Part shown: in pieces, positions 1 to 64,000 of the stretch
How the letters are laid out: each line of letters begins with the position of its first letter
Numbering within the stretch: the stretch's first letter is position 1
NCBI GenBank assembly: GCA_964016885.1
Contig: OZ024740.1
Span: 67,394,001-67,458,000 of the forward strand
DNA from: Eledone cirrhosa
Lineage: Eukaryota
Direction: 5' to 3'
Length of the DNA stretch: 64,000 nucleotides
Notes under the pieces: model-generated
The model's database searches: none
Told to the model about the DNA's origin: nothing
Seen by the model: the letters and a program-made list of their open reading frames with translations, nothing else
Translations under genes and position numbers: made by a program

Positions 1-860
1 CAAGATGCACAAGTGGTTGTAAGCCGGTTTTCATCGGTGACAAAAACATTTGGTCTAACGAAAAGTGAGAAAACGTCATAAACCTTATACCAGCAAAGCC
101 CACAAAGAACAGGCATGTCACTACCTAGGTCCAAATACATTGCACCATCATGTCAAATTCTAATGGAATATAAACCTCAAAATTATATGAAGTTCTTCCC
201 AAACATAGGAAATAAAATCAATTCCATCGCTTCTTTAGACGATGAAATAGTACATAGCATCGCCAAGGTTAGTGACGCCTTTAGAAAGCGATGGGAATGG
301 TATAGAATGAGAGAGTGTAGAGTTTGAAAACCAAATCTGTGTTTAACATTGCTGTATAAGCGATGTCTCAAAAATATCAGTGGTTTCACTTGGAAAGACT
401 AAGTGTTCAATGAACAGTTGTTTCACAAATGTGATCACAAAGCTTAGAGGCCTTAGTGATGTTTCAATAAAGATGGGCTGGCCATGTTGCTAGGATAAAT
501 GAAGAAAGACTGCCGAAAATTCTCACGTATGGTTAACTTCAAGCGGACGTGCGAAACTTATGAATAACTCTTCTTAGATACAATGATAAATTGAATAATA
601 ATATCAAGCCTACTGGAATACAACCATCAGAATTTGGAAACCGTGATAGTAAAACTATATAAATGGACTTAGGCGTCGTATCGACCCAACGATTGAGTAC
701 CAAGTTGATCTAATGCAAAGTGAAAAGAAAACAGTTTCTGTTCAACGATTTGTGTGTGGAGCGTGTGGTCTGGTCTGCAAAAATAGGACAAGTTTAATGA
801 CTCACAGGAGACATAGTCACTAAAATGTTGAATAAGTGCAAAGGAAACAGTTTAGCCCTC
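1..860 (+). pseudogene. Degenerate 3' part of an RTE-clade (BovB-like) LINE ORF
   Basis: Broken-frame translation gives RCLKNISGFTWKD..NEQL, RWAGHVARINEERLPKIL.YG and a terminal C2H2-like CGACGLVCKNRTSLMTHRRH, typical of RTE C-termini; many stops. Confidence 0.7.
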
Positions 861-885
861 ACTCTTCGAACACGATGAAAGATTT

Positions 886-930
<45 letters not shown>

Positions 931-959
931 AAAAGGAGGTCAAGTATGTTATAAATAGC

Positions 960-1006
960 TGCTCCGAAGAATCCAAACCTCGGTTTGGAGGAAACAATTG
1001 TAAGCA
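960..1006 (+). ncRNA. Minimal type I hammerhead-like motif (U4C core) in a ~115-bp island between (TA)n tracts
   Basis: TGCT-CCGAAGA-aTCCAAACCtcGGTTTGGAg-GAAA-CAATTG-TA-AGCA: stem I TGCT/AGCA, strong stem II, palindromic stem III, GUA site; AATAAA follows. Confidence 0.65.
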
Positions 1007-1041
1007 AATAAATGACTTAAACTGAGCTTTGATTACTGTAA

Positions 1042-1111
<70 letters not shown>

Positions 1112-1145
1112 GGTGGGTGTTTGTGCGTGTGTGCGTGTGTGTGTA

Positions 1146-1337
1146 TAATTGTTTCTACTTTTGGCACAAGCTAGCAATTACCCAGTGCATTACTGGTACT
1201 TTATTTTATCGACCCCGTAAGGATGAAAGGCAAATTAAACCTCGACGGGATTTGAACACAGTCCGTAAATGGACGTAACTATGTTGCAAAGCATAGTGTC
1301 CGCCGATCCTCTACCGATACTGCCAATTCACCGCCCT
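1146..1337 (-). mobile_element. tRNA-derived SINE (octopus-type), full length
   Basis: Reverse complement starts GGGCGGTGAATTGGCAG, has B-box GTTCAAATCC, body CTTACGGGGTCGATAAAATAAAGTACCAGTAATGCACTGG and end AGAAACAATTAT; many copies in window. Confidence 0.85.
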
Positions 1338-1917
1338 TATATATGTATGTATAATGCATAACGAATATATGCATAACGAGAATAAGCATAAGAATGACAA
1401 ATTCGAGATGAGGTTCAAAGTAAGAAATACTCACGTTGTGAAACATTTGTTCATGCAGTGTATGTTTATGTTATAAGCGTGTGATTCACTAAACCGTCCG
1501 TGTTGTTTGGGATTTTATATGTTATAGTAAGTTAAGGAGGGGCCATAGCATATAGTGTTAATATGTTCATGCAGTCGCAGAAGCTGATATAGGTCTACAT
1601 ATACATACATACTGACATATATACACACAAACACACACACACACACACACATAAATGCATCCATCCATACATAAACACACACTCATATATGTATATATAT
1701 ATATATGTGTCACCCATGCATACATTCACACACATATATGCATTTGTTTATAAACAATTATATCAGTACGCCTAGAGTACAGTAAAACATACGAACGAAG
1801 CCCCCATTTCCCCACGCATGCACATATATTTATACATATGTAATGTGTATATCTATACCCCCCTCTCTCTCTCTATATATATATATATATACATATCCAT
1901 ATGTGTGTACGTGCTTG

Positions 1918-1946
<29 letters not shown>

Positions 1947-1951
<5 letters not shown>

Positions 1952-2063
1952 GTTTCTTCTTTTGGCACAAGGCCAGCAATTATCCAGTACATTACTGGAA
2001 CTTTATTTTAGTACCAGTAATGCACTGCGTAATTGCTAGCTTTGTGCCAAAAGTAGAAACAAT

Positions 2064-2066
<3 letters not shown>
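1947..2066. repeat. Fold-back of two SINE 3' ends inside (TA)n
   Basis: ataattgtttcttcttttggcacaaggcc...actgga is followed by its imperfect reverse complement gtaccagtaatgcac...gtgccaaaagtagaaacaattat. Confidence 0.75.
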
Positions 2067-2137
<71 letters not shown>

Positions 2138-2268
2138 GGGTGTCCCCCAAAAATGTATACTCGCTTCAACAGCATTCTAATAAAAGTGAATACATTTTTT
2201 GTGACACCTCGTGTATATATATATATAATATAAGCACGCAAACACATATGCATATATGCATATATGTA

Positions 2269-2308
<40 letters not shown>

Positions 2309-3003
2309 GCGAAGAAGATCACACATACCCGCATGCGTTCACATATTTCATTATAAGTATTATACTTTAGATATATGTCTTCGTGTGTGTTCAGACCTGA
2401 GGTCTTCTGTATAGAGGGTGGTCTACCCTACACTCATTCGTGAATGATAAAGTAAAACAACAAACAGAAACAATGCAATACAAGTAAAAATACAACAAAG
2501 ACAAAATGGAAAGCAAAGGATCAGATGCCACATGCGATCAGTTTAGATAATGTTTTGTATTATATTATTATTTCATCATTTTATTATTTTCATTTTTTTT
2601 TTTTTCTGGTTATTTTTTTCTTTACTTTCTTGAAGACACAGGAAATGGCATGTCTCTGTACGTGTGTCAGTGTGTGTTTGTGCGTATGCTTCTAAGTGTG
2701 TGTGTGTATGTTTTTTTTTAATTCTTTCTTTGTGACAACACTCGGGGCTTTGAAGCAAAATCTTCAAAATGTATAACAACGATCACAAGAACAACAACAA
2801 CAACAACAATAATAATAATAATAATAATAATAACCACAGTAAATACAACAGCAACAACTACTGTTACAGCTTCTTCTGCTGCTACTACTAACATCACCAT
2901 ACCAACAACATCCCTCACTACACCAACTACCTCAACTACTACTACTACTACAACTACGAATACTACTACTACTATTGCTGCTGCTGCTACTACATCTACT
3001 AAT

Positions 3004-3185
3004 AATTGTTTCTACTTTAGGCACAAGGCCAGCAATTATCCAGTGCATTACTGGTACTTTATTTTATCGACCCCGTAAGGATGAAAGGCAAAGTTAACCT
3101 CGGCGAGATTTGAACTCAGACCATAAAGGGGCGTAACTCTTTGCTGCAAAGCATGGCGTCAGACCCTCTATCGATACTGCCAATA
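3004..3185 (-). mobile_element. tRNA-derived SINE copy flanked by TAA repeats
   Basis: Same family as 1146-1337; aataat on the left and (AAT)n on the right. Confidence 0.85.
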
Positions 3186-3289
3186 ATAATAATAATTTCT
3201 AATGTTATGAAGTAGGAAAACATGTCAATCTTTAAAACTAATGTCATTGACAATATGGCATGCAGGTTGGCATGAAGAGATGGTGGGTT

Positions 3290-3745
3290 ACCAACAACAA
3301 TAACATCAACAACAAAATCTATGACAGCAGCGACATTAACAACATTAAGAAGAAGAGCAACAGCAACAGCAGCACCAGCAACATCATGAACAAAATAGAA
3401 CACCAGCAGCAATGGTAGCAGCAATAAGAACAGTAACAATAATAACAATAGGAACAACAGGAGCAGCAACAATAACAGCAACAGCATGAACAACAAAAAC
3501 AACAATAATATCACAGTGACAACAGGAGCGCAATAACAACAACAAAACATGTAAAACAATAACAATAACAATAGCACCAACAACAACATCAGCAGCAACA
3601 TCATGACCAACAAAATCAACAGCAAAACAACAGCAGTATTACCAACAAAATCAATAATAACAAAAACAACAAGAGCAACAGCAGCAGCAAGAACAACAGT
3701 AACAGCAACAATAGTAGCAACAGCAGTAGCAACAGCAAGAACAAC
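3290..3745. repeat. Degenerate (CAA/CAG/TAA)n trinucleotide tract
   Basis: Directly visible; explains the poly-Leu and Thr-rich spurious ORFs. Confidence 0.9.
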
Positions 3746-3749
3746 AGAC

Positions 3750-4030
3750 TTCGAGAAGCAAAACTTGATAACCAAGTTGCCATTGCATGTAGCATACCAG
3801 ATAAAAATGCTAGCATCGCCAAACTGTAAGATTGTTATTCGGTCTGGCCTTTTGCCGTCCTCTCGGCCCAACCACGCTAACTTGTGCTGGGAAGAGAATC
3901 TTGTGATGTCCAAGCCATGCTTTATGATCTTGTTGAGAGCAGCATGGCTAGTGAGGTGACCGGTACTGTAACAGCTTGCTAGTGGGTTGAGGCCGAATGA
4001 GCCCAAAGTTGTTCCTCAGCGTCAGCTGTA
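3750..4030 (-). pseudogene. Fragment of a restriction-like endonuclease (RLE) domain from a CRE/HERO-like non-LTR retrotransposon
   Basis: HAALNKIIKHGL...GREDGKRPDRITIL..G....IWYATC resembles the RH..(E)P..L...DGKRPDG.T..PW..G..L.WD.TC motif of RLE-type elements. Confidence 0.65.
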
Positions 4031-4209
4031 ACATTAAACGAGAACAACGATAAGACACGAGGTTTTATACAAAACCCCACAATTTACAGTGAATGATCCG
4101 TCATAGCGAATGTGTCTGTTCATAATCTGTGATAAATATATATATGCTTCTGTAGCAGTGTCTGCTAATCGTTTTTGTAACTAAATCTCGAACCCATAAT
4201 TATTATACA

Positions 4210-4247
4210 CTAGCAGAAAAACCACCCTTCGGGTGGTTTTCTGCTAG
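4210..4247. repeat. Perfect hairpin bounded by CTAG
   Basis: ctagcagaaaaccaccc-ttc-gggtggttttctgctag. Confidence 0.8.
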
Positions 4248-4654
4248 CTTGTGTAGTGTGTATATTGATATTATACGCAAGTATATATGCATGTAGATAT
4301 GATACATCAAATAAAATCGCAATTGATATACATCAAATAAAATCGCAATTGACAATATACACAAAAATTGAACGAAGGCTGTGTTACACTGTCTTATGTA
4401 ACCAGTAACGTCATCCATGATACATAAAAAAAAGACGATATTATATATAAACTGCATTAGGAAAAAATTAGTGACAGAAATATATGAATATTTATTTAAA
4501 CGATCACTAACCGGAAGTGTTGTCATTTCAGAATTTTAAAGAAGTGAAACTTTAAATAAGTAATAAAATATGTTTAATGAACAGCTACGAAATTTATTAG
4601 ATAAATTATGTAATATTCATTCATTATTTATTGAAAGTAAGGTGGATTTATTGA

Positions 4655-4846
4655 GGGCGGTGGATTGGCAGTATTGGTAAGGGTCGGACGCCATGCTTTG
4701 ACGTATAGAGTTACGGCCCTTGCCATTCTGAGTTCAATCCCGCCAAGGTTAACTTTGCCTTTCATCCTTACGGGGTCGATAAAATAAAGTACCAGTAATG
4801 CACTGGGTAATTGCTGGCCTTGTGCCTAAACGTAGAAACAATTATT
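4655..4846 (+). mobile_element. tRNA-derived SINE with target-site duplication
   Basis: Full head-to-tail copy; attatttattgaaagtaa occurs at ~4624-4641 and ~4841-4858. Confidence 0.85.
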
Positions 4847-5295
4847 TATTGAAAGTAATCCAACTTATTTTACTCAGGGGATAACAAATTATAAACCGTA
4901 CGCAGTCCGGCGCTTCTTACTTTATTATAGTTTAGATCGAGATCCCTCAGCAACCTAATTTGGTTTAAATTGTTTTAAAGAGAAAATGTTTTCAAATCAC
5001 AGACAACAATTGATAAATGTTCAATACACTTTATTAAAACATTTAATCTTTTTTTCAGAGATTATTAAAGAGAATCTTAGAAACCAGAATTCTCGGAATT
5101 CACTTTGCGAAACGCTGATATAGACATTGGCTTAGTGCAATATTTTTAAAGCAAATGAGGAAAGATTATAATATGGTCACTAAACCTACTTAAAGCAGAC
5201 ACTATATTCTTTAAAATAGACATTAAGTCTGAAAATATGACTGTGATAACGATTACAATGCACCGTTGTGTTAACTCTATTAGCTTACAGCTGTA

Positions 5296-5345
<50 letters not shown>

Positions 5346-8300
5346 CGGTAAAGAATCGAGCCCAAAAGGCTTACGGTGGCATTCTCTTAAAGATCATTTT
5401 ATCCTCATAAACCAGGAACGGCACATGGAATAAAATATTTCTCAGTGTACTCTGCCTGAAAATTAGAGAGGAAGATCACGACTAGAACGCTGTTGATCAT
5501 TGCTCAGTCAAGTAAATCACAGCTGACCTTGGGCTAAACAACAATAACACCATAAACAACTGATAACAAAACACACACTATCGACATTTCAATTGGTTGT
5601 GACACAGTATCAATATGACCAGCCTTCATCTTTTTGAGTTTGTGTCAAGAGCATATAAAATATACATCTAATTTCATTGAGATTGTTAAGTCGTTCCAGC
5701 CGTGCGTATCACACTTATATGTAATTTTTCAGAGAATTATATATCTAATAAAGAAGGACTTGACAGAATCGTTAGAAGATCGCATAAAATGCCTTGTGGT
5801 ATGTATTCCTATTCTATGCGCTCTATATAAATCCTTCAACTTTTTCTCAACGTTGTTTTAGGCTTGATAAATATAATACCAGTAGAAAACTGCTAACGAC
5901 AGTTCTTTTTTTTCCCCTTTTTCTCGAGTTTTCTTTATAGCTCGCTCTTTCTCTTTCCCTCTCTTTCCAATTTTTGGAAACGGCTATGCTGCAGTTAGAA
6001 AAATGTCACATATGCCCCTTTCTCTAGAAATGAAGAATGGTTGAGTGAGGGCATAAGAAACTTTTCACACACACAAAAAAAGCAAGAAAACAAAAACGAA
6101 GAAAAACACTCATATGATTTTCTATTGGAACAGTCAATGCAAAGGAAATATAAATGTAGTATTCTTCAGAATAAATTTTCCAATATGTCCTCACTTTTTT
6201 GTACAAGAATTCGAAGGGATATTTAGGTGCTATGTCTAGAAGGTCGTTTAATCGTACTTAAACTCCGCCCCTCATCGTGCTCTTTATATTTGATGCGTTA
6301 ACGAAGATGCGTTGTTGTTACAGATTTTGAATTTCCATAAGGTGCATAAAGCTGAAGTAATTTGATAAGATCACATATTATTTATTATTAATCCCTTCAA
6401 TATACACTTGAATATGCACAAGCAAGAGCTGAAGTAATGGTATATAACCCCCAAATAAGCGTACAATTTAATACTATAAATGATGTCAATTTTTGAGTCA
6501 GTTTCTTTATTCTTACTATTATTAAACTTATTAGACACGAATCATTGGATTATAATCTTAAATGATTATAGTCACTCAGTCATTTCATTAGATTTAAGAA
6601 GAAACCACATACTTAAGAAGAAAGCATAAAGGAACAATGAACTATTGGGTGAAATGTACGTTTATGCATTAACAATTATATGAGGTTGCAAATATAAATG
6701 TTATGAATACACACACCACACACACACACACACACATATACGCCCCCACACACATACACACCCACACACACACTCATACATGCACATAAAAGCACTGCTA
6801 GAGTAGATATAGTTTGTTATTTAGTGGCTAATATTTATGTGTCATCTCGGAATTTTATTTAATTTTCAGCCATCACGATATTTCGTTTGATTAAATCTAC
6901 TCAGTTCTCCTCTTTCCCGTACTGAGAATGGCAATCTTCAGCCAATTCACTTGGGCCATCTAAGGAACATATTAATAACTTCATTAACGATTTATAATCT
7001 ACACAATTAAGTTAAATATTTTAAAAGGCCTAATATGTGTATCATAAACGATCTATGAACGCCACAATTCAATTACATATCTGCAGGACTAAAATGGGGA
7101 TCTGGGGGATTAAAACGAAAAGTTTATTATTTATTGTCGATTACTAGAAACTAACTATTGAAACAACTCGATAGTCAATGAAAGTAAAATCACAGGATAA
7201 ATGCTACACAAAACGCCATATAATTATGTGGCTAGATGCAAGATAAAAATACTTATTATTTAAATATCATAAAAAGGTGATCAATCTAAAACACTTGAAA
7301 CATAGCTATAAAATAGAAATACACTGAAATAAATCAAATATCGGTTAAACTTCATAAAATAAATTATTTGATAATTCTTTCAGAAAACACAACGCAGAGA
7401 GTATGGTGCGCATTAAAATATATATATATTGTACATATGTATATGTATATTTGTGTTTGCGCGCGCGTGTGTGTCTGCCTGTGTGTACTATGTTCCTATT
7501 GCGGATTTTCTCCTGTGACTTTTCATGGATTCAAAGTGGCAATAACCCAAGTTAACTGTACCTTTTTCTAATTTGGTGTCAATATATATGCAGGGAACCA
7601 TTTCCCAGTATGAATTAATAAAAAAAAAAAATCATAGCCACTTATGTTCTGGTTGGTGTGATTCCTAGATTACTATTACAAGATAGGTTTGTAAGGTCAC
7701 ACATGCAGGGCATGTGTAATCTGCTTATGTATATATATACATATATATATATATATATAATATATACACAGACACACACACTCGCGCGCGCAAACACACA
7801 CACACGCACATATTCACACACACACAAACACACAAACACAAACACACACACACGCACACATTTATATATATATTCGTATCTGTTAATGGTAATATATATG
7901 AATTAGGCATGTAATATATAATACCAAATGTCCCTGGAAGTTTATTTTATCTATTTTGCTATCTATCTATCGCTAAATGTGGACAGTTGAGATATGCAAT
8001 AGGATGGCCTGTCAGATAAACTAACTGCTCCCAGTATCTGTATTCATCAAATATAAGAGCTCACTGCACAGCACTGGCGTACTATATATGCTAGCATGCC
8101 ATCAGAATTGTAAAAAAAAAATGTAATTTAAAATGGCAGCTGTCTCATTCCAGATGATGCCCTGATGATATAGGACAATGATAAAACCATTCCTATCTGA
8201 TAGATTAGCGTTCCCACTGCGGATGACAGCCTTATCATACTTTCTTCCTTTTCAACGCCTAAGTTGGATAAGTATCTATTTGCATCAATTACTATCATGT

Positions 8301-8950
8301 CTATAATAACAGGTGTAATTTATGTTAATGACATTAATCTCTTAATATCACATTTAATAAATAAAACTAATACATTCATGCCGTAAAAAGTGACGGCTAT
8401 TTTTTTCCATCTCGGATCATTTTATATACTGGTTTGGATTCCATATTCATCAGATTATTTTTATTTTCTTAAATGGAAATATACATAAGCATATGTATCA
8501 GTATTTATCTGCGAAATCCCTTTGCTACTATATAGATGCGTATTAGATCACAGAGTGTCGCTAAAGAGACATGTGTCTAGTATAGCATTGCGTTGACCAA
8601 TGTTTCGCAAGTGAAATTTGGCAAATGGAAATTTATTCAAGCCTACTCTCTATGTATATGTATGCATGTCAATTTCTTTGTCTTTCTCTGTGTCTTTCTC
8701 CCTCCTCTTTTCTCTCTCTTTATATATATATGTATCGACAGTCGATTGACTTTCGTCAAATCGAACTGAGGAAACAATGTTTCCGTTGGTCTTTCCAATT
8801 GTTAATACACTCTGTTGGACCCAACACCAGGTAGAAGGAGTAGCGTGGGGATAATAAAGTGTCTTGCTGAAGGACATAACGCATCAGGAATGGAAAATAA
8901 CCTCACGATTGCGAATCCAATTATGTTACTACTCAGCCACGCGCCTTCAC

Positions 8951-9071
<121 letters not shown>

Positions 9072-9099
9072 ATATATATATGTATATATATATATATAC

Positions 9100-9173
<74 letters not shown>

Positions 9174-9272
9174 TATATAGTAATAATAATATATTTGAAG
9201 CCTAAAATACAAAGAGGGCTCGATAAGGATAAATATATATGAAATATATAAGAACCGTAGAGTAAATATTTC

Positions 9273-9395
9273 TTAAAATAACAGTTTAAAGTTTAAGCAA
9301 AGAATCGCTGCTTTCACCATTAACGGCATCTTCTGAAACTCCCGTTAAGGGTGAAAGCACCGATTATTTGCTTAAACTTTAATCTGTTATTTTAA
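9273..9395. repeat. Fold-back element containing a hammerhead-like motif (minus strand 9290-9340, CAGAAGA core)
   Basis: Arms ttaaaataacag...ttaacgg and ccgttaa...ctgttattttaa; minus strand reads AGTTT-CAGAAGA-tgccgttaatggt-GAAA-GCAgcgattcttTGC-TT-AAACT; homologue at 57854-57920. Confidence 0.65.
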
Positions 9396-9469
9396 TAAAT
9401 AAATATATATATATATATGAATATATAAGCTCGATGGAGCATGCAGCAACTGATATACTCATGTTTATA

Positions 9470-9516
9470 AGCTCTGAAGATTCCTGCCATAGTGTAAGGA
9501 TGAAACACTGTTAGCT
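9470..9516 (+). ncRNA. Minimal type I hammerhead ribozyme candidate
   Basis: AGCT-CTGAAGA-tTCCTgccatagtgtaAGGAt-GAAA-CactG-TT-AGCT followed by AATAAA, in a ~135-bp island between (TA)n. Confidence 0.6.
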
Positions 9517-9561
9517 AATAAAATTATGAATTTCTAAGCACTCTTTGGTTATTCCTATAAC

Positions 9562-9593
<32 letters not shown>

Positions 9594-9824
9594 TTAGAAA
9601 CACACAGATACATGCGGACACACACATATACATGAATGCATCCGCACCCAACCGTGAGTTAAGGGTGCCAACTTCACCGATGTTGCTCAATGAATGACTG
9701 GGACAGACCAATCCGGTTGAACTAGACTGAACCAGTATCAGAGTTAAAAATACATTATGAAGAGAGAAGAAACATTTAGATATAATTAGTAATAAAATGT
9801 ATCATACCTAAACTGCTCCTAGAT

Positions 9825-9914
9825 TCCTCGACTACGTAGTTTCGTGGCATAAACAAAAACAATACATCATAAAGATATAGAGTCCTTGCGAGGTCTGCCG
9901 ACTTATCAAGAGGA
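9825..9914 (-). ncRNA. Type I hammerhead ribozyme, U3-A8 variant (copy 1)
   Basis: TCCTC-TTGATAA-GTcGGCA...TGCCAC-GAAA-CTACGTAG-TC-GAGGA; GUC cleavage site. Confidence 0.8.
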
Positions 9915-10417
9915 TACCTCATTTTACTAGTCTCAAGAACGCGTCTACACGACGTGAGAAAGAATCCCAAAAGGCGGAGGGGGAGATAGTCACGCGATAT
10001 AACGGTCGAGAAACAGAGCTAAGCCTCTTATAACCCCGAAGAAAATACCACGGAGGCGGAGGGGGTATTTATATCGAAGCCGTAGAAGAGGTGGTGAAGG
10101 AGACGAGAAGTATGAGTAATGGAAGCTTTCCAGCAGTCCCCACACCTCAAAGATTGCTCGACCAGAGGGAGTTATTAACAATATATTTAGAAACACACAG
10201 ATACATGCGGACACACACATATACATGAATGCATCCGCACCCAACCGTGAGTTAAGGGTGCGAATTTCACCGATGTTGCTCAATGAATGACTGGGACAGA
10301 CCAATCCAGTTGAACTAGACTGAACCAGTATCAGAGTTAAAAATACATTATGAAGAGAGAAGAAACATTTAGATATAATTAGTAATAAAATGTATCATAC
10401 CTAAACTGCTCCTAGAT

Positions 10418-10507
10418 TCCTCGACTACGTAGTTTCGTGGCATAAACAAAAACAATACATCATAAAGATATAGAGTCCTTGCGAGGTCTGCCGACTTATC
10501 AAGAGGA
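10418..10507 (-). ncRNA. Type I hammerhead ribozyme, U3-A8 variant (copy 2)
   Basis: Same motif 593 bp from copy 1. Confidence 0.8.
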
Positions 10508-11010
10508 TACCTCATTTTACTAGTCTCAAGAACGCGTCTACACGACGTGAGAAAGAATCCCAAAAGGCGGAGGGGGAGATAGTCACGCGATATAACGGTC
10601 GAGAAACAGAGCTAAGCCTCTTATAACCCCGAAGAAAATACCACGGAGGCGGAGGGCGTATTTATATCGAAGCCGTAGAAGAGGTGGTGAAGGAGACGAG
10701 AAGTATGAGTAATGGAAGCTTTCCAGCAGTCCCCACACCTCAAAGATTGCTCGACCAGAGGGAGTTATTAACAATATATTTAGAAACACACAGATACATG
10801 CGGACACACACATATACATGAATGCATCCGCACCCAACCGTGAGTTAAGGGTGCGAATTTCACCGATGTTGCTCAATGAATGACTGGGACAGACCAATCC
10901 AGTTGAACTAGACTGAACCAGTATCAGAGTTAAAAATACATTATGAAGAGAGAAGAAACATTTAGATATAATTAGTAATAAAATGTATCATACCTAAACT
11001 GCTCCTAGAT

Positions 11011-11100
11011 TCCTCGACTACGTAGTTTCGTGGCATAAACAAAAACAATACATCATAAAGATATAGAGTCCTTGCGAGGTCTGCCGACTTATCAAGAGGA
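11011..11100 (-). ncRNA. Type I hammerhead ribozyme, U3-A8 variant (copy 3)
   Basis: Same motif 593 bp from copy 2. Confidence 0.8.
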
Positions 11101-11393
11101 TACCTCATTTTACTAGTCTCAAGAACGCATCTACACGACGTGAGAAAGAATCCCAAAAGGCGGAGGGGGAGATAGTCACGCGATATAACGGTCGAGAAAC
11201 AGAGCTAAGCCTCTTATAACCCCGAAGAAAATACCACGGAGGCGGAGGGGGTATTTATATCGAAGCCGTAGGGGTTATAAGAGGCTTAGCTCTGTTTCTC
11301 GACCGTTATATCGCGTGACTATCTCCCCCTCCGCCTTTTGGGATTCTTTCTCACGTCGTGTAGACGCGTTCTTGAGACTAGTAAAATGAGGTA

Positions 11394-11483
11394 TCCTCTT
11401 GATAAGTCGGCAGACCTCGCAAGGACTCTATATCTTTATGATGTATTGTTTTTGTTTATGCCACGAAACTACGTAGTCGAGGA
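11394..11483 (+). ncRNA. Type I hammerhead ribozyme, U3-A8 variant (copy 4, in inverted arm)
   Basis: Reads directly on + strand: tcctc ttgataa gtcggca...tgccac gaaa ctacgtag tc gagga. Confidence 0.8.
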
Positions 11484-11552
11484 ATCTAGGAGCAGTTTAG
11501 GTATGATACATTTTATTACTAATTATATCTAAATGTTTCTTCTCTCTTCATA

Positions 11553-11640
<88 letters not shown>

Positions 11641-11949
11641 ATGTATATATAACCTTAGCTCTCTCTCTCTGTTTCCCTTACTTTCCATTTCTCGAACTAT
11701 ACATAGATATGTGTGTGTATATATGTATATATAAAGAGAGAGAGAGGTAGAGAGAGAGAGTGAAAGAAAGAGAGGGAGAGAAAAACATATGTATGTTTTT
11801 CTCTCTCTTTCTCAGTAAGATTTAGGGCTCAAAATAATCGCAGACGCTAACTTAACTAATGCGAAAATGCCGACCCATACTATAACAAAACAGTTAGTGG
11901 TAGTGTTTGCAAGGATAGGGTTAAATATATACCAAAGACTAACTAATTA

Positions 11950-12600
11950 AAAGTAGAATTAGAAAGGTCATCTGGTTCCCACTACTCTACCCCTTTGCAG
12001 TGAAGACTAACTTAGAACATGTTTATAGGTAATATATAAGCACATCCCACCTCCGCATAGGTAAAGTAAGATGTTTAACAGGCAGACGGCGAAAGTTATC
12101 TACTCTTGAGCCCCATCGATGAAATAAAAAAATACAAGAGGACAACCCGGCTGGCTCATATAGGAAGAGGAAGAATTATTCGTACACCAAAAATGTAACA
12201 CAAATCAGTAGACTATGAAGTCATGATTATGCTAAATGCAAACACCCCGCCAGCCGCAAATTAGTGACACAATGCTATTTGAAACTGAGGTATTACTCAT
12301 ATATCGCCTCATTTACACACTAACCTATGAGGAAAAGAACGGCATTAGCAACCCGAGATGGAATGAAACATCTTTATCAAGACCAAGTCATACATTACAG
12401 GAACAAAAATATGTTCACTTCATATTATTGAGAAATATAGGATATTACAAATATCGTACCAGTAAAAGCAAGATGATAAATTAATGCCCACTCATAAACA
12501 CATACCTGCTTGAAGCATGGACCAGTAATATCACAAACCTACCGTCATCTTAACTAACCACAAAATCATAGTATAGCTGCAGACAAATACATTCATATAC
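11950..12600 (+). pseudogene. Highly degenerate Penelope-like element, RT-EN linker and GIY-YIG region
   Basis: Broken frames give VIWFP..Y..AVKTN...KHIPPPHR.SKMFNRQT.KLSYS, matching the IWFNPP..VKTN..KHFP..H.L.KIFN..TVK.SYSC motif of PLEs; boundaries approximate. Confidence 0.6.
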
Positions 12601-12967
12601 TGTATTTCGCAAACAAACCTTAATATAATAACAAACAATCTTGATAAAAAATATCACTGTAATATCACAAATCCACATCCATCCTATTTAACTAGTCATA
12701 CATATACTACGTCTGGCAAACACATCTTAATAAAATAATAGGCGGTATAAGCACAAAATTAGCAAAAGTTATTCCCTCTGAATTAAAAAAAAAATATAAT
12801 TGAGACATAGGATTATCCCACTTGGAACGAAGGAGATCTCATATAAATAACGCCAGCCATCTATCTTTTATAGTTGAGGAAAATCATGCGTGTAGAACTG
12901 CAATCACACAATTTAAGCCGCGTGCAGGACTGGAAATCAATAGTAGCAACGAAAACGTGTTGCAGAC

Positions 12968-13165
12968 TATAAATTCGTATATCTAAAGATATACGGTAAG
13001 CTTAATAGATAAACATTTTGAAAGCTCAGCTATGAATATCGAAATGGTGATTGCCAGCAGAAGCAAAGGAAAACTATCTATGCGCATGTTGAGTTTCTTG
13101 CACTCATCAGGACAGTGTTCTCTGATGGAGATTGAAACAGGCGAAAATATATAGTTATATCGTCT
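12968..13165 (-). repeat. Dispersed repeat (homologous to 14935-15152) with decayed hammerhead at 13073-13116
   Basis: Shared ttcgtatatctaaagatatacggt; minus strand ACTGTC-CTGATGA-gtgcaagaaactc-AACA-TGCGCA-TA-GATAGT (GAAA mutated). Confidence 0.6.
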
Positions 13166-13255
13166 ATGTAGGTGGGCTGATTAGCCTCATTTGCATATGA
13201 ATCTGTATAAGTGTGCTCAAGTTAAGAGTAGTTTTAAAATTTAGCTTCGGCATAG

Positions 13256-13302
<47 letters not shown>

Positions 13303-13306
<4 letters not shown>

Positions 13307-13646
13307 TGTATATATAATGTATTTTGCAATACACTTTATGCTTAATTAACACCATTTTGAAGACCGTATGCTATTGTTTTAGAGTAGTGACAGACTCACT
13401 TACTTTAATCTCAGCAATCAGGGGCAGATAAAGCCGACAAGGCCTTGTTTCTGCATTTGTTGATGCTTATCAAGGCCAACTACTCCCTCCCGTCCGCTGA
13501 GATCACAGATGTTATATTCTTATAGGATTCTAGTAAATAATCAGGAACTGATTATACAGAGCGGTTGCCATACGGTTGCATACGGTCTTCAAAATGCTTT
13601 TAATTAAGCATAAAGTGTATTGCAAAATACACTATATATACATTCA
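13303..13646 (-). mobile_element. Small retrozyme-like element with ~69-bp inverted ends in (TA)n
   Basis: Arms 13303-13371 and 13578-13646; homologous to 32261-32622; contains an HHR. Confidence 0.7.
13433..13476 (-). ncRNA. Minimal type I hammerhead ribozyme, U3-A8 variant
   Basis: GCC-TTGATAA-GCATcaacaaATGC-a-GAAA-CAAGGCCTTG-TC-GGC; palindromic stem III, GUC site, one extra A before GAAA. Confidence 0.72.
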
Positions 13647-13694
13647 TATATATATGGCTATTTCAGAGCTCCAATTCTCATTTATATATATATA

Positions 13695-14915
13695 AGAAAA
13701 CAAGGCGGCGGTCCCTTCTGGGAAATGGGCGTGCTCGGTGTGTAGGAAAGGCGTAGGTAGAAACTCCATTTTATGTCCTAAATGCAAAGTATGGGTGCAT
13801 AAAAGATGTAGTGGGATCACAGGTAAGCTAACTAAGAACATAGATTTTACATGTGGCCGGTGTTCTGGTGCAATAAGTAGCAGCAAGTGCCCACAAAATA
13901 CTAGCTCTTTCAATTGCGCAGAGGGTTCTATAGAAATAGTGGACAGCTTCCGTTACCTGGGAGATAAAATCAGCAGTGGGGGAGGGTGCTCTGAAAGTAC
14001 AGTAGCTAGAGTCAGAACTGGTTGGAAAAAGTTCAGAGAGCTTATACCACTATTAGCTGCTAAAGGGTTCTCCCTAAAAATGAAAAGCAGGTTGTACGAT
14101 GCCTGCATACGAACAGCAATGTTGCATGGCAGTGAGACCTGGGCATTTTGTGCAGAGGATATACGCAGACTAGAGAGGAACGAAACTTGCATGCTCCGCT
14201 GGATGTGTAACAGTAATATACGTGAACGGCAAAACATAAACGAACTAAGGAAAAAATTAGAGATAAGAGGGATCAGATGTTGTTTACTCGAGAGAAGGCT
14301 ACGTTGGTATGGACACGTGATGCGCATGAAAGTCGATAGCTGTATAACAAAGTGCAGGGCAATAAAGATAGACGGTAGCCACGGAATAGGCAGACCTAGC
14401 AAAACCTGGGACGAGCTGATAAACTCCGACCTCACACACTTACACCTCTCCAAGACAATGTCACTGGACCGAGACCTTTGGCGGTACTCAGTAACAGAGA
14501 AGACCCGCCTTACCTAAATATATAGTAAAACCTACTCCAGCCAGTTGGCATCTCTAACAAAATACACCCCGTCCCACCCCAACCACCCCCACCCCATCCA
14601 CACCACCCCGTTCTATGTAAAGTTATGTTGGTGCCGCGCCATCCAGGCCAAAACAAATGAGATCGTGTAGGTGTCACGACAAAAAAACACACAGTCCACG
14701 CTGTAATGTGGCCGTGTAGGCAACACGGTAAAAACGTCCCAGACCCACACTGTAAATGTGGTTGGTGTTAGGAAGGGCATCCAACTGTAGAAAACCTGCC
14801 AGACAGTCCTATGCGAGCAAGACAATCACTCTTGCTTCAAGTGGGACTACCCCCGTCCAAACCCATGCAAGCGTGGAACACGGACGTTAAACGTTGATGA
14901 TGATGATGATGATGA
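13695..14915 (+). mobile_element. 5'-truncated RTE-type LINE with Cys-rich PHD-like insert and (GAT)n tail; open frame to 14517
   Basis: CSVCRKGVGRNSILCPKCKVWVHKRCSG, FRYLGD, MLHGSETW, RLRWYGHVMRM, GRP.KTW; tail gatgatgat at ~14896-14914. Confidence 0.85.
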
Positions 14916-14934
14916 TATATATATACACACATAT

Positions 14935-15152
14935 GTGAATTTCGTATATCTAAAGATATACGGTATGCTTAATAAATAAACTGTTAGAGAGCCAGCTATG
15001 AATATTGAATGGCTAACGGCCAGCAACATCTGGTGGACCCCACCAGAGGCAGCAGGGATCAACTGTCAATGCGCATTTCGAGCTTCTGGACCTCATTAGG
15101 GCAGTGTTTCTCCTAGTGTCTGCTGGAATTTGGAACAGACGAAATGTCACTT
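14935..15152 (-). repeat. Dispersed repeat with decayed hammerhead at 15062-15105; its right end recurs inverted across (TA)n at ~15293-15324
   Basis: Minus strand ACTGCC-CTAATGA-ggtccagaagctc-GAAA-TGCGCA-TT-GACAGT (G5 mutated). Confidence 0.6.
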
Positions 15153-15285
<133 letters not shown>

Positions 15286-15436
15286 CGATATATATAAAGT
15301 GACATTTCGTCTGTTCCAAATTCCGAACCATTGACCACTTTGCCGCACATTTCGAAGATTGTTTTTCGTTATTTCGTGGGTCGAAGTTCCGATTCTCGAT
15401 AATTTTATTTGTATATATATATATATATATATATTA

Positions 15437-18400
15437 TTTGGAAAGTGAGGTTTTTTTACAAAATGAAAAATAACTGAGGTGTCCTACACGAGTGAATGTA
15501 TAAAGAAAAAAGATCAAATCGAAAATGCAACTGGAGTGTTATTTAAAAAATATATATATATACTTATTTGGTTCCTTTACTGGTGTAGCAGTTCTTCTGC
15601 TTTTCAAAATTAGAGTTGAGATGGACGGTCTGTGGTTTTTCTCACATCTGGTTGGTCTTTGAATGTTACTTGTTTTATATGGAAAAAAGTGGCTCGAAAC
15701 GCCAGGATTTTAGAGAAGTAATTTGGTCAATAAGTCTAATAAATTTCGCGCCAGTTCGCGTTACAAAGTTCTTCAAACAGGGGGGGGCGCGCTCAGGTTG
15801 TTTTTCCATATATGAGTGTTTGAATTTCTTTTTACTTAAAAAAGGGGCTCACGAAGGCTTTTTTTTTTATAAATGTAATTTGATTGGTTATAAATGAAAT
15901 TATGGCTGTCACGTGAACAAGTTCATTAAATATCGCGCCCGTATTTGGGAATTTATTTTGTATCCTTTTAGAGAATTTTATGACAAGCAAAATATAATGG
16001 TCAAGAGAAATGGGATGGGAGGATTGTTCTGGTTCAGTGAATATGGCTGGTTCGCTGGGGTGTCAGAATTCAGATTTTCTATTGAAATAAAGAAAGTAGA
16101 GATATGTATGTTTATTTGTGTGCTTGTGTGTGTATGTGTGTGTAGGAAAGTGATTCTATTAGTAGAAATGGGAGAGGGGGTTGTGTGTGTGGGGGTGGGG
16201 GTGGTTATGTGTGTCTGTATGGGTGTTATGTGTGTGTGTCAGTATGGTTAGCATGTTTAGATGAAGAGAATAGTGTGTGTGCGTGTGTAGGAAAATGATT
16301 CCGTTAGTAGGAATATTTTTGAATGAACATATTTTCCTTCCTTATTCGTATTTGGTCTCTTGTATTGTCCGCGCAAACGTATGTTATGTTTTATTTAGTT
16401 CGTGTTTTTATTTTCTAAAGTAGAAGGTGTTATGTGTGTGTGTATGTGTCTGTTTGGATGGTTAGCATGTTATGATGTTGACATAATGTGTATTAAACCA
16501 TATTTAATGCTGGTCTATATTTTTGAATAAACATATTTTCCTTATTTATTCGTATTTGTTCTGTTGTATTCTCAGCGCAAAGGTAGAATGATTGTCTAAT
16601 TATTTGGTCCCACACACTCGACCAACTGAATGATTTCAAAAAACTTAATAAACGGCATCAATAACCACATCCAATTCACAATGGAATACAACCAAAATCA
16701 ACTCCCATTTCTGGACATCTTAAATCTTTAAAAAAGACACAAATATTGAAACTGACATACACTACAAACCAACAGATTCCAAACAATACCTGCTATTCAC
16801 TTCCAACCATCAAAAGCACACGAAGACGAACATTCCTTTTAACCTAGCAAGAGGAATGTGCACAATAGTCTCCAATTATAAAACGCGAAATAAAAGTCTT
16901 CAAGAATTAAAGGAAATTCTACTCGAAAGACAGTACCCACCATTACTAATAAACAATGGAATAGAAAGGGCTAAAGAAATAGGCATTGATGAATTACGAA
17001 AACAGAAACAAATTCAAGGTACGTCCACTATTCTATCATATATCTCAACACACAACCCAAGAAATGCGGAAGCTTACAACATTATTCACAAGAACATCCC
17101 ACTACTGAAACAAGACCCAAGAATGAAAAAAGCCCTTGAAACACACAAAATAATCAAAAGCAAAAGACAACCGAAATCACTGAAAACATTACTCACCAAT
17201 GCCAAATTACCTACCATAAACCCACAAACAACTGTCAACAAATTTGGTCGCTCTAATTGTGGAACCTGCACCAACCTCATTGAAGGCAACACGTATACAT
17301 TTAAATCAGAACAAAAGTTTGCTGTAAAAAGTCACTTCACTTGCTCATCAAAAATTCTACTTTATGCCATTAAATGTAAAGGATGCAATGAAGATTATAT
17401 AGGACAAATTAAACTCACACTCAGAAATAGAATGACAGTTCATCGCCAACAATTACGAGATCCAACCAAGAGACAGATACCTCTAAGCGCATATCTAGAC
17501 ATATGCGGAAGTAACAAGACACGCACATTCCAAGTCATCCCATTTTACCTTTGCGTTGACAATACAATAAAACCAATACGAATAAATAAGGAAAATATGT
17601 TTATTCAAAAATATAGACCAGCATTAAATATGGTTTAATACACATTATGTCAACACCATAACATGCTAACCATCCAAACAGACACATACACACAAACATA
17701 ACACCTTCTACTTTAGAAAATAAAAACCCGAACTAAATAAACCTTAACATACGTTTGCGCTGACAATACAACAGAACAAATACGAATAAGTAAGGAAAAT
17801 ATGTTCATTCAAAAATATTCCTACTAAAGGAATCATTTTCCTACAACACACACACAATATATATATATTCTCTTCATCTTAACATGCTAACCATACTCCC
17901 ACACACACATAACACCCATATACACACACACATAACCCCCTCCATACACACACACACAACTCCCTCTCCCATTTCTACTAATAGAATCACTTTCCTACAC
18001 ACATACACACACACAATATATATATATATATTCTCTCCATCTTAACATACTCCCACACACACACACACACATAACTCCCATATACACACATACACAACTC
18101 CCTCCCCCATTTCTACTAATAGAATCATCTTCCTATACACACACAAGCACACAAATAAACATACATATCTCTACTTTAGAAAATCTGAATTCTGACACCC
18201 CAGCGAACCAGCCATATTCACTGAACTAGAACAATTCTCCCATCCCATTTCTCTTGACCATTATCTTTTGCTTGTCATAAAATTCTCTAAAAGGCTACAA
18301 AATATATTCCCAAATACGGGCGCGATATTTAATGAACTTGTTCACGTGACAGCCATAATTTCATTTATAACCAATTAAATTACATTTATAAAAAAAAGCC

Positions 18401-18762
18401 TTCGTGAGCCCCTTTTTTAAGTAAAAAGAAATTCAAACACTCATATATGAAAATACAACATGAGCGCCCCCCCCCCCCTTGTTTGAAGAACTTTGTAACT
18501 CGAACTGGCGCGAAATTTATTAGACTTATTGACCAACCAATCAAATTACTTCTCTAAAAACCTGGCGTTTCGAGCCACTTTTTTCCATATAAAACAAGTA
18601 TCATTCAAAGACCAACCAGATTTGAGAAAAACCACAGACCCTCCATCTCAACTCTACTTTTGAAAAGCAGAAAAACTGCGAAACCGGTAAAGGAACCAAA
18701 TAAATATATATATTTGTTTAAAAATAAGACTCCAGTTGCATTTTCATTTTCATCTTTTTTTG
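15437..18762 (+). mobile_element. 5'-truncated Penelope-like element with ~1.1-kb inverted pLTR/3' copy at its 5' end
   Basis: 15437-16590 is largely the reverse complement of 17540-18762; body 16595-17638 encodes RT C-terminus and GIY-YIG; flanked by TA-rich tracts. Confidence 0.88.
16595..17638 (+). pseudogene. Penelope-like RT thumb and GIY-YIG endonuclease (Neptune/Nematis-like Cys linker), partial and frameshifted
   Basis: IQFTME...LPFLDI, TDIHYKPTDSKQYL.F.S.H, then RSNCGTC, FTCSS..LYAIKCKGC.EDYIGQ...LRNRMTVH, EN.FI. Confidence 0.85.
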
Positions 18763-21270
18763 TTTATATATATATAGAGAGAGAGAGATTTACTGTGGCG
18801 AACGCACTTCTGGTGTATTTTCCCAGTTTATACCAATGCTTACGTTGTAAGAGAAGAGTGTCGTTGAATGACAGTATGACAATGTATTGCTGATAGCCTG
18901 TTTTCTCAAATCCGAAGAACGAAAGGAAAGTTAATCCAGTGAGAGTTCAACTCATAACGTAAATGGGAGGTTAAACATTTTTCTCGTACTACTCCATTTC
19001 AACTGAATACTATTTTTGTTCTAAATATATTGACATTTAACTCAAACACAACAGCACACAGTTGGGAATTTAGAGGAAGAAGAAGTGATTAAATTAATGC
19101 TGTAATTGTCTGATACTTACTTTATGAAACCCAAAGGAAGTTAAGACTAAATTGATCCCTGTAGGAATTGAACCTAGAAAGTAAATTGACATATTTAAAT
19201 ACCATACGGCAAACACTTTAACGATTTTCTCATCTCTCGTTCTGATCGCGCTGATGATATTGGCGATAATTTTCACATTTAATACTATATAACGCAGAAG
19301 TAAGAACTATAATTCGAGTATTGTTGCAAAAGCAGAATATTTATTACTTTACTTCTGCAACGTTTGAGGCATTTTAATATAGTGAAAAATACCAAGTAGT
19401 TACTATCTTTTGAGAACATTTTTACGAGAAACCAAGTGTAAAGTGGACTTTGTTTTATAGCCTGTTCAGTTTACGGTTCCCTGGTGTTACTTTAAGTCAC
19501 ATTATTTGCCTGGTAATATAGCTTAGGGAACTAAGAAGAGAAAAAATGCGATATAGAGATTTGCAGGTTGTTTCAGTCCTGATAAAAGCTAAATAATTTT
19601 TTTAATGACCCAGAACTAAAATATTCATGACGATGAATTATAATGGACTATGAGATACTTCGTAGGAAATAATGACTATTTCGTTGTTTACGATATTGCT
19701 ATTTTTTTTCAGCTAATTGTGTAGTTGTTTTTGTTATTCTTTACTGACTAGGTTATCCCTACTTGAGCAGGCTTATAGTCAAAGGCATTCAAACCATGAC
19801 TCTCCTGTCTTTCTTGAAATATTTACAGTATGAATACTGTCTATAAGTATGTTATTTTTTGCAAGATTTGGCTGTAATTTCCAGCAAGTCATGTCTTCAT
19901 TTTATCGGAGTAGTTATGGTAGAGCATTGTCTAATGTTTGTAATACAAAAAGTGGAATAAAAAATACATTTCATGTGGTGATGAATAAGCCAAGCCCAGC
20001 AAGTCTTTTCTGAAACATTGGACTTACTTGTGGCAAGCTAACCTTTTTCACTTAGAGATTTTTTTCCGACAGAAGCTGTTAGTAATTTCCTCTAATTTCC
20101 TCTAATTCTAAGTGTTTCTAACAATTTTGTTTCAGTCAGAAGCATCGTATCTCTTGAATTACATTTATCCAATGTACCTATGTCTTTGGAAAATGATAAA
20201 TTGCAATTTAATGGAGGATTGCAGCGATGTCTAGTAACTTGATATACTAAAATCAGTACCGCTAATAATGAAAGAAGTAGATATGAAACAAGAATATGAA
20301 TAATTACATAAACAATTCTACCAGGGTACAAAGGTATATATAAAGTTCAAGCTTTAACACTTCTACGGGCTACGTTAGACACCTTCATATAAATAACCCC
20401 ACCCAAATGATACACTATCTACGCAACACGTATATCAAATATTCTATACCACTGTATATCAGAGAAATCATATGTGTCAGAGAAAAATATAAGGTGTTCT
20501 GCAAGATAGGTATCTTTTAATAGACGTGTTTGCATATTTGCTTTAATTTATATGAATACCTTTTCCATGTCCTGAAATAAATTTGGGAAAATCGTATACA
20601 GGTCACTCGATGAAATATTTTGGGACCCACAATTCATAAACACTCACACTAACCAAACAACAGATATTCTACAAGATTGCCTAGGCGCGATTGGAACTCA
20701 GAATGTAAAAAGCTGGAACAAAATGAAAACCCCCAAAACATGATGTTTTATCCAGCACTAACAATTCTGCCAGATGATAGTATAAAAATATTTGGACAAT
20801 GAACATGAATATGAAAAATACGTACGTTAATATATGTGCGTGTGTGTATGTATGTATTTTACGTGTCAATCAACTCCTGCGTGCGTAATAAATGTAGAGC
20901 TTATATGTGTACATATATATTTTGTATGTGAGATTATACAGAATAAATAACAGAGACATACAGGCACACATATTGATACAAAACAAGAAGGATTAACAAA
21001 CAAAAAAATGTGCAACAACACGGTAACAGAATGAATACACATTATACAACACACACACACACACATACACACACACATACACACACACATATATACACAC
21101 ACTCACACACCCACACACACACGTGTGGCTGTGCACGCGCCAGTGTGTCTATATACTATATTACATTACATATACATCTACACGCATGAAGAATATCTTA
21201 ATGTCTTGTATATATAAAGTGATTTCATATATATATATATATATATATATGAGTGAAATTGATCGAATCC

Positions 21271-21346
<76 letters not shown>

Positions 21347-21977
21347 GTAAAGTATCCGATCAATTTCACTCACCCAAAACGTATCCTGGTTTTAAATATT
21401 TCTTATTTATACATTTAGTTTTTCCGATTAGAAATAAACGAGTGATTGATATTTTAAGTTGATTTCATTTTATGGAGTTTTTGCTGAGAGAAAGAGCTTT
21501 CATTGAACAGGGCTAATAATATAAAATCCCAAATGAAAGCTGAATTATATAAGATTATCAACAGTATTATTATTATTCACATTATATATTGTTATTATTG
21601 TTGTTGCTGCGATTGCTACTCCAGCTGTTATTGTTGTTTATATTATTATCATTATCTACATTATTAATATTCTTTTTATTTTTCCTAAAGAATAAAATAA
21701 TATTCAAATGATAATAGAACGATTGATTTTATCACCAAATCTACAAAATTTTATGTTTGCAAATGATAAGCAATTTCTTCTGATTTAGATTGTTAGTGGT
21801 GTTTGTGTTGTTTATATAGAATCTTATTGTGGTATGTCGGTAGGGTTTTATGTCCATTTTTGTGACTTGTTGTCATTGTTGTTGCTAAGAATATTGAATA
21901 TTGAAATGTGTTTGAAGTATGTGCGTTTGTGTACTTTTAGATATATGTATGCATGTATATATATATATATATATATA

Positions 21978-22021
21978 TATTAAAATCTAATTTTCTGATT
22001 TTGTTATTGCACACACACACC

Positions 22022-22115
<94 letters not shown>

Positions 22116-22160
22116 GGTGTGTGTGTGCAATAACAAAATCAGAAAATTAGATTTTAATAT
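21978..22160. repeat. Inverted repeat enclosing (CA)n-(TA)n-(TG)n
   Basis: ttaaaatctaattttctgattttgttattgcac ... gtgcaataacaaaatcagaaaattagattttaa. Confidence 0.8.
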
Positions 22161-22235
22161 ATATATATATATATAAACTCATTCGCACACATGAATATGT
22201 GTTTGTGTAGAGAGATGTGTATAAACACACACATA

Positions 22236-22269
<34 letters not shown>

Positions 22270-22919
22270 AGGTCAATTTTTCTTCTAGTATAGTTTCATT
22301 AGCTATATCGTGCGATATTATGTCTATTAAATTTTATGTATATTTGTATATATAAATCTCTGAGAATTGTTTCCTACTCCCAGCTACATTCCTAATCAAA
22401 TCTATATTTCCATCTAATCGTCCATTTATCCATTTATAAAGCAACCAACCAGCTTCCAAACAGCCCGCCATCCATCCAAAACATCCATTCATCTATCTAC
22501 CCATTCAACCATCGTGCCATTCAACCATTCAACCATTCAACCATTCAACCATTCAACCATTCACCATATTTCATATATTCATTGCTTTCGTGCATCTCTC
22601 CGTACTAATATGTTTTGCAAACCAACTACCTATAAACTAAGAAGGTTAGTCAGATACATTATAATTAAATATATAAATTAGAACCCACCTTTATAACAGG
22701 AGAAGAGAAGGGGCTAGATAGGGATATCGATAATACTTTTTTGAGCCCAGAATTGTTGTAGTGCAAAAGGGAGCTTAATGACACATTAACTGCTTAATGA
22801 ACACAACCACAAGGATATGGTCCGAACGTGGAAGAGCCTAACTCCCACTGTCATCGCCTCCATCTCTCTCGCCCTTCCCATCTCTCTGTTAGTGAGCAAA
22901 TGTGGACCTACATACAAAG

Positions 22920-23525
22920 CAATCTATCTTGCCTACTTTCCTGCCTGCCTGCCTGCCTACCTATGTACTGTCGTATCTACCTAACTGCCTAGCTACCTAT
23001 CTACTTCACTGCCAAGCTACCTACCTATCTACCTACCTACCTCCCTCCCTACCTATCTTCCTATCTACCTATCTACCTACCTCCCAACCTACCTAACTAC
23101 CTATCCACCTATCTACCTATGTACCTAGCTTGCAACCTACCTAACTACCTATCTACCTATCTACCTATCTACCTCCCAACCTACCTACCTCCCAACCTAC
23201 CTAACTACCTATCTACCTATCTACCTCCCAACCTACCTACCTCCCAACCTACCTAACTACCTATCTACCTATCTACCTCCCAACCTAACTACCTCCCAAC
23301 CTACCTAACTACCTATCTACCTATCTACCTCCCAACCTACCTACCTCCCAACCTACCTAACTACCTATCTACCTATCTACCTCCCAACCTAACTACCTCC
23401 CAACCTACCTAACTACCTATCTACCTATCTACCTCCCAACCTACCTACCTCCCAACCTAACTACCTCCCAGCCTACCTACTTCTCTACCTTCCTAACTAC
23501 CTACTTACCTACTTACTTATACCAA
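22920..23525. repeat. CTAC-based minisatellite with higher-order units (ctacctcccaacctacctaactacctat)
   Basis: Directly visible tandem periodicity. Confidence 0.9.
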
Positions 23526-23744
23526 TTTTCCTTGTACTCTAATCTATCTTCCAACTTATCTATCTACATATCTACTTTAGCTAACTAATTAATTACCTTT
23601 CTATCTCCATGAATATATTCATATTTATCTACTGACCAATCTACTGACCTATCATACCCACCTGTGAAAGAAACTATATTCACAACCCTTCCTATCAACC
23701 AACCAATGCTATCAACGCTATTTAAATATGCACCTAGCAACCAG

Positions 23745-23800
<56 letters not shown>

Positions 23801-23823
23801 AATATATATATATATATATATAT

Positions 23824-23872
<49 letters not shown>

Positions 23873-24879
23873 ATGTGAAGCTGGAAATAACACAGAAAAT
23901 ACATTTGGGGCTCTGTTTTTCCTTTTGTTTTTTCCTTTTTTTTTGATTCGTCAAAGTAACATTATTGAAAAAATGAGAGGACAATTCTTTTAAAAAAGAG
24001 TTTTATAATGTATATAAAGTATATAAAGTATATAAAGTATAACCGGTTTCGATGTATTAGTAAAATTTATCTTATCAAATGTTGAGAATCACAATTAAAA
24101 AGAATTAATAAGAATTAAAAACTAAAATTAGTTTTTTTTTATCTTCCTTGTTGAGAAGTAGACTGGAAAAAAATAAAAGGATAAAAAAAATAAAAACAGA
24201 CCCTAAAATATGTTTTCCGTGCTATTTCCAAATTCAACTTTTCTCTATAACCACTGTTTTGTATAGAACCTTATATGCAAATATATACACACTCACATAG
24301 CTATAGATATAACCTGCATTATATTAAAACTGGTTGAATTTTGTAGTTATAATAGAGAAATACACTATCATTGAGATGGACGTTAATGTCGGCTGAAGGC
24401 CCTTAAGTATTTGCTATAAACTGAAGTTCGGTATTTTAGACAACGTTAATTGTGGTTTATTGATTGAATTAAAGCAACTGAACAAAGACCATTTTGTATT
24501 CTGCATATATCTAGGCCACCATAAATGTAGCTATTTAATTGTGAAATCATTAGTTAGGGTTTTTATGTGGATTTTAAATTTATTTCATTCTGTTTGTTTT
24601 CACTGATGTAGCCGCTTTTAATATCATTTATAACAATTTTTTTTCTTGTCCTCTCTGATGTTATTATTATGAACATCATTATCACCATCCACCTCCTCAT
24701 CATCCTCATCATTACCCTAATCATATATCCCCATCACAATCATCATCACCATCATCATCATCATCATATCAGCAGCAGCAACATCATCCCCATAAATCAC
24801 CATCATCCTCGTCATCACCACCATCAACTTCGTCAATGTATCTGAGGAATCATTAGTGTGACAGTATGCACTCTTGGCA

Positions 24880-25920
24880 GAGTAAGACTCCCACATTTAA
24901 TGGCTTCGTTTTAACACCATTTATCCGAACACAATTACTCGAATATTCCTATAAAAAGATCACTGCAACAAGATGGTGATCATCCACCACAAACTCCTGC
25001 AGAACCTTCCACAGTTGGTCTCATGGAACGCAGTCATATAGCTTTTCGATGGCTACAAAGCAAGAATACACCTCTTGGTTGTACCCCAATGACTTTTCAA
25101 AGCATGCCGCTCAGTGAATATATGGTCGGCTGTACTACGTCCGGGGCGAAAACCACACTGTACATCAGCTAGCTTGTACTCGACAGTCTCCCTACATTTC
25201 ATTGCCAGTCACTTATTATAAACTTTACCGGGGAGGCTTAACAAGATTCCTATATAACTGGAGCAATCTCTTTTTTCCTCCGTTTATGAAAATTGGACTT
25301 ATCACTCCCGATTGTCATTCCTTAGACGCCTTTCCAGAAATCCAGACCACACGGCACGTTCGAGACAGCTAGAGATTACTTTCTCTATTTAAGGCTTTTA
25401 ACAGCTCAGGCCGAGTTACGTCCTTCCTAGTGGACTTTCCCCAGTTCTTTAATTTCTCTTGTGACCTCTGCTTCCGAGTGATTTGTCATCCCTCCCAGAT
25501 GCACCTCATGTAGATCAGAAGTTGCTGTAGTCAGCAAAGTATTCTCTCCACCTTGCGATGATGCACCTCTCTGACAGAAAAAAGCGATCGCTAATGAAAG
25601 TAGTCGAAATGGGGTTCCTCCGAAGGGTGTTCGGTGTAATGTTACTCGATTGAGTGTGTAGTTCGGAGATGAGAAAATCGTTCGAAGTAGAGCCGCTACT
25701 TTATCCAATTGAAAAATCATAGCTCCGATACTTTGGGCATGAGGTTAGAATGTGCCAGGAAATAATTTCTAGGCAGATTTTACGGACAAAACGAAACGTC
25801 GGAGATCCAGGATTAGACCCCGTGTATGATGATTGCATAACATCCATGAGCTTGGCTGATCTCACTTGAAGAGTACTCGAGGATCTTCTCAAGAAGAAGA
25901 AAAAGAAGTAGAAGAATTCA
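24880..25920. pseudogene. Degenerate RTE LINE with inverted 5' part: RT on minus strand (~24880-25560), 3' end on plus strand (~25575-25920) with (GAA)n tail
   Basis: Minus: LADVQCGFRPGRSTADHIF; plus: EMGFLRRVFGV..D.V.S..MR....VEPLL..IEKS.LRYFGH. Confidence 0.72.
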
Positions 25921-26129
25921 TATTCTTGCGGCTCTTGCGTACTGAGTTTCAATCCCGTCGGTGTAAACTTTGCCTTTTATCCTCTCAGACACAAGAAAAG
26001 AAAATCCCAGTCCAGTACTAAAGTCGATTAAATTGACCTTTCCCTTCCCTACATTTCTGGTACTATACCTAAATCTGGGCAGAGGGAGTGATCTATTATC
26101 TCCCCCCCCCCCCCAAAAAAAAAACTAAG

Positions 26130-27600
26130 TTAGATGGCCTTTCCCATTTTTTCTTCCTCTACATCGAACACGGCTTCACTCAGGATAGGCAATGAAAATG
26201 CACGTGATCTGCTTAATGACGATATCTCACTAAATATAGATGCGGTAGTCACCAGCGACACCAGATCTGCGCTGCATGAACTTTCACAAACATTTTCGGC
26301 GGTTACGAGGTGTACGTTTCTCCAAGCTCTAATAGGTTTGGGACCAGAGTTGTTTATTTCGCAACGAACTGGATCTCGCGATACGGAATATCTTTCTGGA
26401 TCCAGAAGGTAAGTTGTTGGTGCTGGACCTGACCAGCATATGAGAGTCTATGTTATTCACATCGTCGGGAGGACCTGGAGAACTTTCAAGGTACATCGTG
26501 CTCTTTATTGTGAGTGAGTATCTGGGATGGGTGCACGCTAGTAATGTGTGGGATTAGCCGCTAAAATAGAAGTGCGTAAAAGCATCGCTAAACTGCTCAA
26601 GTGTATCCAACTGTCTGAGAGGTACAGACTGGATTTCCGAAATGTGCCAATGTGGAGAGGGACAAACCGCATCCTGTCATTGAGTTCGTACCTGTAGGGA
26701 AATAGGTTTTCCTCTATTCAAAGTAGTTGACTAAACAGACCACAAAGGTGTGATCTGTGCAGTAGATGTAGATAGTCATAGAGAGGGAGCCAATTACTGG
26801 AATCTGAAGGCGTCGTTCCCGGCGCGAAAACATAACAAAGACAGGATTAGGTAAAGTTAAACGGGCGTTAGTATTTCACTCTGAAGAGGACTATTAGAGC
26901 AGAATCGTTAAGGTTAAGTGAAGATATAATGATATAGAAATGTAGTGTAGAGGGAAAACCAGTTAGAATAATAGAATAGGTACTTAGTAAAAGCATCACA
27001 GCCGATGTGCTTGAGATGTAGACTGGCCCCTGGCCAATTCTTCATGGCTAAGCACGAAGGTTGCGTTGTAAGAACTAGTGTGTGCGCTTTGAGAACATTT
27101 ATTCAATGCGAAACACGAAGGTTGCATTGTCAGAGCTATGGCGCATTCTCTATGAAACGGGGGAACCACTGTTGTTTGATGGGCCCATGGCAGAGGCACA
27201 GCGTGGAGACCATATTTTTAACAAAGGTTTTAGCAACGATGTTGGGCCTTGACTTCAAAGATTTGGTAGGGGAGGCGCAAATTTGCGCCATACACGCCAT
27301 ACACGACACCATCCACCGCTGGCGATACGTCATAGAGAGGGTAGTGTGTAAACCTGGCTCCGGCGGGGCTCCGATCAATTTAGATCAATTGGAAACTTTC
27401 GATAGGATCGAACATCGACACCTGGAATCTGTCCTCAATGCAGCTAGCTTCGGTCCAGTATTCAGAGGCTGAATGACTGCAATGCACAGTGACATATACT
27501 CGGTTGTTAAAGTTAATGGCCATCCTTCGGAATCGTTTCAGATCTGGAACTGTTGCAGGTTATCCGGCTCGAACCGGGACACCGAAATGGGATGCACTTA
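26130..27600 (+). pseudogene. Old, internally deleted Tx1-clade ORF2 fragment
   Basis: ASLRIGNENAR..LLND..SLNID, AKHEGCVVR, LVGEAQICAI, INLDQ..FDRIEHR match the intact ORF2 at 47372-50791. Confidence 0.8.
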
Positions 27601-28159
27601 CGTTAACACCAAGAAAACTGGGATAAATACGAGCCTGATGTGCCGTCGTACTTGGGACATATTTGAATCCTTTTTAGTAATAGTCAGAAATGAATTAGGC
27701 AGACCTGTCTTTCAGCCAGCTATCTCATATTTCCAACATTGTATATCTTCGTTTTGTAAAATATAGTTGACAAATTATGTTTATGTGTAATTGATTAAAT
27801 AAAGATCATCACTGTTGAATCAAATGAAACAAAAAATAATATTAGACATGTAACCAGCAGCAAACCCCTCTGTTTAGTCAATCAACCAGCCAGCCAGAAA
27901 GACGGCCAGTCATCTCATTAGACATAAAGCCAGTCAGCCAAACAACAAGCTACACAGCCAATTACCAGCCACTTAGTGCGCCAGCCAGCCAGTAAACCAA
28001 CCAACCAGATCGTTTGCAAATGTCGACTAAAACTTAGAGAGGCTCTCTCATGATGGAGACTGGGTATGGAGAGCCAGGTGTACAATAAACACGAGTATAG
28101 AGTCGTCCATCTTAGTTTATTGAAGTTTATTGAAGTTATATGTTTTCTGACAGTTACAC

Positions 28160-30130
28160 ACCACACGATAGGGACGATGTCATGGAATGCTAAACGTTAT
28201 TAAATCAAACATTCAACACTCCTCTGGGTGCATGTATGAGTGCAAAACCAATTGAGATATGCCAGCGTGGATAGTGCTAGATCCTACTCTCTTACGATTA
28301 TAAGGATCAAATAATTCATCTTTGTGCCTTCGTTCTGCAACCAAACGTTGGCCAATGGCATGGTGAGATATCCGTGTTTTGGATAATATTGTGAATGGAC
28401 TATTGGAACGTTATCATGAATGCAGTCTGGGAATAAGAGGGTCCACAAGTTGGTATGGAAGTTGAAAAAAACCTCGCAATCCTGGTCAGTCTTCCAATTA
28501 TCTAACAGATAATTCCTGGCTGGCGAATGATCCAGTTTAGAAACATTTCGGTTCAATCAGACCGTATCTAGATTAAATATATTAAAGCACTAGATTGGGA
28601 TAGCATATGATGTTCACAATTTAGAATGGTCGAATTCACAGATCCCAAATTTGTGATCTGTACGGTTGAGCTGAATAGGCGCCGTGGACAGTGACCTAAC
28701 TTCTGAAAGGTGAACGCATCGTCCCTGTGGTAAAATGAAGTCGGACTACCGAATTAGTTAAGCCAGCTTTGAGGGGTAGCTACATCAACAACATGGTTAT
28801 TCGCACAGAAAAAAAAAGAATATTAGTGTTAAATCCATGAGTTTTAGCAATGAACTAGTGGTACAGGAAATATATTACAAGGAAGCTAATCAGATACGTA
28901 AAATAAATATTTTGGAAACGTGCTCGATATGATATTGACGATTGACCAATTATTCAACAAGAGCAGTATGTTGTCAGAGATATAGTGCATGATTTTAAGA
29001 CAGGAAATCCCTTCAATGTGTCCAAGTGGCGGAGGTTCAGCGCGCCAAAAACACCCCAATTTGGGTTTAGCTCACCACGAATGCGTGCTACTCAATTCTG
29101 GGCAGATATGTGCAGACGTTCAAGAGCAACAATCAGGTGTTTGGGACCAGCGGTAGTCTGAATTATAGGAGGGTCTTCAATACTTAACTTGCCGGTGCTG
29201 CGAAAGACCGATAATAGCCTTTGAAATTCGAGAGGAAATAACAGGTTGCACGAGTGTCAGATCACCTTCTGTTGATGGACTGTCATATTAACTTTACCTG
29301 TCGCATTAACTTTACCTTCAGCACCGAGGGTTGCTTGTGCTGTTCATTGATGACCTGTAAAAGGGAGAACATATAGATAACTCCCGACCCATACCTCTGA
29401 TAAACGCATATTTCAATACTTTGGACATAGCGTTAAAAAACAGGTTGCGGCTTCTCCTCAATGTTCTGATTGGTGAGGCGCGAACATGCACCATCCCAGA
29501 CAGATCCATCTTCGGTAACATTCAGCTCAAGCGGGTTAATCAGGGGTTTAATCAGGTAAGACCATGGCAAGTTTGGGGCTTGATCAGCTTGGATCAATTA
29601 GAAGCTATTATCTTTCTGTCCACAGGGCAGCCGGTATTAACCCCATCACAAAAGGATGGGATCGCTGCAAGGTACAGCGAATATCGGGGGTCGGAGTGAA
29701 TAGCCACCTATCGTTGTTGTTCAGTGTCATGCACGCGATCCTTCAGTGATGCCTTTTATGTGGTGGATGCGTTTGAAAGGGTTCCTGACAGACTCTTTCT
29801 AAGGTAGTGAAGGGTTAGTTACCCTTTTCAAGTTTTAGTTGAAGGTTGAAAATCCGAGTATAGCCAGTTCGCGCAAAGGCGGAGGCGAATGTCGAGCATT
29901 GTCCGACTGAAATAGCCTACTCAAAAGATACGTTCTGTGACCCTTGGAAGTCGCCATACCTATTGGGGAATTTTATTATTTTTTCATGTTATATGTTGTT
30001 AATTAGTTTTACTCGAAAGACAACATGATGAGGTATCGTCCTGTATCCTCATGTGTCACACTTAATGTTTTATTTATAAAAATCCTTTGTGGTAAAAAAA
30101 TAATAATTCTTATTGTTTACTATTATTATT
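28160..30130 (+). pseudogene. Old degenerate Tx1-clade copy with 3' end and ATT-rich tail
   Basis: LIGEARTCTIPDRSIFGN; 3' UTR ends ...cctttgtggtaaaaaaataataatt...attattatt like the younger copies; left boundary approximate. Confidence 0.7.
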
Positions 30131-30374
30131 ATTGTTTTGCTGTTTTGTTTGTCTTGTTGTTGTTGTTATTATAAAAGTATTGCCGTCGGTTTCACATGCG
30201 TCAGACTGGTTTTTACTTTCGATTTAATTGTCAGTAATTATATTTCGGCTGTAAACTTTATAACCACAGCATCCACGTGTACCCCATAACCCAACGCTAT
30301 ATATATATATATATACACACACACAGTAGAAAGAAAAAAAAAACAAGTGAGTTGAGATTATTTTACCTTGTTAA

Positions 30375-30552
30375 GGGCGGTGGATTGGCAGTATCAGTAG
30401 AGGGTCGGACACCATGCTTTCCAGCATAGTTACGTCCCTTTATGATCTGAGTTCAAATCCCGCCGAGGTTGACTTTGCCTTTCATCCTTACGGGGTCGAT
30501 AAAATAAAGTACCAGTAATGCACTGGCCTTCTGCCTAAAGTAGAAACAATTA
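30375..30552 (+). mobile_element. tRNA-derived SINE, full length, with TSD
   Basis: A/B-box-like head; attattttacc(t/a)tgtta duplicated at ~30357-30374 and ~30549-30565. Confidence 0.9.
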
Positions 30553-30574
30553 TTTTACCATGTTATTATTTGTT

Positions 30575-30680
30575 AATCTGTATATATTTCAGATGCATTA
30601 TCCACTAAATTAATTATTAATTAATTATTAAATCCAGCCCGCCAGCTGCTCTGAATGCAAATGAGCTTCATCAGCCGATT
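30575..30680 (-). ncRNA. Type I hammerhead candidate with long stem II
   Basis: AATCGG-CTGATGA-AG..TGCATT...AATGCA.CT-GAAA-TATA-TA-CAGATT; one mismatch in stem I. Confidence 0.5.
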
Positions 30681-31010
30681 TTCCTAAGCATAAAAACTAT
30701 AAGTTTTTAGCTTATTTAGTCTGAGCACCCAAAAAGTGTAAGCCTCTTTTATGAACTGGAGATGGTTTAAAGAAATGGAAACGGTACCGTTACGTTGCTC
30801 AGCATTTGTTGCTAAGAATAGCAGTGATATGATCAAACCATTTAAAAATATATAGCGGGGATAAAAGAATGTTTATTAATATGAACATTTCGTATATTCT
30901 TCAATATAAAACCCCGTTCACGTCTCAATCACGCTATGTGAGAGCATCACTACCATTTATATATAAATGTAAATTAAGTATATATATATATATGTGTGTA
31001 TATATATATG

Positions 31011-31096
<86 letters not shown>

Positions 31097-31251
31097 AAGA
31101 AAAAAAGATGAAATCGAAAATGCAACTGGAGTCTTTTTTTTTAAATAAGACTCCAGTTGCATTTTCGATTTCATCTTTTTTTCTTTATACTTTCACTCGT
31201 GTAGGACACCTCGGTTATTTTTCATTTTGTAAAAAAAACCTCACTTTCTAA
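31097..31251 (+). mobile_element. Terminal fragment of the 15.4-18.8 kb Penelope family with a short 5' fold-back, in (TA)n
   Basis: aagatgaaatcgaaaatgcaactggagtct / agactccagttgcattttcgatttcatctt hairpin; remainder is the reverse complement of 15437-15540. Confidence 0.8.
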
Positions 31252-31644
31252 TATATATATATATATATATATAAAAGTTTACATATATATATACATATAT
31301 ATACATATACGTGTTTTGCAACGGGTCACTTTGTGGCTCAATGAAAATTTAATAAATAAAAAAATCAGAGCTATATATCATAAAGCATGTCTATAGAATC
31401 ACAAGATAAAATATATACCATTTCCTCTCCCAATTAGCATAATTAACTATATAAAAAATCGAATAGACCAGGCTATAAGAATGAGGCTTCTATGAAGAAA
31501 TCTCCAACAAATAACCGAAACTAGCCCTTCGCGTCGGCCACAACGGAATATTTATCGAATATTTCGACAGCGTAATCGCCCAGATACAGTCAACTAAACA
31601 GAAATAGGTGTAAAGTAAACTAGAAGAAAATAGAATACATTTAA

Positions 31645-31735
31645 AAACCTCTACCATGGTTTCATCCGCATTTTGAGATTTCCAATAATTATGTAATAAT
31701 TATATAACTCGAGCACCCGATTCATCAGGAGATTT
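31645..31735 (-). ncRNA. Type I hammerhead ribozyme candidate, canonical core
   Basis: AAATCTC-CTGATGA-ATC...GAT-GAAA-CCATGG-TA-GAGGTTT: 7-bp stem I, palindromic stem III, GUA site. Confidence 0.7.
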
Positions 31736-31828
31736 GCTCTTATCTAGACACTAAATTTTCCAAAGTGATCACGCCAAGAGTTCATTCAAAATGGCTAAGA
31801 TTCGTGACTAGTCGCGGTCAGCTTTATG

Positions 31829-32023
<195 letters not shown>

Positions 32024-32075
32024 ATTTCCGTGGAAAAGGTAAAGGAAAGAAGAGTGCTCTATGTATAGTACAGAG

Positions 32076-32138
<63 letters not shown>

Positions 32139-32214
32139 TCCATCCTACAAACTGTAGAGTGCTTATTATCCGATATCTGCATTGCTTTATTGTACTACAA
32201 TAAAACTCACCTCC

Positions 32215-32260
<46 letters not shown>

Positions 32261-32264
<4 letters not shown>

Positions 32265-32622
32265 TGTATGTATAGTATATTTGGCAATATACCGTATGTT
32301 TAATTAAATACATTTAGAAGACCATACGCTATCGGTTTTAAAGTAGTGATTATGTCACTCACTTCTTTTCGGCGAAAGAATGGAGATAAGCTAACAGTCT
32401 GTTTCACGCTGGTTGGCAATCATCAGAACGACGCACCCCCTGCTTCCGTCGAAAATTAAAGAAGCTGGATTATTATAGAATTCCAGTAATAACCAGGAGC
32501 TGATTATACAGAGCTATTGCCGGTCCAGCAAAAATTAGGCATTAGGACTGGTGCTCTGAAATAGCGATGTATACATGAATGTATGTATAGTATATTTGGC
32601 AATATACCGCATGTTTAATTAA
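32261..32622 (-). mobile_element. ~315-bp retrozyme-like unit plus partial tandem repeat; HHR with canonical core at 32390-32429
   Basis: tgaatgtatgtatagtatatttggcaatatacc at 32261 and 32576; minus strand GTT-CTGATGA-tTGCcaaccaGCGt-GAAA-CAGACTG-TT-AGC; homologous to 13303-13646. Confidence 0.7.
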
Positions 32623-32642
32623 GATCAGTGTGTGTGTGTGTA

Positions 32643-32721
<79 letters not shown>

Positions 32722-33880
32722 TTCTCTTTAACCTTAGAAACGTTCGTTTTATTAATAAAAAAATCAAAACAAACAAATCTATTTCAAATGGCAACAACGC
32801 TACAAATATTTAAAAAACAGAAAATGAAGGGAAGAGGAAGGGCTTTGGGGCCAGAACAAAATTGGTTGAGAAACTGGGGGTAATGGGCCTAGGGCGCAAT
32901 TTCTCATTGATTTTGATGATGTTGTCAGTGAGGATAATGATTGTGAGGAACATGATGACTATTATGATGATCATGAACATGATGATCAAGATGAGGATGA
33001 AGATGATGATGACGATGATGATGATGTTGTTGTTGATGACAATGATGATGATAATGCTGTTGTTGATGATGATGATGATGATAATGATAATGACGATAGT
33101 GCTAAGATTATTATATCCGACCATCCAACCATCGGATCGATCTATCAACCAACCAGCCAAATAAACAAATGCTGTCTTTCATATAACGCTGATATTTCAA
33201 TTGCATCCCAATAAGTTTTATATAGAAATACTTGTAGTAAGATGTTTTTCACACCCACACTGATAGTAAACAGATGTATCTGTAGGATGCTTTTAGTGTG
33301 TAATAAACCTGTACTTCGTCAAACATTTCACTTTTACAGTACCTAAAGGCTTTTCTGCTGTTATTACTTGTTTTTGATGTAGTTTCTATTTTACTTGTTG
33401 TTGTTGCTGATGCTATTGAAGTTTGTGTGGTAGTGAAGGTGGTGGTGGTGGTGGTTGCTATTGTCCTCCATCTCCTCCTCATCTTCTTCTTCTTCTTCTT
33501 CTTCTTCTTCTTCTTCTTCTTCTTCTTCTTCTTCACTCACTTATTCCTGGAAGGGATTTCCCCCCATTTTCTTACTTTTATTTTATCTTATTTTTCTATT
33601 TAATTTATTTATTTGTTTATTTATTCATTCATTTGTTTATATTATGTTCGTTCACATCTTTCCACCAACATTTTCGGGGGCATCTATATAACAGTTCTTG
33701 AAATTGATACGCCCTATACAAGTGCACTCATTTTGAAATCCTGATATAATCCAGAGATATTTTGAAGCGTTTTAAGTTACATGTTGCAATTCTTTAAAGA
33801 AGACCGGAAAATATTTGGGAGCTGGAGAAAAACTATAATGAAACGGCGTGGGTGGAATAATAATAATAATAATAATAATC

Positions 33881-33919
33881 AGTTTATTTATTAGCCACAA
33901 GGGCCGACATGTAGGGGAT
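33881..33919 (-). mobile_element. ~40-bp Tx1 3'-end stub (B-type)
   Basis: tttattagccacaagggccgacatgtagggga matches the 3' end of the element starting at 40701. Confidence 0.6.
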
Positions 33920-33920
33920 A

Positions 33921-36900
33921 ATTTTTTATTGGCCACAGAGGCTATCACGAAGAAAAACATTATAGACGGCACAGAACAGTACAGGACGATACAAAGTGGG
34001 TTTTGGTCGTGTAAACAGGTTATAACAAAATCGGGCTAGAAATCCAAAAAGAAAAAAAAAAAAAGTTCCCACACAAAACCACACAAAAGACCACGGCCAC
34101 CCTGACCACCAGGGCAAGCACCCTCTCTCACTTTTCCCACTCCTCAGTCTACAGGCGTATACTCAGAGCGGGCCCATTCACTCGGATCTGACTCGCCACT
34201 TTCACCCACCTTTCAACAAACTTACTAGAAGACAGCACTTGTCTCTCCACCCTGATTTTCCTCTTCAAGTGAAACTTGAAAAGGTTAAATAGGGATTGGC
34301 TGGAGAGGAAAGTGTCCGTCTTCAACCCTTTCAATCTTGTCCACCACACAATCTCTTTCGCCATGGCCAACAGGCAGATGAAACTTCCTGCCCTTCCTCC
34401 TCTTTAAAGGAGGATGGTGGGACTATCTGCACAATGGACTCAGTCGATAACCGGATCCGTCCTCCACGCGACAGCAGCTGTTCGACATAGCTCCACAAGT
34501 CAGCAATCCTCGGGCACTGAACGAGTGCGTTCAGGACGGTTTCGTCACTCTGCGCGCATCTCGGACAGGCTCGGCTGACAGCACCTCCGTGCCTGTAGAG
34601 CTTAACCCGAACCGTTAACGCTTCCCGGTAGCACTGCCGGGCCAGGGATTTCTGGAAGTTGTCCATAGGCCCCGGTCTGAAAGTTCTCTTGAAGAGAGCG
34701 AACAGCTGATCGTCTTCGACGCCCAGGGTCTCCCCGAGAACGTCGTCGCCCTTTCCCTCCGCTCGCCCTCTATAGAACGCTGAGGTGGATGTTCCACCGA
34801 TACAAGTGCCCAGTCGGTAGAGGGCGGTTGCGCTTGGAGACATTCCAGTTTCCAAGCGCTATCCCTCGGTCTTTTCCTGATCCAGGACTGCAGCTCCGTC
34901 AAGGAGGCGAGCTGGGGAAAATGCGTCTGGCAAACGGCGGCCACACGTGTTCACCGTCAAGGAAGCACCAGAGATGTCGCAGCCTCAGCGCCAGTTTGCG
35001 CATCATCAGCCACGACATGCCTAGTCCTCTACGCAACGGGTGTTGACAGCAAATGGATCGTTTGATCATGAGAGCGCGTCCCTTCTACAAAAAGCGGAAG
35101 AGAAGGCGCTCCATTTTGGTCAGAGTTGGGCGGGGGCAATGTACGACATTCAGGCGGTAGCAGATGACGGACGCTATGTACACATTCGCCACCTCCGCCC
35201 GACCTTTCAGAGACAGCCTCCTCTCGGCCCATTTCTGGGTTAGAGAGGCCAACCTGCTTGTCACCTTGCTCCAGTTTTTCTCCATCTGGAGGTCCGGACA
35301 GAACCAGACCCCGAACAATTTAACCGTTCCTTCCGTCCAGCGCCCTACGACGGCATGGACTTTCCTCTCCAAGTGCTGAGTTGCAAGCCCACCGACTTTT
35401 CCTGGTTTATCTTTGCTCCTGTCACCGCTTCGTATTCCTTGAGAGCGGTGCCGAGCATCTGGATATGTTTGGTGCTCGTCACCACCACGGTGACGTTATC
35501 GGCGTACGCTGACACGGATCTCCCGCATCCCAGTTCGCGTGGGACCAGCCTCATCGTCTCTACTTTGTGTAGTAAAGGCTCTAGGGCCAGTACGTACAAG
35601 AGGGACGAGAGGGGGCAACCCTGGCGGACCGAGCTCATGATGCTGAAAGGCTGCGACAGGTGACCATTCACCCTCACCATCGAGCTGATGTCGCTGTGCA
35701 TCGCAGCGATCTAGCCCCTAAAAACGGGCCCGATCCGGCCGCCTCGAGGACCGCAGCCAGTTACCGATGGTCGACCCTATTGATCCAAGTTGATCAGGGC
35801 CCCACCCGTACCAGGTTCCTTAACAACCCTCTCTATGATGTATCTAATGAGATGGGGGTTGTCGTGGCTGAATCTATCGGGGATGGCGCATGTCTGCGCC
35901 TTTCTCACCAGATCACCGACGACAAGCGCCAATCTCTTTGCTGACACCTTGGCCAAAATCTTAAACTCGGCGTTTAGTTGAGTTATGGGCCTGAAGTTGT
36001 CTATTACGTTCCCCTTGTTCGGGTTTTTTCTCAGCATCGCCACCGCTCCCCGGCTCACAAAACTGCGAATGCTCCCATTATGCTGCGAGTTGCAGTAGAC
36101 ATCTGGCAAGAGGTGGCCGAACAAGTATGGCATATACGCAGAAAGCTCGTATGGCAGACCATCCAAACCTGGCGATTTACCCCTCGTGCAGTCAGACATC
36201 GCGCCCCGTATTTCACCTGCTGTTATCGGCTTTTCGCAGCATTGCGTTGCGGTCGTCGAGAGCCGAGGCAGTCCGTCGAAGTATGCACCGAAGTCCATAC
36301 ACCGATCCGGCCCTCCGCCGCTCCCGAACAATTGAAAAGCCGCACACATCTGCTCGGATTCGAGCAACATGCGCCCATTTTGATCAGGTAAATACCGAAT
36401 TGTGGACTTGTTGCCACGACGCGCCTCCACTACCCGGGCCCATTGAACGTCTTTCGTCCTCTCGTGTCTTAGAGCACGCGTTCTAGCTCTGACAATGCAG
36501 CCTTCATGCTTTGCGTTGAAGAATTGGAGTGCCAATTTCTCCGCAAGCACGCCGGTTGCGATGCATGTCCTAAACGCCTCTTCTAGTTTTCTAACTAACT
36601 CCCCCTCTACTCTATTTTCCTCTATCACTACTCCTTTTCTAAACCTTATCGATTCTACTCTAATAGCCCTTTTCAGGGCAAACCACCACCTGTTGTTGAC
36701 GATCTCAGCTGTCAACGCACGCTTAACTAATTGGCTAATCTCAGTAAGCTTTGCGCGCCAGGAACTACGCGTTCAGCTTCCAATAGCCGGGCCCTTACTT
36801 ATGGAGTCTATCTAAGTCAACTTCACAGATCACAAATTTGTGGTCCGTGTAGTCGACTACTTTAAATTGTGGACAACCTACACTAGCCTTAACTGTTTCC

Positions 36901-39686
36901 CTAAAAGAATACCCTATCTAAATACGATCTGGATGACCCGATGCGGTTTGTCCATGTACACATTGGCACATTCGGATAATCCATTTTATACCTGTCATAA
37001 CGTCTGAGCAGGTTGTTGAGGCTTTTACACCCTCCTTCCCTGTCTACTAGCCCCACATAATCCCAGCGTGCATCTAAGATACCGTTCCAGTCGCTCACTA
37101 ACACTAAAGAGCGGGACGTTCCAAGAAAGGTCTCTAGATGTCTGAAGAAATCTGGCCGTCCGGCCCCTGTAGAGGCGTAGACGGCTACTAGCCTGAAAGC
37201 ATAGCCTTCGCTGCCGGTCACGTCCAGCACCACCAACTTACCTTCTGAGTCCAGGAAGAGCCCGTATGGCGAGATCCAAGCCTCTCCGAAAAAGCACGAC
37301 AGCCCCTCGCCCGATCCCTGACGGCTGGGAGATGCGTATACATCGTAGCTGCCGAAGATCGGTGCGAAGGCTCTCGCTGATTGCCACCACATCTATGTTT
37401 AGTGACCTGAGGTCGTTGAGCAGGTGACCCTGCTTGCAAGATGACCCCAGGCCACGTACATTTATACTGCCTATTCTAAGTACGGCCATGTTGGATGAGA
37501 AACGGGATAAGGGAGAAAGGATCACTTACATTGATCGTGTGGTGAAGGGACAGTAGAACCGTCCCTTTGGGTGGTCATGGGTGTTTCCAAGAGGATGTTG
37601 GTGTATAACCTCTTGGTAACCGATTCTCTGACGTCTCCAACTGCGTTGGGGATTTTTTGTTTTAAACGTTTGTAATATTCTATTTTGATTTCAATGATGT
37701 TTATCTTTGTCGGGAGTGTTTTTGGTGTCGGTGGGGTGTAGTAGTTTTTTTCTGTGATGTCTGTGTGCTGCTTTATATGTTGTAAGAATTCTTTATTTGA
37801 AATGTTTATGGCTGTGTACTTTTTGTGGGGAGGGGTGATTTAGTTGCTGTTTTCTTGTTGTTGCTGTTGGGTGTGTGTGTTTTGTTGTGTTTGCGATGTT
37901 GGTGAATTTGGTGATGCTGGTGGTGGCGTGGTTGTTGATGGTGATGTTGCTTGTGGTGATCTTTATTTGCCTACGCTTTTGGAGGGTAAAGCTAAGGGGT
38001 TTTTCCTTTTTTGTTTTTTGTGCAGACCGTTTGCCACTTCCCTCCCGCCTCATACTCCATGTCAGATTCGTGGCGTCTGGGAGTGGTATGAGCACCACTG
38101 TTATCGGTGGTGGTAGTGGAGCCCGCTCTGGCGATTTTGCCGCCGGTGTAGCTACTGTGACTGTTGGTGTTGCCGCCACTGCTACCACTGCTTTAGCTGT
38201 GCGTGGCCTTTTAATGGGTGCCACGGACGTTGCCCTCCTACTCACCATGGAAGGGTCTTCTGACTTTTTTGCCTGCCTTGCAATTGGTAGCAGCAGATCA
38301 GGCGTCGGAAGGAGGGCGGCCCTCTTCTTGGCTGTCTTCTGCGGGCAGAAGGCCCTGACGTGACCCTTCTGCCCACAGAGATATCACTTAGGGCGCCTTC
38401 CTTCCAGGCTTATAGGGAGTTGGAGTCCTTCCTCGAAGTCTATGATATCTGGGATGGTCTCGATGCACTCCTGGTCATTCCTATTCCTGACCAGCTCTCT
38501 CTTCCCATTCTCTGTATTGGCAGTATGGTGGTTGTTCTCCTCGATTCCAGCAAGTACAGACACGGCCAGCCAAGGTATGGGAACGTCGGGCGGGACCTGG
38601 GTCACTTTGACCGTCACAATTTTCTGCCCGCAGTAGGGGGACACCAAGACTATCTCTTAACTCTTTAGGGTTTCAAAATAGTGAAACTTCGCCTCTTGGA
38701 TGTGTGTGTGGGGGGGGGGGGGGGGGGGGGTACGTCTACTATGGCGTATTTTTGCCTCGGGTGATGTGGTTTTTACGCGCCCAGATGCACCAGAATGCCT
38801 TTTGTAGTTGAGCCTACTTGGCTCCCTCCACCCGATGTGACATTTTGCTTACAGTGCGGTAAGTCACCGTGCGCATCTGCTGGTCTTTAAAGAAATCGGG
38901 TGGAGGTTTCAGAGAAACTCTATTGTCATTTCTAGTCACCATGGCTCTTGCGACTGCCATCTCCTCCTGCGTGACTAGCACTGTCTCTATATTTCGGTCC
39001 ACACTTGCGAAAGAAGTGGCCCCTATTTCAGCGGCACCATTATTACTGCCGCTACTGCTGCTACTGCTGCTACTGGTCTTGTTGTTGTTGCTGTTGTTAC
39101 TGCTACAAACGGTATTTTTGGTGTTATTGCTGTTATCACTGTAGTAGTTGGTTGTGTTTTTGGTGCCACCGTTGTTGTTGTTTTCGGTGCAATTTCTATT
39201 GTTGCTGTTGGTGTTGTCGTTGTTTATGTTCTTGTTAGTGGTGTTAATATCGTTGTTGCATTAGTTGTCATTTTTTCTGTTGTCTGTATTTTGTTTTTCG
39301 CTGTTATTGTTGTAGTTGGTCGGGTAATGTTTTTGTATTATTGTTCTCAGTGTTGTTGTCTTTGTTCACGATGTTTGTGGTGGTGTTTGTTGTATCAATT
39401 TCTGTAACCCTCCTCTCAACTTTGACGCCGTTGTCACACGACAGCAGACACATTGCTGGGGGGCATAGCTCAGCCATGTTTTTATTTTTATATTTTTAAA
39501 AGTAAAACGTTCAAATATTGTTCAAATATTTGGGCCAAAAGGCCCAAATATTATACTTTCCTCTTCACAGAGCAAAGTCCAAGGGCTTATATCCGTTACA
39601 TAACGAGAACAATTAAACAACAAATAATTATAACAGGTAAATAAACCGACTTACTGGGAGCGAGCAAAAAGACGTCCGAACAGAAC
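33921..39686 (-). mobile_element. Tx1-clade LINE copy A, apparently full length but frameshifted (ORF1 ~39477-37525, ORF2 37489-34149)
   Basis: ORF fragments collinear with the intact copy (LRIGSINVRGL, KSPGLDGLPYEL, VRQGCPLS, YADN, CPRC..ETVL); (TAA)n at both ends. Confidence 0.92.
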
Positions 39687-39716
<30 letters not shown>

Positions 39717-39717
<1 letters not shown>

Positions 39718-39850
39718 TTTTCTTTATTAACCACAAGGGTTTAAATAAAGTAGACATTAAGGACAGTACAGGACAATACAGGACGGTACAAATGGGCATT
39801 TCTGCGTGTAAAAAAAACAGAGGATGAAATAAAATAACAAAGAAAAATAA
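39717..39850 (-). mobile_element. Tx1 3' UTR stub (C-type)
   Basis: Nearly identical to 47102-47245 (ttaaccacaagggttta...aaatgggcatttctgcgtgtaaaa). Confidence 0.85.
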
Positions 39851-39869
39851 TAATAATAAAAATAAAAAT

Positions 39870-40052
39870 AATTGTTTCTACTTTAGGCACAAGGCCAGCA
39901 ATTACCCAGTGCATTACTGGTACTTTATTTTATCGACCCCGTGAGGATGAAAGGCAAAGTCAACCTCGGCGGGATTTGAACTCAGATCATAAAGGGACGT
40001 AACTATGCTGGAAAGCATGGCGTCCGACCCTCTACCGATACTGCCAATCCAC
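39870..40052 (-). mobile_element. tRNA-derived SINE in a TAA tract
   Basis: Family match; taaaaataat on both sides. Confidence 0.9.
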
Positions 40053-40097
40053 TAAAAATAATAATAATAATAATAAAGATAATAATAATTATTATTA

Positions 40098-40690
40098 TCC
40101 GAGTGTAAACACCTAGCCAAGACCCACTATAAGAGCTGGAGACATGATGGGCAGGGTGATCCACTGGCACCTATGCAAAGTAAACAATTTACGACATTCT
40201 GAGAAGAGGTATGAGCATAAGCCAGAAAACGATCAGGTGAAGGTGCTGTGGGATTTTAGGATACAGACGGACAAGAAACTGGAACGCAATAGACCTGACC
40301 TGGTGGTTTTGGACAAGGAAAAAAGATCGTGCCTGATTGTAGATGTGGCCTGCCCATTCGACACGAAAGTGCAAGAGAAGGATAGGGAGAAAATTAACCG
40401 ATACCAGGACTTAAAGTGAGAGGTAAAAAGGATTTGGAACTGCCATGAAGTCAAAGTGCTCCCGATTATCATAGGTGCACTAGGAACTATCTCAAAAAGT
40501 TTCCAGGGATCGTTAAAGAAAATTGGCCCCGCCACGCTTTTTGGAACGCTTCAAAAGGCATGCTTGCTGGAAACAGCAACAACCCTCCGATACGTCCTGA
40601 ATATCTGAGGCTGCAGGTAGTGGCTTGATATTCATTTCAACAAACTTTCCAGTTAACTAACATCAATGACTGAGACTCAAAGAACAATTA
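40098..40690 (+). mobile_element. 5'-truncated R4/Dong-like non-LTR element, RLE domain, (TAA)n tail
   Basis: ECKHLA..YK..RHD, IHWHLCK, LWDFRIQTD....NRPDLVV.DK..C.IVDVACP..KI.RYQDLK, PIIIGALG; in-frame stop at 40419. Confidence 0.85.
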
Positions 40691-40700
40691 TAATAATAAT

Positions 40701-43700
40701 GATTTCATTTATTGGCCACAAGGGCCGATATATAGGGGACAATACAAAAGACTGGGACAGTGGGGTTTTACAGAAAAATCGAGTAAACAATATGAATAAA
40801 CAAAGTAACAATAAAGTAACAAGAAAATTACAAGAAAAAATTCCCCAATAGTGGGGGATGACCACCTAGGGTTCGCTCAGGTAACCCACCAGTCCTGAAC
40901 GACCCAACGCTTCGGAAGCACTTTGGAAAGGCAACCCTCTCCTCTTCAAACTTACCTACCTACAGCCGCATGACCAGAGTAGGCCCACTCACACGGGCCA
41001 TTCTCGCCACATTCACCCACCTTTCAGCAAATGTACTGGGGGGAAGCACTTCTCTCTCCACCCTCACCTTCTTTTCCAAGTGAAACTTGAAAAAGTTGAT
41101 GAGGGATTGGCCGAAGAGAAAAGTGTCTGTCTTCAGTCCTTTCAACTTCGTCCATCATACAACCTCTTTCGCTACTGCCACCATACAGAGGAAAATTGCC
41201 TGCCCTTCCTGGCCAAAAGAAGGCCGCGGGTCGATCTTCACTATGGACTCGGCCGATAGCCGGATCCGTTCTACACGCGACAACAGCTGTTCAACATAAC
41301 TCCACAAGTCAGTAATGCACGGACACTGGACGAGTGCGTGCAGAACGGTTTCGTCGCTCTGCGCGCATCTCGGGCAGCCCCGTCTGACAGCACTTCCGTG
41401 CCTGTAGAGTTTATCTCGAACCGGCAGTGCCCCCCAGTAGCACTGCCAAGCGAGGGATTTTTGGAAATTATCCATCGTTCCCGGCTCGAAAGTCCTCCGG
41501 TACAGACTGGTTAGTTCGACTTCGTTGACTCCCAGAGCCTCTCCGAGTGCGTCGTCGCACTTGCCCACCACTAATCCTTTATAGAACTCGAGAGTGGAAG
41601 TTCCACTGACCGCATTGCCTGCCTGGTAGAGGGCAGTGAGTGCTTGGCAACATTCCAGATGCCAGTCAACGAGTCTCGGTCTCTGTTTGACCCAGGACTG
41701 CGACTCAGTTAAAAAAACGAGCTGCGGAAAGGCCCGTCTGACAACGACGATCACACCTGTTCACCGTTTAGGCAGAATATCTGGAGATGCCGCAGCCTCA
41801 GCGCGTGCCTGCGCATCATTAGTCACGGCATGCCCAGCCCTCCACGTAGAGGGTGCTGGCAGCAGATGGACCGCCTCACCAGCGGAACCTGATCCCTCCA
41901 CAAGAATTTGAAGAGGAGCCGCTCCAAGATGGCGAGGCGGGAACGGGAGCAAGGGAAGATAGTCAGACGGTAGTAGATGACGAACGCGATGTACGCGTTC
42001 GCCACCTCCGCCCGACCTTTCAGTGATAGCTTCATCCCAGCCCATTTCTGGGTGAGACTGAACACACAACCCGTCACCTCGTCACAATTCTTATCCACCT
42101 GGAGGTCTGGCACGAACCAAACCCCTAGCAACTTTACCGCTCCGTCCGTCCAGCGCCTAGCGACGCTGTTGGACGGCATGGACTTGCTTCTCCAGGTGCC
42201 GAGTTGCAAGCCTACTGACTTTTCCGGGTTAAGTTTTGCTCCCGCCAACCTTTCATATTCCTCCAATAATTTGCCGACCACCTCGATTTCTGAGGTGTCC
42301 GACACCATCACTGATGTCGTCCGCATAAACCGACACAGCTTTTCCGCGTCCCGGTTCGAGCGGGATGCCCTGCAACAGCTCCAGCTTCCGCAGTAAAGGC
42401 TCGAGAGTCAATACGTACAGAAGGGAGGAGAGAGGGCACCCTTGACGGACCGATCGGGAGACCTGAAACGGTTCCGGGAGGTGGCCATTAATTTTGACCA
42501 TCGATCAGGTGCCGTTGTGCATTGCAGCGATCCAGATTCTGAAGACGGGGCCGAAGCCAGCCGCCTTGAGGACAGCCTCCAGGTACCGATGGTCGACCCT
42601 ATCGAATGCTTTCGATTGATCTACATTGATCAGAGCCCCACCGAAGCCAGGTTTACACCCTACCCTATCTATGATGTATCGCATTAGGTGGAGGTTGTCG
42701 TGTATGGCCTGGTTGGGATTGCGCATGTTTGCGCCTCCCCAACCAAATGCTCGACGACAAGCGCAAACCTCTTCGCTAAAACCCTGGCCAAAACCTTAGA
42801 CTCTGAGTTGAGGAGATTTGTGGGCCTGAAATTGTCTAATGTGTCTCTCTTGTTCTCGTCTTTCCTTATCAGCGTCACTACGCAGGCTCACAGAACTGGG
42901 AATACTCCCGTTTTGCTCCAAGTTGCAGTAGAGGGCTTCGAGGAGATTGGAGAACAAGTCTGGCATATTTACGTAAAGCTCGAGGGCAGACCATCCAAAC
43001 CGGGTGACTTGCGCCTCATGCAGCCTACAAGGGCATCCTGAATCTCGGTTGAAGTAATTGGCCTTTCGCAGCGCACAGCGTCAGCCGTCGAGATTTGCGG
43101 CAATCCATCGAGGTAGGGACTGAAGTCCGCCACAATCTCTGACCCGCCACTTCCCCCGAACAACCGAGCCAAATGTTGGCGAAAGGCCTCACACATCCTC
43201 TTGGAATCGCTCAGCTCGTGCCCGTCTCGGTCCGTCAAAGACCGAATCGTGGTTTTATTACCACACTGCGCCTCTGCCACGAGGGCCGATCGAACAGCTT
43301 GGGTTCACTCGTTTCTCAGATCACGCTCCTTAGCTCTGAGAATGCAACCTTCGTGTTTCGCATTGAAGAAATGGTCTAATGCCATTCTCGCCGCTAGCAC
43401 ATCAGTTGCAATGTCACTACCAATAGCCTCGTCTAACTTATCTAACAACTCCCCCTCCTTTCTATATTTCACTAATGCTACTTCTTTCCTAAACTCTATC
43501 GACATTACTCTAATCTCTCTTTTGAGAGCCCCCCACCATCTATTGTTGACGACTCGCCCTGTCAACTTTTTTTTAACTAAATTGTTGACCTGGTCCCTGT
43601 AAGACTTACGTGCCGGAAATGACATGTTTAGCTTCCAGTAACCAGATCCTAACCTACGCGTCTTATCTAGGTCAACCATACAGATCACAAACTTGTGATC

Positions 43701-46257
43701 TGAAGAGGCGACCGTTTCAAACGTGGAGAGCTTACACTATTTCTGTCTATTTTCCTAATGAATATCCTGTCTATATACGATCTAGATGACACTATGCGGT
43801 TAGCCCAGGTCCAGACTGGCGCATTAGGCAATTCCAGTCGGAACCTGTCAGACAGTTGGAACTGGCCGATCAGGTTATTGAGGCTTTTGCACCCCCCACT
43901 CCTATCGGATACGCCCACACAGTCCCAGCGTGCGTCTAAGATGCCGTTCAAGTCCCCGCTAACAGTAAAGGGCGAGACGTACACAGAAAGGCTTCCAGGC
44001 GTCTAAAGAAGTCCAACCGTCCTGCCCCAGTAGGAGCATAGACGGCCACCAGTCTAAAGGCACCACCTTCATTATTGTTCACGTCCAGGACCACCAACTT
44101 CCCGTCCGGGTCCCGGAAGATCAACCTTACCTCGAGATCAAGGCCTTTCCTAAACAGCACTGCCACCCCGCCTCCCATTCCCGGCCGGCTAACAGATGCA
44201 AAGATCTGATAGTCGTCGAAAATGGGGGCTAGTGCGCGCGTGTCGGAAATCCTGGTCTCGCTGACTGCAATTACATCCATTTCTATAGACCTGAGGTCGT
44301 TGAGCAGGTGACCCTGCTTCCAGGATTATCCCAGGCCTCGAACATTTAAACATCTCACTTTTAATACGGCCATGTTGGCAGGTTAAACAGAGAGAGAGGA
44401 AGGTTTACTTACCTTCCGGGCTCTTGTGAAGGTCGGGTTGTTCGACCTCCATAGTTAGTGGGGTTTCTTTTGAGAACCCCTTTAAAAGTCTTGAAGTGGG
44501 TTTTACGTTCGGGGTTCCCACGTCCCGAGAAAAGCTGTCTCGTATTTCTTTGAATATGTCGAGCGACATTCCCACCAGTACCACATCTTCCGGCACGCGA
44601 AATGTGCTCGATTTAAAAATTACCCCTCTTTTTGTATATTTTCACTTCGTGCTACTAGGGCCATCAATTCCTTGTTGGCCCTTCTGAAGAGCACGAAGTT
44701 TTGTATGTATTGTTGGTGTGATTTAATTTGTTTGCGTGGCTGTGGTGGTGATGGTTTTGGTGGTGTTGTATTGGTTGTACCTGTGTTTGTTGTGAGTGCG
44801 GAGTCTGTGGTTTCAGATGTTTGTGTGTATATTTGTTCTTGCGTCTGTTTCGGTTGTTTGCGTTTTGGGGATTCTGGTGATGGTGATTGTGGTGTTGATG
44901 TTGGTGTTATTGGAGAGATGTTTGCGTGGGTGGTGTCAGCGCTTTTTATTGTGGGTGCTTTTGTGCTTTGTTGAGTTTTGTTGTTCTTTTTGTGTTTCCT
45001 TTTTTGTATTTTGGGGGATTTGGGATTTCCCTCATTGTCACTACTGGTAGATGAGGGGTCTGTGTCTGTAAGTGTGTCTGTATGTATGTTTATGGTTTTA
45101 TTGGTGTGTGTATTTTTTTTTTGGGGGGGGGGGGGGATTTGACAGCTTTCCTCGTTTTCCCCTGGGTGGTCAATGTTGGTGGTGGTCTTTCTATTGATGT
45201 TGTTGTTGGTGGTTTTGCCGGTGCAGGTGTTGGTTGTGATCCTCGCCCCGGCGTCGGCAGCAGTGGAGCCTTTCGACCCCTTGCCTCTTTCAGCAGTTGA
45301 GGGCAGAAGGCTAGCAAATTGGTTTTTTCCCCACAAACAAAACACTGCGTCCTTTTGCCTTCGGTCATAATGTGAATGACAGTCCCATTCTGAAGGCGGA
45401 TGTGGTCCGGGATTGTCTTCACATTCTCGGGCCTGATCTGGAGAAGGATCTCTAGGTCACCCCGGACCAGTCCTCTCTGGCCGTTCTGGTCACTTCTATA
45501 GGGACTGTATCCGTCCCCTCCACAATCACACATCCCAGAAGCCACCACATGTCAAGTCCTGGTGGGATTCTGGGAATGCGGAGACGGGACGTTCTTTTTC
45601 CCATGTGGGAGGGGTACATTATGACCTTGCTGGTTTTGCAAGGAGTCATAGCGTGTTTCATAGCGAGGGCTTCTGACTTGAACAACACCGAAATGGTGCC
45701 GTACTGTCTGCCCCTCTCTATGTACTGGGTGTCTTCTCTGATGCACCTCAGCGCGACTTAGACATCTTCTTGTGGGATTAACGCTGCGCTATTTGTTTTC
45801 ATGTTAGTGGTGTTGATATTGTTGTTGTTTTTGTTATTTTTTTTTTGTTATCTGTATTTTCGTTGTCGCTATTACTGTTATTTTTTTTCAAAATTAGAGT
45901 TCTCATTGGTATCATTGGTGTCTTTGTTTACCTTGTTTGTGGTGGTGTTTGTGTTATCAATGTGTGTTAATTTCGCTGTAGCGCTCCTCTCAACTTCTAC
46001 GTCGTTGTCGCACGACAGCCGACATATCGCTGGGGGGCGTGGTTCAGCCATGTTTCTTTTTCTTCGTAAATTTTTTAACATGTAAAAAAAAGTTCAAATA
46101 TTTGGGCCAAAAGGCACAAATATTATACTTTCCCCTTCACGGAGCAAGGTCTAAGGGCTTATATCCCTTACACAACAAGAAATATTTGACAACAAATAAT
46201 TTAAACAGGCAAATAAAGCGACTTACTGTGAGCGAGCAAAATACGTCCGCTTAGACC
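40701..46257 (-). mobile_element. Tx1-clade LINE copy B, near full length, frameshifted (ORF1 46051-44405, ORF2 44373-40960)
   Basis: EN (VIAVSET, GDLNG, SYIDRIF), RT (QGCPLS, YADD) and zf-RVT fragments; ORF1 knuckle remnant CFVCG; (TAA)n at both ends. Confidence 0.92.
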
Positions 46258-46272
46258 AATAATAATAATAAT

Positions 46273-46451
46273 AATTTTTTCTACTTTTGGCACAAGCAAA
46301 TTACCCAGTACATTACTGCTACTTCATTTTATCGACCCCGTAAGGATGAAAGGCAAAGTTAACCTCGGCGCGATTTGAACTCAGAATGGCAAGGGGCGTA
46401 ACTCTAAGCGTCATAGCATGGCGTCCGACACTCTATCGATACTGCCAATCC
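46273..46451 (-). mobile_element. tRNA-derived SINE between TAA tracts
   Basis: Family match. Confidence 0.88.
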
Positions 46452-46467
46452 ATAATAATAATAATAA

Positions 46468-47049
46468 TATATACATTGGATAATGTGTAAGCATTTTCAC
46501 CTGCCCCATCAAAAGAATTGGTAGGAGCATCAACCACCTCCCATACTTGAAAAAGATCACATCTCAATCTTGTGGAACTTTAGCATCCAAACAGACCGAA
46601 AAATAGATGCAAATAGACCTGATATAATACTGAAGGACTTTAAGAAGAGGGTATGCCTGCTAATTGATATGTCCGTTCCAATAGACAAGAATGTATCTAT
46701 AAAAACTTTTGAAAAATTGAGCAAGTATAAGGACCTGGAGATAGAAATTGCAAAAATCTGGAAATTGAGAACTAAAACAATACCAGTGGTTGTAGGAGCT
46801 CTAGGAATGATACCTAAGGGGTCTAATGACTACTTATCGCAAATCCCAGGAAACCCGCGTATAGGAGAAATACAAAAGATAGTCTTAATGGGAACTGCCC
46901 ATATACTAAGGAAGATTCTGTACATCACAAGTCTAAACACGAAAGATGCATGTGTGTGTATGTATGTTCTTTCTTGAACATGGCGGACTTTGCTGTCTCT
47001 TGAGGTCACTGGTTGTGACTCGTATGAACATAAAGCAAGATAAATGCAA

Positions 47050-47052
<3 letters not shown>
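46468..47052 (+). mobile_element. 5'-truncated R4/Dong-like element, RLE domain, (TAA)n tail
   Basis: YIHWIMCK, LWNFSIQTDRKIDANRPDIILKD...CLLIDMSVP..EKLSKYKDLEIE...PVVVGALG...LMGTAHILRK. Confidence 0.88.
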
Positions 47053-47103
<51 letters not shown>

Positions 47104-47371
47104 TTTATTTATTAACCACAAGGGTTTACATAAAGTAGACATTAAGGACAGTGCAGGACAATGAAGGACGGTACAAATGGGCATTTCTGCGTGTAAAAAA
47201 AAAAAAAAAAAAAAAAACAGAGGATGTAACAAAAATAACAATGAAAATAACAATGAAAAATTCCCCAATAGGGGGGAGACTTCGGAGGGACATTTGTGGA
47301 GAAAGCCCAGTAAAAAGCCACAATGACTGACCACCAAGGCAAGTGCCCTCTCCCAGTTTTCCACCTTTAGT

Positions 47372-50300
47372 TTACAGATATATACTCAGAGTCGGCCCAT
47401 TCACTCGGGCCATTCTTGCTTCTCTCACCCATCTTTCAACAAAATGCTGGGAAGAGAGCACTTCCCTATCTACTCTGATTTTCCTTTTCAAATGAAATTT
47501 GAAAAAGTCAATCAGAGCATCACCGAAGGGGTAAGTGCTCGTCTTCAGCCCTTTCAAACGTGTCCACCATACTATCTCTTTCGCCATGGCCACCAGGCAG
47601 ATAAAAACTGCCTGCTCTTCCCGGCTAAAGGAGGAGGGCGGGGCAATCCTCACGATGGACTCAGATGATAGCCGGATCCGTCCTAAACGCGACAGCAGGT
47701 GTTCGACATAAACCCACAAGTCAGCAATTTTCGGACACTGGACGAGTGCGTGCAAGACGGTTTCGTCGCCCTGCGCGCATCTCGGACATGCCCGGCTGAC
47801 GGCACCTCCATGCCTGTAGAGTTTATCCCGAACTGGCAAGGCTCCTCGGTAGCACTGCCAGGCCAGAGATTTCTGGAAGTTGTCCATAGGCCCTGGCCCG
47901 AAAGTTCTTCCGAAGAGATTGGCTAGTTGATTTTCGTCGACGCCTAGAGTTTCCCCAAGTACGTCGTCGCTCTTCCCCTCCACTAATCCTCTATAGAACG
48001 CCGAGGTGGAGTTTCCACCGATCACATTGCCCGATTGGTCGAGGGCTGTGAGCGCCTGAAGACATTCCAGTCTCCAGGCGCTCCCTCTCGGTCTTCGCTT
48101 GACCCAGGACTGCAGCTCCGTCAAGGAAACGAGCAGGGGAAAAACGCGTCTAGCAAACGGCGACCACACCTGATCACCGTCGAGGAAGAGGTGGAGATGT
48201 CGTAGCCTGAGCGCGTGCCTGCGCATCATCAGCCACGGCATGCCCAGCCCTCCACGTAGCGGGTGTTGACAACAGATGGACCGCCTGACCATCGGAGCAC
48301 GTCCCTTCCACAAAAAGCGAAAGAGCAAACGCTCCAGCGCAGTCAGGCGAGGCTTAGGACAAGGTACGACGGTTAGGCGGTAGCAGATGACAGACGCGAT
48401 GTACGCGTTAGCCACCTCCGCTCGACCTTTCAGGGATAGCTTCCTCTCCGCCCATTTCTGGGTGAGAGAAGCCACCCTGCTCGTCACCTCGTCCCAGTTT
48501 TTGTCCGTCTGGAGGTCCGGACCGAACCAGACCCCTAGCAATTTAACCGGTCCGTCCGTCCAGCGCCCGACGACGCTGTTGGACGGCATGGACCTGTCTC
48601 TCCAGGTGCCGAGCTGCAGGCCCACTGACTTTTCCTGGTTGATCATTGCTCCTGTCACCGCTTCGTATTCTCTTAGTGTAGTGCCGATCGCCTCGATGTG
48701 TTTGGCGTTCGACACCACTACGGTGACATCGTCCGCATATGCTGACACGGATCTTCCGCATCCTAGTTCGCGCGGGACTCCCCTCAACGTCTCCAGTTTG
48801 TGCAGTAATGGCTCGAGCGTCAATACGTACAAGAGGGACGAGAGGGGACATCCTTGGCGGACCGAGCGCATGATGTTGAACGGTTCCGACAGGTGACCGT
48901 TCACTCTCACCACAGAGCAGATGTCGCTGTGCATGGCAGCGATCCAGCCTCTGAAGACGGGCCCAAAGCCAGCCGCCCTCAGGACTGCCGCTAGGTAACG
49001 ATGGTCGACCCTATCGAAAGCTTTCGACTGATCTAAATTGATCAAGGACCCACCCGTGCCAGGTTCCCTAGCTACCCTCTCTACGATGTATCGCATGAGG
49101 TGGAGGTTGTCGTGGATGGATCTGTCGGGAATGGCGCATGTCTGCGCCTCTCCCACCAGACCACCAACGACAAGCGCCAACCTCTTTGCTAGCACCTTGG
49201 CCAAAATCTTAAACTCTGTGTTTAGCAGAGTTATGGGCCGGAAATTGTCTATGTTATCCCCCTTGTTCGGATCCTTTCTCAGCAGTGCCACCGCTCCTCG
49301 GCTCACAGAACTGGGAATTCTCCCGTTCTGTTGCCAGTTGCAGTAGACGTCCGCCAAGAGGCCTCCGAACAAGTCTGGCATCTGTACGTAAAGTTCATAG
49401 GGCAGACCATCCAAACCAGGCGATTTACCCATTGTGCAGCCAGTCATTGCCTCCCGTACTTCAGCGGCTGTTATCGGCTTTTCGCAACACCTCTCCTCAG
49501 TGGCCGAGAGCCGCGGCAGTCCGTCGAGGTAGACACTAAAGTCCATCCCTCTACCCGGCCCCCCGCTGCCCCCGAACAGCTGAGCGAAGTGTCGCTGAAA
49601 AGCTTCACACATTTGCCCGGGATCGAGTAGCATGCGCCCGTCGTGGTCCACCAAAGACCGGATCGTGGCTTTGTTGCCACGACGCGCCTCCGCCACTCGG
49701 GCCCATTGAACGGCTTTCGTCCCCTCGTGTCTGAGAGCACGCACCCTAGCTCTGACAACGCAGCCTTCGTGCTTTGCATTGAAGAATTGGTCAAGAGCCA
49801 ATTTCGCCGCAAGCACGTCGGTCGCAATGCCTTTGCTAAGCGCCTCGTCTAATTTTCTAACTAGTTCTCCCTCTGCTCTATTTTTCTCTATTGCTAAAGC
49901 CTTACTAAACCTAATCGATTCTATTCTAATCGCTCTTTTCAGAGCAAACCACCACTTGTTGTTGACGATGGCCCCCGTCAACGCCCGCTTAACTAGTTCG
50001 CTAATCCGGTCTCTGTAGGCCTTGCGCGCTGGTAAGGACGCGTTTAGCTTCCAGTAGCCGGGTCCTCGTCTATGAAGCCTATCTAAGTCAAGCACACAGG
50101 TCACGAATTTGTGGTCCGTGTAGCTGACTATCTTGAATTGTGGACAGCCTATGCTAGACCTATCTATTTCCCTACAAAATACTCTATCTAGATATGATCT
50201 GGATGACCCTATGCGGTTTGTCCAAGTCCACATTGGCACATTCGGGAAATCCAATCGGTACCTGTCAGACAGTTCAAAACGCCTGAGCAGGTTGGTGAGG

Positions 50301-50791
50301 CTCTTGCACCCTCCACCCCTATCCGCTAATCCCACACAGTCCCAGCGTGCATCTAAGATCCCGTTCCAGTCGCCCACTAACACTAAAGAGCGGGACGTTC
50401 CAAGAAAGGTCTCCAGAAGCCGGAAGAAATCAGGCCGCCCTGCTCCTGTCGGGGCATAGACGGCCACTAGCCTGAAAGCTTGCCCGTCTCCGCTGGTCAC
50501 GTCCAGCACTACCAGCTTACCCTCTGGGTCCAGGAAGATGGCCCGTATGGCGAGATCCAAACCTCTCCGAAAAAGCACAGCAACTCCTCCACCCGATCCA
50601 GGACGGCTGGGAGATGCGTACACATCGTAGCCGCCGAAGATCGGTGCGAAGGCCCGTGCTTCGAAGATTCTGGTCTCGCTGATGGCCACTACATCTATGT
50701 TTAGTGACCTGAGGTCGTTGAGCAGGTGACCCTGCTTCCATGACGACCCCAAGCCACGCGCATTTATGCTGCCTATTCTGAGTGAGGTCAT
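47372..50791 (-). CDS. Tx1 ORF2: APE-like endonuclease, reverse transcriptase and zf-RVT (1139 aa)
   Basis: GSINARGL, AISET, GDWNG, SYLDRVF, TDH; KSPGLDGLPYE, FRPITLLN.EFKIL, LDQSKAFDRVDH, VRQGCPLS, YADD; CPRC...ETVLHALVQC. Confidence 0.95.
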   Translation of the reverse strand: MTSLRIGSINARGLGSSWKQGHLLNDLRSLNIDVVAISETRIFEARAFAPIFGGYDVYASPSRPGSGGGVAVLFRRGLDLAIRAIFLDPEGKLVVLDVTSGDGQAFRLVAVYAPTGAGRPDFFRLLETFLGTSRSLVLVGDWNGILDARWDCVGLADRGGGCKSLTNLLRRFELSDRYRLDFPNVPMWTWTNRIGSSRSYLDRVFCREIDRSSIGCPQFKIVSYTDHKFVTCVLDLDRLHRRGPGYWKLNASLPARKAYRDRISELVKRALTGAIVNNKWWFALKRAIRIESIRFSKALAIEKNRAEGELVRKLDEALSKGIATDVLAAKLALDQFFNAKHEGCVVRARVRALRHEGTKAVQWARVAEARRGNKATIRSLVDHDGRMLLDPGQMCEAFQRHFAQLFGGSGGPGRGMDFSVYLDGLPRLSATEERCCEKPITAAEVREAMTGCTMGKSPGLDGLPYELYVQMPDLFGGLLADVYCNWQQNGRIPSSVSRGAVALLRKDPNKGDNIDNFRPITLLNTEFKILAKVLAKRLALVVGGLVGEAQTCAIPDRSIHDNLHLMRYIVERVAREPGTGGSLINLDQSKAFDRVDHRYLAAVLRAAGFGPVFRGWIAAMHSDICSVVRVNGHLSEPFNIMRSVRQGCPLSSLLYVLTLEPLLHKLETLRGVPRELGCGRSVSAYADDVTVVVSNAKHIEAIGTTLREYEAVTGAMINQEKSVGLQLGTWRDRSMPSNSVVGRWTDGPVKLLGVWFGPDLQTDKNWDEVTSRVASLTQKWAERKLSLKGRAEVANAYIASVICYRLTVVPCPKPRLTALERLLFRFLWKGRAPMVRRSICCQHPLRGGLGMPWLMMRRHALRLRHLHLFLDGDQVWSPFARRVFPLLVSLTELQSWVKRRPRGSAWRLECLQALTALDQSGNVIGGNSTSAFYRGLVEGKSDDVLGETLGVDENQLANLFGRTFGPGPMDNFQKSLAWQCYRGALPVRDKLYRHGGAVSRACPRCAQGDETVLHALVQCPKIADLWVYVEHLLSRLGRIRLSSESIVRIAPPSSFSREEQAVFICLVAMAKEIVWWTRLKGLKTSTYPFGDALIDFFKFHLKRKIRVDREVLSSQHFVERWVREARMARVNGPTLSIYL

Positions 50792-50826
50792 GTTTAAAAT
50801 AGAGTGGAAAAGATGGGAAAGACCAC

Positions 50827-52923
50827 TTACCGTACTTTTCGTAGAGGAGGGATGGTTTTTACATCCCTTTTCACTTGATCGTCTGGTGAAGGGACCGTTG
50901 AATCGTCCCTTCGGCTGGTCGTCGGCTCTTCTAAGAGAATGTCTGAGTATACTCTTCGATTGATGGTTCCTCCTAGGTCCCTGAAATCACCAACTGCGTT
51001 GGGGAATTTCGTTTTAATATTTGTGTATTGTTTCTGTGCTATTTTTAGCAGTCTTATGTTAGTTGGCGTTTTGATTGGTGCTGGTATTATGTAGTCCTGT
51101 TGTGAAATGTCTGTGTGTTCAATTATGTAAGTCATTAGTTTCTTGTTGTGTGTATTTATTGCCGTGCATTTGTTTTTCTGGGGGTGGGGTGTGGTTCTGC
51201 TATTTTCTTGTCGTTGTTGCTGGGTGTGTGTGTTTTGTTGTTGTGTTTGCGATGTTGGTGCTTGTGGTGGTGGTGTTGAAGGTGTTGTTGGCGGTGGGGT
51301 TGTCGCCGGTGGTGATGGTGGCGCTAGTGTGGGTGGTGATGGTGTTGGTGTTGTTGCTGCTGTGGGTCTCTTTGCAGTAGACTTTACCCTTTTCTCATTT
51401 CTTTCCTCCCTTTTCAAAGGCGACGATGCGCTGCTTCTGCGTTTGTGCCTTCTTACGACCTTTTGCCATCTCTCTCCCACCTCACACTCCATGTCTGATT
51501 CTGTGAGGTCGGGGAGGGGTACCAACTCCACTCTTTCACTTGTTGTTGTTGGTGATGTTTGCACTGGAGTCTCTGTTGCAGCTGCATTTGGTATTGCTGT
51601 TGTTGTTGTTAGTATTTCCACTGCTGCTGCTGTTTTTGATTTCCGTGGAGTGGGTATGGGTGCCACGGGCCTATCGTTCCTGGTTGCCGCTTGTCCTGTT
51701 GCTGGTAGCCGTGGAGCCGGATTCGGAAGGAGGGGGGTTTTCTCCTTTCTCGGGGTCTTCTCGTTGCAGAAGGCCCTGAGGTGAGTCTTCGATCCACAGC
51801 GAAAGCATTTCGGGCGTTTGCCCTCAACACTTATGGGCAGTTGAGTGCCGTTATCGAAGTCTATCACATCCGGGATAGCTTCGATGCACTCCTGGTTGGT
51901 TTGGATTAGCATCTCAATGGAGGAGCCGACCCAATCTTCTCTTACTTTTTTCTGTACTTGCAGTACAGTTGTTTTGTCCTCGATTCCGACGAGGACAGAC
52001 GCGGCCAGCCAAGAAGGGGTCATTCCGGGGGGGACGTGGGTCAGTTTGACCCTCACAATTTTTTGCCCACAGTAGGAGGGCACCAACACCATTTCCTCGC
52101 TCCTTAGGGTCACTGCTGATTGGGCCTTTGCCTCCTGGGGTGTGGCAAAAAGTACGTCTACGGTGGAATATTTTTTGCCTCGGGTGATGTGCGTTTTCCG
52201 CTGCCACACAGACCCCAAGGCTTTTTGTATTTGGGCCTCTGTGGCTCTTTCCACCCTACGGGATTTTGCACTTACTGTACGGTACGTGACCGTACAGTGC
52301 TCTTGGGTTTCGAAAAAATTTTTCGCTGCCTTGCAGATTGCTCGGTATCCGTTCTTTGTCACCATCTTCTTCGCTTCCTCTAATTCCTCATTTGTTATGA
52401 GGATTGTTTCCAAGTTTTTCGCAATACCTGCAAATGAGATTGGTTTTTCTCTGCTGTTGTTGTTGTCGTCAGAGCTGCTGGTACTTTTGTTGTTGCTGCA
52501 GGTACTACGACTACTGCCTCCGCCGCTGTTGCTGTGGTTGTTGTTGGTGTTGCTGCTGCTAATGCTGTTGTTGTTTATGCTGCTGGTGATGCTGTTGCGG
52601 CTGCTACTGTTGTTTTCATTGTCACTGTTGCTGTTGTTATTACGGCTGCTACTGCTATTATTCCTGACGTCAGACGAATGAACTGGGTTTTCGTATTTCC
52701 CGCACACCTGTTTCGTCGCTGTCGTCGTCGTCGTGGAGAAACCTTGCACGCTTTGCACGAGACTTTTCTTTTCTTTCGTCACTTGCGAAAGAGAAGGGAG
52801 GGAGAGAGACACATTTAAAGAAGGGAGGGAGAGAGACAATCTTCTCTCTGCTGTAGTGATGATTGAGGAAGAAGAAGACGGAATGAGTGGGAGTGACGTA
52901 TGAAATTTCTTTTTTGTAGCCAT
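50827..52923 (-). CDS. Tx1 ORF1: gag-like nucleic-acid-binding protein with CCHC knuckle (698 aa)
   Basis: CFRCGSKTHLRAFC; low-complexity S/N and P/T linkers; immediately upstream of ORF2. Confidence 0.9.
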   Translation of the reverse strand: MATKKKFHTSLPLIPSSSSSIITTAERRLSLSLPSLNVSLSLPSLSQVTKEKKSLVQSVQGFSTTTTTATKQVCGKYENPVHSSDVRNNSSSSRNNNSNSDNENNSSSRNSITSSINNNSISSSNTNNNHSNSGGGSSRSTCSNNKSTSSSDDNNNSREKPISFAGIAKNLETILITNEELEEAKKMVTKNGYRAICKAAKNFFETQEHCTVTYRTVSAKSRRVERATEAQIQKALGSVWQRKTHITRGKKYSTVDVLFATPQEAKAQSAVTLRSEEMVLVPSYCGQKIVRVKLTHVPPGMTPSWLAASVLVGIEDKTTVLQVQKKVREDWVGSSIEMLIQTNQECIEAIPDVIDFDNGTQLPISVEGKRPKCFRCGSKTHLRAFCNEKTPRKEKTPLLPNPAPRLPATGQAATRNDRPVAPIPTPRKSKTAAAVEILTTTTAIPNAAATETPVQTSPTTTSERVELVPLPDLTESDMECEVGERWQKVVRRHKRRSSASSPLKREERNEKRVKSTAKRPTAATTPTPSPPTLAPPSPPATTPPPTTPSTPPPQAPTSQTQQQNTHTQQQRQENSRTTPHPQKNKCTAINTHNKKLMTYIIEHTDISQQDYIIPAPIKTPTNIRLLKIAQKQYTNIKTKFPNAVGDFRDLGGTINRRVYSDILLEEPTTSRRDDSTVPSPDDQVKRDVKTIPPLRKVR

Positions 52924-53138
52924 GTTGTTTTTTGTTTAAAATGAAATTTTGGGTACAAAACCCCAATAACTGGTTATTTAACCCCGAAGGGCCAAATAAC
53001 GGACAGAAAGACCCCTCTCACGAGGAGGAGGGTGTCTTTATCAACAATTTGGTTCAAGTTTTAAACAATTTACAATTGTTTTAACGGTTAAAAATTACTA
53101 TACCTTACAGAGCCGAGCCTCCGTCAACCATGGCATTC

Positions 53139-53169
<31 letters not shown>

Positions 53170-54740
53170 TCTTCTTTATTGACCACGAGGGTTGTCATAT
53201 AGTATCAAATTAAGGACAGCCCAGGACGGTACAGAACTGTACAAATGGGCATATAATGAAAAATAACAATAACAAGGGAAATGAGGAAAAAAAAGAAAAC
53301 AAAGGAAAACTACCCAATAGGGGATGGAGACTTCCGAGGGACATTCGTGATGAAAGCTCATTAAAAAAGCCACGGTAACCCTGACCACCAGGGAAAGTAC
53401 CTTCTCCCAGTTTTCCACCGCCAATTTACTGCCGTATACTCAGAGCAGGCCCATTCACTCGGGCCATGCTTGCCTCGCTCACCATCTTTTAACAAATTGC
53501 TGGGAAGAGATCACATCCCTCTCCACCCTGTTTTTCCTTTTCAAATGAAATTTGAAAAAAGTTAATCAGGGCATAACTGAAGAGGTAAGTGCTCGTCTTT
53601 AGCCCTTTCAAACGCGTCCACCACACGACCTCTTTCACAATGGCTTCCTGGCTAAAGGAAAACGGCGTGGCAGTCCTCACAATGGACTCAGCTGATAGCT
53701 GGATCCGTCATACTCGCGACAGCAGGTGTTCAACATAAACCCACAAGTCAGCAATTCTTGGACATTGGACAAGTGCGTGCAGGACGGTTTCGTAGCCCTG
53801 CGCATCTCGGACAGCCCGGCTGACGGTACTTTCATGCCTGTAGAGTTTATCCCGAACTGGCAAAGCTTCCCGGTAGCACTGCCAGGCGAGGATTTTCTGG
53901 AAGTTCTCCATGGGCCCCGCCCCGAAAGTTCTTCCGAAGAGATTGGCTAATTGACTTTCGTCGACGCCCAGAGTCTCCCCAAAGACATCGTCGCTCTTTT
54001 CCTCCACCTCCACTAACCCTCTATAGAACACCAAGGCGGATTTTCCACCGATTGCAAGGCCCGATTGCTAGAGGGCCGTGAGTGCCTGAAGACATTCCAA
54101 TCTCCAAGCATTCCCTCTCGGTTTTCGCTTGACTCAGGACTGAAGCTCCGTCAAGGAGACGAGCTGGTGGAAAACGCATCTAGCAAACGGCGACCACACC
54201 TGATAACCTTCGAGGAAGATGTGGAGATGCCGTAGCCTGAGCTCATGTTTGCGCATCATCAGCCATGGCATGCCTAGCCCTCCACGTAGCGGGTGTTGAC
54301 AGCAAATGGACCGCCTGACAATCTGAGCGCGTCCCTTCTACAAAAAGTAGACAGTGGAGGCTTAGGACACGGCATGACGATCAGTAGATGACAGACGCAA
54401 TGTACGCGTTCTCCACCTCCACTAGACCTTCATTGATAACCTTCTTTCCGACCAATTCCGTGTGGTAGGGGCAACTTGTTCGTTACATCGTCCCAGCTCT
54501 TGTCCACCAGGATGGCTGGTCCGAACTAGACCACAAGCAACTTCATTCATTCATCCGACAAAATCTGCCGGCACGGTTGCATGCATTTGTCTTTCCAAGT
54601 GTTGAGCTGCAAATCCACCGACTATCCATTTTCAGTTCTGCTCCCGCTTCATTTCATATTCCCCTAAGGATGTGCCGAGCACTTGATTTCCGAGATGTTC
54701 GACACCATCACGCTGATGTCGTCCACATATGTCGCATTTG
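53170..54740 (-). mobile_element. Tx1-clade LINE copy D, 5'-truncated near the YADD motif, degenerate
   Basis: 3' UTR and ORF2 C-terminus collinear with copy C. Confidence 0.9.
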
Positions 54741-54764
54741 TCATAAATAAAAAGTAAATAAAAA

Positions 54765-54837
54765 TAATTGTTTCTACTTTTGGCACATGGCCAGCAATTA
54801 TCCAATGCATTACTGGTACTTTATTCTATCGACCTCG
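54765..54837 (-). mobile_element. 5'-truncated SINE with TSD
   Basis: aaaagtaaataaaaataat on both sides. Confidence 0.8.
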
Positions 54838-54924
54838 AAAAAGTAAATAAAAATAATAAAATAAATTTTACAAGATCATTTAATAAATAAAGTATTCTGA
54901 CAGAAACCCTCCCCCACCCCAGGT

Positions 54925-56265
54925 ACCAAGAACGTGTCTGGAGTTCTCCTCTCTTCAGAATGGTACATCCGCGTGAGATGGAAAGAATATTTTGCTGATC
55001 TTCTAAACCCGATCACAACAGCATCTTCTGATGTGCACGTGGTGCTTCTGGGAGCGGTAACTAATCTCTCAGAAGCTGAAGTCACAAGAGTTAAAGAGCT
55101 CAAATATAGCAAAGCCGCTGGGAAAGAAGAAATCTGGCCCAAGATGTTAAAGACCTTAGAAAAGGTATTCTCTGGCTGACTCAAGTGTGCTGGCTGGCCT
55201 GGACCTCTGCAAAGGCACCTAAGCAATGGTAATTGGGAGTGATAATTCTAAATTTCACAAAAGTGTACACGAGAGATTGCTCCAAATACAGAAAGATCTC
55301 CCTGTTAAGCCTCCCGGTAAAGTCTATGCTCAGTGGTTGACAAAGAATGCAGCGTGATTATCTAGTCCAAGCTATCTGATGAACAATGTGTGTTTCGCCC
55401 CAGACAGAGCACAGCCGACCAAATATTCACACTGTGGCAGGTATTCGAAAAATCGTGGGAGTATTCCCAAGAAGTATATTCTTCTTTTGTCGACCTTGAA
55501 AAGGCACATGACCTCGTTCTGCAGATTGAGGGTAAGCTTCTTGCAGCCCTGTTGGCTGTGTACGAATGCCATAGAATTCGAGTTAGGATAAATGGTGTTA
55601 AATTGAAACCATTCAGTATGGATGTAGGGTACCGCTAAGGACACGTACTGCCATCTATCCTGTTCATTATTGACATAAACAGGATTTACATGGAAGTGGT
55701 GTCATGACTGGCGGGTGTATAATTAGTCGGCTGGAGTTTGCAGTCTACATGGCGTTATTTAACTCATGAGAAGATGATCTTCGACTTGCACTTGATATGT
55801 TTGAATGCCGAGTGATGCATGACTGGAATGAAAATCAGTGCTGCGAAAACTGAGACACTCGTCCACTGAAGAAAACCTGCGGAGTGCACTCTACATGTGA
55901 ATGGATTTCCACTGAAGAAGGTAGAGAAGTTTGAGTATCTCAGGGTCGTGTTCACGAGTGATGGAAAGCATGAGGCTGAATTCAGTGCAACAATTGCAGG
56001 AGCTGTTGCAGTAATATGCCAGTTTCAGTATTCAGTAGCCACAAGAAGGGAGGTAGGTGTTAAATGCCAAACAGGCTATCTTCAATACGGTATTCATGCC
56101 AACCCTTACCTATGATCATGAATCTTGGATAACGACCGAAAGAATACGATCGCAAATTCAAGAGGCCCAAATGGTATTCCTTCGAAGATCACAGCTCCAA
56201 TACTATGGGCATGCGGTTAGAATGTCTCAGAAAAGAAACGCTGGACAGATTTTATCCGGCAAATA
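54925..56265 (+). pseudogene. Degenerate RTE-clade LINE RT region
   Basis: RWKEYFADLLNP, KAAG.EEI.PKMLK, FRP..STADQIFTL.Q..EKSWEY, FVDLEKAHD, VEKFEYL, L.Y..ESW, LQYYGH..RM. Confidence 0.82.
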
Positions 56266-56323
56266 AAATTATTTATGTATTTGTATGTTCGCATCACACT
56301 TTTTTCTCTCTCTCTCACACACA

Positions 56324-56424
<101 letters not shown>

Positions 56425-56562
56425 AGAGATGGAGTGAAGAGAGCTATATAGATATATAGATATATGTATATATATATGCATGTGTGTGTGTGTTTGTGTG
56501 TATGTGTGTATGTGAATCCATATGTGTGTGTGTGCACCTGTGTATGTATTTGCATAATACAC

Positions 56563-56636
<74 letters not shown>

Positions 56637-57314
56637 GGTACAGTCTATACATATCCCAACTCACTTGCTCTTACTTTCTCTGTATTTGTTTATTTTTCTA
56701 CATGGTGAAACTAAATCTTACTATGATAATATACTAAATACACCACCTACTATGGGACTTTAAGAAAAAAGATTGTGTCTTTGATGTATATTTGTTTTCT
56801 TTATTATGTTCCTTTACTTCTTTCTCTAAACTCTTTACTGCCCAGTCGACAGGGTGTGGTTTTCTGAATATAATGAATCCGGTGTCTCAATAACATGAAT
56901 GAATCAATTAATAATACGAATGGTTGATTTTGCCTGTGGGTAAACAGAAAACATTGAAAATCAAATACTCAGTCAGGGTAATTACTTCCCATGCATTGAA
57001 ACATATTGTAGAGTTATTAAATTGACGAGTGTATTGAATCGGAAGATACTGTAGAAATCATGATTAACCCTTTCTTTACCATAGCTCTACTGGAAAATGA
57101 CTCATGAATTTCCAAGATTTGGAAATAATCAATAATTATAACTACGCTCTTCATTATTAAGTCGGTGTTTGCGGCATACCTTAACAAACTTTCATTCATA
57201 GTAGATTTATGAAGATTTTATATAAATATATATACTTTAAAATAAATGGCAGCTTATGGTGCTTTCAAATTAAATTTGTTAAAAACCTTTAATAGTTCTG
57301 CTACAATGAACTCA

Positions 57315-58122
<808 letters not shown>

Positions 58123-58199
58123 GTATATATATATAGGTATATATATATATATATATATATAGTATTAATTATACTATTTATGGTTATACAAAAACCTTT

Positions 58200-58275
<76 letters not shown>

Positions 58276-58517
58276 TATATATGGTGGCTGCCAACTCGTT
58301 TTCGAGTACGGCCACTACTTTATATCCATGTAGGAGAACCCCTACCGATGCGCTGAACAAGTGTGACTTTTTAGTCCGGCCAGCGACTTGAAAACTCTGG
58401 TACAAACACTACACTTGTGACAATCATTGACACATAGTGCTGGGCCCATGGTACCATGTGACGACAAGTGCAGAGAGATCTCTAGATATACATATATATA
58501 TATACATATATATATAC

Positions 58518-58646
<129 letters not shown>

Positions 58647-58727
58647 GTTCCTCCTGTTGTTTTGTATATCTACGTCATCTTTCAGATGGTGTAGATATAC
58701 AATACATACATATATATATATATATAT

Positions 58728-58933
58728 ATAGGAACGAGTAGGACCCCGACGGCTGAGCTCAAGCCGTTTCGACGGCTAATTCTGGTCTAGAATTAGTCCA
58801 GAATTAGCCGTCGAAACGGCTTGAACTTATCCGTCGGGGTCCTACTCGTTCCTATTACCCACTCTACTACCCTAAGTATTGAGTACTTTGGTGCGTTATG
58901 GTCCACCTGGTTCCTTACCACATTTCCTTCGTC
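58728..58933. repeat. 58-bp-arm fold-back element between (TA)n tracts
   Basis: 58728-58785 pairs with 58798-58855 with few mismatches. Confidence 0.85.
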
Positions 58934-59034
58934 ATATATATATATATATATATATGTAAAATAGGTGGTTCAGTAGATTCGTGGTTAAACTGAGGGAAAT
59001 ACCAAAACAACACTCTAGGCTTAGGCAGACTGTA

Positions 59035-59255
59035 TATATTACAAAACAAAGTGAGGTTTCACATTATGGTCTTTATTATCTATAAGATGAGATTTTGGTT
59101 TTCCTTGATTAACAAGTCGGATGAGCAGATCAGACTGGAATTGTTTCTATACAATTTACATGGATGGATAATGAGCTGTTCATCTGTAAAACGGTCGTAA
59201 CTGTGTATAATGAATAAAGACCTGAACGTGAAACCTCGCTTTGTTTTTAATATAT
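59035..59255 (+). repeat. Fold-back island with decayed hammerhead at 59115-59202
   Basis: Inverted ends aaaacaaagtgaggtttcac / gtgaaacctcgctttgtttt; AGT-CGGATGA-GCAGAT...ATCTGT-AAAA-CGGTCG-TA-ACT then AATAAA. Confidence 0.55.
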
Positions 59256-59316
59256 ATTTCTCTCTCTCTCTCTCTCTCTGTATATATATATAGAGAGATA
59301 TATATAGATATATATA

Positions 59317-59965
59317 GGATTTCTCCGTGCGTTTCTTCGGAAACTATGTTTATTCCCTTTCAGAAACTAATTAGTTGGAGTGAAATTTTAGTAAGTTAAT
59401 TTTTATAATTTTCTTATTTTACGTCTTTCATATTATTGTTCTGCATCCCCTTGCATTGAACCACAAAGTTACTAAGACAAAACCTATATATTTACTACCA
59501 TATGTATGCATCTGTATATATATGTTAGTAGATATACTAATTCTTTATAATTATCTCGAAATTATTTTGTTGAGCAAAAATTTGCCAACACTGCTACTAT
59601 AGTTCATAGTAATGATTCGGCTGCTGTCTTCTTAACACACCACTCCTCACTGATTAACCTCGATGTCACGTGATTGATACTTTTGAATTTGCCACCGACC
59701 GAGTAGGCAGTGATTTTTTAAATGTCTTGGAACTTAGTCCACGCTTTGCTTTTTTCCATCCCCATCCACTGAATTATTTTTGTATAAGTTCCCTGTGTCC
59801 ACGCATTGCCTGGAAACTTAGCTGAGAATAGACTTCCCTGATGACGAAAGGATTTCTCCGTGCGTTTCTTCGGAAACTTTGTTTATTCCCTTTCAGAAAC
59901 TAATTAGTTGGAGTGAAATTTTAGTAAGTCAATTTTTATAATTTTCTTGTTTTACGTCTTTCATA
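59317..59965. repeat. ~115-bp direct repeat (59317-59432 and 59850-59965), spacing ~533 bp, in TA-rich context
   Basis: aggatttctccgtgcgtttcttcggaaact...tttacgtctttcatat occurs twice. Confidence 0.85.
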
Positions 59966-61107
59966 TATAGATATAGATATATTGTTTTCGAACCTCCGTC
60001 GTTTGTAACGACGAGAGTTTCAGTTGTTTGATAACTGGAGAATTAGTTCACATAGGGTATTCTGGAGTTGCATAGAATCACGAATCGACTGAATTTTTGT
60101 ACTATTTAAACGAGTAGAATATAATGTTATACCACCTAATTTATCAATATAAAGAAAAGAAAATTCTAGTGATTTGACTGGATCGATACCTCTTTTCAAA
60201 ATGCCTTGATTGATAGGATTAAGTGTCGATATTATCCCCAAACTGGGAATTTACTGTAAAAGTTTACACGACAATCATTCGGTTATGGGCACCTAAGAGC
60301 CAGCCAAGTTGTGTTGCTGAGCCGGGCTACTGATTAAACCGAGCCCAAGATTTTTAATTTTGTCATTTACTATCCATAAGACGGTAGTATATATACAGTC
60401 AATAAGTTATTGAGGACGTGTAGCTTATTGGCTTGGGTGTTTATTTCATAACCGTGAGTTCGATTCGCGGTGGCACACCTTGTCATGTATATCAGATTGC
60501 TTCAGTCCACTAAGCAATAAATAATTATTTGTACGTTGGCCAGTTTTGTCACCTGCCGTGTTACGCTAATCTTCTAGAGAACTAAATGGAATGGTCAGTT
60601 ACTCACATGTTAGTTGCACGAGCAGTCTACTCTATTCTGCAAACAACAGAAATACTCATCAACAAAATCGACTGAAGTCGAAATATTAAAATAATTATTG
60701 TTGTTTTGCCTCTTTAGACTCTTTAGAATATATCGTGTTTAATTATGACCATGAGCCTTTACGCAGTGCTCATCCATCGTTTTAAACTTAGTTGATACCA
60801 GACTACAATATCTAATATACTCTTCCCTTTTGTAAAAAGCAATAGGTAGGATTTATGAAAGATTTATCTACTATTTCTAGGAGGTTGGATGAACAAGTTG
60901 AAATTCCATCATGGACTTGCACATAGCTATTTATCAACAGGCGCTATGAGAATAAATAAAAAAATGAAAATGATGATTATACATGGACATTTTGAAAGAG
61001 ATGGATAGGGAGTGTTATGTATGTACGTATGTATGTGTGTATGTATGTGTGTATTTATGTATGTATGTATGAGCGTGTGTAGTTATGTATGTATTGTACA
61101 TGTCTGA

Positions 61108-61180
<73 letters not shown>

Positions 61181-63054
61181 ACATTTCCCTTTGTACTATT
61201 TCCTTTAATATCATGCTTTCTTCATTTTATTACCGCACATTTGATAACTAGGTGTTAGAACACATTCATGTGATTGCCATAAACTAAACTTAAAGCAACA
61301 TCATGATTATCGTAATAAAACTGATGTTTGCCTTTGTAATTACCATCATGCCATCAACATAGACAAATCGGTTGCTTGTGAAACATAACTATGAACGGTT
61401 GCTATAAACGCTGTATGTATACAGTATACAACAATGGTTGCTATAGATTTTGTCAATTATCAAAAGAAACTTCAGGAATGTATATAATGTTATGAGAAGC
61501 CGCTCTGTATCATCTCATCAATGAACCATATCGATAAATTTTGATTTAAAAAAATCCATTCATATACATATTTAAGGAATAGCATAGTGCTAGGAAAGCC
61601 GTAATCCTTATTGCAATATAGGCTTAAAACATTTTCCGCAATAAAGATGAAAATGCTGATGCTGATCGTGATGGCGATGATGATTATCATGAGGAAAAGG
61701 TAGAAGAGGGGGGAGAAGGGGACTATGGTGGCAGTAGTGATAGTGATGATAATGATGATGATGATGATGATAATGGCAACACTGATGAGGATGATGGTGA
61801 CGACGACAATGACGGTGATGTCGGTTATGATCATCATCTCATTGATGACAATGATGACGGGTATAATGACTGAAAAGATGTGGATGACAATAAGGACACG
61901 ATTTTAATATGGTGATTACTATATTTATTGATGAATGTAATAGTATTAAATGTAGAAGTATTTGTCTTGAATATATGAATATAATGTTGGTTGGTCTGTT
62001 AGTATAAATAGTAGCTGTGCTATTTTATTATTTGATTCTAATTTCAGTCATTGTAGTAATCTTTAAAAACTGATCACAGTGCTAGTATGAGATAAAAGAA
62101 ATAATTACAACAGCCGTGTCATTGATAAACTACAGCTTCAACAGAACAAATTGGAAAGTTATTCAGCGTAGATTGTAAAAGTTAGAAACTATTAATGACG
62201 CTCCGAATCCACCACCTTCACCTCTGACAGAAAATAGAAGACTATTACAAAGTACCAACTATACAACTTACAAAATTAATTAGTTATCATTTGGAAGCCT
62301 TTTAATAAATTGAAGGCAGATGGTCAAAATAAGAAAATAATTTTCTGTAGAGGATAACACCCTAAAGCACAATTTACAAGCTAATACCGCAGAAGAAACA
62401 GATTTAGATATGAATCGCGTGGAAAATCAAAAGTCCATGTCAAAATTAAATTTCAGAATAGATGAAAGTAAAACAGAAACTACCCACATTATAACCAGTG
62501 CCCCACACCGAAATAAACTAAGACTAGGTAAAAACAAACAATGGATAAAATGTTCTGGTTTTAAAGTGGATACATTTCAATCTCTGTAATCAGCCCAATG
62601 AGATGGTTGGTGGCATCAGATATGGTTGCCCAATTCTTGTAAAGCTAGAATATATGCGTTGACGGGATAGAGTCGGCAATCATTCCAATCGGTCAATATG
62701 CCGACTCTTCGTGTAAAAACGGAGAAGTAGTGCTAGCATGTATCATACATTGTAACCGACAAAAAATATGGTCCCAGTCAATTAGAATGTGCCTGTCCAA
62801 ACTAACAAGGGGATCACAGCAACCTGATAAAATCAATTAAACGAACACATATGACTGCACACTGATAGACATTTTATCCACTGACACAGAAAAATATTAT
62901 TTGTAAAAAATCAAGAACCTATGAAAATACGAAGATCTTCAAACTGAAAAACGTAGCAGGTGGAGTAAGAAAATAAAAAAAACAGTACGAATTATGATTA
63001 GAATACAATGAATCATAATGAAGTATCATTCAACATTAAATGAAGGTGACATTA

Positions 63055-63855
63055 TTAATTGTTTCTAATTTAGATGCAAGCTCAGTAACTAGTTGGAGAG
63101 GTGAAAGTCGAATAAATCGAAAGAAGTACTTGACTAAGTATTTTATATAAGAGAACATAAATGTATGCAAATGAAAATTGACTTCGACGGGATTTATGAC
63201 CAGAGATACTACACGTCATTTATCAGACACTCTAACGATGCTTCCAGTCCACCATCTTTTAATAATAATAATTGTTTCTACTTTTGGCACAAGGCCAGCA
63301 ATCATCCCAGTGCATTACTGGTACTTTAAGGACGAAAGGCAAAGTTAACCTCGGCGGGATTTGAAATCAGATCGTAAAGGCCAGTAACTACATGCTGCAA
63401 ACCATGCCGTCCGATCCTCTAACGATACTGCCAATCCAAATGATGGTTTCTTTATTTAATAATAATAATAATGATGATGAGTTCTATAGGCAAAAGGCCA
63501 GCAATTTCGGGGAAGGGGAAAATTGATTAAATCGATCCCAGTACGTTATCGAACCCTTAAGGATGAAAGTCAAAGCTAACTTCAGCAGGATTGAAACTCA
63601 GAAAGTAAAGGGCCATAATTCTGTGCCAAAAATCATATTGGCCGATGCCCTACAGATACTGCCAATCCAAATAATAATAACGATTTCTTGTATAGGTACA
63701 AGGCCAGTAATTTGAAGGGGAGGGGAAAGTAGATTAAATAGACTCCAGTGCATTACTGCTACTTTATTTTATCGACCCCGTAAGGATGAAGGGCAAAGTT
63801 AACCTTGGCAGGATTTGAACTCAAATCATAAAGGGCCGTAACTCTATGCTAACGT
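63055..63855 (-). mobile_element. Four head-to-tail SINE copies of differing divergence separated by TAA repeats
   Basis: Copies begin at ~63057, 63270, 63478 and 63680; spacers taataataat. Confidence 0.82.
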
Positions 63856-64000
63856 AATAATAATTTTTAAGAAATGCAAACGGCCATATTCGATTATTTT
63901 GGCCTCATTATGATGTGGATAACGATGATATTACGAAGGATCAGGTAGCTGATCATAAAGATGAAGTGTGCGCGGAGGAAACTACTAATCACATATAACA

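Follow-up and report, generated by a model that had tools for sequence, protein, structure and literature searches.

A 3′-terminal hairpin common to an octopod SINE and Tx1-clade LINEs: a candidate SINE–Tx1 partnership in Eledone cirrhosa

The SINE copy at positions 30374–30548 of the DNA studied here raises the question of which LINE mobilises its family. The window (the whole stretch that was analysed, 64 000 nt of contig OZ024740.1 of Eledone cirrhosa) contains LINEs of several types. In an earlier note, made from the sequence alone, the Tx1 LINEs were proposed as the partner, on the grounds of a short 3′-end match, a common ATT target and a common strand.

A profile derived from 10 of the copies (E ≤1e–12) identified 13 clear copies or pieces of this SINE, which is approximately 180 bp in length and has a tRNA-like head, in the 64 kb of the window; five further decayed remnants were found in the same search. 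The family is non-coding and dispersed and has a fixed 3′ end, with 5′ truncation in two of the 13 copies or pieces. Pairwise identities among seven near-full copies ranged from 83 to 98 %. A B box, GTTCAAATC or a one-base variant of it, was present in eight of eight copies; the A box is weak, and neither ARAGORN nor Rfam returned a tRNA match for the head. There are two length classes: a long one, with a C-rich tract before the tail, and a short one, which is without approximately 30 nt at that place. The long class comprises 63479–63670, 63681–63850 and two decayed copies. Loose ends in sequencing runs X1 and X6 extend into the long form, which indicates that it is common elsewhere. The copies in the window, with the internal features of the first, are:

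30374–30548, plus strand: SINE copy that prompted the question; belongs to the short variant, with the loop changed to CTTCT and 12 bp deleted ahead of the tail
30386–30396, plus strand: A-box-like motif of the tRNA-type Pol III head; weak, up to two mismatches allowed
30451–30459, plus strand: B box, GTTCAAATC
30525–30535, plus strand: position of the tail hairpin, GGC-loop-GCC
1150–1339, minus strand: SINE copy beside (CA)n/(TA)n, with a 12-bp duplication beginning ATTAT
1946–2066, no single strand: two head-less SINE tails, inverted relative to each other, within (TA)n
3007–3184, minus strand: SINE copy inside (ATT)n
4623–4858, plus strand: SINE copy with a perfect 18-bp duplication
25930–26081, plus strand: long SINE variant, decayed
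39873–40054, minus strand: nested-cluster SINE copy that shares 97.7 % identity with the 30374–30548 copy
46276–46453, minus strand: SINE copy in the nested cluster, flanked on both sides by (ATT)n
54749–54858, minus strand: 5′-truncated SINE (54769–54838) with a perfect 20-bp duplication
63060–63253, minus strand: long SINE variant, decayed
63273–63440, minus strand: short SINE copy with a 15-bp duplication
63479–63670, minus strand: long SINE variant, C-tract preceding the hairpin
63681–63850, minus strand: long SINE variant, 5′-truncated; best match to Tx1-like 3′ ends from outside the window (29/39 nt)

The copy at 30374–30548 is a poor and atypical example of the family, because its loop is mutated and 12 bp have been deleted. 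At 63053–63860 (minus strand), four copies of differing age are arranged head to tail via their ATT ends. The sequence ATTATTTT directly abuts three SINE ends (30549, 39873 and 54769); it is a possible Pol III terminator and also lies within the duplicated target. Scans for the SINE core, in collections that yielded no octopod DNA, gave no match in viral contigs, none in genome contigs and a single metagenome locus with a different tail. The SINE central motif is joined to an unrelated tail at L001:1627–1657 (minus strand), in a metagenome contig that does not look octopod. A text search of the literature for the core motif produced unrelated matches only.

The Tx1-type LINEs of the window, and the R4/Dong-like fragments used as controls, are:

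28000–30108, plus strand: old Tx1 copy with an approximate 5′ limit and a degenerate end motif, approximately 250 bp upstream of the 30374 SINE
33880–39686, minus strand: decayed full-length Tx1 copy, end hairpin GGCC-CTTGT-GGCT
39717–39845, minus strand: 5′-truncated Tx1 3′ end, hairpin AACC-CTTGT-GGTT
40701–46257, minus strand: decayed full-length Tx1 copy, end hairpin GGCC-CTTGT-GGCC
47102–53138, minus strand: full-length Tx1-type LINE between two (ATT)n tracts; ORF1 (50827–52935) and ORF2 (47372–50791) open; end hairpin AACC-CTTGT-GGTT
53169–54748, minus strand: 5′-truncated Tx1 copy, end hairpin ACC-CTCGT-GGT
40100–40686, plus strand: R4/Dong-like LINE 3′ fragment with an (AAT)n end, control without tail match
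46480–47051, plus strand: R4/Dong-like LINE 3′ fragment with an (AAT)n end, control without tail match

The ORF2 product of the open element carries APE, RT and zf-RVT domains, in a two-ORF layout with an N-terminal APE domain and a C-terminal zinc motif. Its closest named relative is a protein of Argonauta hians (73 %), and its RT region is 40 % identical to an alligator protein named transposon TX1 149 kDa. The best solved relative is human L1 ORF2p (E 1e–51), and the RT tree was constructed without an L1 outgroup. As both frames remain open in one Tx1 copy and the SINE copies are so similar, the two were both likely to have been active recently. The Tx1 end previously quoted at 33881 does lie there (at 33880), but it is not a stub; it closes a decayed copy of 5.8 kb. 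A hairpin of the type GGGCC-TTTT-GGCCC was observed in the Tx1 5′ untranslated region, at 39519–39550 and 46100–46120 (minus strand).

Most of these elements form a nest between 33.9 and 54.9 kb. Read along the minus strand, it begins with the truncated SINE, a truncated Tx1 copy and the full Tx1 copy with both frames open, continues with a reversed R4/Dong-like end, a SINE, a decayed full Tx1 copy and the second reversed R4/Dong-like end, and closes with a SINE, a truncated Tx1 end and the other decayed full Tx1 copy. Nearly all of the joints are (ATT)n. The strand arrangement described earlier was confirmed for 33.9–54.8 kb, with three of three SINEs and five of five Tx1 copies on the minus strand and both R4/Dong-like pieces on the plus strand. 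That pattern does not constitute independent evidence, however, because an ATT tail and an ATT target already dictate the strand. The two fragments at 40100–40686 and 46480–47051, which we take to belong to the R4/Dong clade, are C-terminal parts of an RT protein with no APE domain on record.

Other repeats are present in the window. A 273-aa frame at 13696–14900 (plus strand) fuses a PHD finger to an RTE-like C-terminus, and this is presumably an internally deleted RTE element. At 15496–18771, inverted repeats flank a 304-aa frame (16724–17638) that has no Pfam match and that we assume to resemble the endonuclease end of a Penelope-type element. A 593-bp tandem triplication (99 % identity) with a 288-bp inverted piece is situated at 9587–11558.

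Comparison of the 3′ ends of the SINE and of five Tx1 copies revealed a common hairpin of 3–4 bp with a CUYGU loop, 15–16 nt before the ATT tail. In the Tx1 ends it reads GGCC-CUUGU-GGCC, GGCC-CUUGU-GGCU, AACC-CUUGU-GGUU (twice) and ACC-CUCGU-GGU, and in the SINE GGC-CUUGU-GCC. The pattern CCTTGTG-N14-17-ATTAT was matched nine times in the window, each time at a SINE end (five) or a Tx1 end (four), as against 0.11 expected. A hairpin descriptor gave 13 matches, 10 of which were SINE or Tx1 ends with ATT 15–16 nt downstream, where 0.06 would be expected. When ends were aligned from the terminus with the ATT repeat excluded, the last 24 nt of the SINE at 39873 agreed with four of the Tx1 ends at 17, 15, 14 and 14 of 24 positions (shuffle p 0.0005–0.0025) and with the fifth at 12 of 24 (p ~0.05), while none of 90 other ATTATT sites, taken as a control, reached 13 of 24 and the two Dong-like ends agreed at 8 of 24. 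A matrix made from the five Tx1 ends only, without the ATT tail, placed SINE tails at ranks 7, 8, 10, 11, 19, 22, 38 and 45 among 127 940 positions; copies with a damaged loop were ranked 162, 377 and 662. In addition, the Tx1 end motif is tandemly duplicated at 33880–33945 (minus strand), the second copy, near 33940, having matrix rank 6.

The pairing of the stem was also assessed. On two alignments, 81 % and 86 % of stem cells were paired, compared with 26–61 % for slid partners. Double changes that keep the stem paired (G-C/C-G and G-C/A-U) were observed, representing only two or three independent events. The stability of the hairpin is close to that of shuffled sequences (z from +0.4 to –2.0 in the window), and another fold was preferred in five of 12 ends. 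An unanchored gapped scan of the window did not single out the Tx1 ends, which scored 7 as against 9 for unrelated places. The 3′-end match, previously described as suggestive only, is real and stronger than first stated. The neighbouring Tx1 stems (GGCC/GGCC or AACC/GGTT) nevertheless differ from the GGC/GCC stem of the SINE, and the C-tract of the SINE is absent from the Tx1 ends.

It was also of interest to compare target sites. For the copy at 30374–30548, the duplication is:

30357–30373, plus strand: 5′ copy of the 17-bp target site duplication, starting ATTATT
30549–30565, plus strand: 3′ copy of the target site duplication, which provides the ATTATT end

The two copies read ATTATTTTACC-T/A-TGTTA, with one mismatch in 17 bp. 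The other SINE duplications measure 18 bp (4623–4640/4841–4858), 20 bp (around 54769–54838), 15 bp (63273–63440) and 12 bp (1150–1339). All five resolvable duplications (12–20 bp, in unique flanks) start with ATTAT in both copies, against a background of 0.0028 per position; five more copies have ATT-rich repeats as flanks, in which the duplication length is unreadable. The ATTATT start claimed in the earlier note thus holds as ATTAT in five of five, with one correction (4624 should be 4623). (ATT)n flanks all three full-length Tx1 copies on both sides. SINE and Tx1 insertions both start at ATTAT, the length of the Tx1 duplication being unreadable within (ATT)n. The ATT target alone does not point to Tx1, because a tail repeat matching the start of the duplication is likewise described for RTE-driven SINEs (PMC6007223).

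Additional data were provided by relatives outside the window. Forty-nine loci were obtained when genome contigs were searched with a profile; 43 of these derive from head-to-tail arrays of Tx1-like LINEs in an assembly (G001) filed as a bacterial MAG. The LINEs are intact, and the arrays have a period of 6.4–6.8 kb and occupy small contigs of up to 94 kb (L002–L042, L045, L050 and L052), with no microsatellite or poly(A) between units; these contigs are likely to be eukaryotic carry-over. Their ORF2 domains are the same as those of the octopod Tx1, the RT regions are 50–51 % identical, and the two form a joint clade at SH-aLRT 100. Among the 43 loci, which overlap and represent 12 distinct end sequences, the motif GGCCTYGTGCC was found 642–727 nt after ORF2 in 33 and GGCCTAGTGCC in four, the remaining six ending too early. 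AATAAA follows 18–22 nt past the motif in 32 of 32 distinct contexts, and 5′-truncated units of 3.1 kb retain the motif and stop just after it; the motif is therefore part of the LINE 3′ terminus. In the whole of G001 it was matched 66 times (reversed control, three), with 62 matches on array contigs, mostly at the unit period, two on a large contig and two on a small contig that are not LINE ends. The latter contig (L051; G001:C5:17759 and 18045) holds a different repeat in two copies 286 bp apart, each containing GGCCTTGTGCC.

These outside ends have the stem of the SINE rather than that of the window Tx1 copies, and the stem is preceded by a C-tract as in the long SINE; they have no ATT tail. 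The top blastn match of the long SINE in 421 872 bases was one of them (29/39 nt, E 0.06; short variant, E 26). Five of six outside ends gave shuffle p values of ≤0.009 against both long SINE copies, the sixth (L002) not being significant. The short SINE gave 0.005–0.12, and two window Tx1 ends gave 0.045–0.9; by local score, the window Tx1 ends do not match the outside ends. One Dong-like control was weakly positive against two outside ends (p 0.013 and 0.018). In a matrix ranking of the window based on the 12 outside ends, the two long SINE tails took places 1 and 5. Restricted to the core, this ranking is partly circular, since it was through the loop motif that the outside ends were first detected. 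By these alignments the SINE and Tx1 have homologous 3′-terminal sequence, as would be expected of a tail-sharing pair of the stringent type; the match is short and is best against the sister-clade ends.

The six more distant Tx1-like loci (L043, L044 and L046–L049) showed no such end hairpin, which indicates that the hairpin marks one branch. Two of these are poly(A)-ended, a third is interrupted short of its end, a further pair is located at 5S genes and the last is found between U1 genes. The element between U1 snRNA genes (L043) and those beside 5S rRNA genes (L046 and L047) are on contigs filed under bacterial MAGs, likely host carry-over. A second hairpin follows the CUYGU hairpin at L013:8143–8161 and at the equivalent places of L002, L003, L018, L026 and L028, with stems that vary by family; in the long SINE at 63681 a similar second stem, CTTGTA/TACAAG, is possible. 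No Tx1 relatives and no matches to the tail pattern were found in viral contigs, and Rfam and ARAGORN reported nothing at two outside loci.

Sequencing run X6 showed a summed depth of 6,466–10,553 over the final 85 nt of the Tx1 end at 40701, compared with 12–50 further upstream; summed depth is not equivalent to copy number. The peak could reflect something abundant that shares only the Tx1 terminus, either a SINE subfamily with a tail closer to this Tx1 family or truncated copies of other Tx1 families; an octopus SINE subfamily with a tail like the end at 40701 is our assumption. Among the matches listed for four runs on 39717–41000 (X4, 42 records; X22, 0 reads), there was no joint of a SINE body to a Tx1 end.

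The hypothesis presented here is that the SINE is probably mobilised by a LINE of the Tx1 clade. The 3′ end of a LINE of the Tx1 lineage would be the source of the last 40–50 bases of the SINE. The SINE would be transcribed by Pol III, and Tx1 ORF2p would bind the small hairpin with its CUYGU loop. The APE endonuclease of ORF2p would then nick the strand opposite ATTAT, the AUUAUU end of the RNA would pair with the freed DNA end and prime reverse transcription, and a staggered second nick would yield the duplication. The binding, nicking and priming steps are modelled on target-primed reverse transcription in general. The short SINE arose when an internal deletion in the long one took out the C-tract but spared the hairpin, and this suggests that it is the hairpin that matters.

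The proposal that the neighbouring Tx1 family is the mobiliser fared less well than the proposal of a Tx1 partner as such. At the level of the clade, a Tx1 partner is supported by the paired hairpin and by the SINE form of the motif in sister-clade LINE ends; it could not be pinned to the family next to the SINEs. As the sister-clade ends carry the motif in the form seen in the SINE, the tail is likely to be Tx1-derived, with a closest template other than the neighbouring family. Those neighbours have a different stem and no C-tract, so the mobiliser may be an octopod Tx1 family other than that of ORF2 47372–50791. The tail donor indicated is of the GGC/GCC-stem type, and the partner is hence either an unseen octopod Tx1 element of that type or a neighbour that tolerates the stem and reads the loop. 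An octopod family with the GGC/GCC stem, absent from the window, and the neighbouring (ATT)n-targeting family are both possible rather than probable, the former being ahead by a small margin.

The tail could instead be a Tx1 relic; in that case the recent copies would be the work of a different APE-type LINE, RTE or CR1, able to accept the tail and to prime on ATT. The dissimilarity between the SINE stem and that of neighbouring Tx1 copies would suit such a history. RTE, CR1 and Dong-R4 are listed as recently active beside L1-Tx1 in Octopus vulgaris (PMC13282606, Table 1), the first base of RTE-driven SINE duplications is described as following the tail repeat (PMC6007223), and partner switching is described for SINE superfamilies (PMC4824008). 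The short SINE, however, has kept both hairpin and spacing despite the loss of approximately 30 nt next to the hairpin. The RTE-like element at 13696–14900, to which the RTE comparison is confined since the pieces at 25026–25531 and 55015–56230 lack 3′ ends, has an unrelated end and no match to the hairpin descriptor. CR1 and L2 typically leave short target duplications or none, whereas those of the SINE are 12–20 bp. A relic tail is accordingly considered unlikely.

Convergence or chance, i.e. ends made A/T-rich by a common microsatellite plus a coincidence of seven bases, would account for the failure of the unanchored search to pick out the Tx1 ends and for the marginal hairpin energy, and the independent sequences are few. 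Yet the ATT tail was excluded from the end-anchored and matrix tests, the shared core is G/C-rich, and sister-clade LINEs, in which there is no ATT tail, agree with the long SINE along a stretch of 39 nt, C-tract included, at their true 3′ end; this explanation is thus very improbable. Mobilisation by the (AAT)n-ending R4/Dong-like LINEs of the same nest is harder still to credit. They occupy the same microsatellite and adjoin SINEs twice, and Dong-R4 insertions are described as the most recently active LINE insertions in O. vulgaris (PMC13282606), but their (AAT)n ends are on the strand opposite to the (ATT)n of the SINE. This candidate was rejected, as its two ends match the short SINE copies at 8–10 of 24 positions (p ~0.8).

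With a Tx1-clade partner as the preferred reading, the literature on octopod and other mollusc SINEs can be considered. Octopus tRNA-derived SINEs, designated OK, OR1 and OR2, were reported by Ohshima and Okada (1994), as cited in PMC4824008, PMC4758252 and PMC5804259. The present family resembles them in being an octopod tRNA-derived SINE and, compared by description, may be the same family or a relative; the passages that cite them assign them no Tx1 partner. The partners named for mollusc SINEs in the relevant parts of PMC4824008, PMC11481361, PMC4758252, PMC5786205 and PMC5804259 are CR1, CR1-Zenon, L2, Nimb and RTE, and Tx1 is not among them. In the O. vulgaris annotation, SINEs make up 11.6 % of the genome, with most recently active families unclassified (PMC13282606); that annotation and PMC8967140 list L1-Tx1 and SINEs in unpaired form. 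No partner LINE for the O. vulgaris SINEs was named in the literature found, and the search located no animal SINE that shares its tail with Tx1; Repbase reports and Ohshima and Okada (1994, 2005) were outside its scope and may bear on novelty.

It is slightly more likely than not that, in one branch of animal Tx1 LINEs, the template is chosen through a 3′ hairpin with a CUYGU loop instead of poly(A), and that a major octopod SINE family captured this signal. If so, this would be an animal SINE–Tx1 pair joined by a shared tail, with Tx1 rather than RTE or CR1 as a driver of SINE expansion in octopuses, and stringent hairpin-based template choice would have survived in the L1/Tx1 group. The window would also offer a compact test system: the hairpin measures 11–13 nt, the target is ATT, and a two-ORF element is present intact.

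The eel pair UnaSINE1/UnaL2 is a known example of tail sharing. The present pair resembles it, and the CR1, L2 and RTE pairs in general, in having a shared 3′ stem-loop and a short terminal repeat, which are described for such pairs as the recognition signal (PMC3747384, PMC4824008). It differs from them in LINE clade and in that they include cases with experimental proof, whereas the relationship with Tx1 is proposed from sequence. Within the L1 clade, tail sharing is described for maize and sorghum SINEs with LINE1-1_ZM and for SINEX-3_CR with L1-1_CR of Chlamydomonas; SINEs with L1 tails account for three of 58 pairs, in plants and a green alga (PMC3472496, PMC3747384). In those pairs, as here, a LINE of the L1 group shares with the SINE a conserved 3′ stem-loop in which the stem is variable and the loop conserved. 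They are plant or algal, however, with a UCU loop and, in the alga, a poly(A)-ended match of approximately 80 nt, while the present pair is from an animal and the Tx1 branch, with a CUYGU loop and an ATT tail. Kibi and Koshi, Tx1 families of fish, likewise insert in simple repeats, but in (TC)n and (TTC)n instead of (ATT)n (PMC4494074). Crocodilian SINEU has been linked to Tx1-Mar by its target (Mariner-N4_AMi), by age and by shared U1/U2 heads (Kojima 2015, PMC4494074). That link, as described, is not based on the tail, whereas the SINE examined here has a tRNA-like head and an ATTAT/(ATT)n target and is connected to Tx1 by the shared 3′ hairpin; in both cases, a SINE family is inferred to be mobilised by Tx1, with a target preference in common.

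Follow-up and report, generated by a model that had tools for sequence, protein, structure and literature searches.

An L1/Tx1-type LINE lineage of Eledone cirrhosa lies in ATT repeats in one orientation throughout the genome, very probably because insertion is directed to ATTAT and (ATT)n sites. Targeting is supported by the statistics of the junctions, target duplications with ATT at their start, the lack of an added tail at sites without an array, near-identical sisters dispersed in the genome, and the clustering of copies on the same strand. The lineage is young and abundant, and the cluster described here consists of independent insertions.

The cluster and its elements

The window, the whole 64-kb stretch of DNA that was analysed, contains three full-length L1/Tx1-type LINEs (A, B and C), together with a 1.6-kb truncated copy (D) and a pair of 3' stubs. 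All of them are in minus-strand orientation and have (ATT)n between them (Table 1). The original prediction had placed here four large copies and two stubs from at least three diverged Tx1 subfamilies, with their junctions in TAA repeats, and its coordinates hold. Pairwise ORF2 identity among the window's copies is 70-78%, indicating that they represent separate subfamilies. Five (ATT)n arrays are present at the junctions, and the 5' ends of the full-length copies (39686, 46257 and 53138) each come directly after one of them. The predicted 21-kb head-to-tail pile-up is real as regards the same-strand Tx1 copies, but it is not pure, as two plus-strand fragments of LINEs with a restriction-like endonuclease (RLE) and three SINEs are interspersed. 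One RLE 3' fragment and a SINE separate C from B, and the other RLE fragment, a SINE and a stub separate B from A. ATT arrays are also used by RLE LINEs, on the other strand, and by SINEs. In copy A, the 5'UTR is 77% identical to B and ORF2 is 78% identical to C, and the nearest sampled dispersed copies are at 86-87%.

Table 1. Features of the cluster, in positions of the window
Feature	Position	Strand	Remarks
(ATT)8 array, cluster 3' end	33856..33879	-
3' stub of B-type LINE	33880..33922	-	43 bp, hairpin and AATAAA; 84% to B 3' end
Copy A, full-length, decayed	33925..39686	-	B-type 5'UTR on C-like body
(ATT)10 array, 5' junction of A	39687..39716	-
3' stub of C-type LINE	~39717..39845	-	86% to C 3' end; 5' boundary approximate
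tRNA-headed SINE	39873..40052	-	A/B-box-like motifs; terminal shared 3' hairpin; ATTAT-led target duplication
ATT-rich array, interval between SINE and RLE fragment	40053..40097	-
3' fragment of RLE-type (Dong/R4-like) LINE	40098..40690	+	RPD..D..K motif; own sense strand terminates in (TAA)n
Copy B, full-length, decayed	40700..46257	-	93-95% to dispersed copies
(ATT)5-6 array, 5' junction of B and 3' flank of SINE	46258..46274	-
SINE copy	46275..46451	-
3' fragment of second RLE-type LINE family	46468..47052	+	(TAA)5 and (TAA)16 on its flanks
(ATT)16 array, common to 3' ends of C and RLE fragment	47053..47101	-
Copy C, full-length, young, both ORFs open	47102..53138	-	99% to dispersed copies
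Copy C ORF2, 1139 aa	47372..50791	-	APE endonuclease, RT (YADD), zf-RVT; Pfam PF03372, PF00078, PF13966
Copy C ORF1, 698 aa	50827..52923	-	one CCHC knuckle, low-complexity tracts
(ATT)10 array, D 3' end to C 5' end	53139..53169	-
Copy D, 5'-truncated, decayed	53170..~54740	-	77% to C, ~81% to nearest sampled copies; 5' boundary approximate
SINE 3' fragment (54769-54837), flanked on each side by a 20-bp ATTAT-led target duplication	54749..54857	-

ORF2 has the layout of the L1 superfamily, an N-terminal APE endonuclease, a reverse transcriptase (RT) and a C-terminal cysteine-rich region, and the catalytic motifs are present. Its best PDB match is human L1 ORF2p (E 1e-51, 179 bits), with R2 reaching at most 80 bits. 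Two further traits of this superfamily, 5' truncations and target-site duplications, are seen among the copies. The Tx1 clade is characterized by a CCHC zinc knuckle in ORF1, and the 698-aa ORF1, which has no Pfam match, carries one (C-x2-C-x4-H-x4-C). In a quick tree of 70 RT regions, none of them from a named Tx1 family, the element groups with Argonauta (99), then with a clade at 50% identity (100), then with turtle and fish L1-type proteins (95); the Tx1 placement is by architecture, and we refer to the lineage as L1/Tx1-type. Among named proteins, the closest comes from Argonauta hians, at 74% across the RT region. Metagenome scans returned either no match or only relatives at 25-42% identity, and the ESM Atlas gave only RT clusters without names.

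Insertion junctions across the genome

In the 3.0-Gb genome, sense-strand ATT arrays hold the 5' junctions of 90 out of 90 full-length copies, across three 5'UTR types. At least three sense ATT units are found at the junction in 30/30 A/B-type, 30/30 C-type and 30/30 E-type copies (medians 7, 8 and 13, respectively), while at least three units just upstream occur at 0.096% of 396,000 background positions (contig C1, sampled in 20 evenly spaced stretches of 10 kb). These 90 junctions were obtained by taking the first 30 matches per motif along one contig and include two copies from the window itself and one duplicated flank (L047/L048); the motif and pattern searches used to locate copies favour well-preserved ones. 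A second sample, from five contigs, gave 22 of 22 full-length copies with the 5' junction in ATT. The register is nearly invariant, with 85 of the 90 junctions ending exactly in ATT and the other five one base off in the same register.

Truncated copies show looser specificity than full-length copies. An upstream ATT array was detected by script at 15 of 33 distinct truncated junctions, or at 16 when L066, whose array was absorbed by the alignment, is included, compared with 0.25% of background windows, an enrichment of about 200-fold. Fewer than three ATT units are found upstream of the remaining 17, and about 12 truncated junctions adjoin RLE fragments, (CTT)n or unrelated DNA, without duplication. 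The original prediction was of a strand-specific (TTA)n-targeting lineage, a reading that would fail if 5' junctions genome-wide lay mostly in non-TAA sequence, and the three sets of junctions support it.

At the other end of the element, 6,719 of 9,489 C/E-type 3' ends genome-wide are followed by (ATT)4; 29% lack a perfect (ATT)4. Imperfect sites (L075, L081, L091, L110 and L115) have target duplications of 7-17 bp that start with ATT or CATT. The 3' ends of these copies carry a single ATT, which is the start of the duplication, and no extra (ATT)n. Given that the duplications start with ATT and that no tail is added at sites without an array, ATT is the target and not only a tail. The expectation that insertion preserves or regenerates the target is thus borne out for preservation, the array being kept and split, but not for regeneration, as no new array appears at non-array sites. 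The frequencies far exceed the threshold by which PMC4494074 defines a target-specific non-LTR element (target in >20% of flanks). At 39 of the 9,489 3' ends, a single ATT gives way to (CTT)3 or (GTT)3. A set of 22 full-length copies with (CTT)n or (GTT)n beyond the 3' end was compared with the 5' side, and 21 have no duplication of that sequence there. Among such downstream flanks, 8 of 30 belong to a single family marked by RTE-like C-terminal peptides, and three are RLE ends; because many of these flanks are other, opposite-strand elements, the 22 copies do not separate a target from a 5' leader.

A same-strand neighbour lies within 12 kb for 49 of 100 consecutive 3' ends (expected, 2.6), and an opposite-strand neighbour for 7. 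Full-length copies come directly after a Tx1 3' end in 33 of 90 cases (31 by pattern, 2 by eye) versus 2 of 13 background arrays, numbers too small to compare. The suggested role of the microsatellite as an insertion sink survives in that the clustering is real, but it characterizes the family as a whole, and the locus is not special. The lineage has about 10,000 copies, of which roughly half reach the 5' end, and both ORFs are open in 8 of 23 near-complete C copies.

Insertion model, SINE partner and rival explanations

By analogy with target-primed reverse transcription, the ORF2 endonuclease would nick the TAA strand, leaving an ...ATAAT 3'-OH. The RNA 3' end may be recognized via a small CUUGU-loop hairpin located about 12 nt upstream, read-through AUU at this end could pair with the nicked target, and the second strand would be cut about 11-19 bp downstream. 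Each insertion would split one array into two, both of which keep ATT, so that a fresh same-sense target would lie beside the previous copy and head-to-tail clusters would grow. RLE LINEs make use of these arrays too, from the other strand. We lean slightly towards full-length RNAs also carrying some upstream AUU, a 5' leader that we infer would anneal to the target and fix the 5' junction in one register. A hand-written HDV descriptor found no HDV-like ribozyme at six 5' ends, and a search of the 5' ends against Rfam gave only sub-threshold miRNA and snoRNA matches, with no ribozyme and no known RNA family.

The SINE ends share with the LINE ends the CTTGT loop, a compensatory stem and the spacing to the junction. 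Among 102 LINE ends, 98-100 keep pairs 1-3 of the hairpin, as do 79-82 of the 87 SINE ends, and compensatory changes occur between families; the stem is only 3-4 bp long and does not appear in the minimum-energy fold predicted for the SINE end, and the comparison covers this LINE lineage and the SINE. The SINE 3' flank starts with ATTAT in 16 of 18 copies (background stretches and window), and the duplications are ATTAT-led and 12-19 bp long. Most SINE copies occupy short ATTAT sites, an (ATT)4 array being present at 1 of 18, in contrast to the LINE (71% of 3' ends). A 3' terminal sequence or structure in common and a shared insertion signature are what identify a SINE-LINE pair, and from the common hairpin and the ATTAT-led duplications it is probable that the same machinery moves this abundant SINE.

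How much of the specificity resides in the nuclease is a finer question. There is close to an even chance that the endonuclease reads only a short ATTAT core, much as mammalian L1 prefers TT/AAAA, and that the LINE owes its strong array bias to RNA-DNA pairing at both ends or to selection, not to the protein recognizing arrays; this would refine the targeting reading without displacing it. The SINE and several truncated copies are at short ATTAT or ATT sites with duplications, (ATT)4 is far rarer at SINE than at LINE 3' ends, and arrays are at all full-length but only 16 of 33 truncated junctions. However, truncated copies, unable to carry a 5' leader, are strongly enriched for upstream arrays, although 3' pairing alone could explain this. 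It is possible, at somewhat less than even confidence, that a single enzyme preferring the 5-bp ATTAT delivers a SINE family numbering several hundred thousand copies to short sites, and that pairing of read-through AUU at both RNA ends steers the LINE into ATT arrays shared with opposite-strand Dong/R4-like elements and completes about half of its copies to full length; the system would then be a main engine of octopod repeat landscapes.

It is unlikely that ATT is instead the tail and 5' leader of the element's own RNA, with the element inserting non-specifically and making both arrays. The fixed 5' register of full-length copies and the roughly half of truncated junctions without an array would fit, but upstream arrays occur in 45-48% of truncated copies against the 0.25% background, imperfect sites carry a single 3' ATT and no tail, and same-strand clustering requires a pre-existing oriented target. 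Near-random insertion with survival only in ATT arrays or repeat-dense regions, a passive accumulation by selection, is very improbable. Passive accumulation has been suggested for the Drosophila elements Waldo-A/B, which lie near CA repeats (PMC3812793), but here the same ATT junctions are seen in the youngest copies, which are 98-99% identical and in many cases intact, and selection would not fix strand and register. The original prediction had also considered segmental duplication, and a tandem or segmental origin of the cluster is scarcely credible. Duplicated flanks do occur elsewhere (L047/L048, L110/L111 and L363/L364), but junction context differs at every boundary of the cluster, neighbours are only 70-78% identical (75-78% for C), and the closer sisters of C (99%) and B (93-95%) are dispersed megabases away, which refutes this origin for the window.

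Comparison with known systems

Tx1 LINEs known to target microsatellites include Kibi in (TC)n, Koshi in (TTC)n and crocodilian Tx1 in (TTCC)n/(TTTC)n (PMC4494074). The Eledone lineage is likewise an APE-RT element of L1/Tx1 type with a microsatellite preference, but it is found in sense-strand (ATT)n rather than in (TC)n, (TTC)n or another pyrimidine repeat, and its host is a mollusc. No Tx1 family in ATT/TAA repeats was found in the literature searched, which stops short of Repbase, Dfam, Kojima and Fujiwara 2004 and the supplements of PMC4494074 on crocodilian Tx1 targets, so that earlier cataloguing is possible. If the targeting reading is correct, Tx1-type LINEs would gain a target beyond those already known for them.

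In Octopus vulgaris, L1-Tx1 comprises 13 recently active families with 421 insertions (PMC13282606). These share the superfamily label with the Eledone lineage and, compared by description, are likely the same lineage. The accessible text of PMC13282606 gives no target-site analysis and no SINE partner for them. SINEs make up 11.6% of the O. vulgaris genome (PMC13282606), and the lineage is a candidate for the partner in the octopus SINE expansion that this text does not name. In crocodilians, SINEU was inferred to be moved by the Tx1-Mar lineage from their common target preference (PMC4494074); the SINE here has in addition a tRNA-like head, a 3' hairpin shared with the LINE, and short ATTAT sites.

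Full-length 5' junctions are uniform in R2 when its RNA carries upstream target sequence (PMC3774820). The Eledone junctions resemble these in their uniformity, and differ in that no HDV-like ribozyme was found at the 5' ends and that we infer the leader. The mechanisms of microsatellite targeting are described as poorly understood (PMC3812793). The contrast between a SINE at short ATTAT sites and a LINE in arrays makes the shares of nuclease and RNA-DNA pairing directly testable, and the intact young copies are a ready substrate for such tests.

A parallel in target is Dong, of the R4 lineage, an element of silkworm, mosquito and snail that targets TAA microsatellites (PMC3812793, PMC3774820). 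In this genome, the 3' ends of Dong/R4-like RLE LINEs lie in (TAA)n in 21 of 21 copies of one family and, under a strict rule, in 27 of 46 of the other. The microsatellite is the same and arrays are shared, but the minus-strand copies have an APE domain and sense ATT, whereas Dong has a restriction-like endonuclease and sense TAA, as do the plus-strand fragments of the window with their RLE motifs. If the targeting reading is correct, two unrelated endonucleases of a single genome, APE and restriction-like, have converged on the same microsatellite, each from its own strand.

Junctions with ATT repeats

The LINE lineage is real and strand-specific, and it targets ATT. At least three sense-strand ATT units lie directly upstream in 90 of 90 full-length copies, compared with 0.096% of background positions (20 evenly spaced 10-kb stretches), which bears out the original prediction of a lineage aimed at one strand of this repeat. 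These junctions are the first 30 matches per 5′ motif along contig C1, the contig of the same genome used for sampling; two of them come from copies inside the window, and two have a flank in common. The junction finishes exactly in ATT in 85 cases, and in the other five it is off by one base with the register kept. In a second sample (39 copies from six contigs, picked for an atypical 3′ flank) the upstream array is present at 22 of 22 full-length copies.

ATT is the insertion target and not a tail that the element must carry; this follows from arrays at truncated junctions, ATT-led duplications without an added tail, and 3′-end counts. We traced 91 of the first 100 matches from their 3′ ends, and 39 of these are neither C-full nor E-type (the lineage has three 5′UTR types, A/B, C and E). 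Six of the 39 were removed (one full-length B-type, two duplicates and three adjoining another Tx1 body), none of which has an array. At least three ATT units occur within 25 nt upstream in 15 of the remaining 33 (16 if L066, a sampled copy whose array the alignment had absorbed, is counted) compared with 0.25% of background windows. Five copies at imperfect sites carry 7–17-bp duplications beginning ATT or CATT, and no added (ATT)n was found at their 3′ ends. About 12 truncated copies adjoin fragments of LINEs with a restriction-like endonuclease (RLE), (CTT)n or unrelated DNA and fall outside the pattern, possibly through later insertion or deletion. Genome-wide, (ATT)4 follows 6,719 of 9,489 3′ ends, and one ATT then (CTT)3 or (GTT)3 follows 39.

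Other flanks were recorded among the sampled copies. The 3′ flanks of L302, L304, L305, L310, L318, L322, L324 and L329 contain, on the opposite strand, a LINE family with RTE-like C-terminal peptides, whose (GAA)n end lies exactly at the ATT arrays in 8 of 30 flanks; it is possibly (GAA)n-tailed or (GAA)n-targeting. L120 and L124 (G000:C1 near 34.78 and 36.01 Mb) are 3-kb copies that meet a telomere-like (TAACCC-like) repeat at one and the same 5′ boundary; they may represent a chimeric or non-autonomous derivative that has been amplified. The E-type copies L333 and L349, on different contigs, have the same internal start directly after a SINE 3′ end, a possible SINE-headed chimera or duplication. 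L074 and L115, truncated to unequal lengths, share an ATTATT position within a common repeated host sequence.

Anatomy and origin of the cluster

Features of the cluster (parts 1–13, in the order of the minus strand from 54857 downwards) and of its surroundings in the window
Part	Feature	Strand	Position	Length
1	SINE 3′ fragment with a copy of a 20-bp ATTAT-led duplication on either side		54749–54857	
2	Copy D, 5′-truncated	minus	53170 to ~54740	1.6 kb
3	(ATT)10, between D and C			
4	Copy C	minus	47102–53138	6,037 bp
5	(ATT)16, after C			
6	Fragment	plus	46468–47052	585 bp
7	(ATT)5, then SINE, then (ATT)5–6			
8	Copy B	minus	40700–46257	5,558 bp
9	(ATT)3, after B			
10	Fragment	plus	40098–40690	593 bp
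11	ATT-rich array, then SINE, then C-type 3′ stub, then (ATT)10			
12	Copy A	minus	33925–39686	5,762 bp
13	B-type stub (43 bp), then (ATT)8			
	Second, small cluster in reverse polarity: LINE relatives of the copies above, older and decayed; 3′ end near 30110, then TTA repeats	plus	26158–30130	
	SINE following these repeats, same orientation		30380–30556	
	Tandem SINE pieces with short TAA arrays between		63260–63863	
	Another repeat, two inverted copies, 72% identical		25026–25531 and 55015–55519	
	CTAC-type minisatellite		22977–23511	535 bp

Copy C has two open frames, ORF1 (698 aa, with a single CCHC knuckle) and ORF2 (1139 aa, with APE endonuclease, RT and zf-RVT domains; closest solved structure, human L1 ORF2p), and stops and frameshifts interrupt A, B and D. 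Motifs of a restriction-like endonuclease can be read in both plus-strand fragments, whose relatives end in own-sense (TAA)n (21 of 21 3′ ends for one family and 27 of 46 for the other); we take the fragments to be Dong/R4-like from the motifs and the TAA ends. The proposed head-to-tail pile-up holds for the same-strand LINE copies, but plus-strand fragments and SINEs stand between them.

The cluster copies inserted independently across a long period. Segmental duplication, the competing origin, is refuted: copy C matches dispersed copies at 99% and A, B and D at 75–78%. Copy B matches dispersed copies at 93–95%, and the nearest sampled copies are at 86–87% for A and ~81% for D. Head-to-tail clusters are usual for this family, and the window locus is ordinary: within 12 kb, a neighbour on the same strand is present for 49 of 100 consecutive C1 3′ ends and one on the opposite strand for 7, with 2.6 same-strand neighbours expected by chance (at most 10 in any of 1,000 random trials); 45.6 Mb of C1 hold 10 clusters of at least three copies. 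Upstream of the 90 full-length copies lies a Tx1 3′ end in 33 and a SINE end in 9; upstream of 16 is sequence matching loci with RLE-LINE pieces.

Family, modules and a probable SINE link

Pattern counts over the entire 3.0-Gb genome (reversed-pattern controls, 0) gave 514 A/B-type, 2,903 C-type (at most one mismatch) and 2,281 E-type 5′ ends, the last a third type detected beside C copies, and 9,489 C/E-type 3′ ends; C and E 5′ ends amount to ~55% of these, a rough figure since pattern strictness differs. Both ORFs are open in 8 of 23 near-complete C copies. E-type and C copies are 91–96% alike in ORF2 and differ in 5′UTR and ORF1, and copy A joins a B-type 5′UTR to a C-like body; 5′ modules have therefore been swapped among types. 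The closest named relative is an Argonauta hians protein (74% across the RT region), which points to a likely octopod host. The tentative assignment to Tx1 is based on architecture and a quick, unlabelled tree. The sister group of the octopod lineage is a large clade at ~50% RT identity from metagenome assemblies (proteins P0004–P0088), with clusters as large as 732 members.

The window's SINE, which may belong to the octopus CORE-SINEs OR1/OR2 that it resembles, has 25 matches in the 200-kb background, or several hundred thousand copies genome-wide if this background is typical. OR1/OR2 are named in PMC4758252 and PMC4824008. LINE and SINE 3′ ends have a common CTTGT loop ~12 nt ahead of the junction, closed by different stems (AACC/GGTT in C, GGCC/GGCC in B, TGGC/GCCA in the SINE). 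Counted as copies rather than independent events, hairpin pairs 1–3 are kept in 98–100 of 102 LINE and 79–82 of 87 SINE ends, and pair 4 in 89 and 45, respectively. ATTAT begins the 3′ flank of 16 of 18 SINEs (background stretches and window), 11 have a 12–19-bp duplication, and only one sits at an (ATT)4 array. These ends fit mobilisation of the SINE by the ATT-targeting lineage, a candidate partner, in a comparison that covered the ends of this lineage.

Proposed insertion and comparison with known elements

The junctions are observed; the steps below are modelled on target-primed reverse transcription. The TAA strand would be nicked 3′ of ATAAT, priming would occur at the RNA end immediately past the hairpin, and a second cut would fall 11–19 bp downstream. 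Insertion would split one array into two of the same sense, and clusters would thereby grow head to tail. The contrast between full-length (90 of 90) and truncated (16 of 33) copies and the fixed register suggest that full-length RNA may bring along AUU at its 5′ side and pair through it with the target. Such upstream annealing has been proposed for R2 (PMC3774820). No ribozyme was found at LINE 5′ ends by an Rfam search or by a hand-written HDV descriptor on six ends.

Among Tx1 elements, Mutsu targets 5S rDNA and Dewa tRNA arrays. A literature search, with Repbase, Dfam and a 2004 survey outside its scope, found no ATT- or TAA-targeting Tx1, and the available portions of PMC3747384 and PMC8869645 held nothing on an ATT target of a LINE lineage. 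Octopus L1-Tx1 and Dong-R4 elements are catalogued as abundant and active in PMC13282606 and PMC8967140, whose text, as far as available, contains no target analysis for them. What stands out is the specificity across the whole family, the use of one microsatellite from both sides and the likely SINE partnership, rather than the window locus itself. Kibi, Koshi and crocodilian Tx1 families likewise target microsatellites (PMC4494074), but the octopod lineage differs from them in its target, ATT. TAA repeats are the known target of Dong (PMC3812793), which uses them in the opposite sense to the ATT lineage.
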